64,000 nucleotides of DNA. Source: Octopus vulgaris (lineage: Eukaryota). Made by a program: the position numbers and the translations under genes. Under the pieces are notes generated by a model. That model was not told the origin of the DNA. It did no database searches and saw only the letters and a list, made by a program, of their open reading frames with translations. Positions 1 through 64,000 of the stretch are shown here, one piece after another (position 1 is the first letter of the stretch; every line of letters begins with the position of its first letter). The stretch spans positions 9,424,001-9,488,000 of the forward strand of contig OX597841.1 in the NCBI GenBank assembly GCA_951406725.2, in the 5' to 3' direction.

Positions 1-599
1 TGTGTATGTATATATATATATGTGTGTATGTATATATATGTGTGTTTGTGTGTGTATGTATATATGTGTGTGTGTGTGTGTGTAAGTATATATATGTGTG
101 TTTGTGTGTGTGTGTATGTATATATGTGTGTGTGTGTGTATGTATATATATGTGTGTGTGTGCATGTATATATATGTGTGTGTGTATGTGTATATATGCG
201 TGTGTGTATGTATATATATATATATATGTTATTATTTATTTATCTAAAGGCTTATTATATACATATATATATATATGTGTGTGTGTGTATATATATATAT
301 ATATGTTATTATTTATTTATCTAAAGGTTTATTATATACATATATATATATATGTGTGTATGTATATATATGTGTGTGTGTATGTGTATATATATATATA
401 TATGTGTTATTATTTAATTATCTAAAAGTTATTATATACATATATATATATATGTATGTGTGTATGTATATATGTGTGTGTGTGTGTATGTATATATGTT
501 TGTGTGTGCATGTATATATATGTGTGTGTGTATGTATATATATATATATATGTTATTATTTATTTATCCAAAGGTTTATTATATACATATATATATATA

Positions 600-632
<33 letters not shown>

Positions 633-2313
633 GTTATTATTTATTTATCTAAAGGTTTATTATATAATATATATATATATGTATGTGTGTGTATATATAT
701 ATGTGTGTGTGTATGTATATATATATATATATATGTTATTATTTATTTATGTAAAGGTTTATTATATACATATATATATATATGTATGTGTGTATGTATA
801 TATATGTGTGTGTGTGTATGTATATATATGTGTGTGTGTGTTTCATGTTCGTCTCTGTTGCGTTGCATTCTTTCCTTCTGTGGCTGGCTGATTCGGAGCG
901 GATCTCAGAATTAAACAGCCGAAATCTGCGATGAGGGATCAGTTTCTGACTGAGGATGAAGGCTTTGAATGACCCGTTTGTCTTTTTGTTCGTCCCTTCG
1001 TGTATTTCACGTTAGTTATTTATGTAAAGGTTTATATATATATTTCGCAGCGTACGTTTGCAGGAAATAACTATATAAGCATTTTTATGTTATATCATAT
1101 CAAAAACCCCTGCACGATGTCTTTAAACTATTTTCTTTCCTTCGCTCATTGACTTCGTTGCCAAATTGTTTTGGCGCCTTATTTTCTCCCATGCCTCTCT
1201 GATTCCTTCTCTCCCTCTCTTTGATCACTGCTTCTTCTCTGATTCCTTCTCTCCATTTCTCTCTCTCGGTCACTGCTTCTGTCCTCGTTGTTCTACCCTC
1301 CTTGGTCCCCTTGACAACGCTTAGCCCCTCCTCTCTCTTACCCTCTTGCGACTTGCTGCCTCAGCCATTCTCTTTCCATCGGCCACTTGTTCAACATGTG
1401 TCTTATCAAAAAATGGTAATTATTTTTCCACGCTCATCTGATATTGTTTTTGTGCTCTCTTTTGTGTTAAAGCCATAGGGCGCCTGTGTCATCCGAATTT
1501 TTTAACTGTTACCGTCGCACATTGGGAGTAGTTGATGCCATCTTTGAGAATCGAGCGGGGCAGAGATGGCAAGAATGGAGACGATGAAAGAAGTCACCCC
1601 CACCTGGTGAGATTGACCGGGAGGAGGTTTTGCATGAATTAACCTGAAAGTTCGGAGTGATCCCAGGTGCAAGTTCTGACAACCGGCAGCAAGGGCTCAA
1701 TGAATGGAGACGGAGAACCCGGTGAAGAGGTACGAGAGGAGGTTTTCAGGATGTCCTTAAAAGAAGTTCTACAGATCTTCAGGAAAAGCTCGTCTTCTAG
1801 GCTGTAGTTTATGGCTCGGGATTTCTGGAACCACCATTGACACTGCCTTACGCTTATTGTCCAACCCCATATACTGCATTAATATTTCTTGTACTTTGCA
1901 CACATTTATATTCTGTTATTCTTTTATATGTTTCAGCCTTGAGAGTTGTGGCCATGCTGGATCATGGTGTGTGTGTGTGTGTGTGTGTGTCTATCTGTCT
2001 GTCTGTCTGTATGTATATATGTATATGTATGTGTGATGGAACAATAATATTTTCAACAGATGTGTTGCAAATGTATCTGATTGACCACTCACCACCTGCT
2101 TCAATACTGTGTGTAGGTGTGTATGTATGTTGTGTATGTATGTATATGTATGTATGTGCCAACATGATGTTGTCGAAAGGGCAGCTGCTGAGCAACAATC
2201 TTTTTGTGCATGGCACAAAAGATTGTACAGCAGCTGACCTGGCTTCATCAAACCCAAGCCCGCAGGTGGGACTACCCACTATATACAAGACCACCACAGC
2301 AAACAGACCCAGG

Positions 2314-3108
2314 ATGGACACCGCCGGCAACAACGTACACCTCACCTCGATGCTCCTACTGAACATCAGAGGGCTGCAAACACTCAGTAACAGGACAAAA
2401 ATCCCGTTCCTGAGAGACTTTGTTGCATGCAATCAAGCCTTATGCATAGCACTTACGGAAACGCACCTGAAACCGGACATAGCAGATGCGGAGTTACACA
2501 TACCACAGTATGCTGTACTACGGACCGACAGAAAAGAAAGGAGTCATGGAGGTGTTGCTATGTACATCCGTGAGGACCTCACACCCCAGGTCCTCTTGTC
2601 ATACTCAAACTCGGTGTGTGACACACTAATTGTACATATTAGGCAACTTGATGTAGTTGTGTGTGCTACATATCGCCCTCCAGATGCCCCAAGCCATGTG
2701 GGCAAGTTTGAAGACTGCCTTATAAAAATAGAAGAAGTTCTAACCACATTAGAACAACACATAAGTGTACTTCTTATGGGAGACTTCAATCTGCCCAGTG
2801 TCAGATGGCCCGAGGGCCTTTCTCTCCCAGGAATGACAAGATGTGAACGAGGACAGGCGAGGTCCCTCCTGAACCTCATCAACACCCTGTACATGGAGCA
2901 GGTAATACTCCAACCAACCAGGGCAGGTAACACACTGGATCTCTGCTTCACAAATGACATGGATCTCATCCATAATGTGAAAGTGACACCGACACTACTC
3001 TCGGATCACAACATGATAGAGCTGACCAAAAGAGTACGGGCCAAAAGAGAGCACGGACATGCAGCCTACAAGAAACCCTCAGAATCTTTCCAGCTTGAAC
3101 TACCATAA
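2314..3108 (+). pseudogene. APE-type endonuclease part of LINE ORF2 (copy 1)
   Basis: Motifs LNIRG, ALTETHL, GGVAMY, YRPP, GDFN, LDLCF, SDH; runs out of frame after SDH. Confidence 0.9.
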
Positions 3109-3581
3109 GGCAAACTGGAAACAAATTGAGAAAGAGATCCTCAAACAAAACTGGCCTAAATGTCTCTCCTCGCCAGACATCGACGTGAAACTTCAACAAT
3201 TCATGTCTGTAATGCAAGCCATATGCTACAAATGTGTCCCAGAGAGAAAGGCCACTGTACACAAGAACAAAATCCCCAGAGAGAGGAAAATTTTAATGAG
3301 ACGGCGTACAAAATTTTCAAATCGCCTAAGCAAACAGATTGAAAGCAGTGAAAAGTCCCGCCTAAAAATAAAACTGTTGGAAATCGAAAAATGTCTGCAA
3401 CTCTCTCATGAAAAAGAAAGAGCAGACAAAGAAGCCTGGGCTATAGACAACATAAAATCTAACCCCAGAGCTTTCTACAGGTATGCCAAAGAAACAGCTA
3501 CGGTGCACTGTAGAATAGGGCCACTCCTCGAAAAGGATGGCACACTTACAGGAAAACCAATGAGGGTAAGTGAAATACTGA

Positions 3582-5727
3582 ATGAGCAATTCAAGAGTGT
3601 TTTCACTCCACCCCTTGGGCATCTCCAAATCACCAATCCAACTGACTTTTTTTACCACTGCAGATATAAAATCAGAGGCGGCGACGATAGATTACATCGA
3701 TATAAAGGAAGACGATGTAATCAAGGCTATAGATGAAATGAAAACAGACTCAGCTACTGGCCCCGATGGATTCCCGGCAATCCTCCTAAAAACATGTAAG
3801 AGAGTCCTAGCAAGACCACTGCAGTTCCTCTTTCAGAGCTTCCTTGCAGCTGGCAAACTTCCAAGAAAACTGAAGGAAGGTAAAATATGCCCCATTCATA
3901 AAGGAGGTAGCAGAGCGGAAGCCAAGAACTACAGACCTATCTCTCTGACCTCACACATCAGCAAGGTCATGGAACGAATAGTCAGAAGGAAGCTGATCAC
4001 CTTCCTTGAAGAGAATGACTTACTGCCCGACACCCAACATGGTTTCCGACCAGGGAGAAGCTGTTTAACTCAGCTCCTACAACACTATGACTGGGTGCTG
4101 AAACGGCTGCTCAACCACTCAAATGTGGAAGTGATATATCTCGACTTTGCAAAGGCCTTTGATAAAGTCGATCATGGAATGATATGTCACAAACTGCGTG
4201 ATCTCAACATAGTTGGAAAACTGGGAGAATGGCTCCATGACTTTCTGAAAGATAGAAGTCAGGTGGTAGTAGCCAATGGGGCCACTTCCATTAACACGCA
4301 AATAGTGAGCGGTGTCCCGCAGGGCACTGTTCTGGGACCACTACTGTTCATAATGGCCCTCTCAGACATGCCCTCAGCCACGCAGAGAGCCACGATCACA
4401 AGTTATGCAGATGATACAAAAGTTTCACAGGCAATACAGAACCCTGAGGACACTAAGCACCTGCAATGTGAGCTGGACAAAATATACAAGTGGGCTGAAA
4501 AGAATAGCATGCAGTTCAATGCTGAAAAGTTTCAAGCTCTATACTATCAGCATGCAAAACTAAATGCAATACCCAATGAATACACCGGACCCGGAGGAAT
4601 AGCAATCCCAGAGGCACAATCAGTGCGTGACCTAGGTATTTACATGAGTGATGACGCGACCTTTCGTGTACATGTTGCTAAATTGGCAATGAAATGTAGA
4701 AGACTGGCCGGATGGATCCTCAGAACCTTTAGAACAAGAGAACAAGAAACCATGATGGTCCTCTGGAGGACACTTGTCCTAAGCCACTTTGACTACTGCT
4801 CTCAGTTATGGTCACCATCCAGTGTCAAGTTGATCACAGAGCTCGAGGCGATCCAACGTAGCTACACGAAGAAGATAGCCTCTATGCAGAATGTAAGCTA
4901 CTGGGAAAGACTGAAGAGATTAAAACTGTATTCCCTGGAGCGTAGGCGGGAAAGATATGCCATAATATACATCTGGAAGATCCTGGAGGGACGTGTCCTA
5001 AACTTTGGCATCGAGAGTTACGCAAATGCCAGAACTGGGCGCCACTGCGTGGTGCCTAGGACTTCCATTAACACGCAAATAGTGAGCGGTGTCCCGCAGG
5101 GCACTGTTCTGGGACCACTACTGTTCATAATGGCCCTCTCAGACATGCCCTCAGCCACGCAAGAGAGCCACGATCACAAGTTATGCAGATGATACAAAAG
5201 TTTCACAAGCAATACAGAAACCTGAGGACACTAAGCACCTGCAATGTGAGCTGGACAAAATATACAAGTGGGCTGAAAAGAATAGCATGCAGTTCAATGC
5301 TGAAAAGTTTCAAGCTCTATACTATCAGCATGCAAAACTAAATGCAATACCCAATGAATACACCGGACCCGGAGGAATAGCAATCCCAGAGGCACAATCA
5401 GTGCGTGACCTAGGTATTTACATGAGTGATGACGCGACCTTTCGTGTACATGTTGCTAAATTGGCAATGAAATGTAGAAGACTGGCCGGATGGATCCTCA
5501 GAACCTTTAGAACAAGAGAACAAGAAACCATGATGGTCCTCTGGAGGACACTTGTCCTAAGCCACTTTGACTACTGCTCTCAGTTATGGTCACCATCCAG
5601 TGTCAAGTTGATCACAGAGCTCGAGGCGATCCAACGTAGCTACACGAAGAAGATAGTCTCTATGCAGAATGTAAGCTACTGGGAAAGCTGCATCGAACTC
5701 TCTCATGCACCAAATGGCAGTTGCTAA
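3582..5727 (+). pseudogene. Reverse transcriptase part of ORF2 (copy 1) with internal duplication
   Basis: RT motifs intact to ~5060, then a repeat of the GVPQG...YW segment. Confidence 0.88.
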
Positions 5728-6045
5728 AAAGCTTTCGTGAAGTAAAACCAAGTAGCAACACCAAATGGCGGTGCCCCAGCATGGCCACAGCTCATAAGCT
5801 GAAACTAGAATCAATCGATCAATCAATCAATCATGTCTCCAAAAAAGATTTTTCGTTTCATGTTCGTCTCTGTTGCGTTGCATTCTTTCCTTCTGTGGCT
5901 GGCTGATTCGGAGCGGATCTCAGAATTGAACGGCCGAAATCTGCGATGAGGGATCAGTTTCTGACTGAAGAATGAAGGCTTTGAATGACCCGTTTGTCTT
6001 TTTGTTCGTCCCTTCGTGTATTTCACGTTATTTATTTATGTAAAT

Positions 6046-6089
<44 letters not shown>

Positions 6090-6848
6090 ATGTATGTATA
6101 ATGTATGTTTATGTATGTATGTATGTATATATATATATATATGTGTGTATGTATATATATATGTGTGTGTGTATGTATATATATATATATGTGTGTGTGT
6201 GTGTATGTATATATGTGTGTGTATGTATATATGTATGTGTGTGTGTATATATATATATATATGTGTGTATGTATATATATGTGTGTTTGTGTGTGTATGT
6301 ATATATATGTGTGTGTGTGTGTGTGTAAGTATATATATGTGTGTTTGTGTGTGTGTGTATGTATATATGTGTGTGTGTGTGTATGTATATATATGTGTGT
6401 GTGTGCATGTATATATATGTGTGTGTGTATGTGTATATATGCGTGTGTGTATGTATATATATATATATATGTTATTATTTATTTATCTAAAGGCTTATTA
6501 TATACATATATATATATATGTGTGTGTGTGTATATATATATATATATGTTATTATTTATTTATCTAAAGGTTTATTATATACATATATATATATATGTGT
6601 GTATGTATATATATGTGTGTGTGTGTATGTGTATATATATATATATATGTGTTATTATTTAATTATCTAAAAGTTATTATATACATATATATATATATAT
6701 GTATGTGTGTATGTATATATGTGTGTGTGTGTGTGTATGTATATATGTTTGTGTGTGCATGTATATATATGTGTGTGTGTATGTATATATATATATATAT
6801 GTTATTATTTATTTATCAAAAGGTTTATTATATACATATATATATATA

Positions 6849-6879
<31 letters not shown>

Positions 6880-7849
6880 GTTATTATTTATTTATCTAAA
6901 GGTTTATTATATACATATATATATATATGTATGTGTGTATGTATATATATGTGTGTGTGTATGTATATATATATATATATATATATATGTTATTATTTAT
7001 TTATGTAAAGGTTTATTATATACATATATATATATATGTATGTGTGTATGTATATATATGTGTGTGTGTGTATGTATATATATGTGTGTGTGTGTTTCTT
7101 GTTCGTCTCTGTTCGTCTCTGTTGCGTTGCATTCTTTCCTTCTGTGGCTGGCTGATTCGGAGCGGATCTCAGAATTAAACAGCCGAAATCTGCGATGAGG
7201 GATCAGTTTCTGACTGAGGATGAAGGCTTTGAATGACCCGTTTGTCTTTTTGTTCGTCCCTTCGTGTATTTCACGTTAGTTATTTATGTAAAGGTTTATT
7301 ATATATTTCGCAGCGTACGTGCATAATAACTTCTTTATGTTTATCATATCAAAACCCCTGCACGATGTCTTTAAACTATTTTCTTTCCTTCGCCATTGCT
7401 TCGTTGCCAAATTGTTTTGGCGCCTTTATCTCCCAGCCTCTCTGATTCCTTCTCTCCCTCTCTCTCTTGATCACTGCTTCTTCTCTGATTCCTTCTCTCC
7501 CTCTCTCTCTCTCGGTCACTGCTTCTGTCCTCGCCTTCTACCCTCCTTGGTCCCCTCTCTCTCTTAGCCCCTCCTCTCTCTTACCCTCTTGCGACTTGCT
7601 GCCTCAGCCATTCTCTTTCCATCGGCCACTTGTTCAACATGTGTCTTATCACCGAAAAGGTAATTATTTTTCCACGCTTCCTGATATTGTTTTTGTGTCT
7701 CTCTTTTTGTATTAAAGCCATAGGGCGCCTGTGTCATCCATGTTTTTAACCGTTACCGGTCGCACATTGGCGCACTTGATGCCATCTTTGAGAACGAGCG
7801 GGGCAAAGATGGCAAGAATGGAGACGATGAAAGAAGTCACCCCCACCTG

Positions 7850-8485
7850 GTGGATTCCCGGGAGGAGGTTTTGAGTGAGAAACCTGCCCGGAAAGTGATC
7901 CCAGGTGCAAGTTCTCCAACCGGCAGCAAGGGCCATGGAGACGGAGAACCCGGTGAAGAGGTAGAGGGAGGAGGAAGAACTAAAAGAAGGACTGGAAGAG
8001 CTAAAGGAAAAGCTCAAGCAGGACCAAAGGGTGAAACAACCAGGAATAGAAGTGGAACCGCAAAAGATGGAAACAAACAGCGCACACGGGTGTGTAGGTT
8101 CTACCTGAGAGGTTCCTGCTGGCATGGAAAGCAAGGTGCAGGCTGCCGCTTTGCACATCGGGGACCCTGCCACAGAGACACGAGGCAGATGGACAAACCA
8201 TCAACACAAGGAAAAAGGATGGACCACGCACCACCTGCCCCAAAGCGGAGGTACGCAGATGTTGTGCGTGCCACAAACCGCCAACATGATGTTGTCGAAA
8301 GGGCAGCTGCTGAGCAACAATCTTTTTTGTGCATGGCACAAAAGATTGTACAGCAGCTGACCTGGCTTCATCAAACCCAAGCCCGCAGGTGGGACTACCC
8401 ACTATATACAAGACCACCACAGCAAACAGACCCAGGATGGACACCGCCGGCAACAACGTACACCTCACCTCGATGCTTCTACTGA
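7850..8485 (+). CDS. LINE ORF1-like protein with CCCH-type zinc finger (copy 2)
   Basis: Basic Gly/Arg/Lys-rich region, then C-x7-C-x8-C-x3-H (CRFYLRGSCWHGKQGAGCRFAH). No in-frame ATG at the N-terminus. Confidence 0.65.
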   Translation: MDSREEVLSEKPARKVIPGASSPTGSKGHGDGEPGEEVEGGGRTKRRTGRAKGKAQAGPKGETTRNRSGTAKDGNKQRTRVCRFYLRGSCWHGKQGAGCRFAHRGPCHRDTRQMDKPSTQGKRMDHAPPAPKRRYADVVRATNRQHDVVERAAAEQQSFLCMAQKIVQQLTWLHQTQARRWDYPLYTRPPQQTDPGWTPPATTYTSPRCFY

Positions 8486-9138
8486 ACATCAGAGGGCTGC
8501 AAACACTCAGTAACAGGACAAAAATCCCGTTCCTGACAGACTTTGTTGCATGCAATCAAGCCTTATGCATAGCACTTACGGAAATGCACCTGAAACCGGA
8601 CATAGCAGATGCGGAGTTACACATACCACAGTATGCTGTACTACGGACCGACAGAAAAGAAAGGAGTCATGGAGGTGTTGCTATGTACATCCGTGAGGAC
8701 CTCACACCCCAGGTCCTCTTGTCATACTCAAACTCGGTGTGTGACACACTAATTGTACATATTAGGCAACTTGATGTAGTTGTGTGTGCTACATATCGCC
8801 CTCCAGATGCCCCAAGCCATGTGGGCAAGTTTGAAGACTGCCTTATAAAAATAGAAGAAGTTCTAACCACATTAGAACAACACATAAGTGTACTTCTTAT
8901 GGGAGACTTCAATCTGCCCAGTGTCAGATGGCCCGAGGGCCTTCCTCTCCCAGGAATGACAAGATGTGAACGAGGACAGGCGAGGTCCCTCCTGAACCTC
9001 ATCAACACCCTGTACATGGAGCAGGTAATACTCCAACCAACCAGGGCAGGTAACACACTGGATCTCTGCTTCACAAATGACATGGATCTCATCTATAATG
9101 TGAAAGTGACACCGACACTACTCTCGGATCACACATGA
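8437..9138 (+). pseudogene. APE endonuclease part of ORF2 (copy 2)
   Basis: Same motifs; ends just after SDH. Confidence 0.9.
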
Positions 9139-9703
9139 TAGAGCTGACCAAAAGAGTACGGGCCAAAAGAGAGCACGGACATGCAGCCTACAAGAAACCC
9201 TCAGAATCTTTCCAGCTTGAACTACCATAAGGCAAACTGGAAACAAATTGAGAAAGAGATCCTCAAACAAAACTGGCCTAAATGTCTCTCCTCGCCAGAC
9301 ATCGACGTGAAACTTCAACAATTCATGTCTGTAATGCAAGCCATATGCTACAAATGTGTCCCAGAGAGAAAGGCCACTGTACACAAGAACAAAATCCCCA
9401 GAGAGAGGAAAATTTTAATGAGACGGCGTACAAAATTTTCAAATCGCCTAAGCAAACAGATTGAAAGCAGTGAAAAGTCCCGCCTAAAAATAAAACTGTT
9501 GGAAATCGAAAAATGTCTGCAACTCTCTCATGAAAAGGAAAGAGCAGACAAAGAAGCCTGGGCTATAGACAACATAAAATCTAACCCCAGAGCTTTCTAC
9601 AGGTATGCCAAAGAAACAGCTACGGTGCACTGTAGAATAGGGCCACTCCTCGAAAAGGATGGCACACTTACAGGAAAACCAATGAGGGTAAGTGAAATAC
9701 TGA

Positions 9704-11437
9704 ATGAGCAATTCAAGAGTGTTTTCACTCCACCCCTTGGGCATCTCCAAATCACCAATCCAACTGACTTTTTTTACCACTGCAGATATAAAATCAGAGG
9801 CGGCGACGATAGATTACATCGATATAAAGGAAGACGATGTAATCAAGGCTATAGATGAAATGAAAACAGACTCAGCTACTGGCCCCGATGGATTCCCGGC
9901 AATCCTCCTAAAAACATGTAAGAGAGTCCTAGCAAGACCACTGCAGTTCCTCTTTCAGAGCTTCCTTGCAGCTGGCAAACTTCCAAGAAAACTGAAGGAA
10001 GGTAAAATATGCCCCATTCATAAAGGAGGTAGCAGAGCGGAAGCCAAGAACTACAGACCTATCTCTCTGACCTCACACATCAGCAAGGTCATGGAACGAA
10101 TAGTCAGAAGGAAGCTGATCACCTTCCTTGAAGAGAATGACTTACTGCCCGACACCCAACATGGTTTCCGACCAGGGAGAAGCTGTTTGACTCAGCTCCT
10201 ACAACACTATGACTGGGTGCTGAAACGGCTGCTCAACCACTCAAATGTGGAAGTGATATATCTCGACTTTGCAAAGGCCTTTGATAAAGTCGATCATGGA
10301 ATGATATGTCACAAGCTGCGTGATCTCAACATAGTTGGAAAACTGGGAGAATGGCTCCATGACTTTCTGAAAGATAGAAGTCAGGTGGTAGTAGCCAATG
10401 GGGCCACTTCCATTAACACGCAAATAGTGAGCGGTGTCCCGCAGGGCACTGTTCTGGGACCACTACTGTTCATAATGGCCCTCTCAGACATGCCCTCAGC
10501 CACGCAGAGAGCCACGATCACAAGTTATGCAGATGATACAAAAGTTTCACAGGCAATACAGAACCCTGAGGACACTAAGCACCTGCAATGTGAGCTGGAC
10601 AAAATATACAAGTGGGCTGAAAAGAATAGCATGCAGTTCAATGCTGAAAAGTTTCAAGCTCTATACTATCAGCATGCAAAACTAAATGCAATACCCAATG
10701 AATACACCGGACCCGGAGGAATAGCAATCCCAGAGGCACAATCAGTGCGTGACCTAGGTATTTACATGAGTGATGACGCGACCTTTCGTGTACATGTTGC
10801 TAAATTGGCAATGAAATGTTGAAGACTGGCCGGATGGATCCTCAGAACCTTTAGAACAAGAGAACAAGAAACCATGATGGTCCTCTGGAGGACACTTGTC
10901 CTAAGCCACTTTGACTACTGCTCTCAGTTATGGTCACCATCCAGTGTCAAGTTGATCACAGAGCTCGAGGCGATCCAACGTAGCTACACGAAGAAGATAG
11001 CCTCTATGCAGAATGTAAGCTACTGGGAAAGACTGAAGAGATTAAAACTGTATTCCCTGGAGCGTAGGCGGGAAAGATATGCCATAATATACATCTGGAA
11101 GATCCTGGAGGGACGTGTCCTAAACTTTGGCATCGAGAGTTACGCAAATGCCAGAACTGGGCGCCACTGCGTGGTGCCTAGGACTCCAAACTCGCCATCA
11201 AGATGTAGGACAAGATTCTGTGATAGCCTGGGCTTCCGAGGCCCACAGCTCTTCAATATCCTCCCGAAGAACCTGAGAGACCTGCATGGGGTGGATGCAG
11301 ATGTCTTTAAAATGAAACTGGATCTCTTCCTGTCAGGTGTCCCAGATGAACCAACTTCACGGCAGGAGGTGCAGATGAGGGCAGCTGCATCGAACTCTCT
11401 CATGCACCAAATGGCAGTTGCTAAAAAGCTTTCGTGA
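9704..11437 (+). pseudogene. RT part of ORF2 (copy 2), in-frame stop at 10820
   Basis: AGA to TGA change. Confidence 0.9.
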
Positions 11438-11745
11438 AGTAAAACCAAGTAGCAACACCAAATGGCGGTGCCCCAGCATGGCCACAGCTCATAAGCTGAA
11501 ACTAGAATCAATCAATCAATCAATCAATCATGTCTCCAAAAAAGATTTTTCGTTTCATGTTCGTCTCTGTTGCGTTGCATTCTTTCCTTCTGTGGCTGGC
11601 TGATTCGGAGCGGATCTCAGAATTGAACGGCCGAAATCTGCGATGAGGGATCAGTTTCTGACTGAAGAATGAAGGCTTTGAATGACCCGTTTGTCTTTTT
11701 GTTCGTCCCTTCGTGTATTTCACGTTATTTATTTATGTAAATGTT

Positions 11746-11787
<42 letters not shown>

Positions 11788-12201
11788 ATGTATGTATATA
11801 TGTATGTATGTATGTATGTATATATATATATGTGTGTATGTATATATATATATGTGTGTGTGTGTATATATATATATATATGTGTGTGTGTATGTATATA
11901 TGTGTGTGTATGTATATATGTATGTGTGTGTGTATGTATATATATATGTGTGTATGTATATATATGTGTGTTTGTGTGTGTATGTATATATATGTGTGTG
12001 TGTGTGTGTAAGTATATATATGTGTGTTTGTGTGTGTGTGTATGTATATATGTGTGTGTGTGTGTATGTATATATATGTGTGTGTGTGCATGTATATATA
12101 TGTGTGTGTGTATGTGTATATATGCGTGTGTGTATGTATATATATATATATATGTTATTATTTATTTATCTAAAGGCTTATTATATACATATATATATAT
12201 A

Positions 12202-12232
<31 letters not shown>

Positions 12233-12527
12233 GTTATTATTTATTTATCTAAAGGTTTATTATATACATATATATATATATGTGTGTATGTATATATATG
12301 TGTGTGTGTATGTATATATATATATATATATGTGTTATTATTTAATTATCTAAAATTTATTATATACATATATATATATATGTATGTGTGTATGTATATA
12401 TGTGTGTGTGTGTGTATGTATATATGTTTGTGTGTGCATGTATATATATGTGTGTGTGTATGTATATATATATATATATGTTATTATTTATTTATCCAAA
12501 GGTTTATTATATACATATATATATATA

Positions 12528-12558
<31 letters not shown>

Positions 12559-12767
12559 GTTATTATTTATTTATCTAAAGGTTTATTATATACATATATA
12601 TATATATGTATGTGTGTATGTATATATATGTGTGTGTGTATGTATATATATATATATATATGTTATTATTTATTTATGTAAAGGTTTATTATATACATAT
12701 ATATATATATGTATGTGTGTATGTATATATATGTGTGTGTGTGTATGTATATATATGTGTGTGTGTG

Positions 12768-12941
12768 TTTCATGTTCGTCTCTGTTGCGTTGCATTCTTT
12801 CCTTCTGTGGCTGGCTGATTCGGAGCGGATCTCAGAATTAAACAGCCGAAATCTGCGATGAGGGATCAGTTTCTGACTGAGGATGAAGGCTTTGAATGAC
12901 CCGTTTGTCTTTTTGTTCGTCCCTTCGTGTATTTCACGTTA
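12768..12941 (+). repeat. Module A, 174-bp direct repeat 5' of each LINE (others at 841, 7095, 18434, 24878, 30538, 36200, 41857, 47532)
   Basis: TTTCATGTTCGTC...GTATTTCACGTTA; diagnostic alleles ATTAAACAGCC and CTGAGGATG. Confidence 0.95.
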
Positions 12942-13514
12942 GTTATTTATGTAAAGGTTTATTATATATTTCGCAGCGTACGTGCATAATAACTTCTTTA
13001 TGTTTATCATATCAAAACCCCTGCACGATGTCTTTAAACTATTTTCTTTCCTTCGCCATTGCTTCGTTGCCAAATTGTTTTGGCGCCTTTTTCTCCCAGC
13101 CTCTCTGATTCCTTCTCTCCCTCTCTCTCTTGATCACTGCTTCTTCTCTGATTCCTTCTCTCCCTCTCTCTCTCTCTCGGTCACTGCTTCTGTCCTCGCC
13201 TTCTACCCTCCTTGGTCCCCTCTCTCTCTTAGCCCCTCCTCTCTCTTACCCTCTTGCGACTTGCTGCCTCAGCCATTCTCTTTCCATCGGCCACTTGTTC
13301 AACATGTGTCTTATCACCGAAAAGGTAATTATTTTTCCACGCTTGCTGATATTGTTTTTGTGTCTCTCTTTTTGTGTTAAAGCCATAGGGCGCCTGTGTC
13401 ATCCATGTTTTTAACCGTTACCGGTCGCACATTGGCGCACTTGATGCCATCTTTGAGAACGAGCGGGGCAAAGATGGCAAGAATGGAGACGATGAAAGAA
13501 GTCACCCCCACCTG

Positions 13515-14150
13515 GTGGATTCCCGGGAGGAGGTTTTGAGTGAGAAACCTGCCCGGGTAGTGATCCCAGGTGCAAGTTCTCCAACCGGCAGCAAGGGCCA
13601 TGGAGACGGAGAACCCGGTGAAGAGGTAGAGGGAGGAGGAAGAACTAAAAGAAGGACTGGAAGAGCTAAAGGAAAAGCTCAAGCAGGACCAAAGGGTGAA
13701 ACAACCAGGAATAGAAGTGGAACCGCAAAAGATGGAAACAAACAGCGCACACGGGTGTGTAGGTTCTACCTGAGAGGTTCCTGCTGGCATGGAAAGCAAG
13801 GTGCAGGCTGCCGCTTTGCACATCGGGGACCCTGCCACAGAGACACGAGGCAGATGGACAAACCATCAACACAAGGAAAAAGGATGGACCACGCACCACC
13901 TGCCCCAAAGCGGAGGTACGCAGATGTTGTGCGTGCCACAAACCGCCAACATGATGTTGTCGAAAGGGCAGCTGCTGAGCAACAATCTTTTTTGTGCATG
14001 GCACAAAAGATTGTACAGCAGCTGACCTGGCTTCATCAAACCCAAGCCCGCAGGTGGGACTACCCACTATATACAAGACCACCACAGCAAACAGACCCAG
14101 GATGGACACCGCCGGCAACAACGTACACCTCACCTCGATGCTCCTACTGA
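13515..14150 (+). CDS. LINE ORF1-like protein, CCCH finger (copy 3)
   Basis: 211-aa ORF upstream of and overlapping the EN ORF. Confidence 0.65.
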   Translation: MDSREEVLSEKPARVVIPGASSPTGSKGHGDGEPGEEVEGGGRTKRRTGRAKGKAQAGPKGETTRNRSGTAKDGNKQRTRVCRFYLRGSCWHGKQGAGCRFAHRGPCHRDTRQMDKPSTQGKRMDHAPPAPKRRYADVVRATNRQHDVVERAAAEQQSFLCMAQKIVQQLTWLHQTQARRWDYPLYTRPPQQTDPGWTPPATTYTSPRCSY

Positions 14151-14896
14151 ACATCAGAGGGCTGCAAACACTCAGTAACAGGACAAAAATCCCGTTCCTG
14201 AGAGACTTTGTTGCATGCAATCAAGCCTTATGCATAGCACTTACGGAAACGCACCTGAAACCGGACATAGCAGATGCGGAGTTACACATACCACAGTATG
14301 CTGTACTACGGACCGACAGAAAAGAAAGGAGTCATGGAGGTGTTGCTATGTACATCCGTGAGGACCTCACACCCCAGGTCCTCTTGTCATACTCAAACTC
14401 GGTGTGTGACACACTAATTGTACATATTAGGCAACTTGATGTAGTTGTGTGTGCTACATATCGCCCTCCAGATGCCCCAAGCCATGTGGGCAAGTTTGAA
14501 GACTGCCTTATAAAAATAGAAGAAGTTCTAACCACATTAGAACAACACATAAGTGTACTTCTTATGGGAGACTTCAATCTGCCCAGTGTCAGATGGCCCG
14601 AGGGCCTTTCTCTCCCAGGAATGACAAGATGTGAACGAGGACAGGCGAGGTCCCTCCTGAACCTCATCAACACCCTGTACATGGAGCAGGTAATACTCCA
14701 ACCAACCAGGGCAGGTAACACACTGGATCTCTGCTTCACAAATGACATGGATCTCATCCATAATGTGAAAGTGACACCGACACTACTCTCGGATCACAAC
14801 ATGATAGAGCTGACCAAAAGAGTACGGGCCAAAAGAGAGCACGGACATGCAGCCTACAAGAAACCCTCAGAATCTTTCCAGCTTGAACTACCATAA
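14102..14896 (+). pseudogene. APE endonuclease part of ORF2 (copy 3)
   Basis: ATG at 14102 (MDTAG); all APE motifs present. Confidence 0.9.
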
Positions 14897-15524
14897 GGCA
14901 AACTGGAAACAAATTGAGAAAGAGATCCTCAAACAAAACTCGCCTAAATGTCTCTCCTCGCCAGACATCGACGTGAAACTTCAACAATTCATGTCTGTAA
15001 TGCAAGCCATATGCTACAAATGTGTCCCAGAGAGAAAGGCCACTGTACACAAGAACAAAATCCCCAGAGAGAGGAAAATTTTAATGAGACGGCGTACAAA
15101 ATTTTCAAATCGCCTAAGCAAACAGATTGAAAGCAGTGAAAAGTCCCGCCTAAAAATAAAACTGTTGGAAATCGAAAAATGTCTGCAACTCTCTCATGAA
15201 AAAGAAAGAGCAGACAAAGAAGCCTGGGCTATAGACAACATAAAATCTAACCCCAGAGCTTTCTACATGTATGCCAAAGAAACAGCTACGGTGCACTGTA
15301 GAATAGGGCCACTCCTCGAAAAGGATGGCACACTTACAGGAAAACCAATGAGGGTAAGTGAAATACTGAATGAGCAATTCAAGAGTGTTTTCACTCCACC
15401 CCTTGGGCATCTCCAAATCACCAATCCAACTGACTTTTTTTACCACTGCAGATATAAAATCAGAGGCGGCGACGATAGATTACATCGATATAAAGGAAGA
15501 CGATGTAATCAAGGCTATAGATGA
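14847..15524 (+). pseudogene. ORF2 linker between EN and RT (copy 3; equivalents at 3059, 9181, 20511, 26955, 32614, 38273, 43934)
   Basis: LNYHKANW...IKSNPRAFY...IGPL...EILNEQFKSVFT is typical of the CR1-group EN-RT linker. Confidence 0.85.
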
Positions 15525-17103
15525 AATGAAAACAGACTCAGCTACTGGCCCCGATGGATTCCCGGCAATCCTCCTAAAAGCATGTAAGAGAGTCCTAGCA
15601 AGACCACTGCAGTTCCTCTTTCAGAGCTTCCTTGCAGCTGGCAAACTTCCAAGAAAACTGAAGGAAGGTAAAATATGCCCCATTCATAAAGGAGGTAGCA
15701 GAGCGGAAGCCAAGAACTACAGACCTATCTCTCTGACCTCACACATCAGCAAGGTCATGGAACGAATAGTCAGAAGGAAGCTGATCACCTTCCTTGAAGA
15801 GAATGACTTGCTGCCCGACACCCAACATGGTTTCCGACCAGGGAGAAGCTGTTTAACTCAGCTCCTACAACACTATGACTGGGTGCTGAAACGGCTGCTC
15901 AACCACTCAAATGTGGAAGTGATATATCTCGACTTTGCAAAGGCCTTTGATAAAGTCGATCATGGAATGATATGTCACAAACTGCGTGATCTCAACATAG
16001 TTGGAAAACTGGGAGAATGGCTCCATGACTTTCTGAAAGATAGAAGTCAGGTGGTAGTAGCCAATGGGGCCACTTCCATTAACACGCAAATAGTGAGCGG
16101 TGTCCCGCAGGGCACTGTTCTGGGACCACTACTGTTCATAATGGCCCTCTCAGACATGCCCTCAGCCACGCAGAGAGCCACGATCACAAGTTATGCAGAT
16201 GATACAAAAGTTTCACAGGCAATACAGAACCCTGAGGACACTAAGCACCTGCAATGTGAGCTGGACAAAATATACAAGTGGGCTGAAAAGAATAGCATGC
16301 AGTTCAATGCTGAAAAGTTTCAAGCTCTATACTATCAGCATGCAAAACTAAATGCAATACCCAATGAATACACCGGACCCGGAGGAATAGCAATCCCAGA
16401 GGCACAATCAGTGCGTGACCTAGGTATTTACATGAGTGATGACGCGACCTTTCGTGTACATGTTGCTAAATTGGCAATGAAATGTAGAAGACTGGCCGGA
16501 TGGATCCTCAGAACCTTTAGAACAAGAGAACAAGAAACCATGATGGTCCTCTGGAGGACACTTGTCCTAAGCCACTTTGACTACTGCTCTCAGTTATGGT
16601 CACCATCCAGTGTCAAGTTGATCACAGAGCTCGAGGCGATCCAACGTAGCTACACGAAGAAGATAGCCTCTATGCAGAATGTAAGCTACTGGGAAAGACT
16701 GAAGAGATTAAAACTGTATTCCCTGGAGCGTAGGCGGGAAAGATATGCCATAATATACATCTGGAAGATCCTGGAGGGACGTGTCCTAAACTTTGGCATC
16801 GAGAGTTACGCAAATGCCAGAACTGGGCGCCACTGCGTGGTGCCTAGGACTCCAAACTCGCCATCAAGATGTAGGACAAGATTCTGTGATAGCCTGGGCT
16901 TCCGAGGCCCACAGCTCTTCAATATCCTCCCGAAGAACCTGAGAGACCTGCATGGGGTGGATGCAGATGTCTTTAAAATGAAACTGGATCTCTTCCTGTC
17001 AGGTGTCCCAGATGAACCAACTTCACGGCAGGAGGTGCAGATGAGGGCAGCTGCATCGAACTCTCTCATGCACCAAATGGCAGTTGCTAAAAAGCTTTCG
17101 TGA
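15370..17103 (+). CDS. Non-LTR reverse transcriptase, 577-aa open frame (copy 3)
   Basis: GPDG, NYRPISL, QHGFRPGRS, YLDFAKAFDKV, GVPQGTVLGPLLF, YADD, RDLGI. Confidence 0.93.
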   Translation: MSNSRVFSLHPLGISKSPIQLTFFTTADIKSEAATIDYIDIKEDDVIKAIDEMKTDSATGPDGFPAILLKACKRVLARPLQFLFQSFLAAGKLPRKLKEGKICPIHKGGSRAEAKNYRPISLTSHISKVMERIVRRKLITFLEENDLLPDTQHGFRPGRSCLTQLLQHYDWVLKRLLNHSNVEVIYLDFAKAFDKVDHGMICHKLRDLNIVGKLGEWLHDFLKDRSQVVVANGATSINTQIVSGVPQGTVLGPLLFIMALSDMPSATQRATITSYADDTKVSQAIQNPEDTKHLQCELDKIYKWAEKNSMQFNAEKFQALYYQHAKLNAIPNEYTGPGGIAIPEAQSVRDLGIYMSDDATFRVHVAKLAMKCRRLAGWILRTFRTREQETMMVLWRTLVLSHFDYCSQLWSPSSVKLITELEAIQRSYTKKIASMQNVSYWERLKRLKLYSLERRRERYAIIYIWKILEGRVLNFGIESYANARTGRHCVVPRTPNSPSRCRTRFCDSLGFRGPQLFNILPKNLRDLHGVDADVFKMKLDLFLSGVPDEPTSRQEVQMRAAASNSLMHQMAVAKKLS

Positions 17104-17218
17104 AGTAAAACCAAGTAGCAACACCAAATGGCGGTGCCCCAGCATGGCCACAGCTCATAAGCTGAAACTAGAATCAATCGATCAATCAATCAATCATGTC
17201 TCCAAAAAAGATTTTTCG

Positions 17219-17393
17219 TTTCATGTTCGTCTCTGTTGCGTTGCATTCTTTCCTTCTGTGGCTGGCTGATTCGGAGCGGATCTCAGAATTGAACGGCCGA
17301 AATCTGCGATGAGGGATCAGTTTCTGACTGAAGAATGAAGGCTTTGAATGACCCGTTTGTCTTTTTGTTCGTCCCTTCGTGTATTTCACGTTA
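17219..17393 (+). repeat. Module B, 175-bp direct repeat 3' of each LINE (others at 5856, 11553, 22883, 29327, 34984, 40644, 46305; partial at 49277)
   Basis: Same sequence as A, with alleles ATTGAACGGCC and CTGAAGAATG. Separated from the LINE tail by TGTCTCCAAAAAAGATTTTTCG. Confidence 0.95.
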
Positions 17394-17411
17394 TTTATTT
17401 ATGTAAATGTT

Positions 17412-17455
<44 letters not shown>

Positions 17456-18193
17456 ATGTATGTATATATGTATGTATGTATGTATGTATATATATATATG
17501 TGTGTATGTATATATATATGTGTGTGTGTGTGTATATATATATATGTGTGTGTGTGTATGTATATATGTGTGTGTATGTATATATGTATGTGTGTGTGTA
17601 TGTATATATATATATGTGTGTATGTATATATATGTGTGTTTGTGTGTGTATGTATATATATGTGTGTGTGTGTGTGTAAGTATATATATGTGTGTTTGTG
17701 TGTGTGTGTATGTATATATGTGTGTGTGTGTGTATGTATATATATGTGTGTGTGTGCATGTATATATATGTGTGTGTGTATGTGTATATATGCGTGTGTG
17801 TATGTATATATATATATATATGTTATTATTTATTTATCTAAAGGCTTATTATATACATATATATATATATGTGTGTGTGTGTATATATATATATATATGT
17901 TATTATTTATTTATCTAAAGGTTTATTATATACATATATATATATATGTGTGTATGTATATATATGTGTGTGTGTATGTGTATATATATATATATATGTG
18001 TTATTATTTAATTATCTAAAAGTTATTATATACATATATATATATATGTATGTGTGTATGTATATATGTGTGTGTGTGTGTATGTATATATGTTTGTGTG
18101 TGCATGTATATATATGTGTGTGTGTATGTATATATATATATATATGTTATTATTTATTTATCCAAAGGTTTATTATATACATATATATATATA

Positions 18194-18224
<31 letters not shown>

Positions 18225-18433
18225 GTTATTATTTATTTATCTAAAGGTTTATTATATACATATATATATATATGTATGTGTGTATGTATATATATGTGTG
18301 TGTGTATGTATATATATATATATATATGTTATTATTTATTTATGTAAAGGTTTATTATATACATATATATATATATGTATGTGTGTATGTATATATATGT
18401 GTGTGTGTGTATGTATATATATGTGTGTGTGTG
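17394..18433. repeat. Complex (TA)n/(TG)n spacer with six ~30-bp GTTATTATTTATTTATCTAAAGGTTTATT-type motifs (one spacer per unit)
   Basis: Motifs at 17822, 17899, 18000, 18146, 18225 and 18328. Confidence 0.93.
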
Positions 18434-19178
18434 TTTCATGTTCGTCTCTGTTGCGTTGCATTCTTTCCTTCTGTGGCTGGCTGATTCGGAGCGGATCTCA
18501 GAATTAAACAGCCGAAATCTGCGATGAGGGATCAGTTTCTGACTGAGGATGAAGGCTTTGAATGACCCGTTTGTCTTTTTGTTCGTCCCTTCGTGTATTT
18601 CACGTTAGTTATTTATGTAAAGGTTTATTATATATTTCGCAGCGTACGTGCATAATAACTTCTTTATGTTTATCATATCAAAACCCCTGCACGATGTCTT
18701 TAAACTATTTTCTTTCCTTCGCCATTGCTTCGTTGCCAAATTGTTTTGGCGCCTTTTTCTCCCAGCCTCTCTGATTCCTTCTCTCCCTCTCTCTCTTGAT
18801 CACTGCTTCTTCTCTGATTCCTTCTCTCCCTCTCTCTCTCTCGGTCACTGCTTCTGTCCTCGCCTTCTACCCTCCTTGGTCCCCTCTCTCTCTTAGCCCC
18901 TCCTCTCTCTTACCCTCTTGCGACTTGCTGCCTCAGCCATTCTCTTTCCATCGGCCACTTGTTCAACATGTGTCTTATCACCGAAAAGGTAATTATTTTT
19001 CCACGCTTGCTGATATTGTTTTTGTGTCTCTCTTTTTGTGTTAAAGCCATAGGGCGCCTGTGTCATCCATGTTTTTAACCGTTACCGGTCGCACATTGGC
19101 GCACTTGATGCCATCTTTGAGAACGAGCGGGGCAAAGATGGCAAGAATGGAGACGATGAAAGAAGTCACCCCCACCTG

Positions 19179-19814
19179 GTGGATTCCCGGGAGGAGGTTT
19201 TGAGTGAGAAACCTGCCCGGGAAGTGATCCCAGGTGCAAGTTCTCCAACCGGCAGCAAGGGCCATGGAGACGGAGAACCCGGTGAAGAGGTAGAGGGAGG
19301 AGGAAGAACTAAAAGAAGGACTGGAAGAGCTAAAGGAAAAGCTCAAGCAGGACCAAAGGGTGAAACAACCAGGAATAGAAGTGGAACCGCAAAAGATGGA
19401 AACAAACAGCGCACACGGGTGTGTAGGTTCTACCTGAGAGGTTCCTGCTGGCATGGAAAGCAAGGTGCAGGCTGCCGCTTTGCACATCGGGGACCCTGCC
19501 ACAGAGACACGAGGCAGATGGACAAACCATCAACACAAGGAAAAAGGATGGACCACGCACCACCTGCCCCAAAGCGGAGGTACGCAGATGTTGTGCGTGC
19601 CACAAACCGCCAACATGATGTTGTCGAAAGGGCAGCTGCTGAGCAACAATCTTTTTTGTGCATGGCACAAAAGATTGTACAGCAGCTGACCTGGCTTCAT
19701 CAAACCCAAGCCCGCAGGTGGGACTACCCACTATATACAAGACCACCACAGCAAACAGACCCAGGATGGACACCGCCGGCAACAACGTACACCTCACCTC
19801 GATGCTCCTACTGA
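19179..19814 (+). CDS. LINE ORF1-like protein, CCCH finger (copy 4)
   Basis: As copy 3. Confidence 0.65.
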   Translation: MDSREEVLSEKPAREVIPGASSPTGSKGHGDGEPGEEVEGGGRTKRRTGRAKGKAQAGPKGETTRNRSGTAKDGNKQRTRVCRFYLRGSCWHGKQGAGCRFAHRGPCHRDTRQMDKPSTQGKRMDHAPPAPKRRYADVVRATNRQHDVVERAAAEQQSFLCMAQKIVQQLTWLHQTQARRWDYPLYTRPPQQTDPGWTPPATTYTSPRCSY

Positions 19815-20560
19815 ACATCAGAGGGCTGCAAACACTCAGTAACAGGACAAAAATCCCGTTCCTGAGAGACTTTGTTGCATGCAATCAAGCCTTATGCATA
19901 GCACTTACGGAAACGCACCTGAAACCGGACATAGCAGATGCGGAGTTACACATACCACAGTATGCTGTACTACGGACCGACAGAAAAGAAAGGAGTCATG
20001 GAGGTGTTGCTATGTACATCCGTGAGGACCTCACACCCCAGGTCCTCTTGTCATACTCAAACTCGGTGTGTGACACACTAATTGTACATATTAGGCAACT
20101 TGATGTAGTTGTGTGTGCTACATATCGCCCTCCAGATGCCCCAAGCCATGTGGGCAAGTTTGAAGACTGCCTTATAAAAATAGAAGAAGTTCTAACCACA
20201 TTAGAACAACACATAAGTGTACTTCTTATGGGAGACTTCAATCTGCCCAGTGTCAGATGGCCCGAGGGCCTTTCTCTCCCAGGAATGACAAGATGTGAAC
20301 GAGGACAGGCGAGGTCCCTCCTGAACCTCATCAACACCCTGTACATGGAGCAGGTAATACTCCAACCAACCAGGGCAGGTAACACACTGGATCTCTGCTT
20401 CACAAATGACATGGATCTCATCCATAATGTGAAAGTGACACCGACACTACTCTCGGATCACAACATGATAGAGCTGACCAAAAGAGTACGGGCCAAAAGA
20501 GAGCACGGACATGCAGCCTACAAGAAACCCTCAGAATCTTTCCAGCTTGAACTACCATAA
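19766..20560 (+). pseudogene. APE endonuclease part of ORF2 (copy 4)
   Basis: As copy 3. Confidence 0.9.
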
Positions 20561-21033
20561 GGCAAACTGGAAACAAATTGAGAAAGAGATCCTCAAACAA
20601 AACTGGCCTAAATGTCTCTCCTCGCCAGACATCGACGTGAAACTTCAACAATTCATGTCTGTAATGCAAGCCATATGCTACAAATGTGTCCCAGAGAGAA
20701 AGGCCACTGTACACAAGAACAAAATCCCCAGAGAGAGGAAAATTTTAATGAGACGGCGTACAAAATTTTCAAATCGCCTAAGCAAACAGATTGAAAGCAG
20801 TGAAAAGTCCCGCCTAAAAATAAAACTGTTGGAAATCGAAAAATGTCTGCAACTCTCTCATGAAAAAGAAAGAGCAGACAAAGAAGCCTGGGCTATAGAC
20901 AACATAAAATCTAACCCCAGAGCTTTCTACAGGTATGCCAAAGAAACAGCTACGGTGCACTGTAGAATAGGGCCACTCCTCGAAAAGGATGGCACACTTA
21001 CAGGAAAACCAATGAGGGTAAGTGAAATACTGA

Positions 21034-22767
21034 ATGAGCAATTCAAGAGTGTTTTCACTCCACCCCTTGGGCATCTCCAAATCACCAATCCAACTGACTT
21101 TTTTTACCACTGCAGATATAAAATCAGAGGCGGCGACGATAGATTACATCGATATAAAGGAAGACGATGTAATCAAGGCTATAGATGAAATGAAAACAGA
21201 CTCAGCTACTGGCCCCGATGGATTCCCGGCAATCCTCCTAAAAGCATGTAAGAGAGTCCTAGCAAGACCACTGCAGTTCCTCTTTCAGAGCTTCCTTGCA
21301 GCTGGCAAACTTCCAAGAAAACTGAAGGAAGGTAAAATATGCCCCATTCATAAAGGAGGTAGCAGAGCGGAAGCCAAGAACTACAGACCTATCTCTCTGA
21401 CCTCACACATCAGCAAGGTCATGGAACGAATAGTCAGAAGGAAGCTGATCACCTTCCTTGAAGAGAATGACTTGCTGCCCGACACCCAACATGGTTTCCG
21501 ACCAGGGAGAAGCTGTTTAACTCAGCTCCTACAACACTATGACTGGGTGCTGAAACGGCTGCTCAACCACTCAAATGTGGAAGTGATATATCTCGACTTT
21601 GCAAAGGCCTTTGATAAAGTCGATCATGGAATGATATGTCACAAACTGCGTGATCTCAACATAGTTGGAAAACTGGGAGAATGGCTCCATGACTTTCTGA
21701 AAGATAGAAGTCAGGTGGTAGTAGCCAATGGGGCCACTTCCATTAACACGCAAATAGTGAGCGGTGTCCCGCAGGGCACTGTTCTGGGACCACTACTGTT
21801 CATAATGGCCCTCTCAGACATGCCCTCAGCCACGCAGAGAGCCACGATCACAAGTTATGCAGATGATACAAAAGTTTCACAGGCAATACAGAACCCTGAG
21901 GACACTAAGCACCTGCAATGTGAGCTGGACAAAATATACAAGTGGGCTGAAAAGAATAGCATGCAGTTCAATGCTGAAAAGTTTCAAGCTCTATACTATC
22001 AGCATGCAAAACTAAATGCAATACCCAATGAATACACCGGACCCGGAGGAATAGCAATCCCAGAGGCACAATCAGTGCGTGACCTAGGTATTTACATGAG
22101 TGATGACGCGACCTTTCGTGTACATGTTGCTAAATTGGCAATGAAATGTAGAAGACTGGCCGGATGGATCCTCAGAACCTTTAGAACAAGAGAACAAGAA
22201 ACCATGATGGTCCTCTGGAGGACACTTGTCCTAAGCCACTTTGACTACTGCTCTCAGTTATGGTCACCATCCAGTGTCAAGTTGATCACAGAGCTCGAGG
22301 CGATCCAACGTAGCTACACGAAGAAGATAGCCTCTATGCAGAATGTAAGCTACTGGGAAAGACTGAAGAGATTAAAACTGTATTCCCTGGAGCGTAGGCG
22401 GGAAAGATATGCCATAATATACATCTGGAAGATCCTGGAGGGACGTGTCCTAAACTTTGGCATCGAGAGTTACGCAAATGCCAGAACTGGGCGCCACTGC
22501 GTGGTGCCTAGGACTCCAAACTCGCCATCAAGATGTAGGACAAGATTCTGTGATAGCCTGGGCTTCCGAGGCCCACAGCTCTTCAATATCCTCCCGAAGA
22601 ACCTGAGAGACCTGCATGGGGTGGATGCAGATGTCTTTAAAATGAAACTGGATCTCTTCCTGTCAGGTGTCCCAGATGAACCAACTTCACGGCAGGAGGT
22701 GCAGATGAGGGCAGCTGCATCGAACTCTCTCATGCACCAAATGGCAGTTGCTAAAAAGCTTTCGTGA
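21034..22767 (+). CDS. Non-LTR reverse transcriptase (copy 4)
   Basis: Same 577-aa ORF. Confidence 0.93.
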   Translation: MSNSRVFSLHPLGISKSPIQLTFFTTADIKSEAATIDYIDIKEDDVIKAIDEMKTDSATGPDGFPAILLKACKRVLARPLQFLFQSFLAAGKLPRKLKEGKICPIHKGGSRAEAKNYRPISLTSHISKVMERIVRRKLITFLEENDLLPDTQHGFRPGRSCLTQLLQHYDWVLKRLLNHSNVEVIYLDFAKAFDKVDHGMICHKLRDLNIVGKLGEWLHDFLKDRSQVVVANGATSINTQIVSGVPQGTVLGPLLFIMALSDMPSATQRATITSYADDTKVSQAIQNPEDTKHLQCELDKIYKWAEKNSMQFNAEKFQALYYQHAKLNAIPNEYTGPGGIAIPEAQSVRDLGIYMSDDATFRVHVAKLAMKCRRLAGWILRTFRTREQETMMVLWRTLVLSHFDYCSQLWSPSSVKLITELEAIQRSYTKKIASMQNVSYWERLKRLKLYSLERRRERYAIIYIWKILEGRVLNFGIESYANARTGRHCVVPRTPNSPSRCRTRFCDSLGFRGPQLFNILPKNLRDLHGVDADVFKMKLDLFLSGVPDEPTSRQEVQMRAAASNSLMHQMAVAKKLS

Positions 22768-23075
22768 AGTAAAACCAAGTAGCAACACCAAATGGCGGTG
22801 CCCCAGCATGGCCACAGCTCATAAGCTGAAACTAGAATCAATCGATCAATCAATCAATCATGTCTCCAAAAAAGATTTTTCGTTTCATGTTCGTCTCTGT
22901 TGCGTTGCATTCTTTCCTTCTGTGGCTGGCTGATTCGGAGCGGATCTCAGAATTGAACGGCCGAAATCTGCGATGAGGGATCAGTTTCTGACTGAAGAAT
23001 GAAGGCTTTGAATGACCCGTTTGTCTTTTTGTTCGTCCCTTCGTGTATTTCACGTTATTTATTTATGTAAATGTT

Positions 23076-23117
<42 letters not shown>

Positions 23118-24015
23118 ATGTATGTATATATGTATGTATGTATGTATGTATATATATATATGTGTGTATGTATATATATATGTGTGTGTGTATGTATATA
23201 TATATATGTGTGTGTGTGTATGTATATATGTGTGTGTATGTATATATGTATGTGTGTGTGTATGTATATATATATATGTGTGTATGTATATATATGTGTG
23301 TTTGTGTGTGTATGTATATATATGTGTGTGTGTGTGTGTAAGTATATATATGTGTGTTTGTGTGTGTGTGTATGTATATATGTGTGTGTGTGTGTATGTA
23401 TATATATGTGTGTGTGTGCATGTATATATATGTGTGTGTGTATGTGTATATATGCGTGTGTGTATGTATATATATATATATATGTTATTATTTATTTATC
23501 TAAAGGCTTATTATATACATATATATATATATGTGTGTGTGTGTATATATATATATATATGTTATTATTTATTTATCTAAAGGTTTATTATATACATATA
23601 TATATATATGTGTGTATGTATATATATGTGTGTGTGTATGTGTATATATATATATATATGTGTTATTATTTAATTATCTAAAAGTTATTATATACATATA
23701 TATATATATGTATGTGTGTATGTATATATGTGTGTGTGTGTGTATGTATATATGTTTGTGTGTGCATGTATATATATGTGTGTGTGTATGTATATATATA
23801 TATATATGTTATTATTTATTTATCAAAGGTTTATTATATACATATATATATATATATTATGTGTGTATGTATATATATGTGTGTGTGTATGTATATATAT
23901 ATATATATATGTTATTATTTATTTATGTAAAGGTTTATTATATACATATATATATATAGTATGTGTGTATGTATATATATGTGTGTGTGTGTATGTATAT
24001 ATATGTGTGTGTGTG

Positions 24016-24189
24016 TTTCATGTTCGTCTCTGTTGCGTTGCATTCTTTCCTTCTGTGGCTGGCTGATTCGGAGCGGATCTCAGAATTGAACAGCCGAAAT
24101 CTGCGATGAGGGATCAGTTTCTGACTGAGGATGAAGGCTTTGAATGACCCGTTTGTCTTTTTGTTCGTCCCTTCGTGTATTTCACGTTA
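24016..24189 (+). repeat. Solo module (A/B mosaic) with no LINE
   Basis: A-type left flank, B-type right flank, mixed internal alleles. Confidence 0.9.
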
Positions 24190-24255
24190 TTTATTTATGT
24201 AAATGTTTATTATATATATATATATATTATATATATATATATATGTGTATGTATG

Positions 24256-24286
<31 letters not shown>

Positions 24287-25622
24287 ATATATATATGTGT
24301 GTATGTATATATATATGATATGTATCTGTGCATGTATATATATGTGTGTGTGTATGTGTATATATGCGTGTGTGTATGTATATATATATATATATGTTAT
24401 TATTTATTTATCTAAAGGCTTATTATATACATATATATATATATGTGTGTGTGTATATATATATATATGTGTGTATGTATATATATGTGTGTGTGTATGT
24501 GTATATATATATATATATATGTGTTATTATTTAATTATCTAAATGTTATTATATACATATATATATATATGTATGTGTGTATGTATATATGTGTGTGTGT
24601 GTGTATGTATATATGTGTGTGTGTGCATGTATATATGTGTGTGTGTATGTATATATATATATATATGTTATTATTTATTTATCTAAAGGTTTATTATATA
24701 CATATATATATATATATGTATGTGTGTATGTATATATATGTGTGTGTGTATGTATATATATATATATATATGTTATTATTTATTTATGTAAAGGTTTATT
24801 ATATACATATATATATATATGTATGTGTGTATGTATATATATGTGTGTGTGTGTATGTATATATATGTGTGTGTGTGTTTCATGTTCGTCTCTGTTGCGT
24901 TGCATTCTTTCCTTCTGTGGCTGGCTGATTCGGAGCGGATCTCAGAATTAAACAGCCGAAATCTGCGATGAGGGATCAGTTTCTGACTGAGGATGAAGGC
25001 TTTGAATGACCCGTTTGTCTTTTTGTTCGTCCCTTCGTGTATTTCACGTTATTTATTTATGTAAAGGTTTATTATATATTTCGCAGCGTACGTGCATAAT
25101 AACTTCTTTATGTTTATCATATCAAAACCCCTGCACGATGTCTTTAAACTATTTTCTTTCCTTCGCCATTGCTTCGTTGCCAAATTGTTTTGGCGCCTTT
25201 TTCTCCCAGCCTCTCTGATTCCTTCTCTCCCTCTCTCTCTTGATCACTGCTTCTTCTCTGATTCCTTCTCTCCCTCTCTCTCTCTCGGTCACTGCTTCTG
25301 TCCTCGCCTTCTACCCTCCTTGGTCCCCTCTCTCTCTTAGCCCCTCCTCTCTCTTACCCTCTTGAGACTTGCTGCCTCAGCCATTCTCTTTCCATCGGCC
25401 ACTTGTTCAACATGTGTCTTATCACCGAAAAGGTAATTATTTTTCCACGCTTGCTGATATTGTTTTTGTGTCTCTCTTTTTGTGTTAAAGCCATAGGGCG
25501 CCTGTGTCATCCATGTTTTTAACCGTTACCGGTCGCACATTGGCGCACTTGATGCCATCTTTGAGAACGAGCGGGGCAAAGATGGCAAGAATGGAGACGA
25601 TGAAAGAAGTCACCCCCACCTG

Positions 25623-26258
25623 GTGGATTCCCGGGAGGAGGTTTTGAGTGAGAAACCTGCCCGGGAAGTGATCCCAGGTGCAAGTTCTCCAACCGGCAGC
25701 AAGGGCCATGGAGACAGAGAACCCGGTGAAGAGGTAGAGGGAGGAGGAAGAACTAAAAGAAGGACTGGAAGAGCTAAAGGAAAAGCTCAAGCAGGACCAA
25801 AGGGTGAAACAACCAGGAATAGAAGTGGAACCGCAAAAGATGGAAACAAACAGCGCACACGGGTGTGTTGGTTCTACCTGAGAGGTTTCTGCTGGCATGG
25901 AAAGCAAGGTGCAGGCTGCCGCTTTGCACATCGGGGACCCTGCCACAGAGACACGAGGCAGATGGACAAACCATCAACACAAGGAAAAAGGATGGACCAC
26001 GCACCACCTGCCCCAAAGCGGAGGTACGCAGATGTTGTGCGTGCCACAAACCGCCAACATGATGTTGTCGAAAGGGCAGCTGCTGAGCAACAATCTTTTT
26101 TGTGCATGGCACAAAAGATTGTACAGCAGCTGACCTGGCTTCATCAAACCCAAGCCCGCAGGTGGGACTACCCACTATATACAAGACCACCACAGCAAAC
26201 AGACCCAGGATGGACACCGCCGGCAACAACGTACACCTCACCTCGATGCTCCTACTGA
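25623..26258 (+). CDS. LINE ORF1-like protein, CCCH finger (copy 5)
   Basis: As copy 3. Confidence 0.62.
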   Translation: MDSREEVLSEKPAREVIPGASSPTGSKGHGDREPGEEVEGGGRTKRRTGRAKGKAQAGPKGETTRNRSGTAKDGNKQRTRVCWFYLRGFCWHGKQGAGCRFAHRGPCHRDTRQMDKPSTQGKRMDHAPPAPKRRYADVVRATNRQHDVVERAAAEQQSFLCMAQKIVQQLTWLHQTQARRWDYPLYTRPPQQTDPGWTPPATTYTSPRCSY

Positions 26259-27004
26259 ACATCAGAGGGCTGCAAACACTCAGTAACAGGACAAAAATCC
26301 CGTTCCTGAGAGACTTTGTTGCATGCAATCAAGCCTTATGCATAGCACTTACGGAAACGCACCTGAAACCGGACATAGCAGATGCGGAGTTACACATACC
26401 ACAGTATGCTGTACTACGGACCGACAGAAAAGAAAGGAGTCATGGAGGTGTTGCTATGTACATCCGTGAGGACCTCACACCCCAGGTCCTCTTGTCATAC
26501 TCAAACTCGGTGTGTGACACACTAATTGTACATATTAGGCAACTTGATGTAGTTGTGTGTGCTACATATCGCCCTCCAGATGCCCCAAGCCATGTGGGCA
26601 AGTTTGAAGACTGCCTTATAAAAATAGAAGAAGTTCTAACCACATTAGAACAACACATAAGTGTACTTCTTATGGGAGACTTCAATCTGCCCAGTGTCAG
26701 ATGGCCCGAGGGCCTTTCTCTCCCAGGAATGACAAGATGTGAACGAGGACAGGCGAGGTCCCTCCTGAACCTCATCAACACCCTGTACATGGAGCAGGTA
26801 ATACTCCAACCAACCAGGGCAGGTAACACACTGGATCTCTGCTTCACAAATGACATGGATCTCATCCATAATGTGAAAGTGACACCGACACTACTCTCGG
26901 ATCACAACATGATAGAGCTGACCAAAAGAGTACGGGCCAAAAGAGAGCACGGACATGCAGCCTACAAGAAACCCTCAGAATCTTTCCAGCTTGAACTACC
27001 ATAA
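26210..27004 (+). pseudogene. APE endonuclease part of ORF2 (copy 5)
   Basis: As copy 3. Confidence 0.9.
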
Positions 27005-27477
27005 GGCAAACTGGAAACAAATTGAGAAAGAGATCCTCAAACAAAACTGGCCTAAATGTCTCTCCTCGCCAGACATCGACGTGAAACTTCAACAATTCAT
27101 GTCTGTAATGCAAGCCATATGCTACAAATGTGTCCCAGAGAGAAAGGCCACTGTACACAAGAACAAAATCCCCAGAGAGAGGAAAATTTTAATGAGACGG
27201 CGTACAAAATTTTCAAATCGCCTAAGCAAACAGATTGAAAGCAGTGAAAAGTCCCGCCTAAAAATAAAACTGTTGGAAATCGAAAAATGTCTGCAACTCT
27301 CTCATGAAAAAGAAAGAGCAGACAAAGAAGCCTGGGCTATAGACAACATAAAATCTAACCCCAGAGCTTTCTACAGGTATGCCAAAGAAACAGCTACGGT
27401 GCACTGTAGAATAGGGCCACTCCTCGAAAAGGATGGCACACTTACAGGAAAACCAATGAGGGTAAGTGAAATACTGA

Positions 27478-29211
27478 ATGAGCAATTCAAGAGTGTTTTC
27501 ACTCCACCCCTTGGGCATCTCCAAATCACCAATCCAACTGACTTTTTTTACCACTGCAGATATAAAATCAGAGGCGGCGACGATAGATTACATCGATATA
27601 AAGGAAGACGATGTAATCAAGGCTATAGATGAAATGAAAACAGACTCAGCTACTGGCCCCGATGGATTCCCGGCAATCCTCCTAAAAGCATGTAAGAGAG
27701 TCCTAGCAAGACCACTGCAGTTCCTCTTTCAGAGCTTCCTTGCAGCTGGCAAACTTCCAAGAAAACTGAAGGAAGGTAAAATATGCCCCATTCATAAAGG
27801 AGGTAGCAGAGCGGAAGCCAAGAACTACAGACCTATCTCTCTGACCTCACACATCAGCAAGGTCATGGAACGAATAGTCAGAAGGAAGCTGATCACCTTC
27901 CTTGAAGAGAATGACTTGCTGCCCGACACCCAACATGGTTTCCGACCAGGGAGAAGCTGTTTAACTCAGCTCCTACAACACTATGACTGGGTGCTGAAAC
28001 GGCTGCTCAACCACTCAAATGTGGAAGTGATATATCTCGACTTTGCAAAGGCCTTTGATAAAGTCGATCATGGAATGATATGTCACAAACTGCGTGATCT
28101 CAACATAGTTGGAAAACTGGGAGAATGGCTCCATGACTTTCTGAAAGATAGAAGTCAGGTGGTAGTAGCCAATGGGGCCACTTCCATTAACACGCAAATA
28201 GTGAGCGGTGTCCCGCAGGGCACTGTTCTGGGACCACTACTGTTCATAATGGCCCTCTCAGACATGCCCTCAGCCACGCAGAGAGCCACGATCACAAGTT
28301 ATGCAGATGATACAAAAGTTTCACAGGCAATACAGAACCCTGAGGACACTAAGCACCTGCAATGTGAGCTGGACAAAATATACAAGTGGGCTGAAAAGAA
28401 TAGCATGCAGTTCAATGCTGAAAAGTTTCAAGCTCTATACTATCAGCATGCAAAACTAAATGCAATACCCAATGAATACACCGGACCCGGAGGAATAGCA
28501 ATCCCAGAGGCACAATCAGTGCGTGACCTAGGTATTTACATGAGTGATGACGCGACCTTTCGTGTACATGTTGCTAAATTGGCAATGAAATGTAGAAGAC
28601 TGGCCGGATGGATCCTCAGAACCTTTAGAACAAGAGAACAAGAAACCATGATGGTCCTCTGGAGGACACTTGTCCTAAGCCACTTTGACTACTGCTCTCA
28701 GTTATGGTCACCATCCAGTGTCAAGTTGATCACAGAGCTCGAGGCGATCCAACGTAGCTACACGAAGAAGATAGCCTCTATGCAGAATGTAAGCTACTGG
28801 GAAAGACTGAAGAGATTAAAACTGTATTCCCTGGAGCGTAGGCGGGAAAGATATGCCATAATATACATCTGGAAGATCCTGGAGGGACGTGTCCTAAACT
28901 TTGGCATCGAGAGTTACGCAAATGCCAGAACTGGGCGCCACTGCGTGGTGCCTAGGACTCCAAACTCGCCATCAAGATGTAGGACAAGATTCTGTGATAG
29001 CCTGGGCTTCCGAGGCCCACAGCTCTTCAATATCCTCCCGAAGAACCTGAGAGACCTGCATGGGGTGGATGCAGATGTCTTTAAAATGAAACTGGATCTC
29101 TTCCTGTCAGGTGTCCCAGATGAACCAACTTCACGGCAGGAGGTGCAGATGAGGGCAGCTGCATCGAACTCTCTCATGCACCAAATGGCAGTTGCTAAAA
29201 AGCTTTCGTGA
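27478..29211 (+). CDS. Non-LTR reverse transcriptase (copy 5)
   Basis: Same 577-aa ORF. Confidence 0.93.
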   Translation: MSNSRVFSLHPLGISKSPIQLTFFTTADIKSEAATIDYIDIKEDDVIKAIDEMKTDSATGPDGFPAILLKACKRVLARPLQFLFQSFLAAGKLPRKLKEGKICPIHKGGSRAEAKNYRPISLTSHISKVMERIVRRKLITFLEENDLLPDTQHGFRPGRSCLTQLLQHYDWVLKRLLNHSNVEVIYLDFAKAFDKVDHGMICHKLRDLNIVGKLGEWLHDFLKDRSQVVVANGATSINTQIVSGVPQGTVLGPLLFIMALSDMPSATQRATITSYADDTKVSQAIQNPEDTKHLQCELDKIYKWAEKNSMQFNAEKFQALYYQHAKLNAIPNEYTGPGGIAIPEAQSVRDLGIYMSDDATFRVHVAKLAMKCRRLAGWILRTFRTREQETMMVLWRTLVLSHFDYCSQLWSPSSVKLITELEAIQRSYTKKIASMQNVSYWERLKRLKLYSLERRRERYAIIYIWKILEGRVLNFGIESYANARTGRHCVVPRTPNSPSRCRTRFCDSLGFRGPQLFNILPKNLRDLHGVDADVFKMKLDLFLSGVPDEPTSRQEVQMRAAASNSLMHQMAVAKKLS

Positions 29212-29519
29212 AGTAAAACCAAGTAGCAACACCAAATGGCGGTGCCCCAGCATGGCCACAGCTCATAAGCTGAAACTAGAATCAATCGATCAATCAATCA
29301 ATCATGTCTCCAAAAAAGATTTTTCGTTTCATGTTCGTCTCTGTTGCGTTGCATTCTTTCCTTCTGTGGCTGGCTGATTCGGAGCGGATCTCAGAATTGA
29401 ACGGCCGAAATCTGCGATGAGGGATCAGTTTCTGACTGAAGAATGAAGGCTTTGAATGACCCGTTTGTCTTTTTGTTCGTCCCTTCGTGTATTTCACGTT
29501 ATTTATTTATGTAAATGTT

Positions 29520-29561
<42 letters not shown>

Positions 29562-30297
29562 ATGTATGTATATATGTATGTATGTATGTATGTATATATA
29601 TATATGTGTGTATATATATATATGTGTGTGTGTATGTATATATATATATGTGTGTGTGTGTATGTATATATGTGTGTGTATGTATATATGTATGTGTGTG
29701 TGTATGTATATATATATATGTGTGTATGTATATATATGTGTGTTTGTGTGTGTATGTATATATATGTGTGTGTGTGTGTGTAAGTATATATATGTGTGTT
29801 TGTGTGTGTGTGTATGTATATATGTGTGTGTGTGTGTATGTATATATATGTGTGTGTGTGCATGTATATATATGTGTGTGTGTATGTGTATATATGCGTG
29901 TGTGTATGTATATATATATATATATGTTATTATTTATTTATCTAAAGGCTTATTATATACATATATATATATATGTGTGTGTGTGTATATATATATATAT
30001 ATGTTATTATTTATTTATCTAAAGGTTTATTATATACATATATATATATATGTGTGTATGTATATATATGTGTGTGTGTATGTGTATATATATATATATA
30101 TGTGTTATTATTTAATTATCTAAAAGTTATTATATACATATATATATATATGTATGTGTGTATGTATATATGTGTGTGTGTGTGTATGTATATATGTTTG
30201 TGTGTGCATGTATATATATGTGTGTGTGTATGTATATATATATATATATGTTATTATTTATTTATCCAAAGGTTTATTATATACATATATATATATA

Positions 30298-30328
<31 letters not shown>

Positions 30329-31281
30329 GTTATTATTTATTTATCTAAAGGTTTATTATATACATATATATATATATGTATGTGTGTATGTATATATATG
30401 TGTGTGTGTATGTATATATATATATATATATGTTATTATTTATTTATGTAAAGGTTTATTATATACATATATATATATATGTATGTGTGTATGTATATAT
30501 ATGTGTGTGTGTGTATGTATATATATGTGTGTGTGTGTTTCATGTTCGTCTCTGTTGCGTTGCATTCTTTCCTTCTGTGGCTGGCTGATTCGGAGCGGAT
30601 CTCAGAATTAAACAGCCGAAATCTGCGATGAGGGATCAGTTTCTGACTGAGGATGAAGGCTTTGAATGACCCGTTTGTCTTTTTGTTCGTCCCTTCGTGT
30701 ATTTCACGTTAGTTATTTATGTAAAGGTTTATTATATATTTCGCAGCGTACGTGCATAATAACTTCTTTATGTTTATCATATCAAAACCCCTGCACGATG
30801 TCTTTAAACTATTTTCTTTCCTTCGCCATTGCTTCGTTGCCAAATTGTTTTGGCGCCTTTTTCTCCCAGCCTCTCTGATTCCTTCTCTCCCTCTCTCTCT
30901 TGATCACTGCTTCTTCTCTGATTCCTTCTCTCCCTCTCTCTCTCTCGGTCACTGCTTCTGTCCTCGCCTTCTACCCTCCTTGGTCCCCCTCTCTCTTAGC
31001 CCCTCCTCTCTCTTACCCTCTTGCGACTTGCTGCCTCAGCCATTCTCTTTCCATCGGCCACTTGTTCAACATGTGTCTTATCACCGAAAAGGTAATTATT
31101 TTTCCACGCTTGCTGATATTGTTTTTGTGTCTCTCTTTTTGTGTTAAAGCCATAGGGCGCCTGTGTCATCCATGTTTTTAACCGTTACCGGTCGCACATT
31201 GGCGCACTTGATGCCATCTTTGAGAACGAGCGGGGCAAAGATGGCAAGAATGGAGACGATGAAAGAAGTCACCCCCACCTG

Positions 31282-31917
31282 GTGGATTCCCGGGAGGAGG
31301 TTTTGAGTGAGAAACCTGCCCGGAAAGTGATCCCAGGTGCAAGTTCTCCAACCGGCAGCAAGGGCCATGGAGACGGAGAACCCGGTGAAGAGGTAGAGGG
31401 AGGAGGAAGAACTAAAAGAAGGACTGGAAGAGCTAAAGGAAAAGCTCAAGCAGGACCAAAGGGTGAAACAACCAGGAATAGAAGTGGAACCGCAAAAGAT
31501 GGAAACAAACAGCGCACACGGGTGTGTAGGTTCTACCTGAGAGGTTCCTGCTGGCATGGAAAGCAAGGTGCAGGCTGCCGCTTTGCACATCGGGGACCCT
31601 GCCACAGAGACACGAGGCAGATGGACAAACCATCAACACAAGGAAAAAGGATGGACCACGCACCACCTGCCCCAAAGCGGAGGTACGCAGATGTTGTGCG
31701 TGCCACAAACCGCCAACATGATGTTGTCGAAAGGGCAGCTGCTGAGCAACAATCTTTTTTGTGCATGGCACAAAAGATTGTACAGCAGCTGACCTGGCTT
31801 CATCAAACCCAAGCCCGCAGGTGGGACTACCCACTATATACAAGACCACCACAGCAAACAGACCCAGGATGGACACCGCCGGCAACAACGTACACCTCAC
31901 CTCGATGCTCCTACTGA
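31282..31917 (+). CDS. LINE ORF1-like protein, CCCH finger (copy 6)
   Basis: As copy 3. Confidence 0.65.
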   Translation: MDSREEVLSEKPARKVIPGASSPTGSKGHGDGEPGEEVEGGGRTKRRTGRAKGKAQAGPKGETTRNRSGTAKDGNKQRTRVCRFYLRGSCWHGKQGAGCRFAHRGPCHRDTRQMDKPSTQGKRMDHAPPAPKRRYADVVRATNRQHDVVERAAAEQQSFLCMAQKIVQQLTWLHQTQARRWDYPLYTRPPQQTDPGWTPPATTYTSPRCSY

Positions 31918-32663
31918 ACATCAGAGGGCTGCAAACACTCAGTAACAGGACAAAAATCCCGTTCCTGAGAGACTTTGTTGCATGCAATCAAGCCTTATGC
32001 ATAGCACTTACGGAAACGCACCTGAAACCGGACATAGCAGATGCGGAGTTACACATACCACAGTATGCTGTACTACGGACCGACAGAAAAGAAAGGAGTC
32101 ATGGAGGTGTTGCTATGTACATCCGTGAGGACCTCACACCCCAGGTCCTCTTGTCATACTCAAACTCGGTGTGTGACACACTAATTGTACATATTAGGCA
32201 ACTTGATGTAGTTGTGTGTGCTACATATCGCCCTCCAGATGCCCCAAGCCATGTGGGCAAGTTTGAAGACTGCCTTATAAAAATAGAAGAAGTTCTAACC
32301 ACATTAGAACAACACATAAGTGTACTTCTTATGGGAGACTTCAATCTGCCCAGTGTCAGATGGCCCGAGGGCCTTTCTCTCCCAGGAATGACAAGATGTG
32401 AACGAGGACAGGCGAGGTCCCTCCTGAACCTCATCAACACCCTGTACATGGAGCAGGTAATACTCCAACCAACCAGGGCAGGTAACACACTGGATCTCTG
32501 CTTCACAAATGACATGGATCTCATCCATAATGTGAAAGTGACACCGACACTACTCTCGGATCACAACATGATAGAGCTGACCAAAAGAGTACGGGCCAAA
32601 AGAGAGCACGGACATGCAGCCTACAAGAAACCCTCAGAATCTTTCCAGCTTGAACTACCATAA
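31869..32663 (+). pseudogene. APE endonuclease part of ORF2 (copy 6)
   Basis: As copy 3. Confidence 0.9.
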
Positions 32664-33136
32664 GGCAAACTGGAAACAAATTGAGAAAGAGATCCTCAAA
32701 CAAAACTGGCCTAAATGTCTCTCCTCGCCAGACATCGACGTGAAACTTCAACAATTCATGTCTGTAATGCAAGCCATATGCTACAAATGTGTCCCAGAGA
32801 GAAAGGCCACTGTACACAAGAACAAAATCCCCAGAGAGAGGAAAATTTTAATGAGACGGCGTACAAAATTTTCAAATCGCCTAAGCAAACAGATTGAAAG
32901 CAGTGAAAAGTCCCGCCTAAAAATAAAACTGTTGGAAATCGAAAAATGTCTGCAACTCTCTCATGAAAAAGAAAGAGCAGACAAAGAAGCCTGGGCTATA
33001 GACAACATAAAATCTAACCCCAGAGCTTTCTACAGGTATGCCAAAGAAACAGCTACGGTGCACTGTAGAATAGGGCCACTCCTCGAAAAGGATGGCACAC
33101 TTACAGGAAAACCAATGAGGGTAAGTGAAATACTGA

Positions 33137-34868
33137 ATGAGCAATTCAAGAGTGTTTTCACTCCACCCCTTGGGCATCTCCAAATCACCAATCCAACTGA
33201 CTTTTTTTACCACTGCAGATATAAAATCAGAGGCGGCGACGATAGATTACATCGATATAAAGGAAGACGATGTAATCAAGGCTATAGATGAAATGAAAAC
33301 AGACTCAGCTACTGGCCCCGATGGATTCCCGGCAATCCTCCTAAAAGCATGTAAGAGAGTCCTAGCAAGACCACTGCAGTTCCTCTTTCAGAGCTTCCTT
33401 GCAGCTGGCAAACTTCCAAGAAAACTGAAGGAAGGTAAAATATGCCCCATTCATAAAGGAGGTAGCAGAGCGGAAGCCAAGAACTACAGACCTATCTCTG
33501 ACCTCACACATCAGCAAGGTCATGGAACGAATAGTCAGAAGGAAGCTGATCACCTTCCTTGAAGAGAATGACTTACTGCCCGACACCCAACATGGTTTCC
33601 GACCAGGGAGAAGCTGTTTAACTCAGCTCCTACAACACTATGACTGGGTGCTGAAACGGCTGCTCAACCACTCAAATGTGGAAGTGATATATCTCGACTT
33701 TGCAAAGGCCTTTGATAAAGTCGATCATGGAATGATATGTCACAAACTGCGTGATCTCAACATAGTTGGAAAACTGGGAGAATGGCTCCATGACTTTCTG
33801 AAAGATAGAAGTCAGGTGGTAGTAGCCAATGGGGCCACTTCCATTAACACGCAAATAGTGAGCGGTGTCCCGCAGGGCACTGTTCTGGGACCACTACTGT
33901 TCATAATGGCCCTCTCAGACATGCCCTCAGCCACGCAGAGAGCCACGATCACAAGTTATGCAGATGATACAAAAGTTTCACAGGCAATACAGAACCCTGA
34001 GGACACTAAGCACCTGCAATGTGAGCTGGACAAAATATACAAGTGGGCTGAAAAGAATAGCATGCAGTTCAATGCTGAAAAGTTTCAAGCTCTATACTAT
34101 CAGCATGCAAAACTAAATGCAATACCCAATGAATACACCGGACCCGGAGGAATAGCAATCCCAGAGGCACAATCAGTGCGTGACCTAGGTATTTACATGA
34201 GTGATGACGCGACCTTTCGTGTACATGTTGCTAAATTGGCAATGAAATGTAGAAGACTGGCCGGATGGATCCTCAGAACCTTTAGAACAAGAGAACAAGA
34301 AACCATGATGGTCCTCTGGAGGACACTTGTCCTAAGCCACTTTGACTACTGCTCTCAGTTATGGTCACCATCCAGTGTCAAGTTGATCACAGAGCTCGAG
34401 GCGATCCAACGTAGCTACACGAAGAAGATAGCCTCTATGCAGAATGTAAGCTACTGGGAAAGACTGAAGAGATTAAAACTGTATTCCCTGGAGCGTAGGC
34501 GGGAAAGATATGCCATAATATACATCTGGAAGATCCTGGAGGGACGTGTCCTAAACTTTGGCATCGAGAGTTACGCAAATGCCAGAACTGGGCGCCACTG
34601 CGTGGTGCCTAGGACTCCAAACTCGCCATCAAGATGTAGGACAAGATTCTGTGATAGCCTGGGCTTCCGAGGCCCACAGCTCTTCAATATCCTCCCGAAG
34701 AACCTGAGAGACCTGCATGGGGTGGATGCAGATGTCTTTAAAATGAAACTGGATCTCTTCCTGTCAGGTGTCCCAGATGAACCAACTTCACGGCAGGAGG
34801 TGCAGATGAGGGCAGCTGCATCGAACTCTCTCATGCACCAAATGGCAGTTGCTAAAAAGCTTTCGTGA
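33137..34868 (+). pseudogene. RT part of ORF2 (copy 6), frameshifted
   Basis: Split into 141-aa and 448-aa ORFs. Confidence 0.9.
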
Positions 34869-35173
34869 AGTAAAACCAAGTAGCAACACCAAATGGCGGT
34901 GCCCCAGCATGGCCACAGCTCATAAGCTGAAACTAGAATCAATCGATCAATCAATCAATCATGTCTCCAAAAAAGATTTTTCGTTTCATGTTCGTCTCTG
35001 TTGCGTTGCATTCTTTCCTTCTGTGGCTGGCTGATTCGGAGCGGATCTCAGAATTGAACGGCCGAAATCTGCGATGAGGGATCAGTTTCTGACTGAAGAA
35101 TGAAGGCTTTGAATGACCCGTTTGTCTTTTTGTTCGTCCCTTCGTGTATTTCACGTTATTTATTTATGTAAAT

Positions 35174-35219
<46 letters not shown>

Positions 35220-35959
35220 ATGTATGTATATATGTATGTATGTATGTATGTATATATATATATGTGTGTATGTATATATATATGTGTGTGTGTATGTATA
35301 TATATATATGTGTGTGTGTGTATGTATATATGTGTGTGTATGTATATATGTATGTGTGTGTGTATGTATATATATATATATGTGTGTATGTATATATATG
35401 TGTGTTTGTGTGTGTATGTATATATATGTGTGTGTGTGTGTGTAAGTATATATATGTGTGTTTGTGTGTGTGTGTATGTATATATGTGTGTGTGTGTGTA
35501 TGTATATATATGTGTGTGTGTGCATGTATATATATGTGTGTGTGTATGTGTATATATGCGTGTGTGTATGTATATATATATATATATGTTATTATTTATT
35601 TATCTAAAGGCTTATTATATACATATATATATATATGTGTGTGTGTGTATATATATATATATATGTTATTATTTATTTATCTAAAGGTTTATTATATACA
35701 TATATATATATATGTGTGTATGTATATATATGTGTGTGTGTATGTGTATATATATATATATATGTGTTATTATTTAATTATCTAAAAGTTATTATATACA
35801 TATATATATATATGTATGTGTGTATGTATATATGTGTGTGTGTGTGTATGTATATATGTTTGTGTGTGCATGTATATATATGTGTGTGTGTATGTATATA
35901 TATATATATATGTTATTATTTATTTATCCAAAGGTTTATTATATACATATATATATATA

Positions 35960-35990
<31 letters not shown>

Positions 35991-36941
35991 GTTATTATTT
36001 ATTTATCTAAAGGTTTATTATATACATATATATATATATGTATGTGTGTATGTATATATATGTGTGTGTGTATGTATATATATATATATATATGTTATTA
36101 TTTATTTATGTAAAGGTTTATTATATACATATATATATATATGTATGTGTGTATGTATATATATGTGTGTGTGTGTATGTATATATATGTGTGTGTGTGT
36201 TTCATGTTCGTCTCTGTTGCGTTGCATTCTTTCCTTCTGTGGCTGGCTGATTCGGAGCGGATCTCAGAATTAAACAGCCGAAATCTGCGATGAGGGATCA
36301 GTTTCTGACTGAGGATGAAGGCTTTGAATGACCCGTTTGTCTTTTTGTTCGTCCCTTCGTGTATTTCACGTTAGTTATTTATGTAAAGGTTTATTATATA
36401 TTTCGCAGCGTACGTGCATAATAACTTCTTTATGTTTATCATATCAAAACCCCTGCACGATGTCTTTAAACTATTTTCTTTCCTTCGCCATTGCTTCGTT
36501 GCCAAATTGTTTTGGCGCCTTTTTCTCCCAGCCTCTCTGATTCCTTCTCTCCCTCTCTCTTGATCACTGCTTCTTCTCTGATTCGTTCTCTCCCACTCTC
36601 TCTCTCGGTCACTGCTTCTGTCCTCGCCTTCTACCCTCCTTGGTCCCCCTCTCTCTTAGCCCCTCCTCTCTCTTACCCTCTTGCGACTTGCTGCCTCAGC
36701 CATTCTCTTTCCATCGGCCACTTGTTCAACATGTGTCTTATCACCGAAAAGGTAATTATTTTTCCACGCTTGCTGATATTGTTTTTGTGTCTCTCTTTTT
36801 GTGTTAAAGCCATAGGGCGCCTGTGTCATCCATGTTTTTAACCGTTACCGGTCGCACATTGGCGCACTTGATGCCATCTTTGAGAACGAGCGGGGCAAAG
36901 ATGGCAAGAATGGAGACGATGAAAGAAGTCACCCCCACCTG

Positions 36942-37451
36942 GTGGATTCCCGGGAGGAGGTTTTGAGTGAGAAACCTGCCCGGGAAGTGATCCCAGGTGC
37001 AAGTTCTCCAACCGGCAGCAAGGGCCATGGAGACGGAGAACCCGGTGAAGAGGTAGAGGGAGGAGGAAGAACTAAAAGAAGGACTGGAAGAGCTAAAGGA
37101 AAAGCTCAAGCAGGACCAAAGGGTGAAACAACCAGGAATAGAAGTGGAACCGCAAAAGATGGAAACAAACAGCGCACACGGGTGTGTAGGTTCTACCTGA
37201 GAGGTTCCTGCTGGCATGGAAAGCAAGGTGCAGGCTGCCGCTTTGCACATCGGGGACCCTGCCACAGAGACACGAGGCAGATGGACAAACCATCAACACA
37301 AGGAAAAAGGATGGACCACGCACCACCTGCCCCAAAGCGGAGGTACGCAGATGTTGTGCGTGCCACAAACCGCCAACATGATGTTGTCGAAAGGGCAGCT
37401 GCTGAGCAACAATCTTTTTGTGCATGGCACAAAAGATTGTACAGCAGCTGA
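36942..37451 (+). pseudogene. LINE ORF1, frameshifted (copy 7)
   Basis: T6 to T5 change near 37415 alters the C-terminus. Confidence 0.6.
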
Positions 37452-37527
37452 CCTGGCTTCATCAAACCCAAGCCCGCAGGTGGGACTACCCACTATATAC
37501 AAGACCACCACAGCAAACAGACCCAGG

Positions 37528-38322
37528 ATGGACACCGCCGGCAACAACGTACACCTCACCTCGATGCTCCTACTGAACATCAGAGGGCTGCAAACACTCA
37601 GTAACAGGACAAAAATCCCGTTCCTGAGAGACTTTGTTGCATGCAATCAAGCCTTATGCATAGCACTTACGGAAACGCACCTGAAACCGGACATAGCAGA
37701 TGCGGAGTTACACATACCACAGTATGCTGTACTACGGACCGACAGAAAAGAAAGGAGTCATGGAGGTGTTGCTATGTACATCCGTGAGGACCTCACACCC
37801 CAGGTCCTCTTGTCATACTCAAACTCGGTGTGTGACACACTAATTGTACATATTAGGCAACTTGATGTAGTTGTGTGTGCTACATATCGCCCTCCAGATG
37901 CCCCAAGCCATGTGGGCAAGTTTGAAGACTGCCTTATAAAAATAGAAGAAGTTCTAACCACATTAGAACAACACATAAGTGTACTTCTTATGGGAGACTT
38001 CAATCTGCCCAGTGTCAGATGGCCCGAGGGCCTTTCTCTCCCAGGAATGACAAGATGTGAACGAGGACAGGCGAGGTCCCTCCTGAACCTCATCAACACC
38101 CTGTACATGGAGCAGGTAATACTCCAACCAACCAGGGCAGGTAACACACTGGATCTCTGCTTCACAAATGACATGGATCTCATCCATAATGTGAAAGTGA
38201 CACCGACACTACTCTCGGATCACAACATGATAGAGCTGACCAAAAGAGTACGGGCCAAAAGAGAGCACGGACATGCAGCCTACAAGAAACCCTCAGAATC
38301 TTTCCAGCTTGAACTACCATAA
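37528..38322 (+). pseudogene. APE endonuclease part of ORF2 (copy 7)
   Basis: As copy 3. Confidence 0.9.
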
Positions 38323-38795
38323 GGCAAACTGGAAACAAATTGAGAAAGAGATCCTCAAACAAAACTGGCCTAAATGTCTCTCCTCGCCAGACATCGACGT
38401 GAAACTTCAACAATTCATGTCTGTAATGCAAGCCATATGCTACAAATGTGTCCCAGAGAGAAAGGCCACTGTACACAAGAACAAAATCCCCAGAGAGAGG
38501 AAAATTTTAATGAGACGGCGTACAAAATTTTCAAATCGCCTAAGCAAACAGATTGAAAGCAGTGAAAAGTCCCGCCTAAAAATAAAACTGTTGGAAATCG
38601 AAAAATGTCTGCAACTCTCTCATGAAAAAGAAAGAGCAGACAAAGAAGCCTGGGCTATAGACAACATAAAATCTAACCCCAGAGCTTTCTACAGGTATGC
38701 CAAAGAAACAGCTATGGTGCACTGTAGAATAGGGCCACTCCTCGAAAAGGATGGCACACTTACAGGAAAACCAATGAGGGTAAGTGAAATACTGA

Positions 38796-40528
38796 ATGAG
38801 CAATTCAAGAGTGTTTTCACTCCACCCCTTGGGCATCTCCAAATCACCAATCCAACTGACTTTTTTTACCACTGCAGATATAAAATCAGAGGCGGCGACG
38901 ATAGATTACATCGATATAAAGGAAGACGATGTAATCAAGGCTATAGATGAAATGAAAACAGACTCAGCTACTGGCCCCGATGGATTCCCGGCAATCCTCC
39001 TAAAAGCATGTAAGAGAGTCCTAGCAAGACCACTGCAGTTCCTCTTTCAGAGCTTCCTTGCAGCTGGCAAACTTCCAAGAAAACTGAAGGAAGGTAAAAT
39101 ATGCCCCATTCATAAAGGAGGTAGCAGAGCGGAAGCCAAGAACTACAGACCTATCTCTCTGACCTCACACATCAGCAAGGTCATGGAACGAATAGTCAGA
39201 AGGAAGCTGATCACCTTCTTGAAGAGAATGACTTGCTGCCCGACACCCAACATGGTTTCCGACCAGGGAGAAGCTGTTTAACTCAGCTCCTACAACACTA
39301 TGACTGGGTGCTGAAACGGCTGCTCAACCACTCAAATGTGGAAGTGATATATCTCGACTTTGCAAAGGCCTTTGATAAAGTCGATCATGGAATGATATGT
39401 CACAAACTGCGTGATCTCAACATAGTTGGAAAACTGGGAGAATGGCTCCATGACTTTCTGAAAGATAGAAGTCAGGTGGTAGTAGCCAATGGGGCCACTT
39501 CCATTAACACGCAAATAGTGAGCGGTGTCCCGCAGGGCACTGTTCTGGGACCACTACTGTTCATAATGGCCCTCTCAGACATGCCCTCAGCCACGCAAAG
39601 AGCCACGATCACAAGTTATGCAGATGATACAAAAGTTTCACAGGCAATACAGAACCCTGAGGACACTAAGCACCTGCAATGTGAGCTGGACAAAATATAC
39701 AAGTGGGCTGAAAAGAATAGCATGCAGTTCAATGCTGAAAAGTTTCAAGCTCTATACTATCAGCATGCAAAACTAAATGCAATACCCAATGAATACACCG
39801 GACCCGGAGGAATAGCAATCCCAGAGGCACAATCAGTGCGTGACCTAGGTATTTACATGAGTGATGACGCGACCTTTCGTGTACATGTTGCTAAATTGGC
39901 AATGAAATGTAGAAGACTGGCCGGATGGATCCTCAGAACCTTTAGAACAAGAGAACAAGAAACCATGATGGTCCTCTGGAGGACACTTGTCCTAAGCCAC
40001 TTTGACTACTGCTCTCAGTTATGGTCACCATCCAGTGTCAAGTTGATCACAGAGCTCGAGGCGATCCAACGTAGCTACACGAAGAAGATAGCCTCTATGC
40101 AGAATGTAAGCTACTGGGAAAGACTGAAGAGATTAAAACTGTATTCCCTGGAGCGTAGGCGGGAAAGATATGCCATAATATACATCTGGAAGATCCTGGA
40201 GGGACGTGTCCTAAACTTTGGCATCGAGAGTTACGCAAATGCCAGAACTGGGCGCCACTGCGTGGTGCCTAGGACTCCAAACTCGCCATCAAGATGTAGG
40301 ACAAGATTCTGTGATAGCCTGGGCTTCCGAGGCCCACAGCTCTTCAATATCCTCCCGAAGAACCTGAGAGACCTGCATGGGGTGGATGCAGATGTCTTTA
40401 AAATGAAACTGGATCTCTTCCTGTCAGGTGTCCCAGATGAACCAACTTCACGGCAGGAGGTGCAGATGAGGGCAGCTGCATCGAACTCTCTCATGCACCA
40501 AATGGCAGTTGCTAAAAAGCTTTCGTGA
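38796..40528 (+). pseudogene. RT part of ORF2 (copy 7), frameshifted
   Basis: Split into 161-aa and 431-aa ORFs. Confidence 0.9.
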
Positions 40529-40836
40529 AGTAAAACCAAGTAGCAACACCAAATGGCGGTGCCCCAGCATGGCCACAGCTCATAAGCTGAAACTAGAATC
40601 AATCGATCAATCAATCAATCATGTCTCCAAAAAAGATTTTTCGTTTCATGTTCGTCTCTGTTGCGTTGCATTCTTTCCTTCTGTGGCTGGCTGATTCGGA
40701 GCGGATCTCAGAATTGAACGGCCGAAATCTGCGATGAGGGATCAGTTTCTGACTGAAGAATGAAGGCTTTGAATGACCCGTTTGTCTTTTTGTTCGTCCC
40801 TTCGTGTATTTCACGTTATTTATTTATGTAAATGTT

Positions 40837-40880
<44 letters not shown>

Positions 40881-41616
40881 ATGTATGTATATATGTATGT
40901 ATGTATGTATGTATATATATATATGTGTGTATGTATATATATATGTGTGTGTGTATGTATATATATATATGTGTGTGTGTGTATGTATATATGTGTGTGT
41001 ATGTATATATGTATGTGTGTGTGTATGTATATATATATATGTGTGTATGTATATATATGTGTGTTTGTGTGTGTATGTATATATATGTGTGTGTGTGTGT
41101 GTAAGTATATACATGTGTGTTTGTGTGTGTGTGTATGTATATATGTGTGTGTGTGTGTATGTATATATATGTGTGTGTGTGCATGTATATATATGTGTGT
41201 GTGTATGTGTATATATGCGTGTGTGTATGTATATATATATATATATGTTATTATTTATTTATCTAAAGGCTTATTATATACATATATATATATATGTGTG
41301 TGTGTGTATATATATATATATATGTTATTATTTATTTATCTAAAGGTTTATTATATACATATATATATATATGTGTGTATGTATATATATGTGTGTGTGT
41401 ATGTGTATATATATATATATATGTGTTATTATTTAATTATCTAAAAGTTATTATATACATATATATATATATGTATGTGTGTATGTATATATGTGTGTGT
41501 GTGTATGTATATATGTTTGTGTGTGCATGTATATATATGTGTGTGTGTATGTATATATATATATATATGTTATTATTTATTTATCCAAAGGTTTATTATA
41601 TACATATATATATATA

Positions 41617-41647
<31 letters not shown>

Positions 41648-42601
41648 GTTATTATTTATTTATCTAAAGGTTTATTATATACATATATATATATATGTAT
41701 GTGTGTATGTATATATATGTGTGTGTGTATGTATATATATATATATATATGTTATTATTTATTTATGTAAAGGTTTATTATATACATATATATATATATG
41801 TATGTGTGTATGTATATATATGTGTGTGTGTGTATGTATATATATGTGTGTGTGTGTTTCATGTTCGTCTCTGTTGCGTTGCATTCTTTCCTTCTGTGGC
41901 TGGCTGATTCGGAGCGGATCTCAGAATTAAACAGCCGAAATCTGCGATGAGGGATCAGTTTCTGACTGAGGATGAAGGCTTTGAATGACCCGTTTGTCTT
42001 TTTGTTCGTCCCTTCGTGTATTTCACGTTATTTATTTATGTAAAGGTTTATTATATATTTCGCAGCGTACGTGCATAATAACTTCTTTATGTTTATCATA
42101 TCAAAACCCCTGCACGATGTCTTTAAACTATTTTCTTTCCTTCGCCATTGCTTCGTTGCCAAATTGTTTTGGCGCCTTTTTCTCCCAGCCTCTCTGATTC
42201 CTTCTCTCCCTCTCTCTCTTGATCACTGCTTCTTCTCTGATTCCTTCTCTCCCTCTCTCTCTCTCGGTCACTGCTTCTGTCCTCGCCTTCTACCCTCCTT
42301 GGTCCCCTCTCTCTCTTAGCCCCTCCTCTCTCTTACCCTCTTGCGACTTGCTGCCTCAGCCATTCTCTTTCCATCGGCCACTTGTTCAACATGTGTCTTA
42401 TCACCGAAAAGGTAATTATTTTTCCACGCTTGCTGATATTGTTTTTGTGTCTCTCTTTTTGTGTTAAAGCCATAGGGCGCCTGTGTCATCCATGTTTTTA
42501 ACCGTTACCGGTCGCACATTGGCGCACTTGATGCCATCTTTGAGAACGAGCGGGGCAAAGATGGCAAGAATGGAGACGATGAAAGAAGTCACCCCCACCT
42601 G

Positions 42602-43237
42602 GTGGATTCCCGGGAGGAGGTTTTGAGTGAGAAACCTGCCCGGGTAGTGATCCCAGGTGCAAGTTCTCCAACCGGCAGCAAGGGCCATGGAGACGGAGAA
42701 CCCGGTGAAGAGGTAGAGGGAGGAGGAAGAACTAAAAGAAGGACTGGAAGAGCTAAAGGAAAAGCTCAAGCAGGACCAAAGGGTGAAACAACCAGGAATA
42801 GAAGTGGAACCGCAAAAGATGGAAACAAACAGCGCACACGGGTGTGTAGGTTCTACCTGAGAGGTTCCTGCTGGCATGGAAAGCAAGGTGCAGGCTGCCG
42901 CTTTGCACATCGGGGACCCTGCCACAGAGACACGAGGCAGATGGACAAACCATCAACACAAGGAAAAAGGATGGACCACGCACCACCTGCCCCAAAGCGG
43001 AGGTACGCAGATGTTGTGCGTGCCACAAACCGCCAACATGATGTTGTCGAAAGGGCAGCTGCTGAGCAACAATCTTTTTTGTGCATGGCACAAAAGATTG
43101 TACAGCAGCTGACCTGGCTTCATCAAACCCAAGCCCGCAGGTGGGACTACCCACTATATACAAGACCACCACAGCAAACAGACCCAGGATGGACACCGCC
43201 GGCAACAACGTACACCTCACCTCGATGCTCCTACTGA
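42602..43237 (+). CDS. LINE ORF1-like protein, CCCH finger (copy 8)
   Basis: As copy 3. Confidence 0.65.
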   Translation: MDSREEVLSEKPARVVIPGASSPTGSKGHGDGEPGEEVEGGGRTKRRTGRAKGKAQAGPKGETTRNRSGTAKDGNKQRTRVCRFYLRGSCWHGKQGAGCRFAHRGPCHRDTRQMDKPSTQGKRMDHAPPAPKRRYADVVRATNRQHDVVERAAAEQQSFLCMAQKIVQQLTWLHQTQARRWDYPLYTRPPQQTDPGWTPPATTYTSPRCSY

Positions 43238-43959
43238 ACATCAGAGGGCTGCAAACACTCAGTAACAGGACAAAAATCCCGTTCCTGACAGACTTTGTTG
43301 CATGCAATCAAGCCTTATGCATAGCACTTACGGAAACGCACCTGAAACCGGACATAGCAGATGCGGAGTTACACATACCACAGTATGCTGTACTACGGAC
43401 CGACAGAAAAGAAAGGAGTCATGGAGGTGTTGCTATGTACATCCGTGAGGACCTCACACCCCAGGTCCTCTTGTCATACTCAAACTCGGTGTGTGACACA
43501 CTAATTGTACATATTAGGCAACTTGATGTAGTTGTGTGTGCTACATATCGCCCTCCAGATGCCCCAAGCCATGTGGGCAAGTTTGAAGACTGCCTTATAA
43601 AAATAGAAGAAGTTCTAACCACATTAGAACAACACATAAGTGTACTTCTTATGGGAGACTTCAATCTGCCCAGTGTCAGATGGCCCGAGGGCCTTTCTCT
43701 CCCAGGAATGACAAGATGTGAACGAGGACAGGCGAGGTCCCTCCTGAACCTCATCAACACCCTGTACATGGAGCAGGTAATACTCCAACCAACCAGGGCA
43801 GGTAACACACTGGATCTCTGCTTCACAAATGACATGGATCTCATCTATAATGTGAAAGTGACACCGACACTACTCTCGGATCACAACATGATAGAGCTGA
43901 CCAAAAGAGTACGGGCCAAAAGAGAGCACGGACATGCAGCCTACAAGAAACCCTCATAA
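43189..43959 (+). pseudogene. APE endonuclease part of ORF2 (copy 8)
   Basis: As copy 3, with a slightly earlier TAA. Confidence 0.9.
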
Positions 43960-44455
43960 TCTTTCCAGCTTGAACTACCATAAGGCAAACTGGAAACAAA
44001 TTGAGAAAGAGATCCTCAAACAAAACTGGCCTAAATGTCTCTCCTCGCCAGACATCGACGTGAAACTTCAACAATTCATGTCTGTAATGCAAGCCATATG
44101 CTACAAATGTGTCCCAGAGAGAAAGGCCACTGTACACAAGAACAAAATCCCCAGAGAGAGGAAAATTTTAATGAGACGGCGTACAAAATTTTCAAATCGC
44201 CTAAGCAAACAGATTGAAAGCAGTGAAAAGTCCCGCCTAAAAATAAAACTGTTGGAAATCGAAAAATGTCTGCAACTCTCTCATGAAAAGAAAGAGCAGA
44301 CAAAGAAGCCTGGGCTATAGACAACATAAAATCTAACCCCAGAGCTTTCTACATGTATGCCAAAGAAACAGCTACGGTGCACTGTAGAATAGGGCCACTC
44401 CTCGAAAAGGATGGCACACTTACAGGAAAACCAATGAGGGTAAGTGAAATACTGA

Positions 44456-46189
44456 ATGAGCAATTCAAGAGTGTTTTCACTCCACCCCTTGGGCATCTCC
44501 AAATCACCAATCCAACTGACTTTTTTTACCACTGCAGATATAAAATCAGAGGCGGCGACGATAGATTACATCGATATAAAGGAAGACGATGTAATCAAGG
44601 CTATAGATGAAATGAAAACAGACTCAGCTACTGGCCCCGATGGATTCCCGGCAATCCTCCTAAAAGCATGTAAGAGAGTCCTAGCAAGACCACTGCAGTT
44701 CCTCTTTCAGAGCTTCCTTGCAGCTGGCAAACTTCCAAGAAAACTGAAGGAAGGTAAAATATGCCCCATTCATAAAGGAGGTAGCAGAGCGGAAGCCAAG
44801 AACTACAGACCTATCTCTCTGACCTCACACATCAGCAAGGTCATGGAACGAATAGTCAGAAGGAAGCTGATCACCTTCCTTGAAGAGAATGACTTGCTGC
44901 CCGACACCCAACATGGTTTCCGACCAGGGAGAAGCTGTTTAACTCAGCTCCTACAACACTATGACTGGGTGCTGAAACGGCTGCTCAACCACTCAAATGT
45001 GGAAGTGATATATCTCGACTTTGCAAAGGCCTTTGATAAAGTCGATCATGGAATGATATGTCACAAACTGCGTGATCTCAACATAGTTGGAAAACTGGGA
45101 GAATGGCTCCATGACTTTCTGAAAGATAGAAGTCAGGTGGTAGTAGCCAATGGGGCCACTTCCATTAACACGCAAATAGTGAGCGGTGTCCCGCAGGGCA
45201 CTGTTCTGGGACCACTACTGTTCATAATGGCCCTCTCAGACATGCCCTCAGCCACGCAGAGAGCCACGATCACAAGTTATGCAGATGATACAAAAGTTTC
45301 ACAGGCAATACAGAACCCTGAGGACACTAAGCACCTGCAATGTGAGCTGGACAAAATATACAAGTGGGCTGAAAAGAATAGCATGCAGTTCAATGCTGAA
45401 AAGTTTCAAGCTCTATACTATCAGCATGCAAAACTAAATGCAATACCCAATGAATACACCGGACCCGGAGGAATAGCAATCCCAGAGGCACAATCAGTGC
45501 GTGACCTAGGTATTTACATGAGTGATGACGCGACCTTTCGTGTACATGTTGCTAAATTGGCAATGAAATGTAGAAGACTGGCCGGATGGATCCTCAGAAC
45601 CTTTAGAACAAGAGAACAAGAAACCATGATGGTCCTCTGGAGGACACTTGTCCTAAGCCACTTTGACTACTGCTCTCAGTTATGGTCACCATCCAGTGTC
45701 AAGTTGATCACAGAGCTCGAGGCGATCCAACGTAGCTACACGAAGAAGATAGCCTCTATGCAGAATGTAAGCTACTGGGAAAGACTGAAGAGATTAAAAC
45801 TGTATTCCCTGGAGCGTAGGCGGGAAAGATATGCCATAATATACATCTGGAAGATCCTGGAGGGACGTGTCCTAAACTTTGGCATCGAGAGTTACGCAAA
45901 TGCCAGAACTGGGCGCCACTGCGTGGTGCCTAGGACTCCAAACTCGCCATCAAGATGTAGGACAAGATTCTGTGATAGCCTGGGCTTCCGAGGCCCACAG
46001 CTCTTCAATATCCTCCCGAAGAACCTGAGAGACCTGCATGGGGTGGATGCAGATGTCTTTAAAATGAAACTGGATCTCTTCCTGTCAGGTGTCCCAGATG
46101 AACCAACTTCACGGCAGGAGGTGCAGATGAGGGCAGCTGCATCGAACTCTCTCATGCACCAAATGGCAGTTGCTAAAAAGCTTTCGTGA
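44456..46189 (+). CDS. Non-LTR reverse transcriptase (copy 8)
   Basis: Same 577-aa ORF. Confidence 0.93.
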   Translation: MSNSRVFSLHPLGISKSPIQLTFFTTADIKSEAATIDYIDIKEDDVIKAIDEMKTDSATGPDGFPAILLKACKRVLARPLQFLFQSFLAAGKLPRKLKEGKICPIHKGGSRAEAKNYRPISLTSHISKVMERIVRRKLITFLEENDLLPDTQHGFRPGRSCLTQLLQHYDWVLKRLLNHSNVEVIYLDFAKAFDKVDHGMICHKLRDLNIVGKLGEWLHDFLKDRSQVVVANGATSINTQIVSGVPQGTVLGPLLFIMALSDMPSATQRATITSYADDTKVSQAIQNPEDTKHLQCELDKIYKWAEKNSMQFNAEKFQALYYQHAKLNAIPNEYTGPGGIAIPEAQSVRDLGIYMSDDATFRVHVAKLAMKCRRLAGWILRTFRTREQETMMVLWRTLVLSHFDYCSQLWSPSSVKLITELEAIQRSYTKKIASMQNVSYWERLKRLKLYSLERRRERYAIIYIWKILEGRVLNFGIESYANARTGRHCVVPRTPNSPSRCRTRFCDSLGFRGPQLFNILPKNLRDLHGVDADVFKMKLDLFLSGVPDEPTSRQEVQMRAAASNSLMHQMAVAKKLS

Positions 46190-46941
46190 AGTAAAACCAA
46201 GTAGCAACACCAAATGGCGGTGCCCCAGCATGGCCACAGCTCATAAGCTGAAACTAGAATCAATCGATCAATCAATCAATCATGTCTCCAAAAAAGATTT
46301 TTCGTTTCATGTTCGTCTCTGTTGCGTTGCATTCTTTCCTTCTGTGGCTGGCTGATTCGGAGCGGATCTCAGAATTGAACGGCCGAAATCTGCGATGAGG
46401 GATCAGTTTCTGACTGAAGAATGAAGGCTTTGAATGACCCGTTTGTCTTTTTGTTCGTCCCTTCGTGTATTTCACGTTATTTATTTATGTAAATGTTTAT
46501 TATATATATATATATATTATATATATATATATATATGTGTATGTATGTATATATGTATGTATGTATGTATGTATATATATATATGTGTGTATGTATATAT
46601 ATATGTGTGTGTGTATGTATATGTGTGTGTGTGTGTATATATATGTATGTGTGTGTGTGTATGTGTGTATGTATATATATATATGTGTGTATGTATATAT
46701 ATATGTGTGTTTGTGTGTGTATGTATATATATGTGTGTGTGTGTGTGTAAGTATATATATGTGTGTGTGTTGTGTGTGTGTGTATGTATATATGTGTGTG
46801 TGTGTGTATGTATATATATGTGTGTGTGTGCATGTATATATATGTGTGTGTGTATGTGTATATATGCGTGTGTATGTATATATATATATATATGTTATTA
46901 TTTATTTATCTAAAGGCTTATTATATACATATATATATATA

Positions 46942-46972
<31 letters not shown>

Positions 46973-47269
46973 GTTATTATTTATTTATCTAAAGGTTTAT
47001 TATATACATATATATATATATGTGTGTATGTATATATATGTGTGTGTGTATGTGTATATATATATATATATATGTGTTATTATTTAATTATCTAAAAGTT
47101 ATTATATACATATATATATATATGTATGTGTGTATGTATATATGTGTGTGTGTGTGTATGTATATATGTTTGTGTGTGCATGTATATATATGTGTGTGTG
47201 TATGTATATATATATATATATGTTATTATTTATTTATCCAAAGGTTTATTATATACATATATATATATA

Positions 47270-47300
<31 letters not shown>

Positions 47301-47733
47301 GTTATTATTTATTTATCTAAAGGTTTATTATATACATATATATATATATGTATGTGTGTATGTATATATATGTGTGTGTGTATGTATATATATATATATA
47401 TATGTTATTATTTATTTATGTAAAGGTTTATTATATACATATATATATATATGTATGTGTGTATGTATATATATGTGTGTGTGTATGTATATATATGTGT
47501 GTGTGTGTATGTATATATATGTGTGTGTGTGTTTCATGTTCGTCTCTGTTGCGTTGCATTCTTTCCTTCTGTGGCTGGCTGATTCGGAGCGGATCTCAGA
47601 ATTAAACAGCCGAAATCTGCGATGAGGGATCAGTTTCTGACTGAGGATGAAGGCTTTGAATGACCCGTTTGTCTTTTTGTTCGTCCCTTCGTGTATTTCA
47701 CGTTAGTTATTTATGTAAAGGTTTATTATATAT

Positions 47734-49278
47734 TTCGCAGCGTACGTGCATAATAACTTCTTTATGTTTATCATATCAAAACCCCTGCACGATGTCTTTA
47801 AACTATTTTCTTTCCTTCGCCATTGCTTCGTTGCCAAATTGTTTTGGCGCCTTTTTCTCCCAGCCTCTCTGATTCCTTCTCTCCCTCTCTCTCTTGATCA
47901 CTGCTTCTTCTCTGATTCCTTCTCTCCCTCTCTCTCTCTCGGTCACTGCTTCTGTCCTCGCCTTCTACCCTCCTTGGTCCCCTCTCTCTCTTAGCCCCTC
48001 CTCTCTCTTACCCTCTTGCGACTTGCTGCCTCAGCCATTCTCTTTCCATCGGCCACTTGTTCAACATGTGTCTTATCACCGAAAAGGTAATTATTTTTCC
48101 ACGCTTGCTGATATTGTTTCTGTGTCTCTCTTTTTGTGTTAAAGCCATAGGGCGCCTGTGTCATCCATGTTTTTAACCGTTACTGTTTTTAACCGTTACC
48201 GGTCGCACATTGGCGCACTTGATGCCATCTTTGAGAACGAGCGGGGCAAAGATGGCAAGAATGGAGACGATGAAAGAAGTCACCCCCACCTGGTGGATTT
48301 CCGGGAGGAGGTTTTGAGTGAGAAACCTGCCCGGGAACTGATCCCAGGTGCAAGTTCTCCAACCGGCAGCAAGGGCCATGGAGACGGAGAACCCGGTGAA
48401 GAGGTAGAGGGAGGAGGAAGAACTAAAAGAAGGACTGGAAGAGCTAAAGGAAAAGCTCAAGCAGGACCAAAGGGTGAAACAACCAGGAATAGAAGTGGAA
48501 CCGCAAAAGATGGAAACAAACAGCGCACACGGGTGTGTAGGTTCTACCTGAGAGGTTCCTGCTGGCATGGAAAGCAAGGTGCAGGCTGCCGCTTTGCACA
48601 TCGGGGACCCTGCCACAGAGACACGAGGCAGATGGACAAACCATCAACACAAGGAAAAAGGATGGACCACGCACCACCTGCCCCAAAGCGGAGGTACGCA
48701 GATGTTGTGCGTGCCACAAACCGCCAACATGATGTTGTCGAAAGGGCAGCTGCTGAGCAACAATCTTTTTTGTGCATGGCACAAAAGATTGTACAGCAGC
48801 TGACCTGGCTTCATCAAACCCAAGCCCGCAGGTGGGACTACCCACTATATACAAGACCACCACAGCAAACAGACCCAGGATGGACACACCGGCAACAACG
48901 TACACCTCACCTCGATGCTCCGACTGAACATCAGAGGGCTGCAAACACTCAGTAACAGGACAAAAATCCCGTTCCTGAGAGACTTTGTTGCATGCAATCA
49001 AGCCTTATGCATAGCACTTACGGAAACGCACCTGAAACCGGACATAGCAGATGCGGAGTTACACATACCACAGTATGCTGTACTACGGACCGACAGAAAA
49101 GAAAGGAGTCATGGAGGTGTTGCTATGTACATCCGTGAGGACCTCACACCCCAGGTCCTCTTGTCATACTCAAACTCGGTGTGTGACACACTAATTGTAC
49201 ATATTAGGCAACTTGATGTAGTTGTGTGTGCTACATATCGCCCTCCAGATGCCCCAAGCCATGTGGGCAAGTTTGAAG
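47734..49278 (+). mobile_element. CR1-group LINE, array copy 9, 3'-truncated within the endonuclease
   Basis: Sequence follows the LINE to ...GGCAAGTTTGAAG, then jumps into module B (AGCGGATCTC). Confidence 0.92.
48167..48955 (+). CDS. LINE ORF1 variant with ATG start created by a 16-bp duplication (copy 9)
   Basis: TGTTTTTAACCGTTAC is tandemly duplicated at 48168-48199. The C-terminus is shifted by a deletion near 48887. Confidence 0.5.
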   Translation: MFLTVTVFNRYRSHIGALDAIFENERGKDGKNGDDERSHPHLVDFREEVLSEKPARELIPGASSPTGSKGHGDGEPGEEVEGGGRTKRRTGRAKGKAQAGPKGETTRNRSGTAKDGNKQRTRVCRFYLRGSCWHGKQGAGCRFAHRGPCHRDTRQMDKPSTQGKRMDHAPPAPKRRYADVVRATNRQHDVVERAAAEQQSFLCMAQKIVQQLTWLHQTQARRWDYPLYTRPPQQTDPGWTHRQQRTPHLDAPTEHQRAANTQ

Positions 49279-49435
49279 CGGATCTCAGAATTGAACGGCC
49301 GAAATCTGCGATGAGGGATCAGTTTCTGACTGAAGAATGAAGGCTTTGAATGACCCGTTTGTCTTTTTGTTCGTCCCTTCGTGTATTTCACGTTATTTAT
49401 TTTTAAATAAAAGAATTTATAAAGATGAAGTATGA

Positions 49436-51217
49436 TTCTCCAGTATAGACTGTAAAGGACCAAGGTTTGTTGGAAGCCTTGGGAAATGGAGAAGATGGAA
49501 TGAATTGTATGTTGAAGGGTTGTTTATGGTGAATCGAGACAGCTTCCCGGTTGCTCGTTTACAAACAGACGAATGTCCTGTTCAAGTAAAAGATTTTGAT
49601 GTCTCTGCGGAAGGAAAGACAGTTGTGTGTGAAAAAGCCAATAATGGAAATGTTAAAATATTCGATGAAGACGGCCAGTTGCTATGTCACAGAAATGCTG
49701 CAAGTTTAGTTGGTGGTGTGTGTTTTACACAAGAATCACACATAATGGCCACGGTTCCTAAAAGGAAAGAAGTATTTCAACTGAATGGAGAAGATTTGCA
49801 GACATCTCAAGTTTGGTCGAGTCTCATCCCTTATGGTGTAATAGGGAGAAAAGTGGCGGGTATTTACTGATGTGAACATATTGAATTGATTGAATGTCAT
49901 TGCATAAAGATTGATGGGGACCAAGTGAACATTCTGGAATCTGTGTCATTATTAAATCTTGATTCTGGTCTTCGTTTCCCTTCCATTACATCTGAAACGA
50001 ACAAGGAAATATTCAGTAATGAATTAATTAATAAATTGGAATACAGAGGAGGAGATGGAGATGGAGGAGGAAGAAGAAGAGGTAAATCAGGTGAAATAAT
50101 TGGTAAAGGTAGATTAAAGGTGAGATGTAGTAATTACCTAGCGGAGATTAATTATTCAGGAATTGATGAAATATCAGTGTGGAGACTTCCATATAGGACA
50201 GCAATGGTCCCTTTTTCCATTCCTGCATTCGAGGAACCTGTTGATTATGATTATTGGGACATTAGGGACCGGAATAGTAAACTAATTAAGTTAGATGAGA
50301 ATGTGAGTGTGTTGATGTTTCGAGAAAGTGTCACATTAATCAGAACAACAACAACAACAACAGTGGACATACTTCAACATGAACAACAACAACGACCACC
50401 ACTGGACATATGTCGGTGGACAGAGGAATGTTTCATTGTCGCCTTTGGGAGAGAAATGAGGGTCTTTAACAGGGATCTCCATCGTTTAAAAACCATCAGA
50501 ACTGAGAAATACTACAACAGGATTTATAAATACAACGACAATCAACTCGTGTGTGGTGGTCATTATATTAGAGATATAACTCAAGAAGAGAGACATGAGG
50601 AATACCAAAGAAAATGGAGAAACAACAAGGATTACTATTTTTGCAATGACCTCGACATCTTTGACCTTTATTATGTGGATGTGGTTGATATCAAAGATGG
50701 GAAATGTAAAGATGAAGTGTGTCGTGGGAAGATGAGGAGATTGGGAAGGTTGGAGGGAGATGAAGGGGTGGATGGTGTGGGAGTCACATCTTTTGGTGAT
50801 GTTGTTGTTTTGAGGAGGGAGATGGAGGTGGAGGAGGAGTCTGGAGATTGGGAAGTTTTGTGTTTTGTGGAATGGTTCAGGGAAAAGTCTTTGGTGAGGA
50901 GGATAAGAATAGAAGGAGGAAGGTTTTATGGTCGGGAATATTATATTGCAAGACCTCGTCTGACCATAATTGGTGAATGTGTTTATATAACAGAGATCAT
51001 GAACAATATTTACGAAATACCTGGACATATTGAAGAGGAAACATCTGAAGATTATGAGATCCTGGGATTAAAAGATAATCCAAAATATTTACTCCTCAGA
51101 CGGGATGATAATGAAGTCTTTGCAGTTCTTGGTTTGGATGTTTCAGACAATTCTTTGATGGTTTTTGGAATTATTCCTGGACGTCAATCTTTTGCTTTCT
51201 TTTATTTTGACAAATAA
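49436..51217 (+). pseudogene. Host-like long reading frame, N-terminal part resembling an NHL/beta-propeller, interrupted by one in-frame TGA (49868-49870)
   Basis: ORFs 49505-49870 and 49886-51217 are in the same frame. Blade-like segments (VKDFDVSAEGKTVVCEKANNGNVKIFDEDG; PPLDICRWTEECFIVAF). An AATAAA overlaps the stop. Family assignment is by eye. Confidence 0.6.
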
Positions 51218-51470
51218 ATATTTCCAGAAATATTAAACTTCAATCTTCTTCTTATTATTGTTGTTGTTGTAAATGGCTTCGCCCGGGAATCGAACCTGCA
51301 TCGCATACATTACATTCTACACACTAACACTTATTGTTGTAACATTCCTCAAGACTCTCTCTTTGTGTGTGTGTGTATATTTATATACAGTATGTGTACA
51401 TGTGTTTATATATATATACACACATATTTAGGAATGTATGTATACAAATAAGGCTATAAGTATATATGTT

Positions 51471-51532
<62 letters not shown>

Positions 51533-51802
51533 TATATGCATGCATGTATGTATAGGAATGTCTGGTCCGAAACCAGAGACTTTCATAATCATTGATTCTC
51601 CATTAAAAGGCAGACGACCAACAACAACAACAACAACAGCAGACGACAACCACCACCTCCACCTCCATCATCATCGTCATCATCACCATCGTCATCACCA
51701 TCATCATCATCAACATCACCACCACCATCATCGTCGTCATCAGCGTTGTGTGTGCGTGTGTGCAGTCTGCATCTGATAGTTTTTAACGTTTAATAAGAAT
51801 AG

Positions 51803-51970
51803 ATTGTTGTTGTTGTTGTTGCAGTGACATTCCAACTGCACACACACACAAACATTGCCTTTCGTCCTCGTAGGGTTGTTGTTGTTGTTGTTGCAGTGAC
51901 ATTCCAACTGCACACACGCAAAAACATTGCCTTTTGTCCTCGTAGGGTTGTTGTTGTTGTTGTTGCTGTT
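51803..51970. repeat. ~70-bp minisatellite (2+ copies) with (TTG)n heads
   Basis: (TTG)nCAGTGACATTCCAACTGCACACAC...GTCCTCGTAGGG repeated. Confidence 0.85.
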
Positions 51971-52383
51971 GGGGATTCATAAAAAAAGAGAAGGACATTT
52001 TAAGAAGCATTCAGTAAAAGCTTTCCCATAGCTGGTCATTTTTCACGCTAGAAATAGAAACCACTTTATTTTTCATATAAAATTTGAAGGACAATTTGCA
52101 AAGCATCCATGTCAAATATTGTCCTATAGATGGCCTAACATCATGCTAGAAATAACAGCCAAATACTCTGAAATTTGTATCGTTTTTCATAAAAAACGTG
52201 AAGGACACTTTAAGAAGCAACTCTAAAAATATTGTCCTGTGGCGGTTTAAGTGTAAAATATTATAAAAGTATGCATCTATGAGTTTTATGTGTTTAAAAA
52301 ACATAGCAAAGACATGTGTGTATATGTAGATATATATAAATATACATGTGTATAAAGGTTCCTTTATGATGTATATGCTTCTT

Positions 52384-52945
52384 CTCTAATAACTTGCAGA
52401 GAAATGGATATTTTTCATGGAATTTCCTACAAATATGCTTCAGATGGTGTAGATTCCGATTCCATGGGGATTTATTGGGAAAACTTTTTTGTCTTTCATA
52501 ACAAAGGCGAATCTTGTGAATTTTCTGAAACTGCTTTTCCCACCCAGGGACAAACGATTTTCACAATGAATTCGATTTAATCGGAATCTAAACCATCTGA
52601 AGAATATTTGTAGAAAATTTCATTAAAAAATATTTAATTTTGTGAAAGTTGTGAGGAAGCAAATTCGGCATAACTACAGATATATACCCCCACCGACTTT
52701 GTTTCCTCGTAACTTGCAGAAAAATAGATATTTTTTGAAGGAAACTTTCAACAAATAATCGCTTAGATCCTATAGATTGAGTTTTTGTAAGGATTTGTTG
52801 GAAAAACATTTTCTGAAGGGTTGCTGAAAGGAGTTTCGCAAAATTCACACAACCAGACATTTTCCCTCCTCATAAATTTCAGGAAATGGGTATTTTTGAA
52901 TGAAATTTTATAGAAATAACTTTCAAACGATGTAGATTACGATTA
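52384..52945. repeat. AT-rich element with inverted and direct sub-repeats (MITE/Helitron-like)
   Basis: 52408-52461 is inverted at 52579-52632. Degenerate direct copies near 52705 and 52867. Confidence 0.55.
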
Positions 52946-53030
52946 AAAAGAAATTTGTTGGCAAAATGTTTTGTAAGAGGTCGAGGGAAAATGTGTGTGA
53001 TTTAAGGGAGATTTGGCTGTTGTTTCTAGC

Positions 53031-53790
53031 ACCCTGGGTATCGACATGAGTGAGGATACCTCTTTCCAAGTGCACATTACCAGGATGGCGACAAAGTGCA
53101 GACGACTGGCTGGATGGATCCTAAGAACATTCAGAACCAGAGATAAGGAAACCATGATGGTCCTCTGGCGGACATTCGTCCTCAGCCGCCTGGATTACTG
53201 CTCACAGCTATGGTTACCCACCAGTGTGAAATTAACAGCGGGTCTTGAAGCAATCCAGAGAAGATTCACAAAGAGGATCATCTCTTTGCAACAGCTCAGC
53301 AACTGGGAAAGGTTGGGACAGCTAAGACTCTACTCCCTGGAGAGAAGACGGGAGAAGTATGCAGTAATATATATCTGGAAGATCCTGGAAGGAATTGTGC
53401 CAAATTTTGGCATTGTAAGCTACACCATGCCAGAAGAAGCTGACACTACGTAGTGCCAAAGATCCCAGCAATGCCATCATGCTTCAGGACCAGCTACTGC
53501 AATAGCCTGGGCTTCAGGGACCCACAGCTTTTTAATATTCTCCCAAAGAGCCTGAGGAGCCTGCACAAAGTGCATGTAGAGGTTTTAAAATCAAAGCTGG
53601 ACCTCTTCCTGTCGAGAGTCCCAGATGAGCCTACCTCACGGCAAGAGGTGCAAATGAGGATAAGCAACATCAAACTCCATTCTTCACCAAGTGCCACATA
53701 TTAGAGGAGACTCTCAGTAATAACAGAGTAGCAAATGGCAGTGCTCCAGCATGGTCACAACTCTGAGCTGAAACTACAAAAAAGAAAGAA
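53031..53790 (+). mobile_element. Older 5'-truncated copy of a LINE related to the array element
   Basis: KCRRLAGWILRTFRTR...LYSLERRR...VPDEPTSRQEVQMR, with a frameshift. 3' end GGCAGTGCTCCAGCATGG...GCTGAAACT. Confidence 0.92.
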
Positions 53791-53808
53791 TATGCATGTA
53801 TGTATGTA

Positions 53809-53889
<81 letters not shown>

Positions 53890-54179
53890 TTGTATATATA
53901 TATACATATCATCATCATCATCATCATCGTTTAACGTCCGCTTTCCGCGCTAGCACGGGTTGGACGGTTTGACCGGGTCTGGGAAGCCAGGGGCCGCTCC
54001 AGGCTCCAGTCTGAATCTGGCAGAGTTTCTACGGCTGGATGCCCTTCCTAACGCCAACCACTCCGTGAGTGGATTGGGTGCTTTTTACGTGCCACCTGCA
54101 CAGGGGCCGGAGGGTCCGGCATCGTCACGATCGGATTCGAGCATTTTAACGTGTCAGCGGCATGGGGGCAACGAGGTCC

Positions 54180-54296
54180 GGGGTACTTTGGGGATCGGGG
54201 TATTTTGGGGATCCAGGGTACTTTGGGGATCCGGGGTACTTTGGGGATCCGGGGTACTTAGAATGGGTAGGGGGGTACTTAGAATGGGTAGGGGGT
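54180..54296. repeat. 18-bp and 21-bp minisatellites in the RTE 3' region
   Basis: GGGGTACTTTGGGGATCC about 4 times; GGGGTACTTAGAATGGGTAGG twice. Confidence 0.85.
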
Positions 54297-54335
54297 ATGT
54301 GGAATTGCTGCAGAAAGCAGCCCGGGTCTTTGTAG

Positions 54336-57310
54336 TCACAGCATATCTCCAGAGATCTCGGTCCTTCGCCATTGCCTCAGTGAGGCCCAATGCTCTGAGG
54401 TCATGCTTGACCACCTCATCCCATGTCTTCCTGGGTCTACCTCTCCCCTGATACCTTCAACTGTTTGGGAGTGGCACTTCTTCACACATCTCTCTTCATC
54501 CATCCGCAGCACATGACCATACCATCGCAAGCGTCGCTCTTGCACACCACATCTGATGCTTCTTATATCCAGCATTTCTCTCAGGATACTTACACTCTGT
54601 TTTGCGTGCACACTGACACTACACATCCAGCGGATCATGCTAGCTTCATTTCTTTCAAGTCTACGCATGTCTTCTGCAGTCACAGCCCATGTTTCATTAC
54701 CGTGAAGCATGGCAGTTCGCACACATGCATCATATAATCTACCTTTTGCTCTGAGGAGAGGCCTTTTGTTGCCAGTAGGGGTAGGAGCTTTCTGAACTTT
54801 GCCCAGGCTATTCGTATTCTAGTGGTGATACTCTCTGTGCATCCACCTCCGCTACTAACTTGGTCTCCCAGGTAGCGGAAACTATCAACTACTTCTAGTT
54901 TCTCTCCCTAGAGTGTGATGGAATCTGTTTTCTGAGTGTCTGTTGTGTCTATTGTCCCTGTGCATCTGCCGCACATGTAAGCTATCTTATCTGTTAATTT
55001 CCCTTTAATGTTGCTGCACCTCTTATGTGTCCATAACTTACATTGGGTGCATCTTATGGAGTTTCTACCTGTACCTTTCCTACAGGTTGAGCAGGGCCAC
55101 CTACCCGAGGGGATGTGTGTTGAGTACCTCTTGCTGCTTACTAATACTTTGGTCTTTGCTACATTTATTCTAAGGCCCTTTGATTCCAACCCTTGCTTCC
55201 ATACCCGAAATTTCTCTTCTAGTTCCGGTAGTGATTCTGCTATGAGAGCTAGGTCATCGGCATAGAGGAGCTCCCAGGGGCATCCCGTTTTGAATTCCTC
55301 TGTTATTGCTTGAAGGACTATGATGAACAAAAGGGGACTGAGGGCTGAGCCCTGGTGCACACCTACTTCTACTCGGAATTCTTCACTATATTCGTTGCCA
55401 ATCCTAACCTTGCTAACAGCCTCTCTGTATAGAGCCTGTACAGCCCTTATTAGCCATTCTTCAATCTCCAGTTTCCGCATCGACCACCAGATAAGGGAAC
55501 GGGGAACCCTGTCAAAGGCTTTCTCCAAGTCTACAAAAGCTATGTAGAGGGGTTTATCTTTAGCTAGGTACTTCTCCTGCAGTTGTCGGACCAGGAATAT
55601 AGCATCAGTGGTGCTTCTACCTGGTACAAAACCGAACTGCATTTCATCTAAACAAATTCTCTCCCTAATGAGATTGGTTATGACCTTCTCTGAGACCTTC
55701 ATCACCTGGTCCAACAGTTTGATACCTCTGTAGTTATTTCTATCTAGAGCATCACCCTTACCCTTGTAGCAGTTGACTATGGTACTGCTGCACCAGTCAT
55801 TGGGTATGGCTCCATTGTGAACTACCTGGTTTACAATGCGGGTGACTATGGCATGGCCCACATAGCCAGCTGTTTTAAGCATCTCAGCAGTGATTCCTGA
55901 TAGGCCAGGGGCTTTGCCTGGTTTCATATCCTTAATTGCCTTATCTACAAGGGAGCTGTCTATTCGGGTAGCTGGTCCCTCTACTGGGTCAACATTTGGC
56001 AGGCTCTCCTCCTCCCATTCATTCTCCTCATTTAGCAGTCTTTCATAATGGCTTCTCCAAGCCTCTTTCTTTTCACTAGTAGTAAAAGCAAGTGCCCCAT
56101 CATCCATGCGGACACATTTCTCTCCTATAACATCGCTATTTTCTCTGACACACTGTCTGGCAATCCGAAATACTTCAGCTCTTTGATCCTCGCGACGCTG
56201 GACATTGGCAAACTTCTTCTTTTCTGCTACATCTTTGGCAATGTATACCTGCCGCCCAGCCTCCCTTTTGGCTATCTGGTACAGTTCCCTGCTGCCCCCA
56301 TCCTTCCAGGCTTTCCAGGCCCGTCTCTTTTCACAGATGGCTTTATCTACTGCACTATTCCACCACCACGTAATTCTAGGTCTGGAAGGGACTTTGCACC
56401 ATCCACAAACTTGGTCTGTGGCACTCAACAAGCTGTCCCGTAGGAATTCCCAGCTACCTTCTATGTCTGACGTCTGAAGCTCCTCTTCCCTCTCATCAAA
56501 TTTCTTGATGAGTATGTCCCTAAATTTCTTACCATGCGAAGGGTTCTTTAGCCTCCAAATCCTTCTTTTCTGGATTGGTTTGTTTCTTGGAGTCCTTCTG
56601 GCCTCAAGCTTAAAGTCACTGATGATTAGTCTATGCTGAGGGATACATTCTTCACCCGGGAGGGTCTTTGTATTCAAGAGCAACCCTGCATCCCGTTGTC
56701 TGGTGAGGATGAAGTCTATTTGGCTAGCGGAGTCTCCTGACTGATAAGTTATAAGGTGGCAGACTGGCTTCTTGAAGTTAGTGTTGCAGATTGAAAGGTT
56801 ACATGCATCACAGAATTCCAGTAGTCTAGTTCCCTCATCATTTCTGGTGCCAATACCATATCCACCATGTACCCCAGTGAAGATACCCGATTCCCGCCCA
56901 ACATGCCCGTTAAAATCTCCACCTACAAAGATGAGGTCCTTGTTACTAGTCTTTGAAGTAGCCTGCAGAAGGGTATCATAAAAGTTGTCCTTCTGATCAT
57001 TTGGTAGTCCCGCTTGTGGGGCATAGGCTGAGATAATCATAGCTGTGCCACTCTGTAGGACCAACCTGAGCTTAAGCACTCTATCACAAACCCTGACAAC
57101 CTCTATGACCTTATCCACCCATTCCTCCGCAAGGAGAATGCCTACACCCCCTACACCTTCCGCGTTACCTTGCCAGTAGAGTTTGTATCTAAGTGCCTTG
57201 CCCGTGAGGACCCTAGCCGAAGCATCTCTCCATCTTACCTCTTGTATGCAGCATACATCAACCTGTCTTCTCTCTAGCATCTCTACAATCTCACTAGACT
57301 TGCCTGTCAA
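54336..57310 (-). pseudogene. RTE EN-RT polyprotein (800-aa open part 54908-57310, nonsense TAG at 54908, downstream frameshifts)
   Basis: The frame continues past the stop as GEKLEVVDSFRYLGD. Confidence 0.9.
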
Positions 57311-58756
57311 TGTACCAACATTGATAGTGCCAACTCTGAAAACTGGGAAGGAGATGTGGGGGGGACAGGGGGATTCGGCGCCTGAGAAGAGGAGGGTTGT
57401 AGTGGTGGTGATAGTTTTCGTGGTATTTTTCTTTTGATCTCTCTTCCAACCTGACCACGCCGTGGGCAGGAGCTGGTGTTAGCAGTGGACATTTGTTATC
57501 GTCACTGAGTAACGTAATTAGGTAGAGGAAAGAAATACAGATATTCTAGAGTTGAGTTGGGGAGGTCCAGTTGAGGCGGGTAATATAGGGGAGCAACCAG
57601 TGGGGAAGGTTGGGGTAAGGAGGAACGATGGCAGGAAGGGTTGGTGTAGGTTCCTAAGAAAATTCAATTTAATGGGATTAATCGATATGCGGGTATTCTA
57701 TTTCAGATAATAACCGAATGAAATACAATTTTCAAAAGGTTTGACTGATTTCCAACATTTTCGTTTCTCATGTTTTCTTGACAAAGATTTACACTACAGT
57801 GAAATGCAGGGTAAATATAATCTTCACAGCTATTAGTAAATGTGTATTAACCCATAATTTCTCAATCTGATAAGTGTGAGTGAGGAAAATTTCTAAGTGC
57901 AATTTTTCATTTCACAATTCTCAAAATATTTGCTGATTATTTCAAACATTTACAGTCCTCGTCTTTTCTGATAAATCGATACATGCCTCTTGACCTTACA
58001 AGGTCAGCAAGTCCTCAGTGTGCTGCCACTACCTCATACATCGGCACATGAGTGCCCTCACCTTCGCTGTCATTGTTGCACTCCACCTTGCACCCAGGCA
58101 GCCACCACGCTTGCTCATACACTCATTCATGCTTGCCTGCTCCTCACCATCATATGCACCGCTGACAGCATCTCTGGTCATTCATCATTTTTCACATTCA
58201 GACTCCTCACCTTCGCTTTGATGTCATGGCTATGACCTCATCCGCTGCCACAGCTGTGAAGACTACACCTCTGCCTTGCTTCTAGTCCAACAATATCATC
58301 ATTGTGTCCCCCAATGCATTCCCATGACCACCTCCATCAGTTGGCATGCTATGGAAGCTTGCAATCTGTTGCTGCCCTTCTGGCTGATTTCGTACTGGGG
58401 ACACTGTTGCTCATGCTTATGCGCTCTATGATCAACCACCTGCTTCTCTTTACTTCCTCCTCACTGACCCTCGACCTTGACTCAACATCCCCTCCATGCT
58501 GGGCACCACCAGAGACCATTGTCAACACCTCACCACTTCCATATATGCTCACTGCTCCGGTTTTGTCGTTTTCTGTTGTTGAGGACCCGGTCAGGTTATG
58601 CTACTGATCTTGTGTTGCATTGCCACGGATGCAGCAGAAAGGCAAGAAGTAAAAAGAATATAAATGTGATATTATATCCCAGGATTCATGAAGCTTCCAG
58701 TCGTTGTGATACGTGCACCAGAAAATAAATAAAACAAGAAGAAAAAACACATTATT

Positions 58757-59130
58757 TATAATAATAATAATAATAATGAAATTATTGTATACAGTGCTCA
58801 GGTGCACCACAACTTGTCAAAAGTGCATACAAAGCATATGCAGTAATGTACAAATGTCTGGATAGCGAACAGTATATGAGTCAGATACATGCTTGCACGT
58901 ATATGGAGGGAGAAAATCAGGTGTAGTGTTGGCGAATCTCAGGAAGCATGGAAGTTTTGAAGGATGCAGTGCTCCGACAACTAACAACTGATGTCGGCAG
59001 TTTGTTCCATGCTTCAGCAACTCTTAGCGTGAAAAAATGTTTCCGAAAGTCATGGGAGCTGTGCTGTTTTCTGACTTTGTAAACATGTCCACGGGTGTTA
59101 GACAGGTGGAGTTTGAAAAGGTGCTCAGAG
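58757..59130 (-). mobile_element. 3' fragment of another CR1-type LINE with (ATT)n tail
   Basis: NTRGHVYKVRKQ...RKHFFTLRVAEAWNKLP matches the typical CR1 ORF2 C-terminus. Confidence 0.85.
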
Positions 59131-60507
59131 TTATAAATACATTCACACAAATGAAAGAAAACAACAGTGTCCCAGTGCAGCATAACTGAAAAAATTCTTG
59201 CAGGAACAAATGGACTTCATAACAAGAGGTAAATGACACTGGATAGTTATTGCTGTTCGTAACAGTAAAGCAGAAGCTAAAACTGTGGCTACTATTACTT
59301 GCACATCCCAAGGTTCTCTTATGACTTAACTATTTATAGAGAAGACTGGTGACCAAAATAGGAGTTAGCAATGTATCAGCCCCAACAGGGGCCAGACAAA
59401 ACTGGTGGCAATGGTGGAGGAGCACATAAAGGTTATAACCCTCAAGTCCACTCTCTAGCAGAATCATTCACCCATGACAGCGGGTGAATAAATTAATTGG
59501 GTTTAAAAGACTGTGTTCATTGAGGAGAATCTTTTGGTGAAAACCTTGTTAAAAAGTATCAGCAAGGAGAAAAGTTGTGACTTTAAGTAATGAAATATGG
59601 TAAGTAACACCCAAGATTGACTTTGAATCAAAATATATCAACTAATATTGAAGAAAATTATACAACAGTTGTGTTCAAATGAATCATCAAAAAATAATAG
59701 CATAAAAAAAGTGGTGTATCTTTAACTGACAAAAAAAAAAAGGTGATTGTTTACACAAATGAAAATATTTTGGTCATTTTAAGATATTTAACATTATAAA
59801 AGTTGGTATCAGATGTAATAGTTCACGTAGCTTAATTGTATGCTTAACTGTTCTTTAAATGATACGATTTCTCTGTAGTGGCTTGGTATAAAGTTTTCTG
59901 TTTTCATTTTCTAAGAGTATTTTATCGATCTTAGTTGTTTTCACTTCTCCACTGCATTCAAGATTTCTTTTCTAGATTTTTCTAAAATTTTTCTGGAACA
60001 ACTGAATAACAAAATCAGGTTTAGTGAGAAAAATTACATCAGTATATCAAATTTAAACATTTTCACTCAATTTTTAAATTTTTTAAAAGTGAAAACCAAC
60101 CAGAAAAGAATTTCACTTTTTCCAGAAAAATTTTAGAGAAATGTTAAAGAGGTTTAAAGTTTGATTATTCTTAATCAGAAAACAGAATTTAGAAAACGAT
60201 AAGTTGTAAGAAGTTTTGAAATTTGAATAAGTTTAAATGAATCAAGTCAAGCGAAACACTGGAGAAAGAAAATTATCCAAGGACAACCATGCTTTAACTT
60301 GGTTTGACATGTCCTCTCATAAAATCAGGGTTCCAGTTCCTCCGCCAGAGTTCTCTTTCTGCTGGGTCAGCTCTTCTTTTGCCCCTCACTAATCCAACAG
60401 TGAATAGCATCTTGTGATTTTGGTTAATACAACTGCTTCCCTTACTTTGTGCAGTCCTTTACAAACAACAAACCAAATAACACACTCTCCATCTTTAATA
60501 AAGGTGA

Positions 60508-60660
60508 AGGTTAAAGAGCCCCTTTGGTATTGCACCTAGAAAGTTACCCTCAGGGGCACAAAGTCCAGGCAGGATGGTTTTATGCATACCAGCCCCTCCT
60601 CTCCATAGGGCAAAGAAGGGTAAAGAGCCCCTTTGGTCATGAATGACTAAGGGATTACGG
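60508..60660. repeat. Two fragments of an interspersed (SINE-like) repeat
   Basis: TAAAGAGCCCCTTTGGT occurs at ~60512 and ~60621. Family identity is from recall only. Confidence 0.4.
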
Positions 60661-60805
60661 TAGAATTAACAAATTTGATGTCATACAAACACAGAGGCAT
60701 TGCACACCATATTGCAGTACTGCTCACATACCCGGGGTGGGGCTGCTGTCTCACACACACACACACACACACAACTGTGTGAGCAACGTTTAAATATGAT
60801 CTAGG

Positions 60806-60837
<32 letters not shown>

Positions 60838-61301
60838 CACCAGAAGTGTCCCAAATATGTTAACAGTTCCATAATGGGGCCTAGCGTGTGTGTGTGTGTT
60901 TGTGTGTGTATGTTTATGTCTGTGTGTGTGTGTTTATGTGTGTGTGTGATTGTGCAGCAGCAGACCTGTTCCAGGTATGCTAGTAGCCCATCCATTCTCC
61001 CTGGCTGCCCCCTCATGAGGCCAATGTCAATGTCTGCTGCACTCAAGTCTGGGAACCTGATTGACAAGAATGAAAGGCCAGCTTCTTACACTTTATTTGA
61101 AGATATCGATCTGCTTTTGTTGGTTTTTTTATCTTTTTTTTCCATAATCTTAAACAGAAAGTGGTGTACAAATGCACATTCATACACACACACACCTCAG
61201 CAACACATGCCGGATGGCACCAGAATTTGGTCATAAAGAGAAACAGGTACTCACATCTCCAAATGTCTGGAAGGAGGTGCATCCTGGAAAAAGAAATAAT
61301 G

Positions 61302-61377
<76 letters not shown>

Positions 61378-61378
<1 letters not shown>

Positions 61379-61590
61379 CCTAAAGATCTGAACAGAAGGA
61401 TAGAGGAAATAGGCATAAAACCCAGTTTCGTACAGCTGCAGAAGACAGGGACAGCTAGGATACTTAGGAGGGTTCTTGGCATCTAAGGTTACTTGTTGTA
61501 ATACTTTAGGGGGTTCTTGGCATTTCAGGCAACTTGTTGGAGCACGATGTTAGGATTCTTTTCTTTTCCAACAGTCTAAGCTGTTGAGTG

Positions 61591-61639
<49 letters not shown>

Positions 61640-61640
61640 C
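61378..61640 (+). mobile_element. Dong/R4-clade 3' fragment in a (TAA)n tract
   Basis: QLQKTGTARILRRVLGI-stop, short UTR, then (AAT)n. Confidence 0.75.
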
Positions 61641-62020
61641 CCTGGGAATGATAGCGAAAGGGACTGATTGCTACCTAACTCAGAACCAGGAAACCCCAAA
61701 ATGGCAGAAATTCAAAAGATAGTGCTCATTGGAACTGCTCATATCCTACGCAAAATACTCTCTATGTAATCCCAAGGTTTAAAACAAACTTTTTTATTGT
61801 TTTATTGTTTATTTTATTTTTTATTTAAAAAATTTTTTTTTAATGTATTAGACATTCACTAGTACAACGCCAAAAAAAAGCCCCAAATATATGGCACACT
61901 AGGCATAACAACAGTGTGAACTTCCAACCTGTTGTCTCTTGAGGTCTCTGGGTGAGACTTGGAGCCAACTTGTACAAACATAAAGCAAAAGTCAAACATA
62001 GAATAATAATAATAATAATA
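61640..62020 (+). mobile_element. Second Dong/R4-clade 3' fragment
   Basis: ALGMIAKG...EIQKIVLIGTAHILRKILSM-stop, UTR, then (AAT)n. Confidence 0.75.
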
Positions 62021-62455
62021 TTCTGCTCAATACCACAGACTTGCTTGTCAGTTACTTGACTGTATCTAGTTGAGCACGCCCCTTGGTGGCTGAAGATATG
62101 TGCATCTCTGATCACGAGCAAAAGTAATGGGGGGGATGTGTTGAGAGGGATTCTTTGGGGTTTTAATAATTCACCTGTGGAAACATGGGTATTTTGCTCA
62201 TCATCTTTGAAACAAACCTTATTCAGGGACCTTTTGAGCAGGATGGGCTACTCAACCAGAAGAAAATTCTAACCGGGCCCCACCTGCAAGGTCAAGTGCT
62301 GTTTATCTTGATATGAGATCACCATGTCGCGCACATATGGTTGTGATGCATGTGGCTGATGTACCCTTATCTGATGGGTAGTCATGATGGGTATACTGGG
62401 CTTTGTATATTTTACCCCAGTGTCACTTTGATGGCTTGCACTACTCTCTAATCAA

Positions 62456-62491
<36 letters not shown>

Positions 62492-62927
62492 CGGTGGTGG
62501 TGGTAATTGCTTCCCGTGTGTTTTAGAGTTACATGAAATGAAGTGTGTTGTTCCCTGGCAAATGACAGCCGCTGACACAGACAGATATTTATAAATAGAC
62601 AAACAAGGAAGTGAAAATAAAATTTGAAGGGAAAAGAAAAGCAACAACAGTGAAATGATTGAAAAGAATATTTGAAGAGGAGGGAGGGAGAGAGAGGGAA
62701 GGAGAGAGAGGGGGAGGGAGAGAGAGGGAGGGAGAGAGAGAGGAAGAGAGAGAGGAGAGGGAGAGAGGAGAGAGAGAGAGGGGAGAGAGGAGAGGAGGTA
62801 AAGAATAAGGCAGAGCAGAGAAAAACAAAACCCAAAAAAGTAACAGAACTGAAATGGGAAGCTGAATGAAGAGTCGGACTTTCCAAGCCTGCCATCACAA
62901 CAATACAAACGAGATATAAAGCTGAGA

Positions 62928-63570
62928 GGTGCAGGTGTGGCTGTGTGGTAAAAAGCTTACTTCCCAACCACAAGGTACCAGGTTCAGTCCCACTGTCTGG
63001 CACCTTGGGGAAGTGTCTTCTACTATAGCCTTGGGTTGACCAAAGCCTTGTGAGTGGATTTGGTAGATGGAAACTGAAAGAAGCCTGTCACGCACATATG
63101 TGTGTGTATGTATGTATGTAGATCAAGGACGTATATTGCAGGTGTGCCAGGTGTGCACTGAACACCTGTCGACAGTGGAAAATTCATTATAAAATATTGA
63201 CCTTACTCGTTAATTTAATCAGAAATCTTAACGGAAAACTTTTGTTAAGCTCCTGCTTGAAATTTGGTGGCACTGGGTGTGGCAGCACATCCAATACAAT
63301 AATCACCATACGCCAGTGCGTATGTATGTATATGTAAGTATATATCTATGTGTCTACGTCTGTGCTTGCAAACCCCCCCCCCACCACCAACAACACAGCT
63401 TAACAACCGGTGTCGGCATATTTATGTCCCTGTTACTTAACAGTTTGGCAAAAGTATAAGTAGTAGGCTTTAAGGAGTAAGTCCTGGTGCCAATTTGTTT
63501 GACTAAAAGACTTCAAGGCAGTGCCCCAGCATGGCCACAGTCTCACAACTAAAACAAATAACAGAATAAA
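62928..63570 (+). mobile_element. tRNA-derived SINE with central microsatellite/insert and LINE-like 3' tail
   Basis: A-box-like GTGGCTGTGTGG and B-box-like GGTTCAGTCCC; 3' end GGCAGTGCCCCAGCATGGCCACAG. Confidence 0.8.
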
Positions 63571-63835
63571 CAATAGTCGTATTAGTTAAAGAAATGGGGG
63601 TCAGTGCCTTGACAGTGTCTCCCTGCACCTGCCATCTGTTGGTGATTCCTTACAACTCATGCAGCACTCGGGTGACAACCTTCCAAACGCATGGGTCTGT
63701 TTGGGGAAGTTGTTGCTGTTGAGGGTTTTACAAAGTCAGAGTACAAATCCAGCCTCATCCTCTATTAATCAGCTTTTATGATAAGCAGAGGAAATGCTGG
63801 GTCTATGCTTTGACATGTCAGTCCCCACATGGCTC

Positions 63836-63942
63836 CAGAGCAATGTGAAATGAAGGGTTCTGTTCAGGGACATGCCACCTGAGTCGAGGATCGAACCCAC
63901 AATCTCATGTCATGCATACAGCAGCCTAACCACCGGGCCATA
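63836..63942 (-). mobile_element. Degenerate tRNA-derived SINE head
   Basis: The reverse strand has TGGCCCGGTGGTTAGG (A box) and GGTTCGATCC (B box). Confidence 0.6.
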
Positions 63943-64000
63943 TCCTTTCCAACCCCATGGCTTCAGGTTCAATCCCGCTGCGCCTCACATTGGACCAGCC

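What the first reader, a model, noticed from the sequence alone, without database searches (positions are those of the whole stretch)
1..49400. ~50-kb macrosatellite whose unit is a whole LINE bracketed by LTR-like direct repeats
Seen: at least 9 head-to-tail units with almost no divergence. Each LINE is flanked by ~175-bp direct repeats (A and B) and separated from the next by an almost identical ~1-kb TA/TG spacer. I see no target-site duplication and no 5'-truncation series. Known: target-primed reverse transcription normally gives dispersed, variably 5'-truncated copies without LTRs. Inference: a composite cassette (repeat-LINE-repeat-microsatellite) was amplified recently at the DNA level by unequal exchange or rolling-circle replication. 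It could act as a satellite, a heterochromatin block or a small-RNA source.
Basis: partly seen in the sequence, partly recalled or inferred. Interest (0 to 1): 0.8.

Follow-up and report, generated by a model that had tools for sequence, protein, structure and literature searches.

The report
Tandem chain of whole octopus LINEs
In this assembled octopus sequence, at least nine near-identical copies of one broken LINE jumping gene sit head to tail; the "LTR-like" repeats are likely the element's own 5'-end repeats, and the chain was likely multiplied by DNA recombination, a known route from transposon to satellite DNA.

Summary
The array is in the sequence: nine LINE starts in 1-49278, period about 5.66 kb, seven intact-length bodies. 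U3-U8 differ by 2-9 substitutions per 4.2 kb, U2 by 14-20. The element has a CCCH ORF1, an APE+RT ORF2 and an (AATC)n tail (CR1-like; tree not run). The 201-bp repeats are not LTRs. A and B differ at 6 fixed sites. Public contigs show many diverged module copies, TG microsatellite before the module, and a module-to-5'-leader join. An older relative in the window ends without the module. Re-phased, one unit is likely one full-length element (lead-B-spacer-A-leader-ORF1-ORF2-tail) joined tail to head. All 8 bodies reaching ORF2's middle share two frameshifts that many other genomic copies lack, and all 8 tail-to-head junctions are alike. So one defective copy was likely amplified as DNA, most likely from a tandem dimer by unequal exchange. 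The right end is not a retrotransposition junction: a cut unit and a 120-bp module piece abut the middle of a host exon. No raw reads were available, so copy number and the tandem junction are unverified. Verdict: a new member of a known kind (TE-derived tandem array).

The parts
1..49396 (+). Head-to-tail array; left end outside the window
1..5832 (+). U1, partial. Error-like stretch 1044-1791, foreign sequence 1792-2157, jump back at 5063 duplicating about 626 bp of RT and losing about 197 bp
5833..11529 (+). U2, full unit; most diverged intact-length body (15 minority substitutions)
11530..17195 (+). U3, full unit
17196..22859 (+). U4, full unit (reference for the anatomy below)
17196..17219 (+). 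24-bp lead; likely 5' terminus or monomer start
   Evidence: lead variants also follow position 19085 in X1 contigs (table 5c)
17220..17421 (+). Module B (upstream 5' repeat)
17422..18434 (+). TA/TG compound microsatellite holding 6 copies of the module's AT-rich end motif
18435..18635 (+). Module A (downstream 5' repeat), joined to the leader
18636..19052 (+). CT-rich 5' leader, with a possible 64-nt GT..AG intron at 18989-19052
   Evidence: splicing not shown
19053..19814 (+). ORF1 (stop to stop, 253 aa) with a CCCH finger; nearest ATG out of frame in U2-U8
19802..22767 (+). ORF2, APE endonuclease + RT, in three frames (breaks near 20480 and 21100)
22836..22859 (+). (AATC)n 3' tail
22860..29303 (+). 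U5, carrying an extra hybrid module (24017-24217) and a second, shorter spacer
29304..34960 (+). U6, full unit
34961..40620 (+). U7, full unit
40621..46281 (+). U8, full unit
46282..49278 (+). U9, cut inside the endonuclease domain; 16-bp duplication at 48168-48199
49279..49396 (+). Last 120 bp of a B-type module, between two breakpoints with 2-5 bp of shared letters
49397..51217 (+). 3' part of the coding exon of an Octopus-specific multicopy gene, cut mid-exon, with two in-frame stops
53034..53790 (+). Older 3' fragment of the same LINE lineage (73% nt identity), ending in an A-rich/TA tract without the module

Best explanation
This is a head-to-tail chain of at least nine near-identical copies of one frameshifted, CR1-like LINE; its 201-bp repeats and TA/TG spacer are likely the element's own 5' end, and the chain was likely expanded by unequal DNA exchange from a tandem pair. 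Step 1 (inferred, about 0.75): a full-length element runs lead-B-spacer-A-leader-ORF1-ORF2-(AATC)n, about 5.66 kb. Its repeated 5' module works like mouse L1 promoter monomers. Step 2 (inferred, about 0.5): one element landed directly against the tail of a sister copy. The likely route is target-primed insertion into the (AATC)n tail, which would hide any duplication. This made the single tail-to-head junction. Step 3 (shared lesions shown; mechanism inferred, about 0.85): the pair was multiplied as DNA, copying both frameshifts and the junction. The hybrid module in U5 is the expected product of a misaligned A-by-B exchange. Step 4 (breakpoints shown; cause inferred): the right end was later trimmed by deletion or template switching into a host exon. 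The array would be a passive, young macrosatellite that cannot encode a full ORF2 protein.
For: Sequence: both frameshift contexts are in 8 of 8 bodies that reach them, and the tail-to-lead junction is alike in 8 of 8. A and B differ at 6 fixed sites against 2-9 substitutions per 4.2 kb among U3-U8. The U5 hybrid module has A's upstream and B's downstream context. Six substitutions are shared between non-adjacent units, as in exchange or conversion. Public contigs (4 runs laid of 20 holders): 47246, 41184, 24387 and 1845 contigs were laid, about a quarter at 90-95% identity, so the family is large and diverged. A-type letters at 22955/22959 lie on 17-36 separate contigs in X1, X2 and X4, more than the array's one A type would give. 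TG microsatellite is the loose end before the module in X1 (6 contigs), X2 (15) and X15 (5). A module-end-to-leader joint is present in X1, X2 and X4 (one contig each). Two lead variants follow a different upstream place (19085) in X1, which marks the lead as a boundary. The 4-nt and 1-nt indels at the two frameshift places are on 3-5 and 4-24 contigs per DNA run. The older relative ends without the module. Weak support only, since the tool warns that contig depth cannot rank parts: summed depth rises 9-17-fold from 5' to 3', then falls 5-8-fold at the module, in 4 of 4 runs. Precedent: PMC5932611 (passages).
Against: The tail-to-lead junction lies in a repeat that the tool skipped (22832-22866), so no independent run confirms even a dimer. 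Family-wide linkage of B-spacer-A was not shown. The module-to-leader joint may be the array's own. X15 (kind guessed) shows only A-type letters on its 3 contigs at each site. Double insertion predicts a target duplication between units and an intact tail at the right end; neither is seen. U1 carries error-like and rearranged stretches, so local assembly quality is uneven. Divergence does not simply rise towards the edges: U1's clean part has 2 substitutions against U4, while U2 has 15.
Confidence: 0.55

Rival explanations
1. Concatemer origin: a full-length cDNA was circularised tail to head and rolled out, or the RT jumped from one RNA to the next, and the multimer was integrated whole at internal breakpoints.
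For: No host DNA or duplication lies between units. The right end is an internal breakpoint with a 120-bp templated piece rather than a tail. Rolling-circle tandems are a proposed route (PMC5932611, passages). R2 proteins jump templates and gave head-to-tail transgene repeats in cells (PMC11371274, passages).
Against: Serial template jumps should give tails of different length, yet all 8 tails are equal in length. A single rolled-out product should start identical, whereas U2 and U9 differ by 7 and 5 substitutions in the first 1528 bp (0-4 in the others), as if a sister copy were involved. No circle was observed.
Confidence: 0.2
2. One reading: an A-headed LINE landed just upstream of the B-type 5' end of another copy or of an independent module element. 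The resulting A-LINE-B-microsatellite cassette was amplified through its direct repeats, as LTR elements are.
For: B-spacer-A linkage outside the array was not shown. B-type letters are absent from X15's 3 contigs at each site. Lead variants occur in another context (19085). The U5 hybrid module looks like a solo repeat left by A-by-B recombination.
Against: A and B are 3% apart, so they were not made by one reverse transcription. Exchange between A and B alone would give shared single modules without a spacer. B-type letters make up 21-42% of summed module depth in three DNA runs (weak measure), so B is not unique to this locus.
Confidence: 0.13
3. Assembly inflation: one to three real copies were unrolled or duplicated by the assembler or by polishing.
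For: U1 has an error-rich stretch, foreign sequence and a jump-back; the right end has two abrupt joins. None of these joins is among the 15 joints shown of 172. No raw reads were offered.
Against: Units carry private and shared substitutions (15 transitions, 12 transversions) and distinct spacer lengths. They keep their own letters where the family majority differs (38 of the 40 rows shown for X1), so polishing did not simply paint the family consensus on them. Assemblers more often collapse than expand such arrays (recalled). 94% of the unit's sampled words are held by runs of two studies, which shows the unit exists but not its number.
Confidence: 0.12

Closest known systems
Tandem TE arrays from double insertion and unequal exchange: the R1 array on the D. 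melanogaster X and the hobo array of 13-19 copies (McGurk & Barbash 2018, PMC5932611; passages read)
   Same: Whole elements head to tail, one junction repeated identically, expansion at the DNA level.
   Different: R1 units are separated by a 33-nt rDNA target duplication and R1 is site-specific. Here no duplication is visible and site specificity is not shown. Most non-LTR tandems in that paper are tail-to-internal (5'-truncated); here the join appears to be to a full 5' end. The right end is not an intact terminus.
Mouse L1Md 5' promoter monomers (Zhou & Smith 2019, PMC6454616; abstract and outline read)
   Same: A repeated module at the LINE 5' end with variable number (2 per unit, 3 in U5) and distinct subtypes (A, B).
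   Different: The modules are separated by a 1-kb microsatellite rather than abutting; promoter activity is untested; the LINE clade differs.
Recently active CR1 LINEs of Octopus vulgaris (Bonar et al. 2026, PMC13282606; parts 1-2 of 3 and a supplement search read)
   Same: 13 families with 787 insertions over 3,207,572 bp (mean 4.08 kb), close to the 4.22-kb body. APE+RT architecture.
   Different: The parts read report no tandem arrays. Their consensus library is outside these tools, so family identity was not checked.
Drosophila telomeric HeT-A/TART/TAHRE arrays (as described in PMC5932611 passages)
   Same: Head-to-tail non-LTR elements with no host DNA between them.
   Different: Those grow by repeated transposition and show varied 5' truncations. 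This array has one junction, shared lesions and an interstitial position.
LTR retrotransposon tandems with shared LTRs (PMC5932611 passages)
   Same: Direct repeats can recombine and leave a solo hybrid copy (U5).
   Different: No integrase, protease or RNase H hits. Two modules plus a spacer lie between bodies, not one shared repeat. A and B are 3% apart.

Membership tests
APE-type non-LTR retrotransposon (LINE) | N-terminal APE endonuclease followed by RT in ORF2 | tested here: met
   Pfam Exo_endo_phos_2 E 9.6e-13, RVT_1 E 2e-31; P0001 aligns over residues 1-973 in three frames
APE-type non-LTR retrotransposon (LINE) | 3' simple-repeat or poly(A) tail | tested here: met
   (AATC)n in 8 of 8 complete 3' ends
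APE-type non-LTR retrotransposon (LINE) | Dispersed multicopy family with 5'-truncated copies | tested here: inconclusive
   Multicopy shown (24387-47246 contigs laid in three DNA runs; old relative in the window). Truncation rests on summed contig depth, which the tool says cannot rank parts
APE-type non-LTR retrotransposon (LINE) | Tail abutting host DNA, with a target-site duplication | tested here: not met
   Right end is an internal breakpoint plus a module piece; left end is outside the window. This concerns the array, not the family
CR1 clade | RT phylogeny groups with CR1 references | not testable with these tools
   No clade-labelled reference sequences were obtained. Nearest named hits are Argonauta hypothetical proteins at 62-63%; 26% to the RTE-type copy in the window
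CR1 clade | APE+RT without RNase H, with a microsatellite tail (features recalled) | tested here: met
   No RNase H hit in Pfam; tail. These features are shared with L2, Daphne and Crack
CR1 clade | ORF1 of a known CR1 type (PHD, RRM or esterase; recalled) | tested here: inconclusive
   Only a below-cutoff CCCH finger (E 0.0026). One of five relatives scanned (P0149) has a weak N-terminal Myb/SANT-like hit, a part missing here
LTR retrotransposon / LTR-bracketed element | Two terminal repeats identical at insertion | tested here: not met
   A and B differ at 6 of 201 sites in every unit, against 0.05-0.2% between U3-U8
LTR retrotransposon / LTR-bracketed element | Integrase, protease and RNase H; TG..CA ends with a 4-6 bp duplication | tested here: not met
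   No such Pfam hits; no duplication at module edges on reading the sequence
Penelope-like or DIRS/Ngaro elements (direct-repeat retroelements) | GIY-YIG endonuclease or tyrosine recombinase | tested here: not met
   APE endonuclease instead; neither domain was found
TE tandem array by double insertion (R1/hobo type) | Head-to-tail whole elements with one junction repeated | tested here: met
   8 of 8 junctions alike
TE tandem array by double insertion (R1/hobo type) | Target duplication between units | tested here: inconclusive
   None visible. It could hide in (AATC)n; the 24-bp lead as host target was not testable because no paralog DNA was available
TE tandem array by double insertion (R1/hobo type) | Copy number confirmed by reads | not testable with these tools
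   All 24 listed runs are kept as contigs
L1Md-type 5' monomer promoter | Repeated module at the 5' end of dispersed copies, variable in number | tested here: inconclusive
   A-to-leader join and many module variants seen; three modules in U5; B-spacer-A outside the array not shown
L1Md-type 5' monomer promoter | Promoter activity | not testable with these tools
   No raw RNA reads or start-site data

The most novel reading that the evidence does not exclude
A full-length LINE cDNA was closed into a circle and amplified by rolling-circle replication into a 50-kb-plus concatemer. The concatemer was pasted into an exon of an expanding octopus gene family, and its last 5' leader now supplies a promoter and spliced first exon to the cut gene (the P0121 gene model). 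That would be a LINE-to-macrosatellite jump in one step, with exaptation, in an animal.
Probability: 0.08. Interest if true: 0.75.

Novelty: new member of a known kind. Interest (0 to 1): 0.38.

Why it matters
It is a clean, young example of a whole LINE turning into a macrosatellite outside Drosophila, in an element not shown to be site-specific. The array keeps markers that make the mechanism testable: one junction, shared lesions, a hybrid module and a broken end. It also shows that near-identical 'full-length' LINE copies can come from DNA duplication rather than retrotransposition. Counts of recently active elements based on low divergence and near-full length could therefore include such copies. 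The repeated 5' module with a microsatellite spacer is a candidate LINE promoter design for cephalopods.

Tried and rejected
(1) Module as host 5' UTR: rejected. Paralogs continue upstream as coding sequence at the junction, so the array abuts mid-exon. (2) Module as the family's 3' end (my reading): dropped after and the old relative. (3) Module as a structured or known RNA: Rfam gave 94 matches, none at gathering score and none on the module; folding z = 0.98, with 167 of 200 shuffles folding as well. (4) Module as the decayed N-terminal part of ORF1: shuffle p = 0.13-0.82 in 6 of 6 tests, and no profile hit. (5) A-to-I editing signature in the amplified copy: among the 40 rows shown, G>A 10 against C>T 12, so no strand bias. 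(6) Expression: no RNA holder listed; X15-X20 are guesses. No splice joint for the possible intron is among the rows shown. (7) Copy number from depth: not possible with contigs. Joints at U1 and at 49278 are not among the 15 rows shown of 172, which proves nothing. (8) No whole genome is held, so the genome-wide and left-end tests were not run. (9) ESM Atlas for ORF1: best score 0.85, lead only. (10) Earlier findings by place and by sequence: none. (11) Nine paper searches listed no report of a whole-LINE tandem array in a cephalopod. The library is open-access only, and most hits were seen as listings only. Other papers opened as passages: PMC10294476, PMC12628747, PMC2881922.
Full report
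OBSERVATION. The array is in the sequence. Self-BLAST gives 12-19.6-kb diagonals at 97-99% identity and a period near 5.66 kb. Nine LINE 5' starts lie between 1044 and 47734; seven bodies are of intact length (4219-4226 bp), U1 is rearranged and U9 is cut at 49278. U3-U8 differ by 2-9 substitutions per 4.2 kb and U2 by 14-20. The repeats are 201 bp, in 18 full copies plus one 120-bp piece. Type A precedes each body and type B follows each tail after a 24-bp lead; they differ at 6 fixed sites. U5 holds an extra hybrid module. Spacers are 1009-1036 bp in 7 of 9 cases and carry repeated copies of the module's end motif. The tail-to-lead junction is alike in 8 of 8, with no visible target duplication.

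THE ELEMENT. ORF1 has a weak CCCH finger; ORF2 has an APE endonuclease and RT; no RNase H, integrase, GIY-YIG or recombinase hit was found. The tail is (AATC)n. The nearest named RT relatives are Argonauta proteins at 62-63%. The flanking protein is identical to one labelled Octopus vulgaris. Among APE-type LINE groups listed as recently active in that species (RTE, CR1, L1-Tx1; which groups carry APE is recalled), CR1's mean length of 4.08 kb fits best (PMC13282606). The RT is only 26% identical to the RTE-type copy in the window. 'CR1-like' is therefore a resemblance; no tree with labelled references could be built. ORF2 is broken by two frameshifts present in 8 of 8 bodies that reach them, and U2, U6, U7 and U8 have further private breaks.

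WHAT THE REPEATS ARE. They are not host sequence: paralogs of the flanking gene continue upstream as coding sequence exactly where the last module piece ends, so the array abuts the middle of an exon. They are not a known or well-folded RNA, nor a decayed ORF1 N-terminus. I first read them as the element's 3' end. Laying public contigs on 18600-23075 (4 of 20 holder runs) changed that. The family is large: 24387-47246 contigs were laid in three DNA runs. A-type letters lie on 17-36 separate contigs, so many diverged modules exist beyond this array. TG microsatellite is the loose end before the module in three runs. The module end joins the 5' leader in X1, X2 and X4. Two lead variants follow a different upstream place in X1, which marks the lead as a boundary. 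The older relative at 53034-53790 ends without a module. Summed depth climbs 9-17-fold from 5' to 3' and falls 5-8-fold at the module in 4 of 4 runs. The tool warns that contig depth cannot rank parts, so I count this as weak. Against this reading: the module-to-leader joint may be the array's own; B-spacer-A was not seen outside the array; X15 (kind guessed) shows only A-type letters; and the tail-to-lead junction fell in a repeat the tool skipped. On balance the module is likely 5'-end sequence, and one unit is likely one full-length element.

HOW IT AROSE. Many other genomic copies differ by a 4-nt and a 1-nt indel at the two frameshift places (table 4), and in 38 of the 40 rows shown the window's letter is the minority in X1. 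The array therefore amplified one particular, defective copy. Equal tails and one junction argue against nine separate reverse transcriptions. The hybrid module in U5 and six substitutions shared between non-adjacent units fit misaligned exchange. At the rate used in PMC13282606 (0.0036 per million years), 2-9 substitutions in 4.2 kb correspond to roughly 0.07-0.3 million years. This is an inference: sequence errors would inflate it and homogenisation would shrink it. For the first junction I favour a tandem pair made by insertion into a sister's tail, following the double-insertion route of PMC5932611 (passages). A circle or template jump remains open, because no duplication separates the units and the right end is an internal breakpoint: U9 is cut in the endonuclease and joined through a 120-bp B piece to the host exon, with 2-5 shared letters at each join.

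ARTEFACT RISK. No raw reads and no whole genome were available. U1 has an error-rich stretch, foreign sequence and a jump-back. Against plain inflation: units carry private and shared variants and distinct spacers, and 94% of the unit's sampled words are held by runs of two studies (one may be the source sample). This shows the unit exists but not how many times. I leave 0.12 for inflation.

COMPARISON AND NOVELTY. It works like the R1 and hobo arrays of Drosophila, and its 5' end resembles L1Md monomers (PMC6454616, abstract). It fails the tests for LTR, Penelope-like and DIRS/Ngaro elements. Nine paper searches listed no cephalopod case; the library is open-access only, and the species' repeat library lies outside these tools. 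One earlier AI note from another genome describes a LINE dimer from double insertion (e1-7633246); I did not test it and do not count it as support.

VERDICT. The LTR-like reading is not supported; DNA-level amplification is supported; copy number is unverified. New member of a known kind, interest 0.38. The boldest reading not excluded is a rolling-circle concatemer whose last leader drives the cut host gene (probability 0.08, interest 0.75).

Noticed in passing
window 18968-19052 (and the same place in each unit): A 64-nt GT..AG stretch in the leader would, if spliced, join an upstream ATG exon in frame to ORF1. The public gene model P0121 uses this donor in U9, spliced to the host exon at 49907. 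No RNA support was seen.
   Followed up: partly
window 48168-48199: A 16-bp duplication unique to U9 puts an ATG in frame with ORF1; in the other 7 units checked the nearest ATG is out of frame. It sits at the place (19085 in U4) where X1 contigs join to lead variants.
   Followed up: partly
window 49397-51217: Octopus-specific multicopy gene: 26 hits, all Octopus, 18 on one 29.2-Mb contig. No Pfam family; NHL beta-propeller lead at 0.93. This copy is cut mid-exon and has two in-frame stops.
   Followed up: partly
window 19053-19814: ORF1 family with a CCCH finger and a conserved C-terminal motif. Three relatives (P0148, P0149, P0151) have about 80 extra N-terminal residues, weakly Myb/SANT-like in P0149, that this element and P0147 lack.
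   Followed up: partly
window 54908-57478 (-): A separate RTE-type LINE (type recalled) with APE, RT and a PHD-like C-terminal part in an 856-codon frame.
   Followed up: no
window 22860-22883 and 49397: The lead reads K-K-I-F in one frame and the host cut site reads K-R-I-F in paralogs. This is probably chance, but it leaves open that the lead is a host target duplication.
   Followed up: no
window 51804-51966; 54177-54295: Short local tandem repeats of 72 bp, 18 bp and 21 bp outside the array.
   Followed up: no
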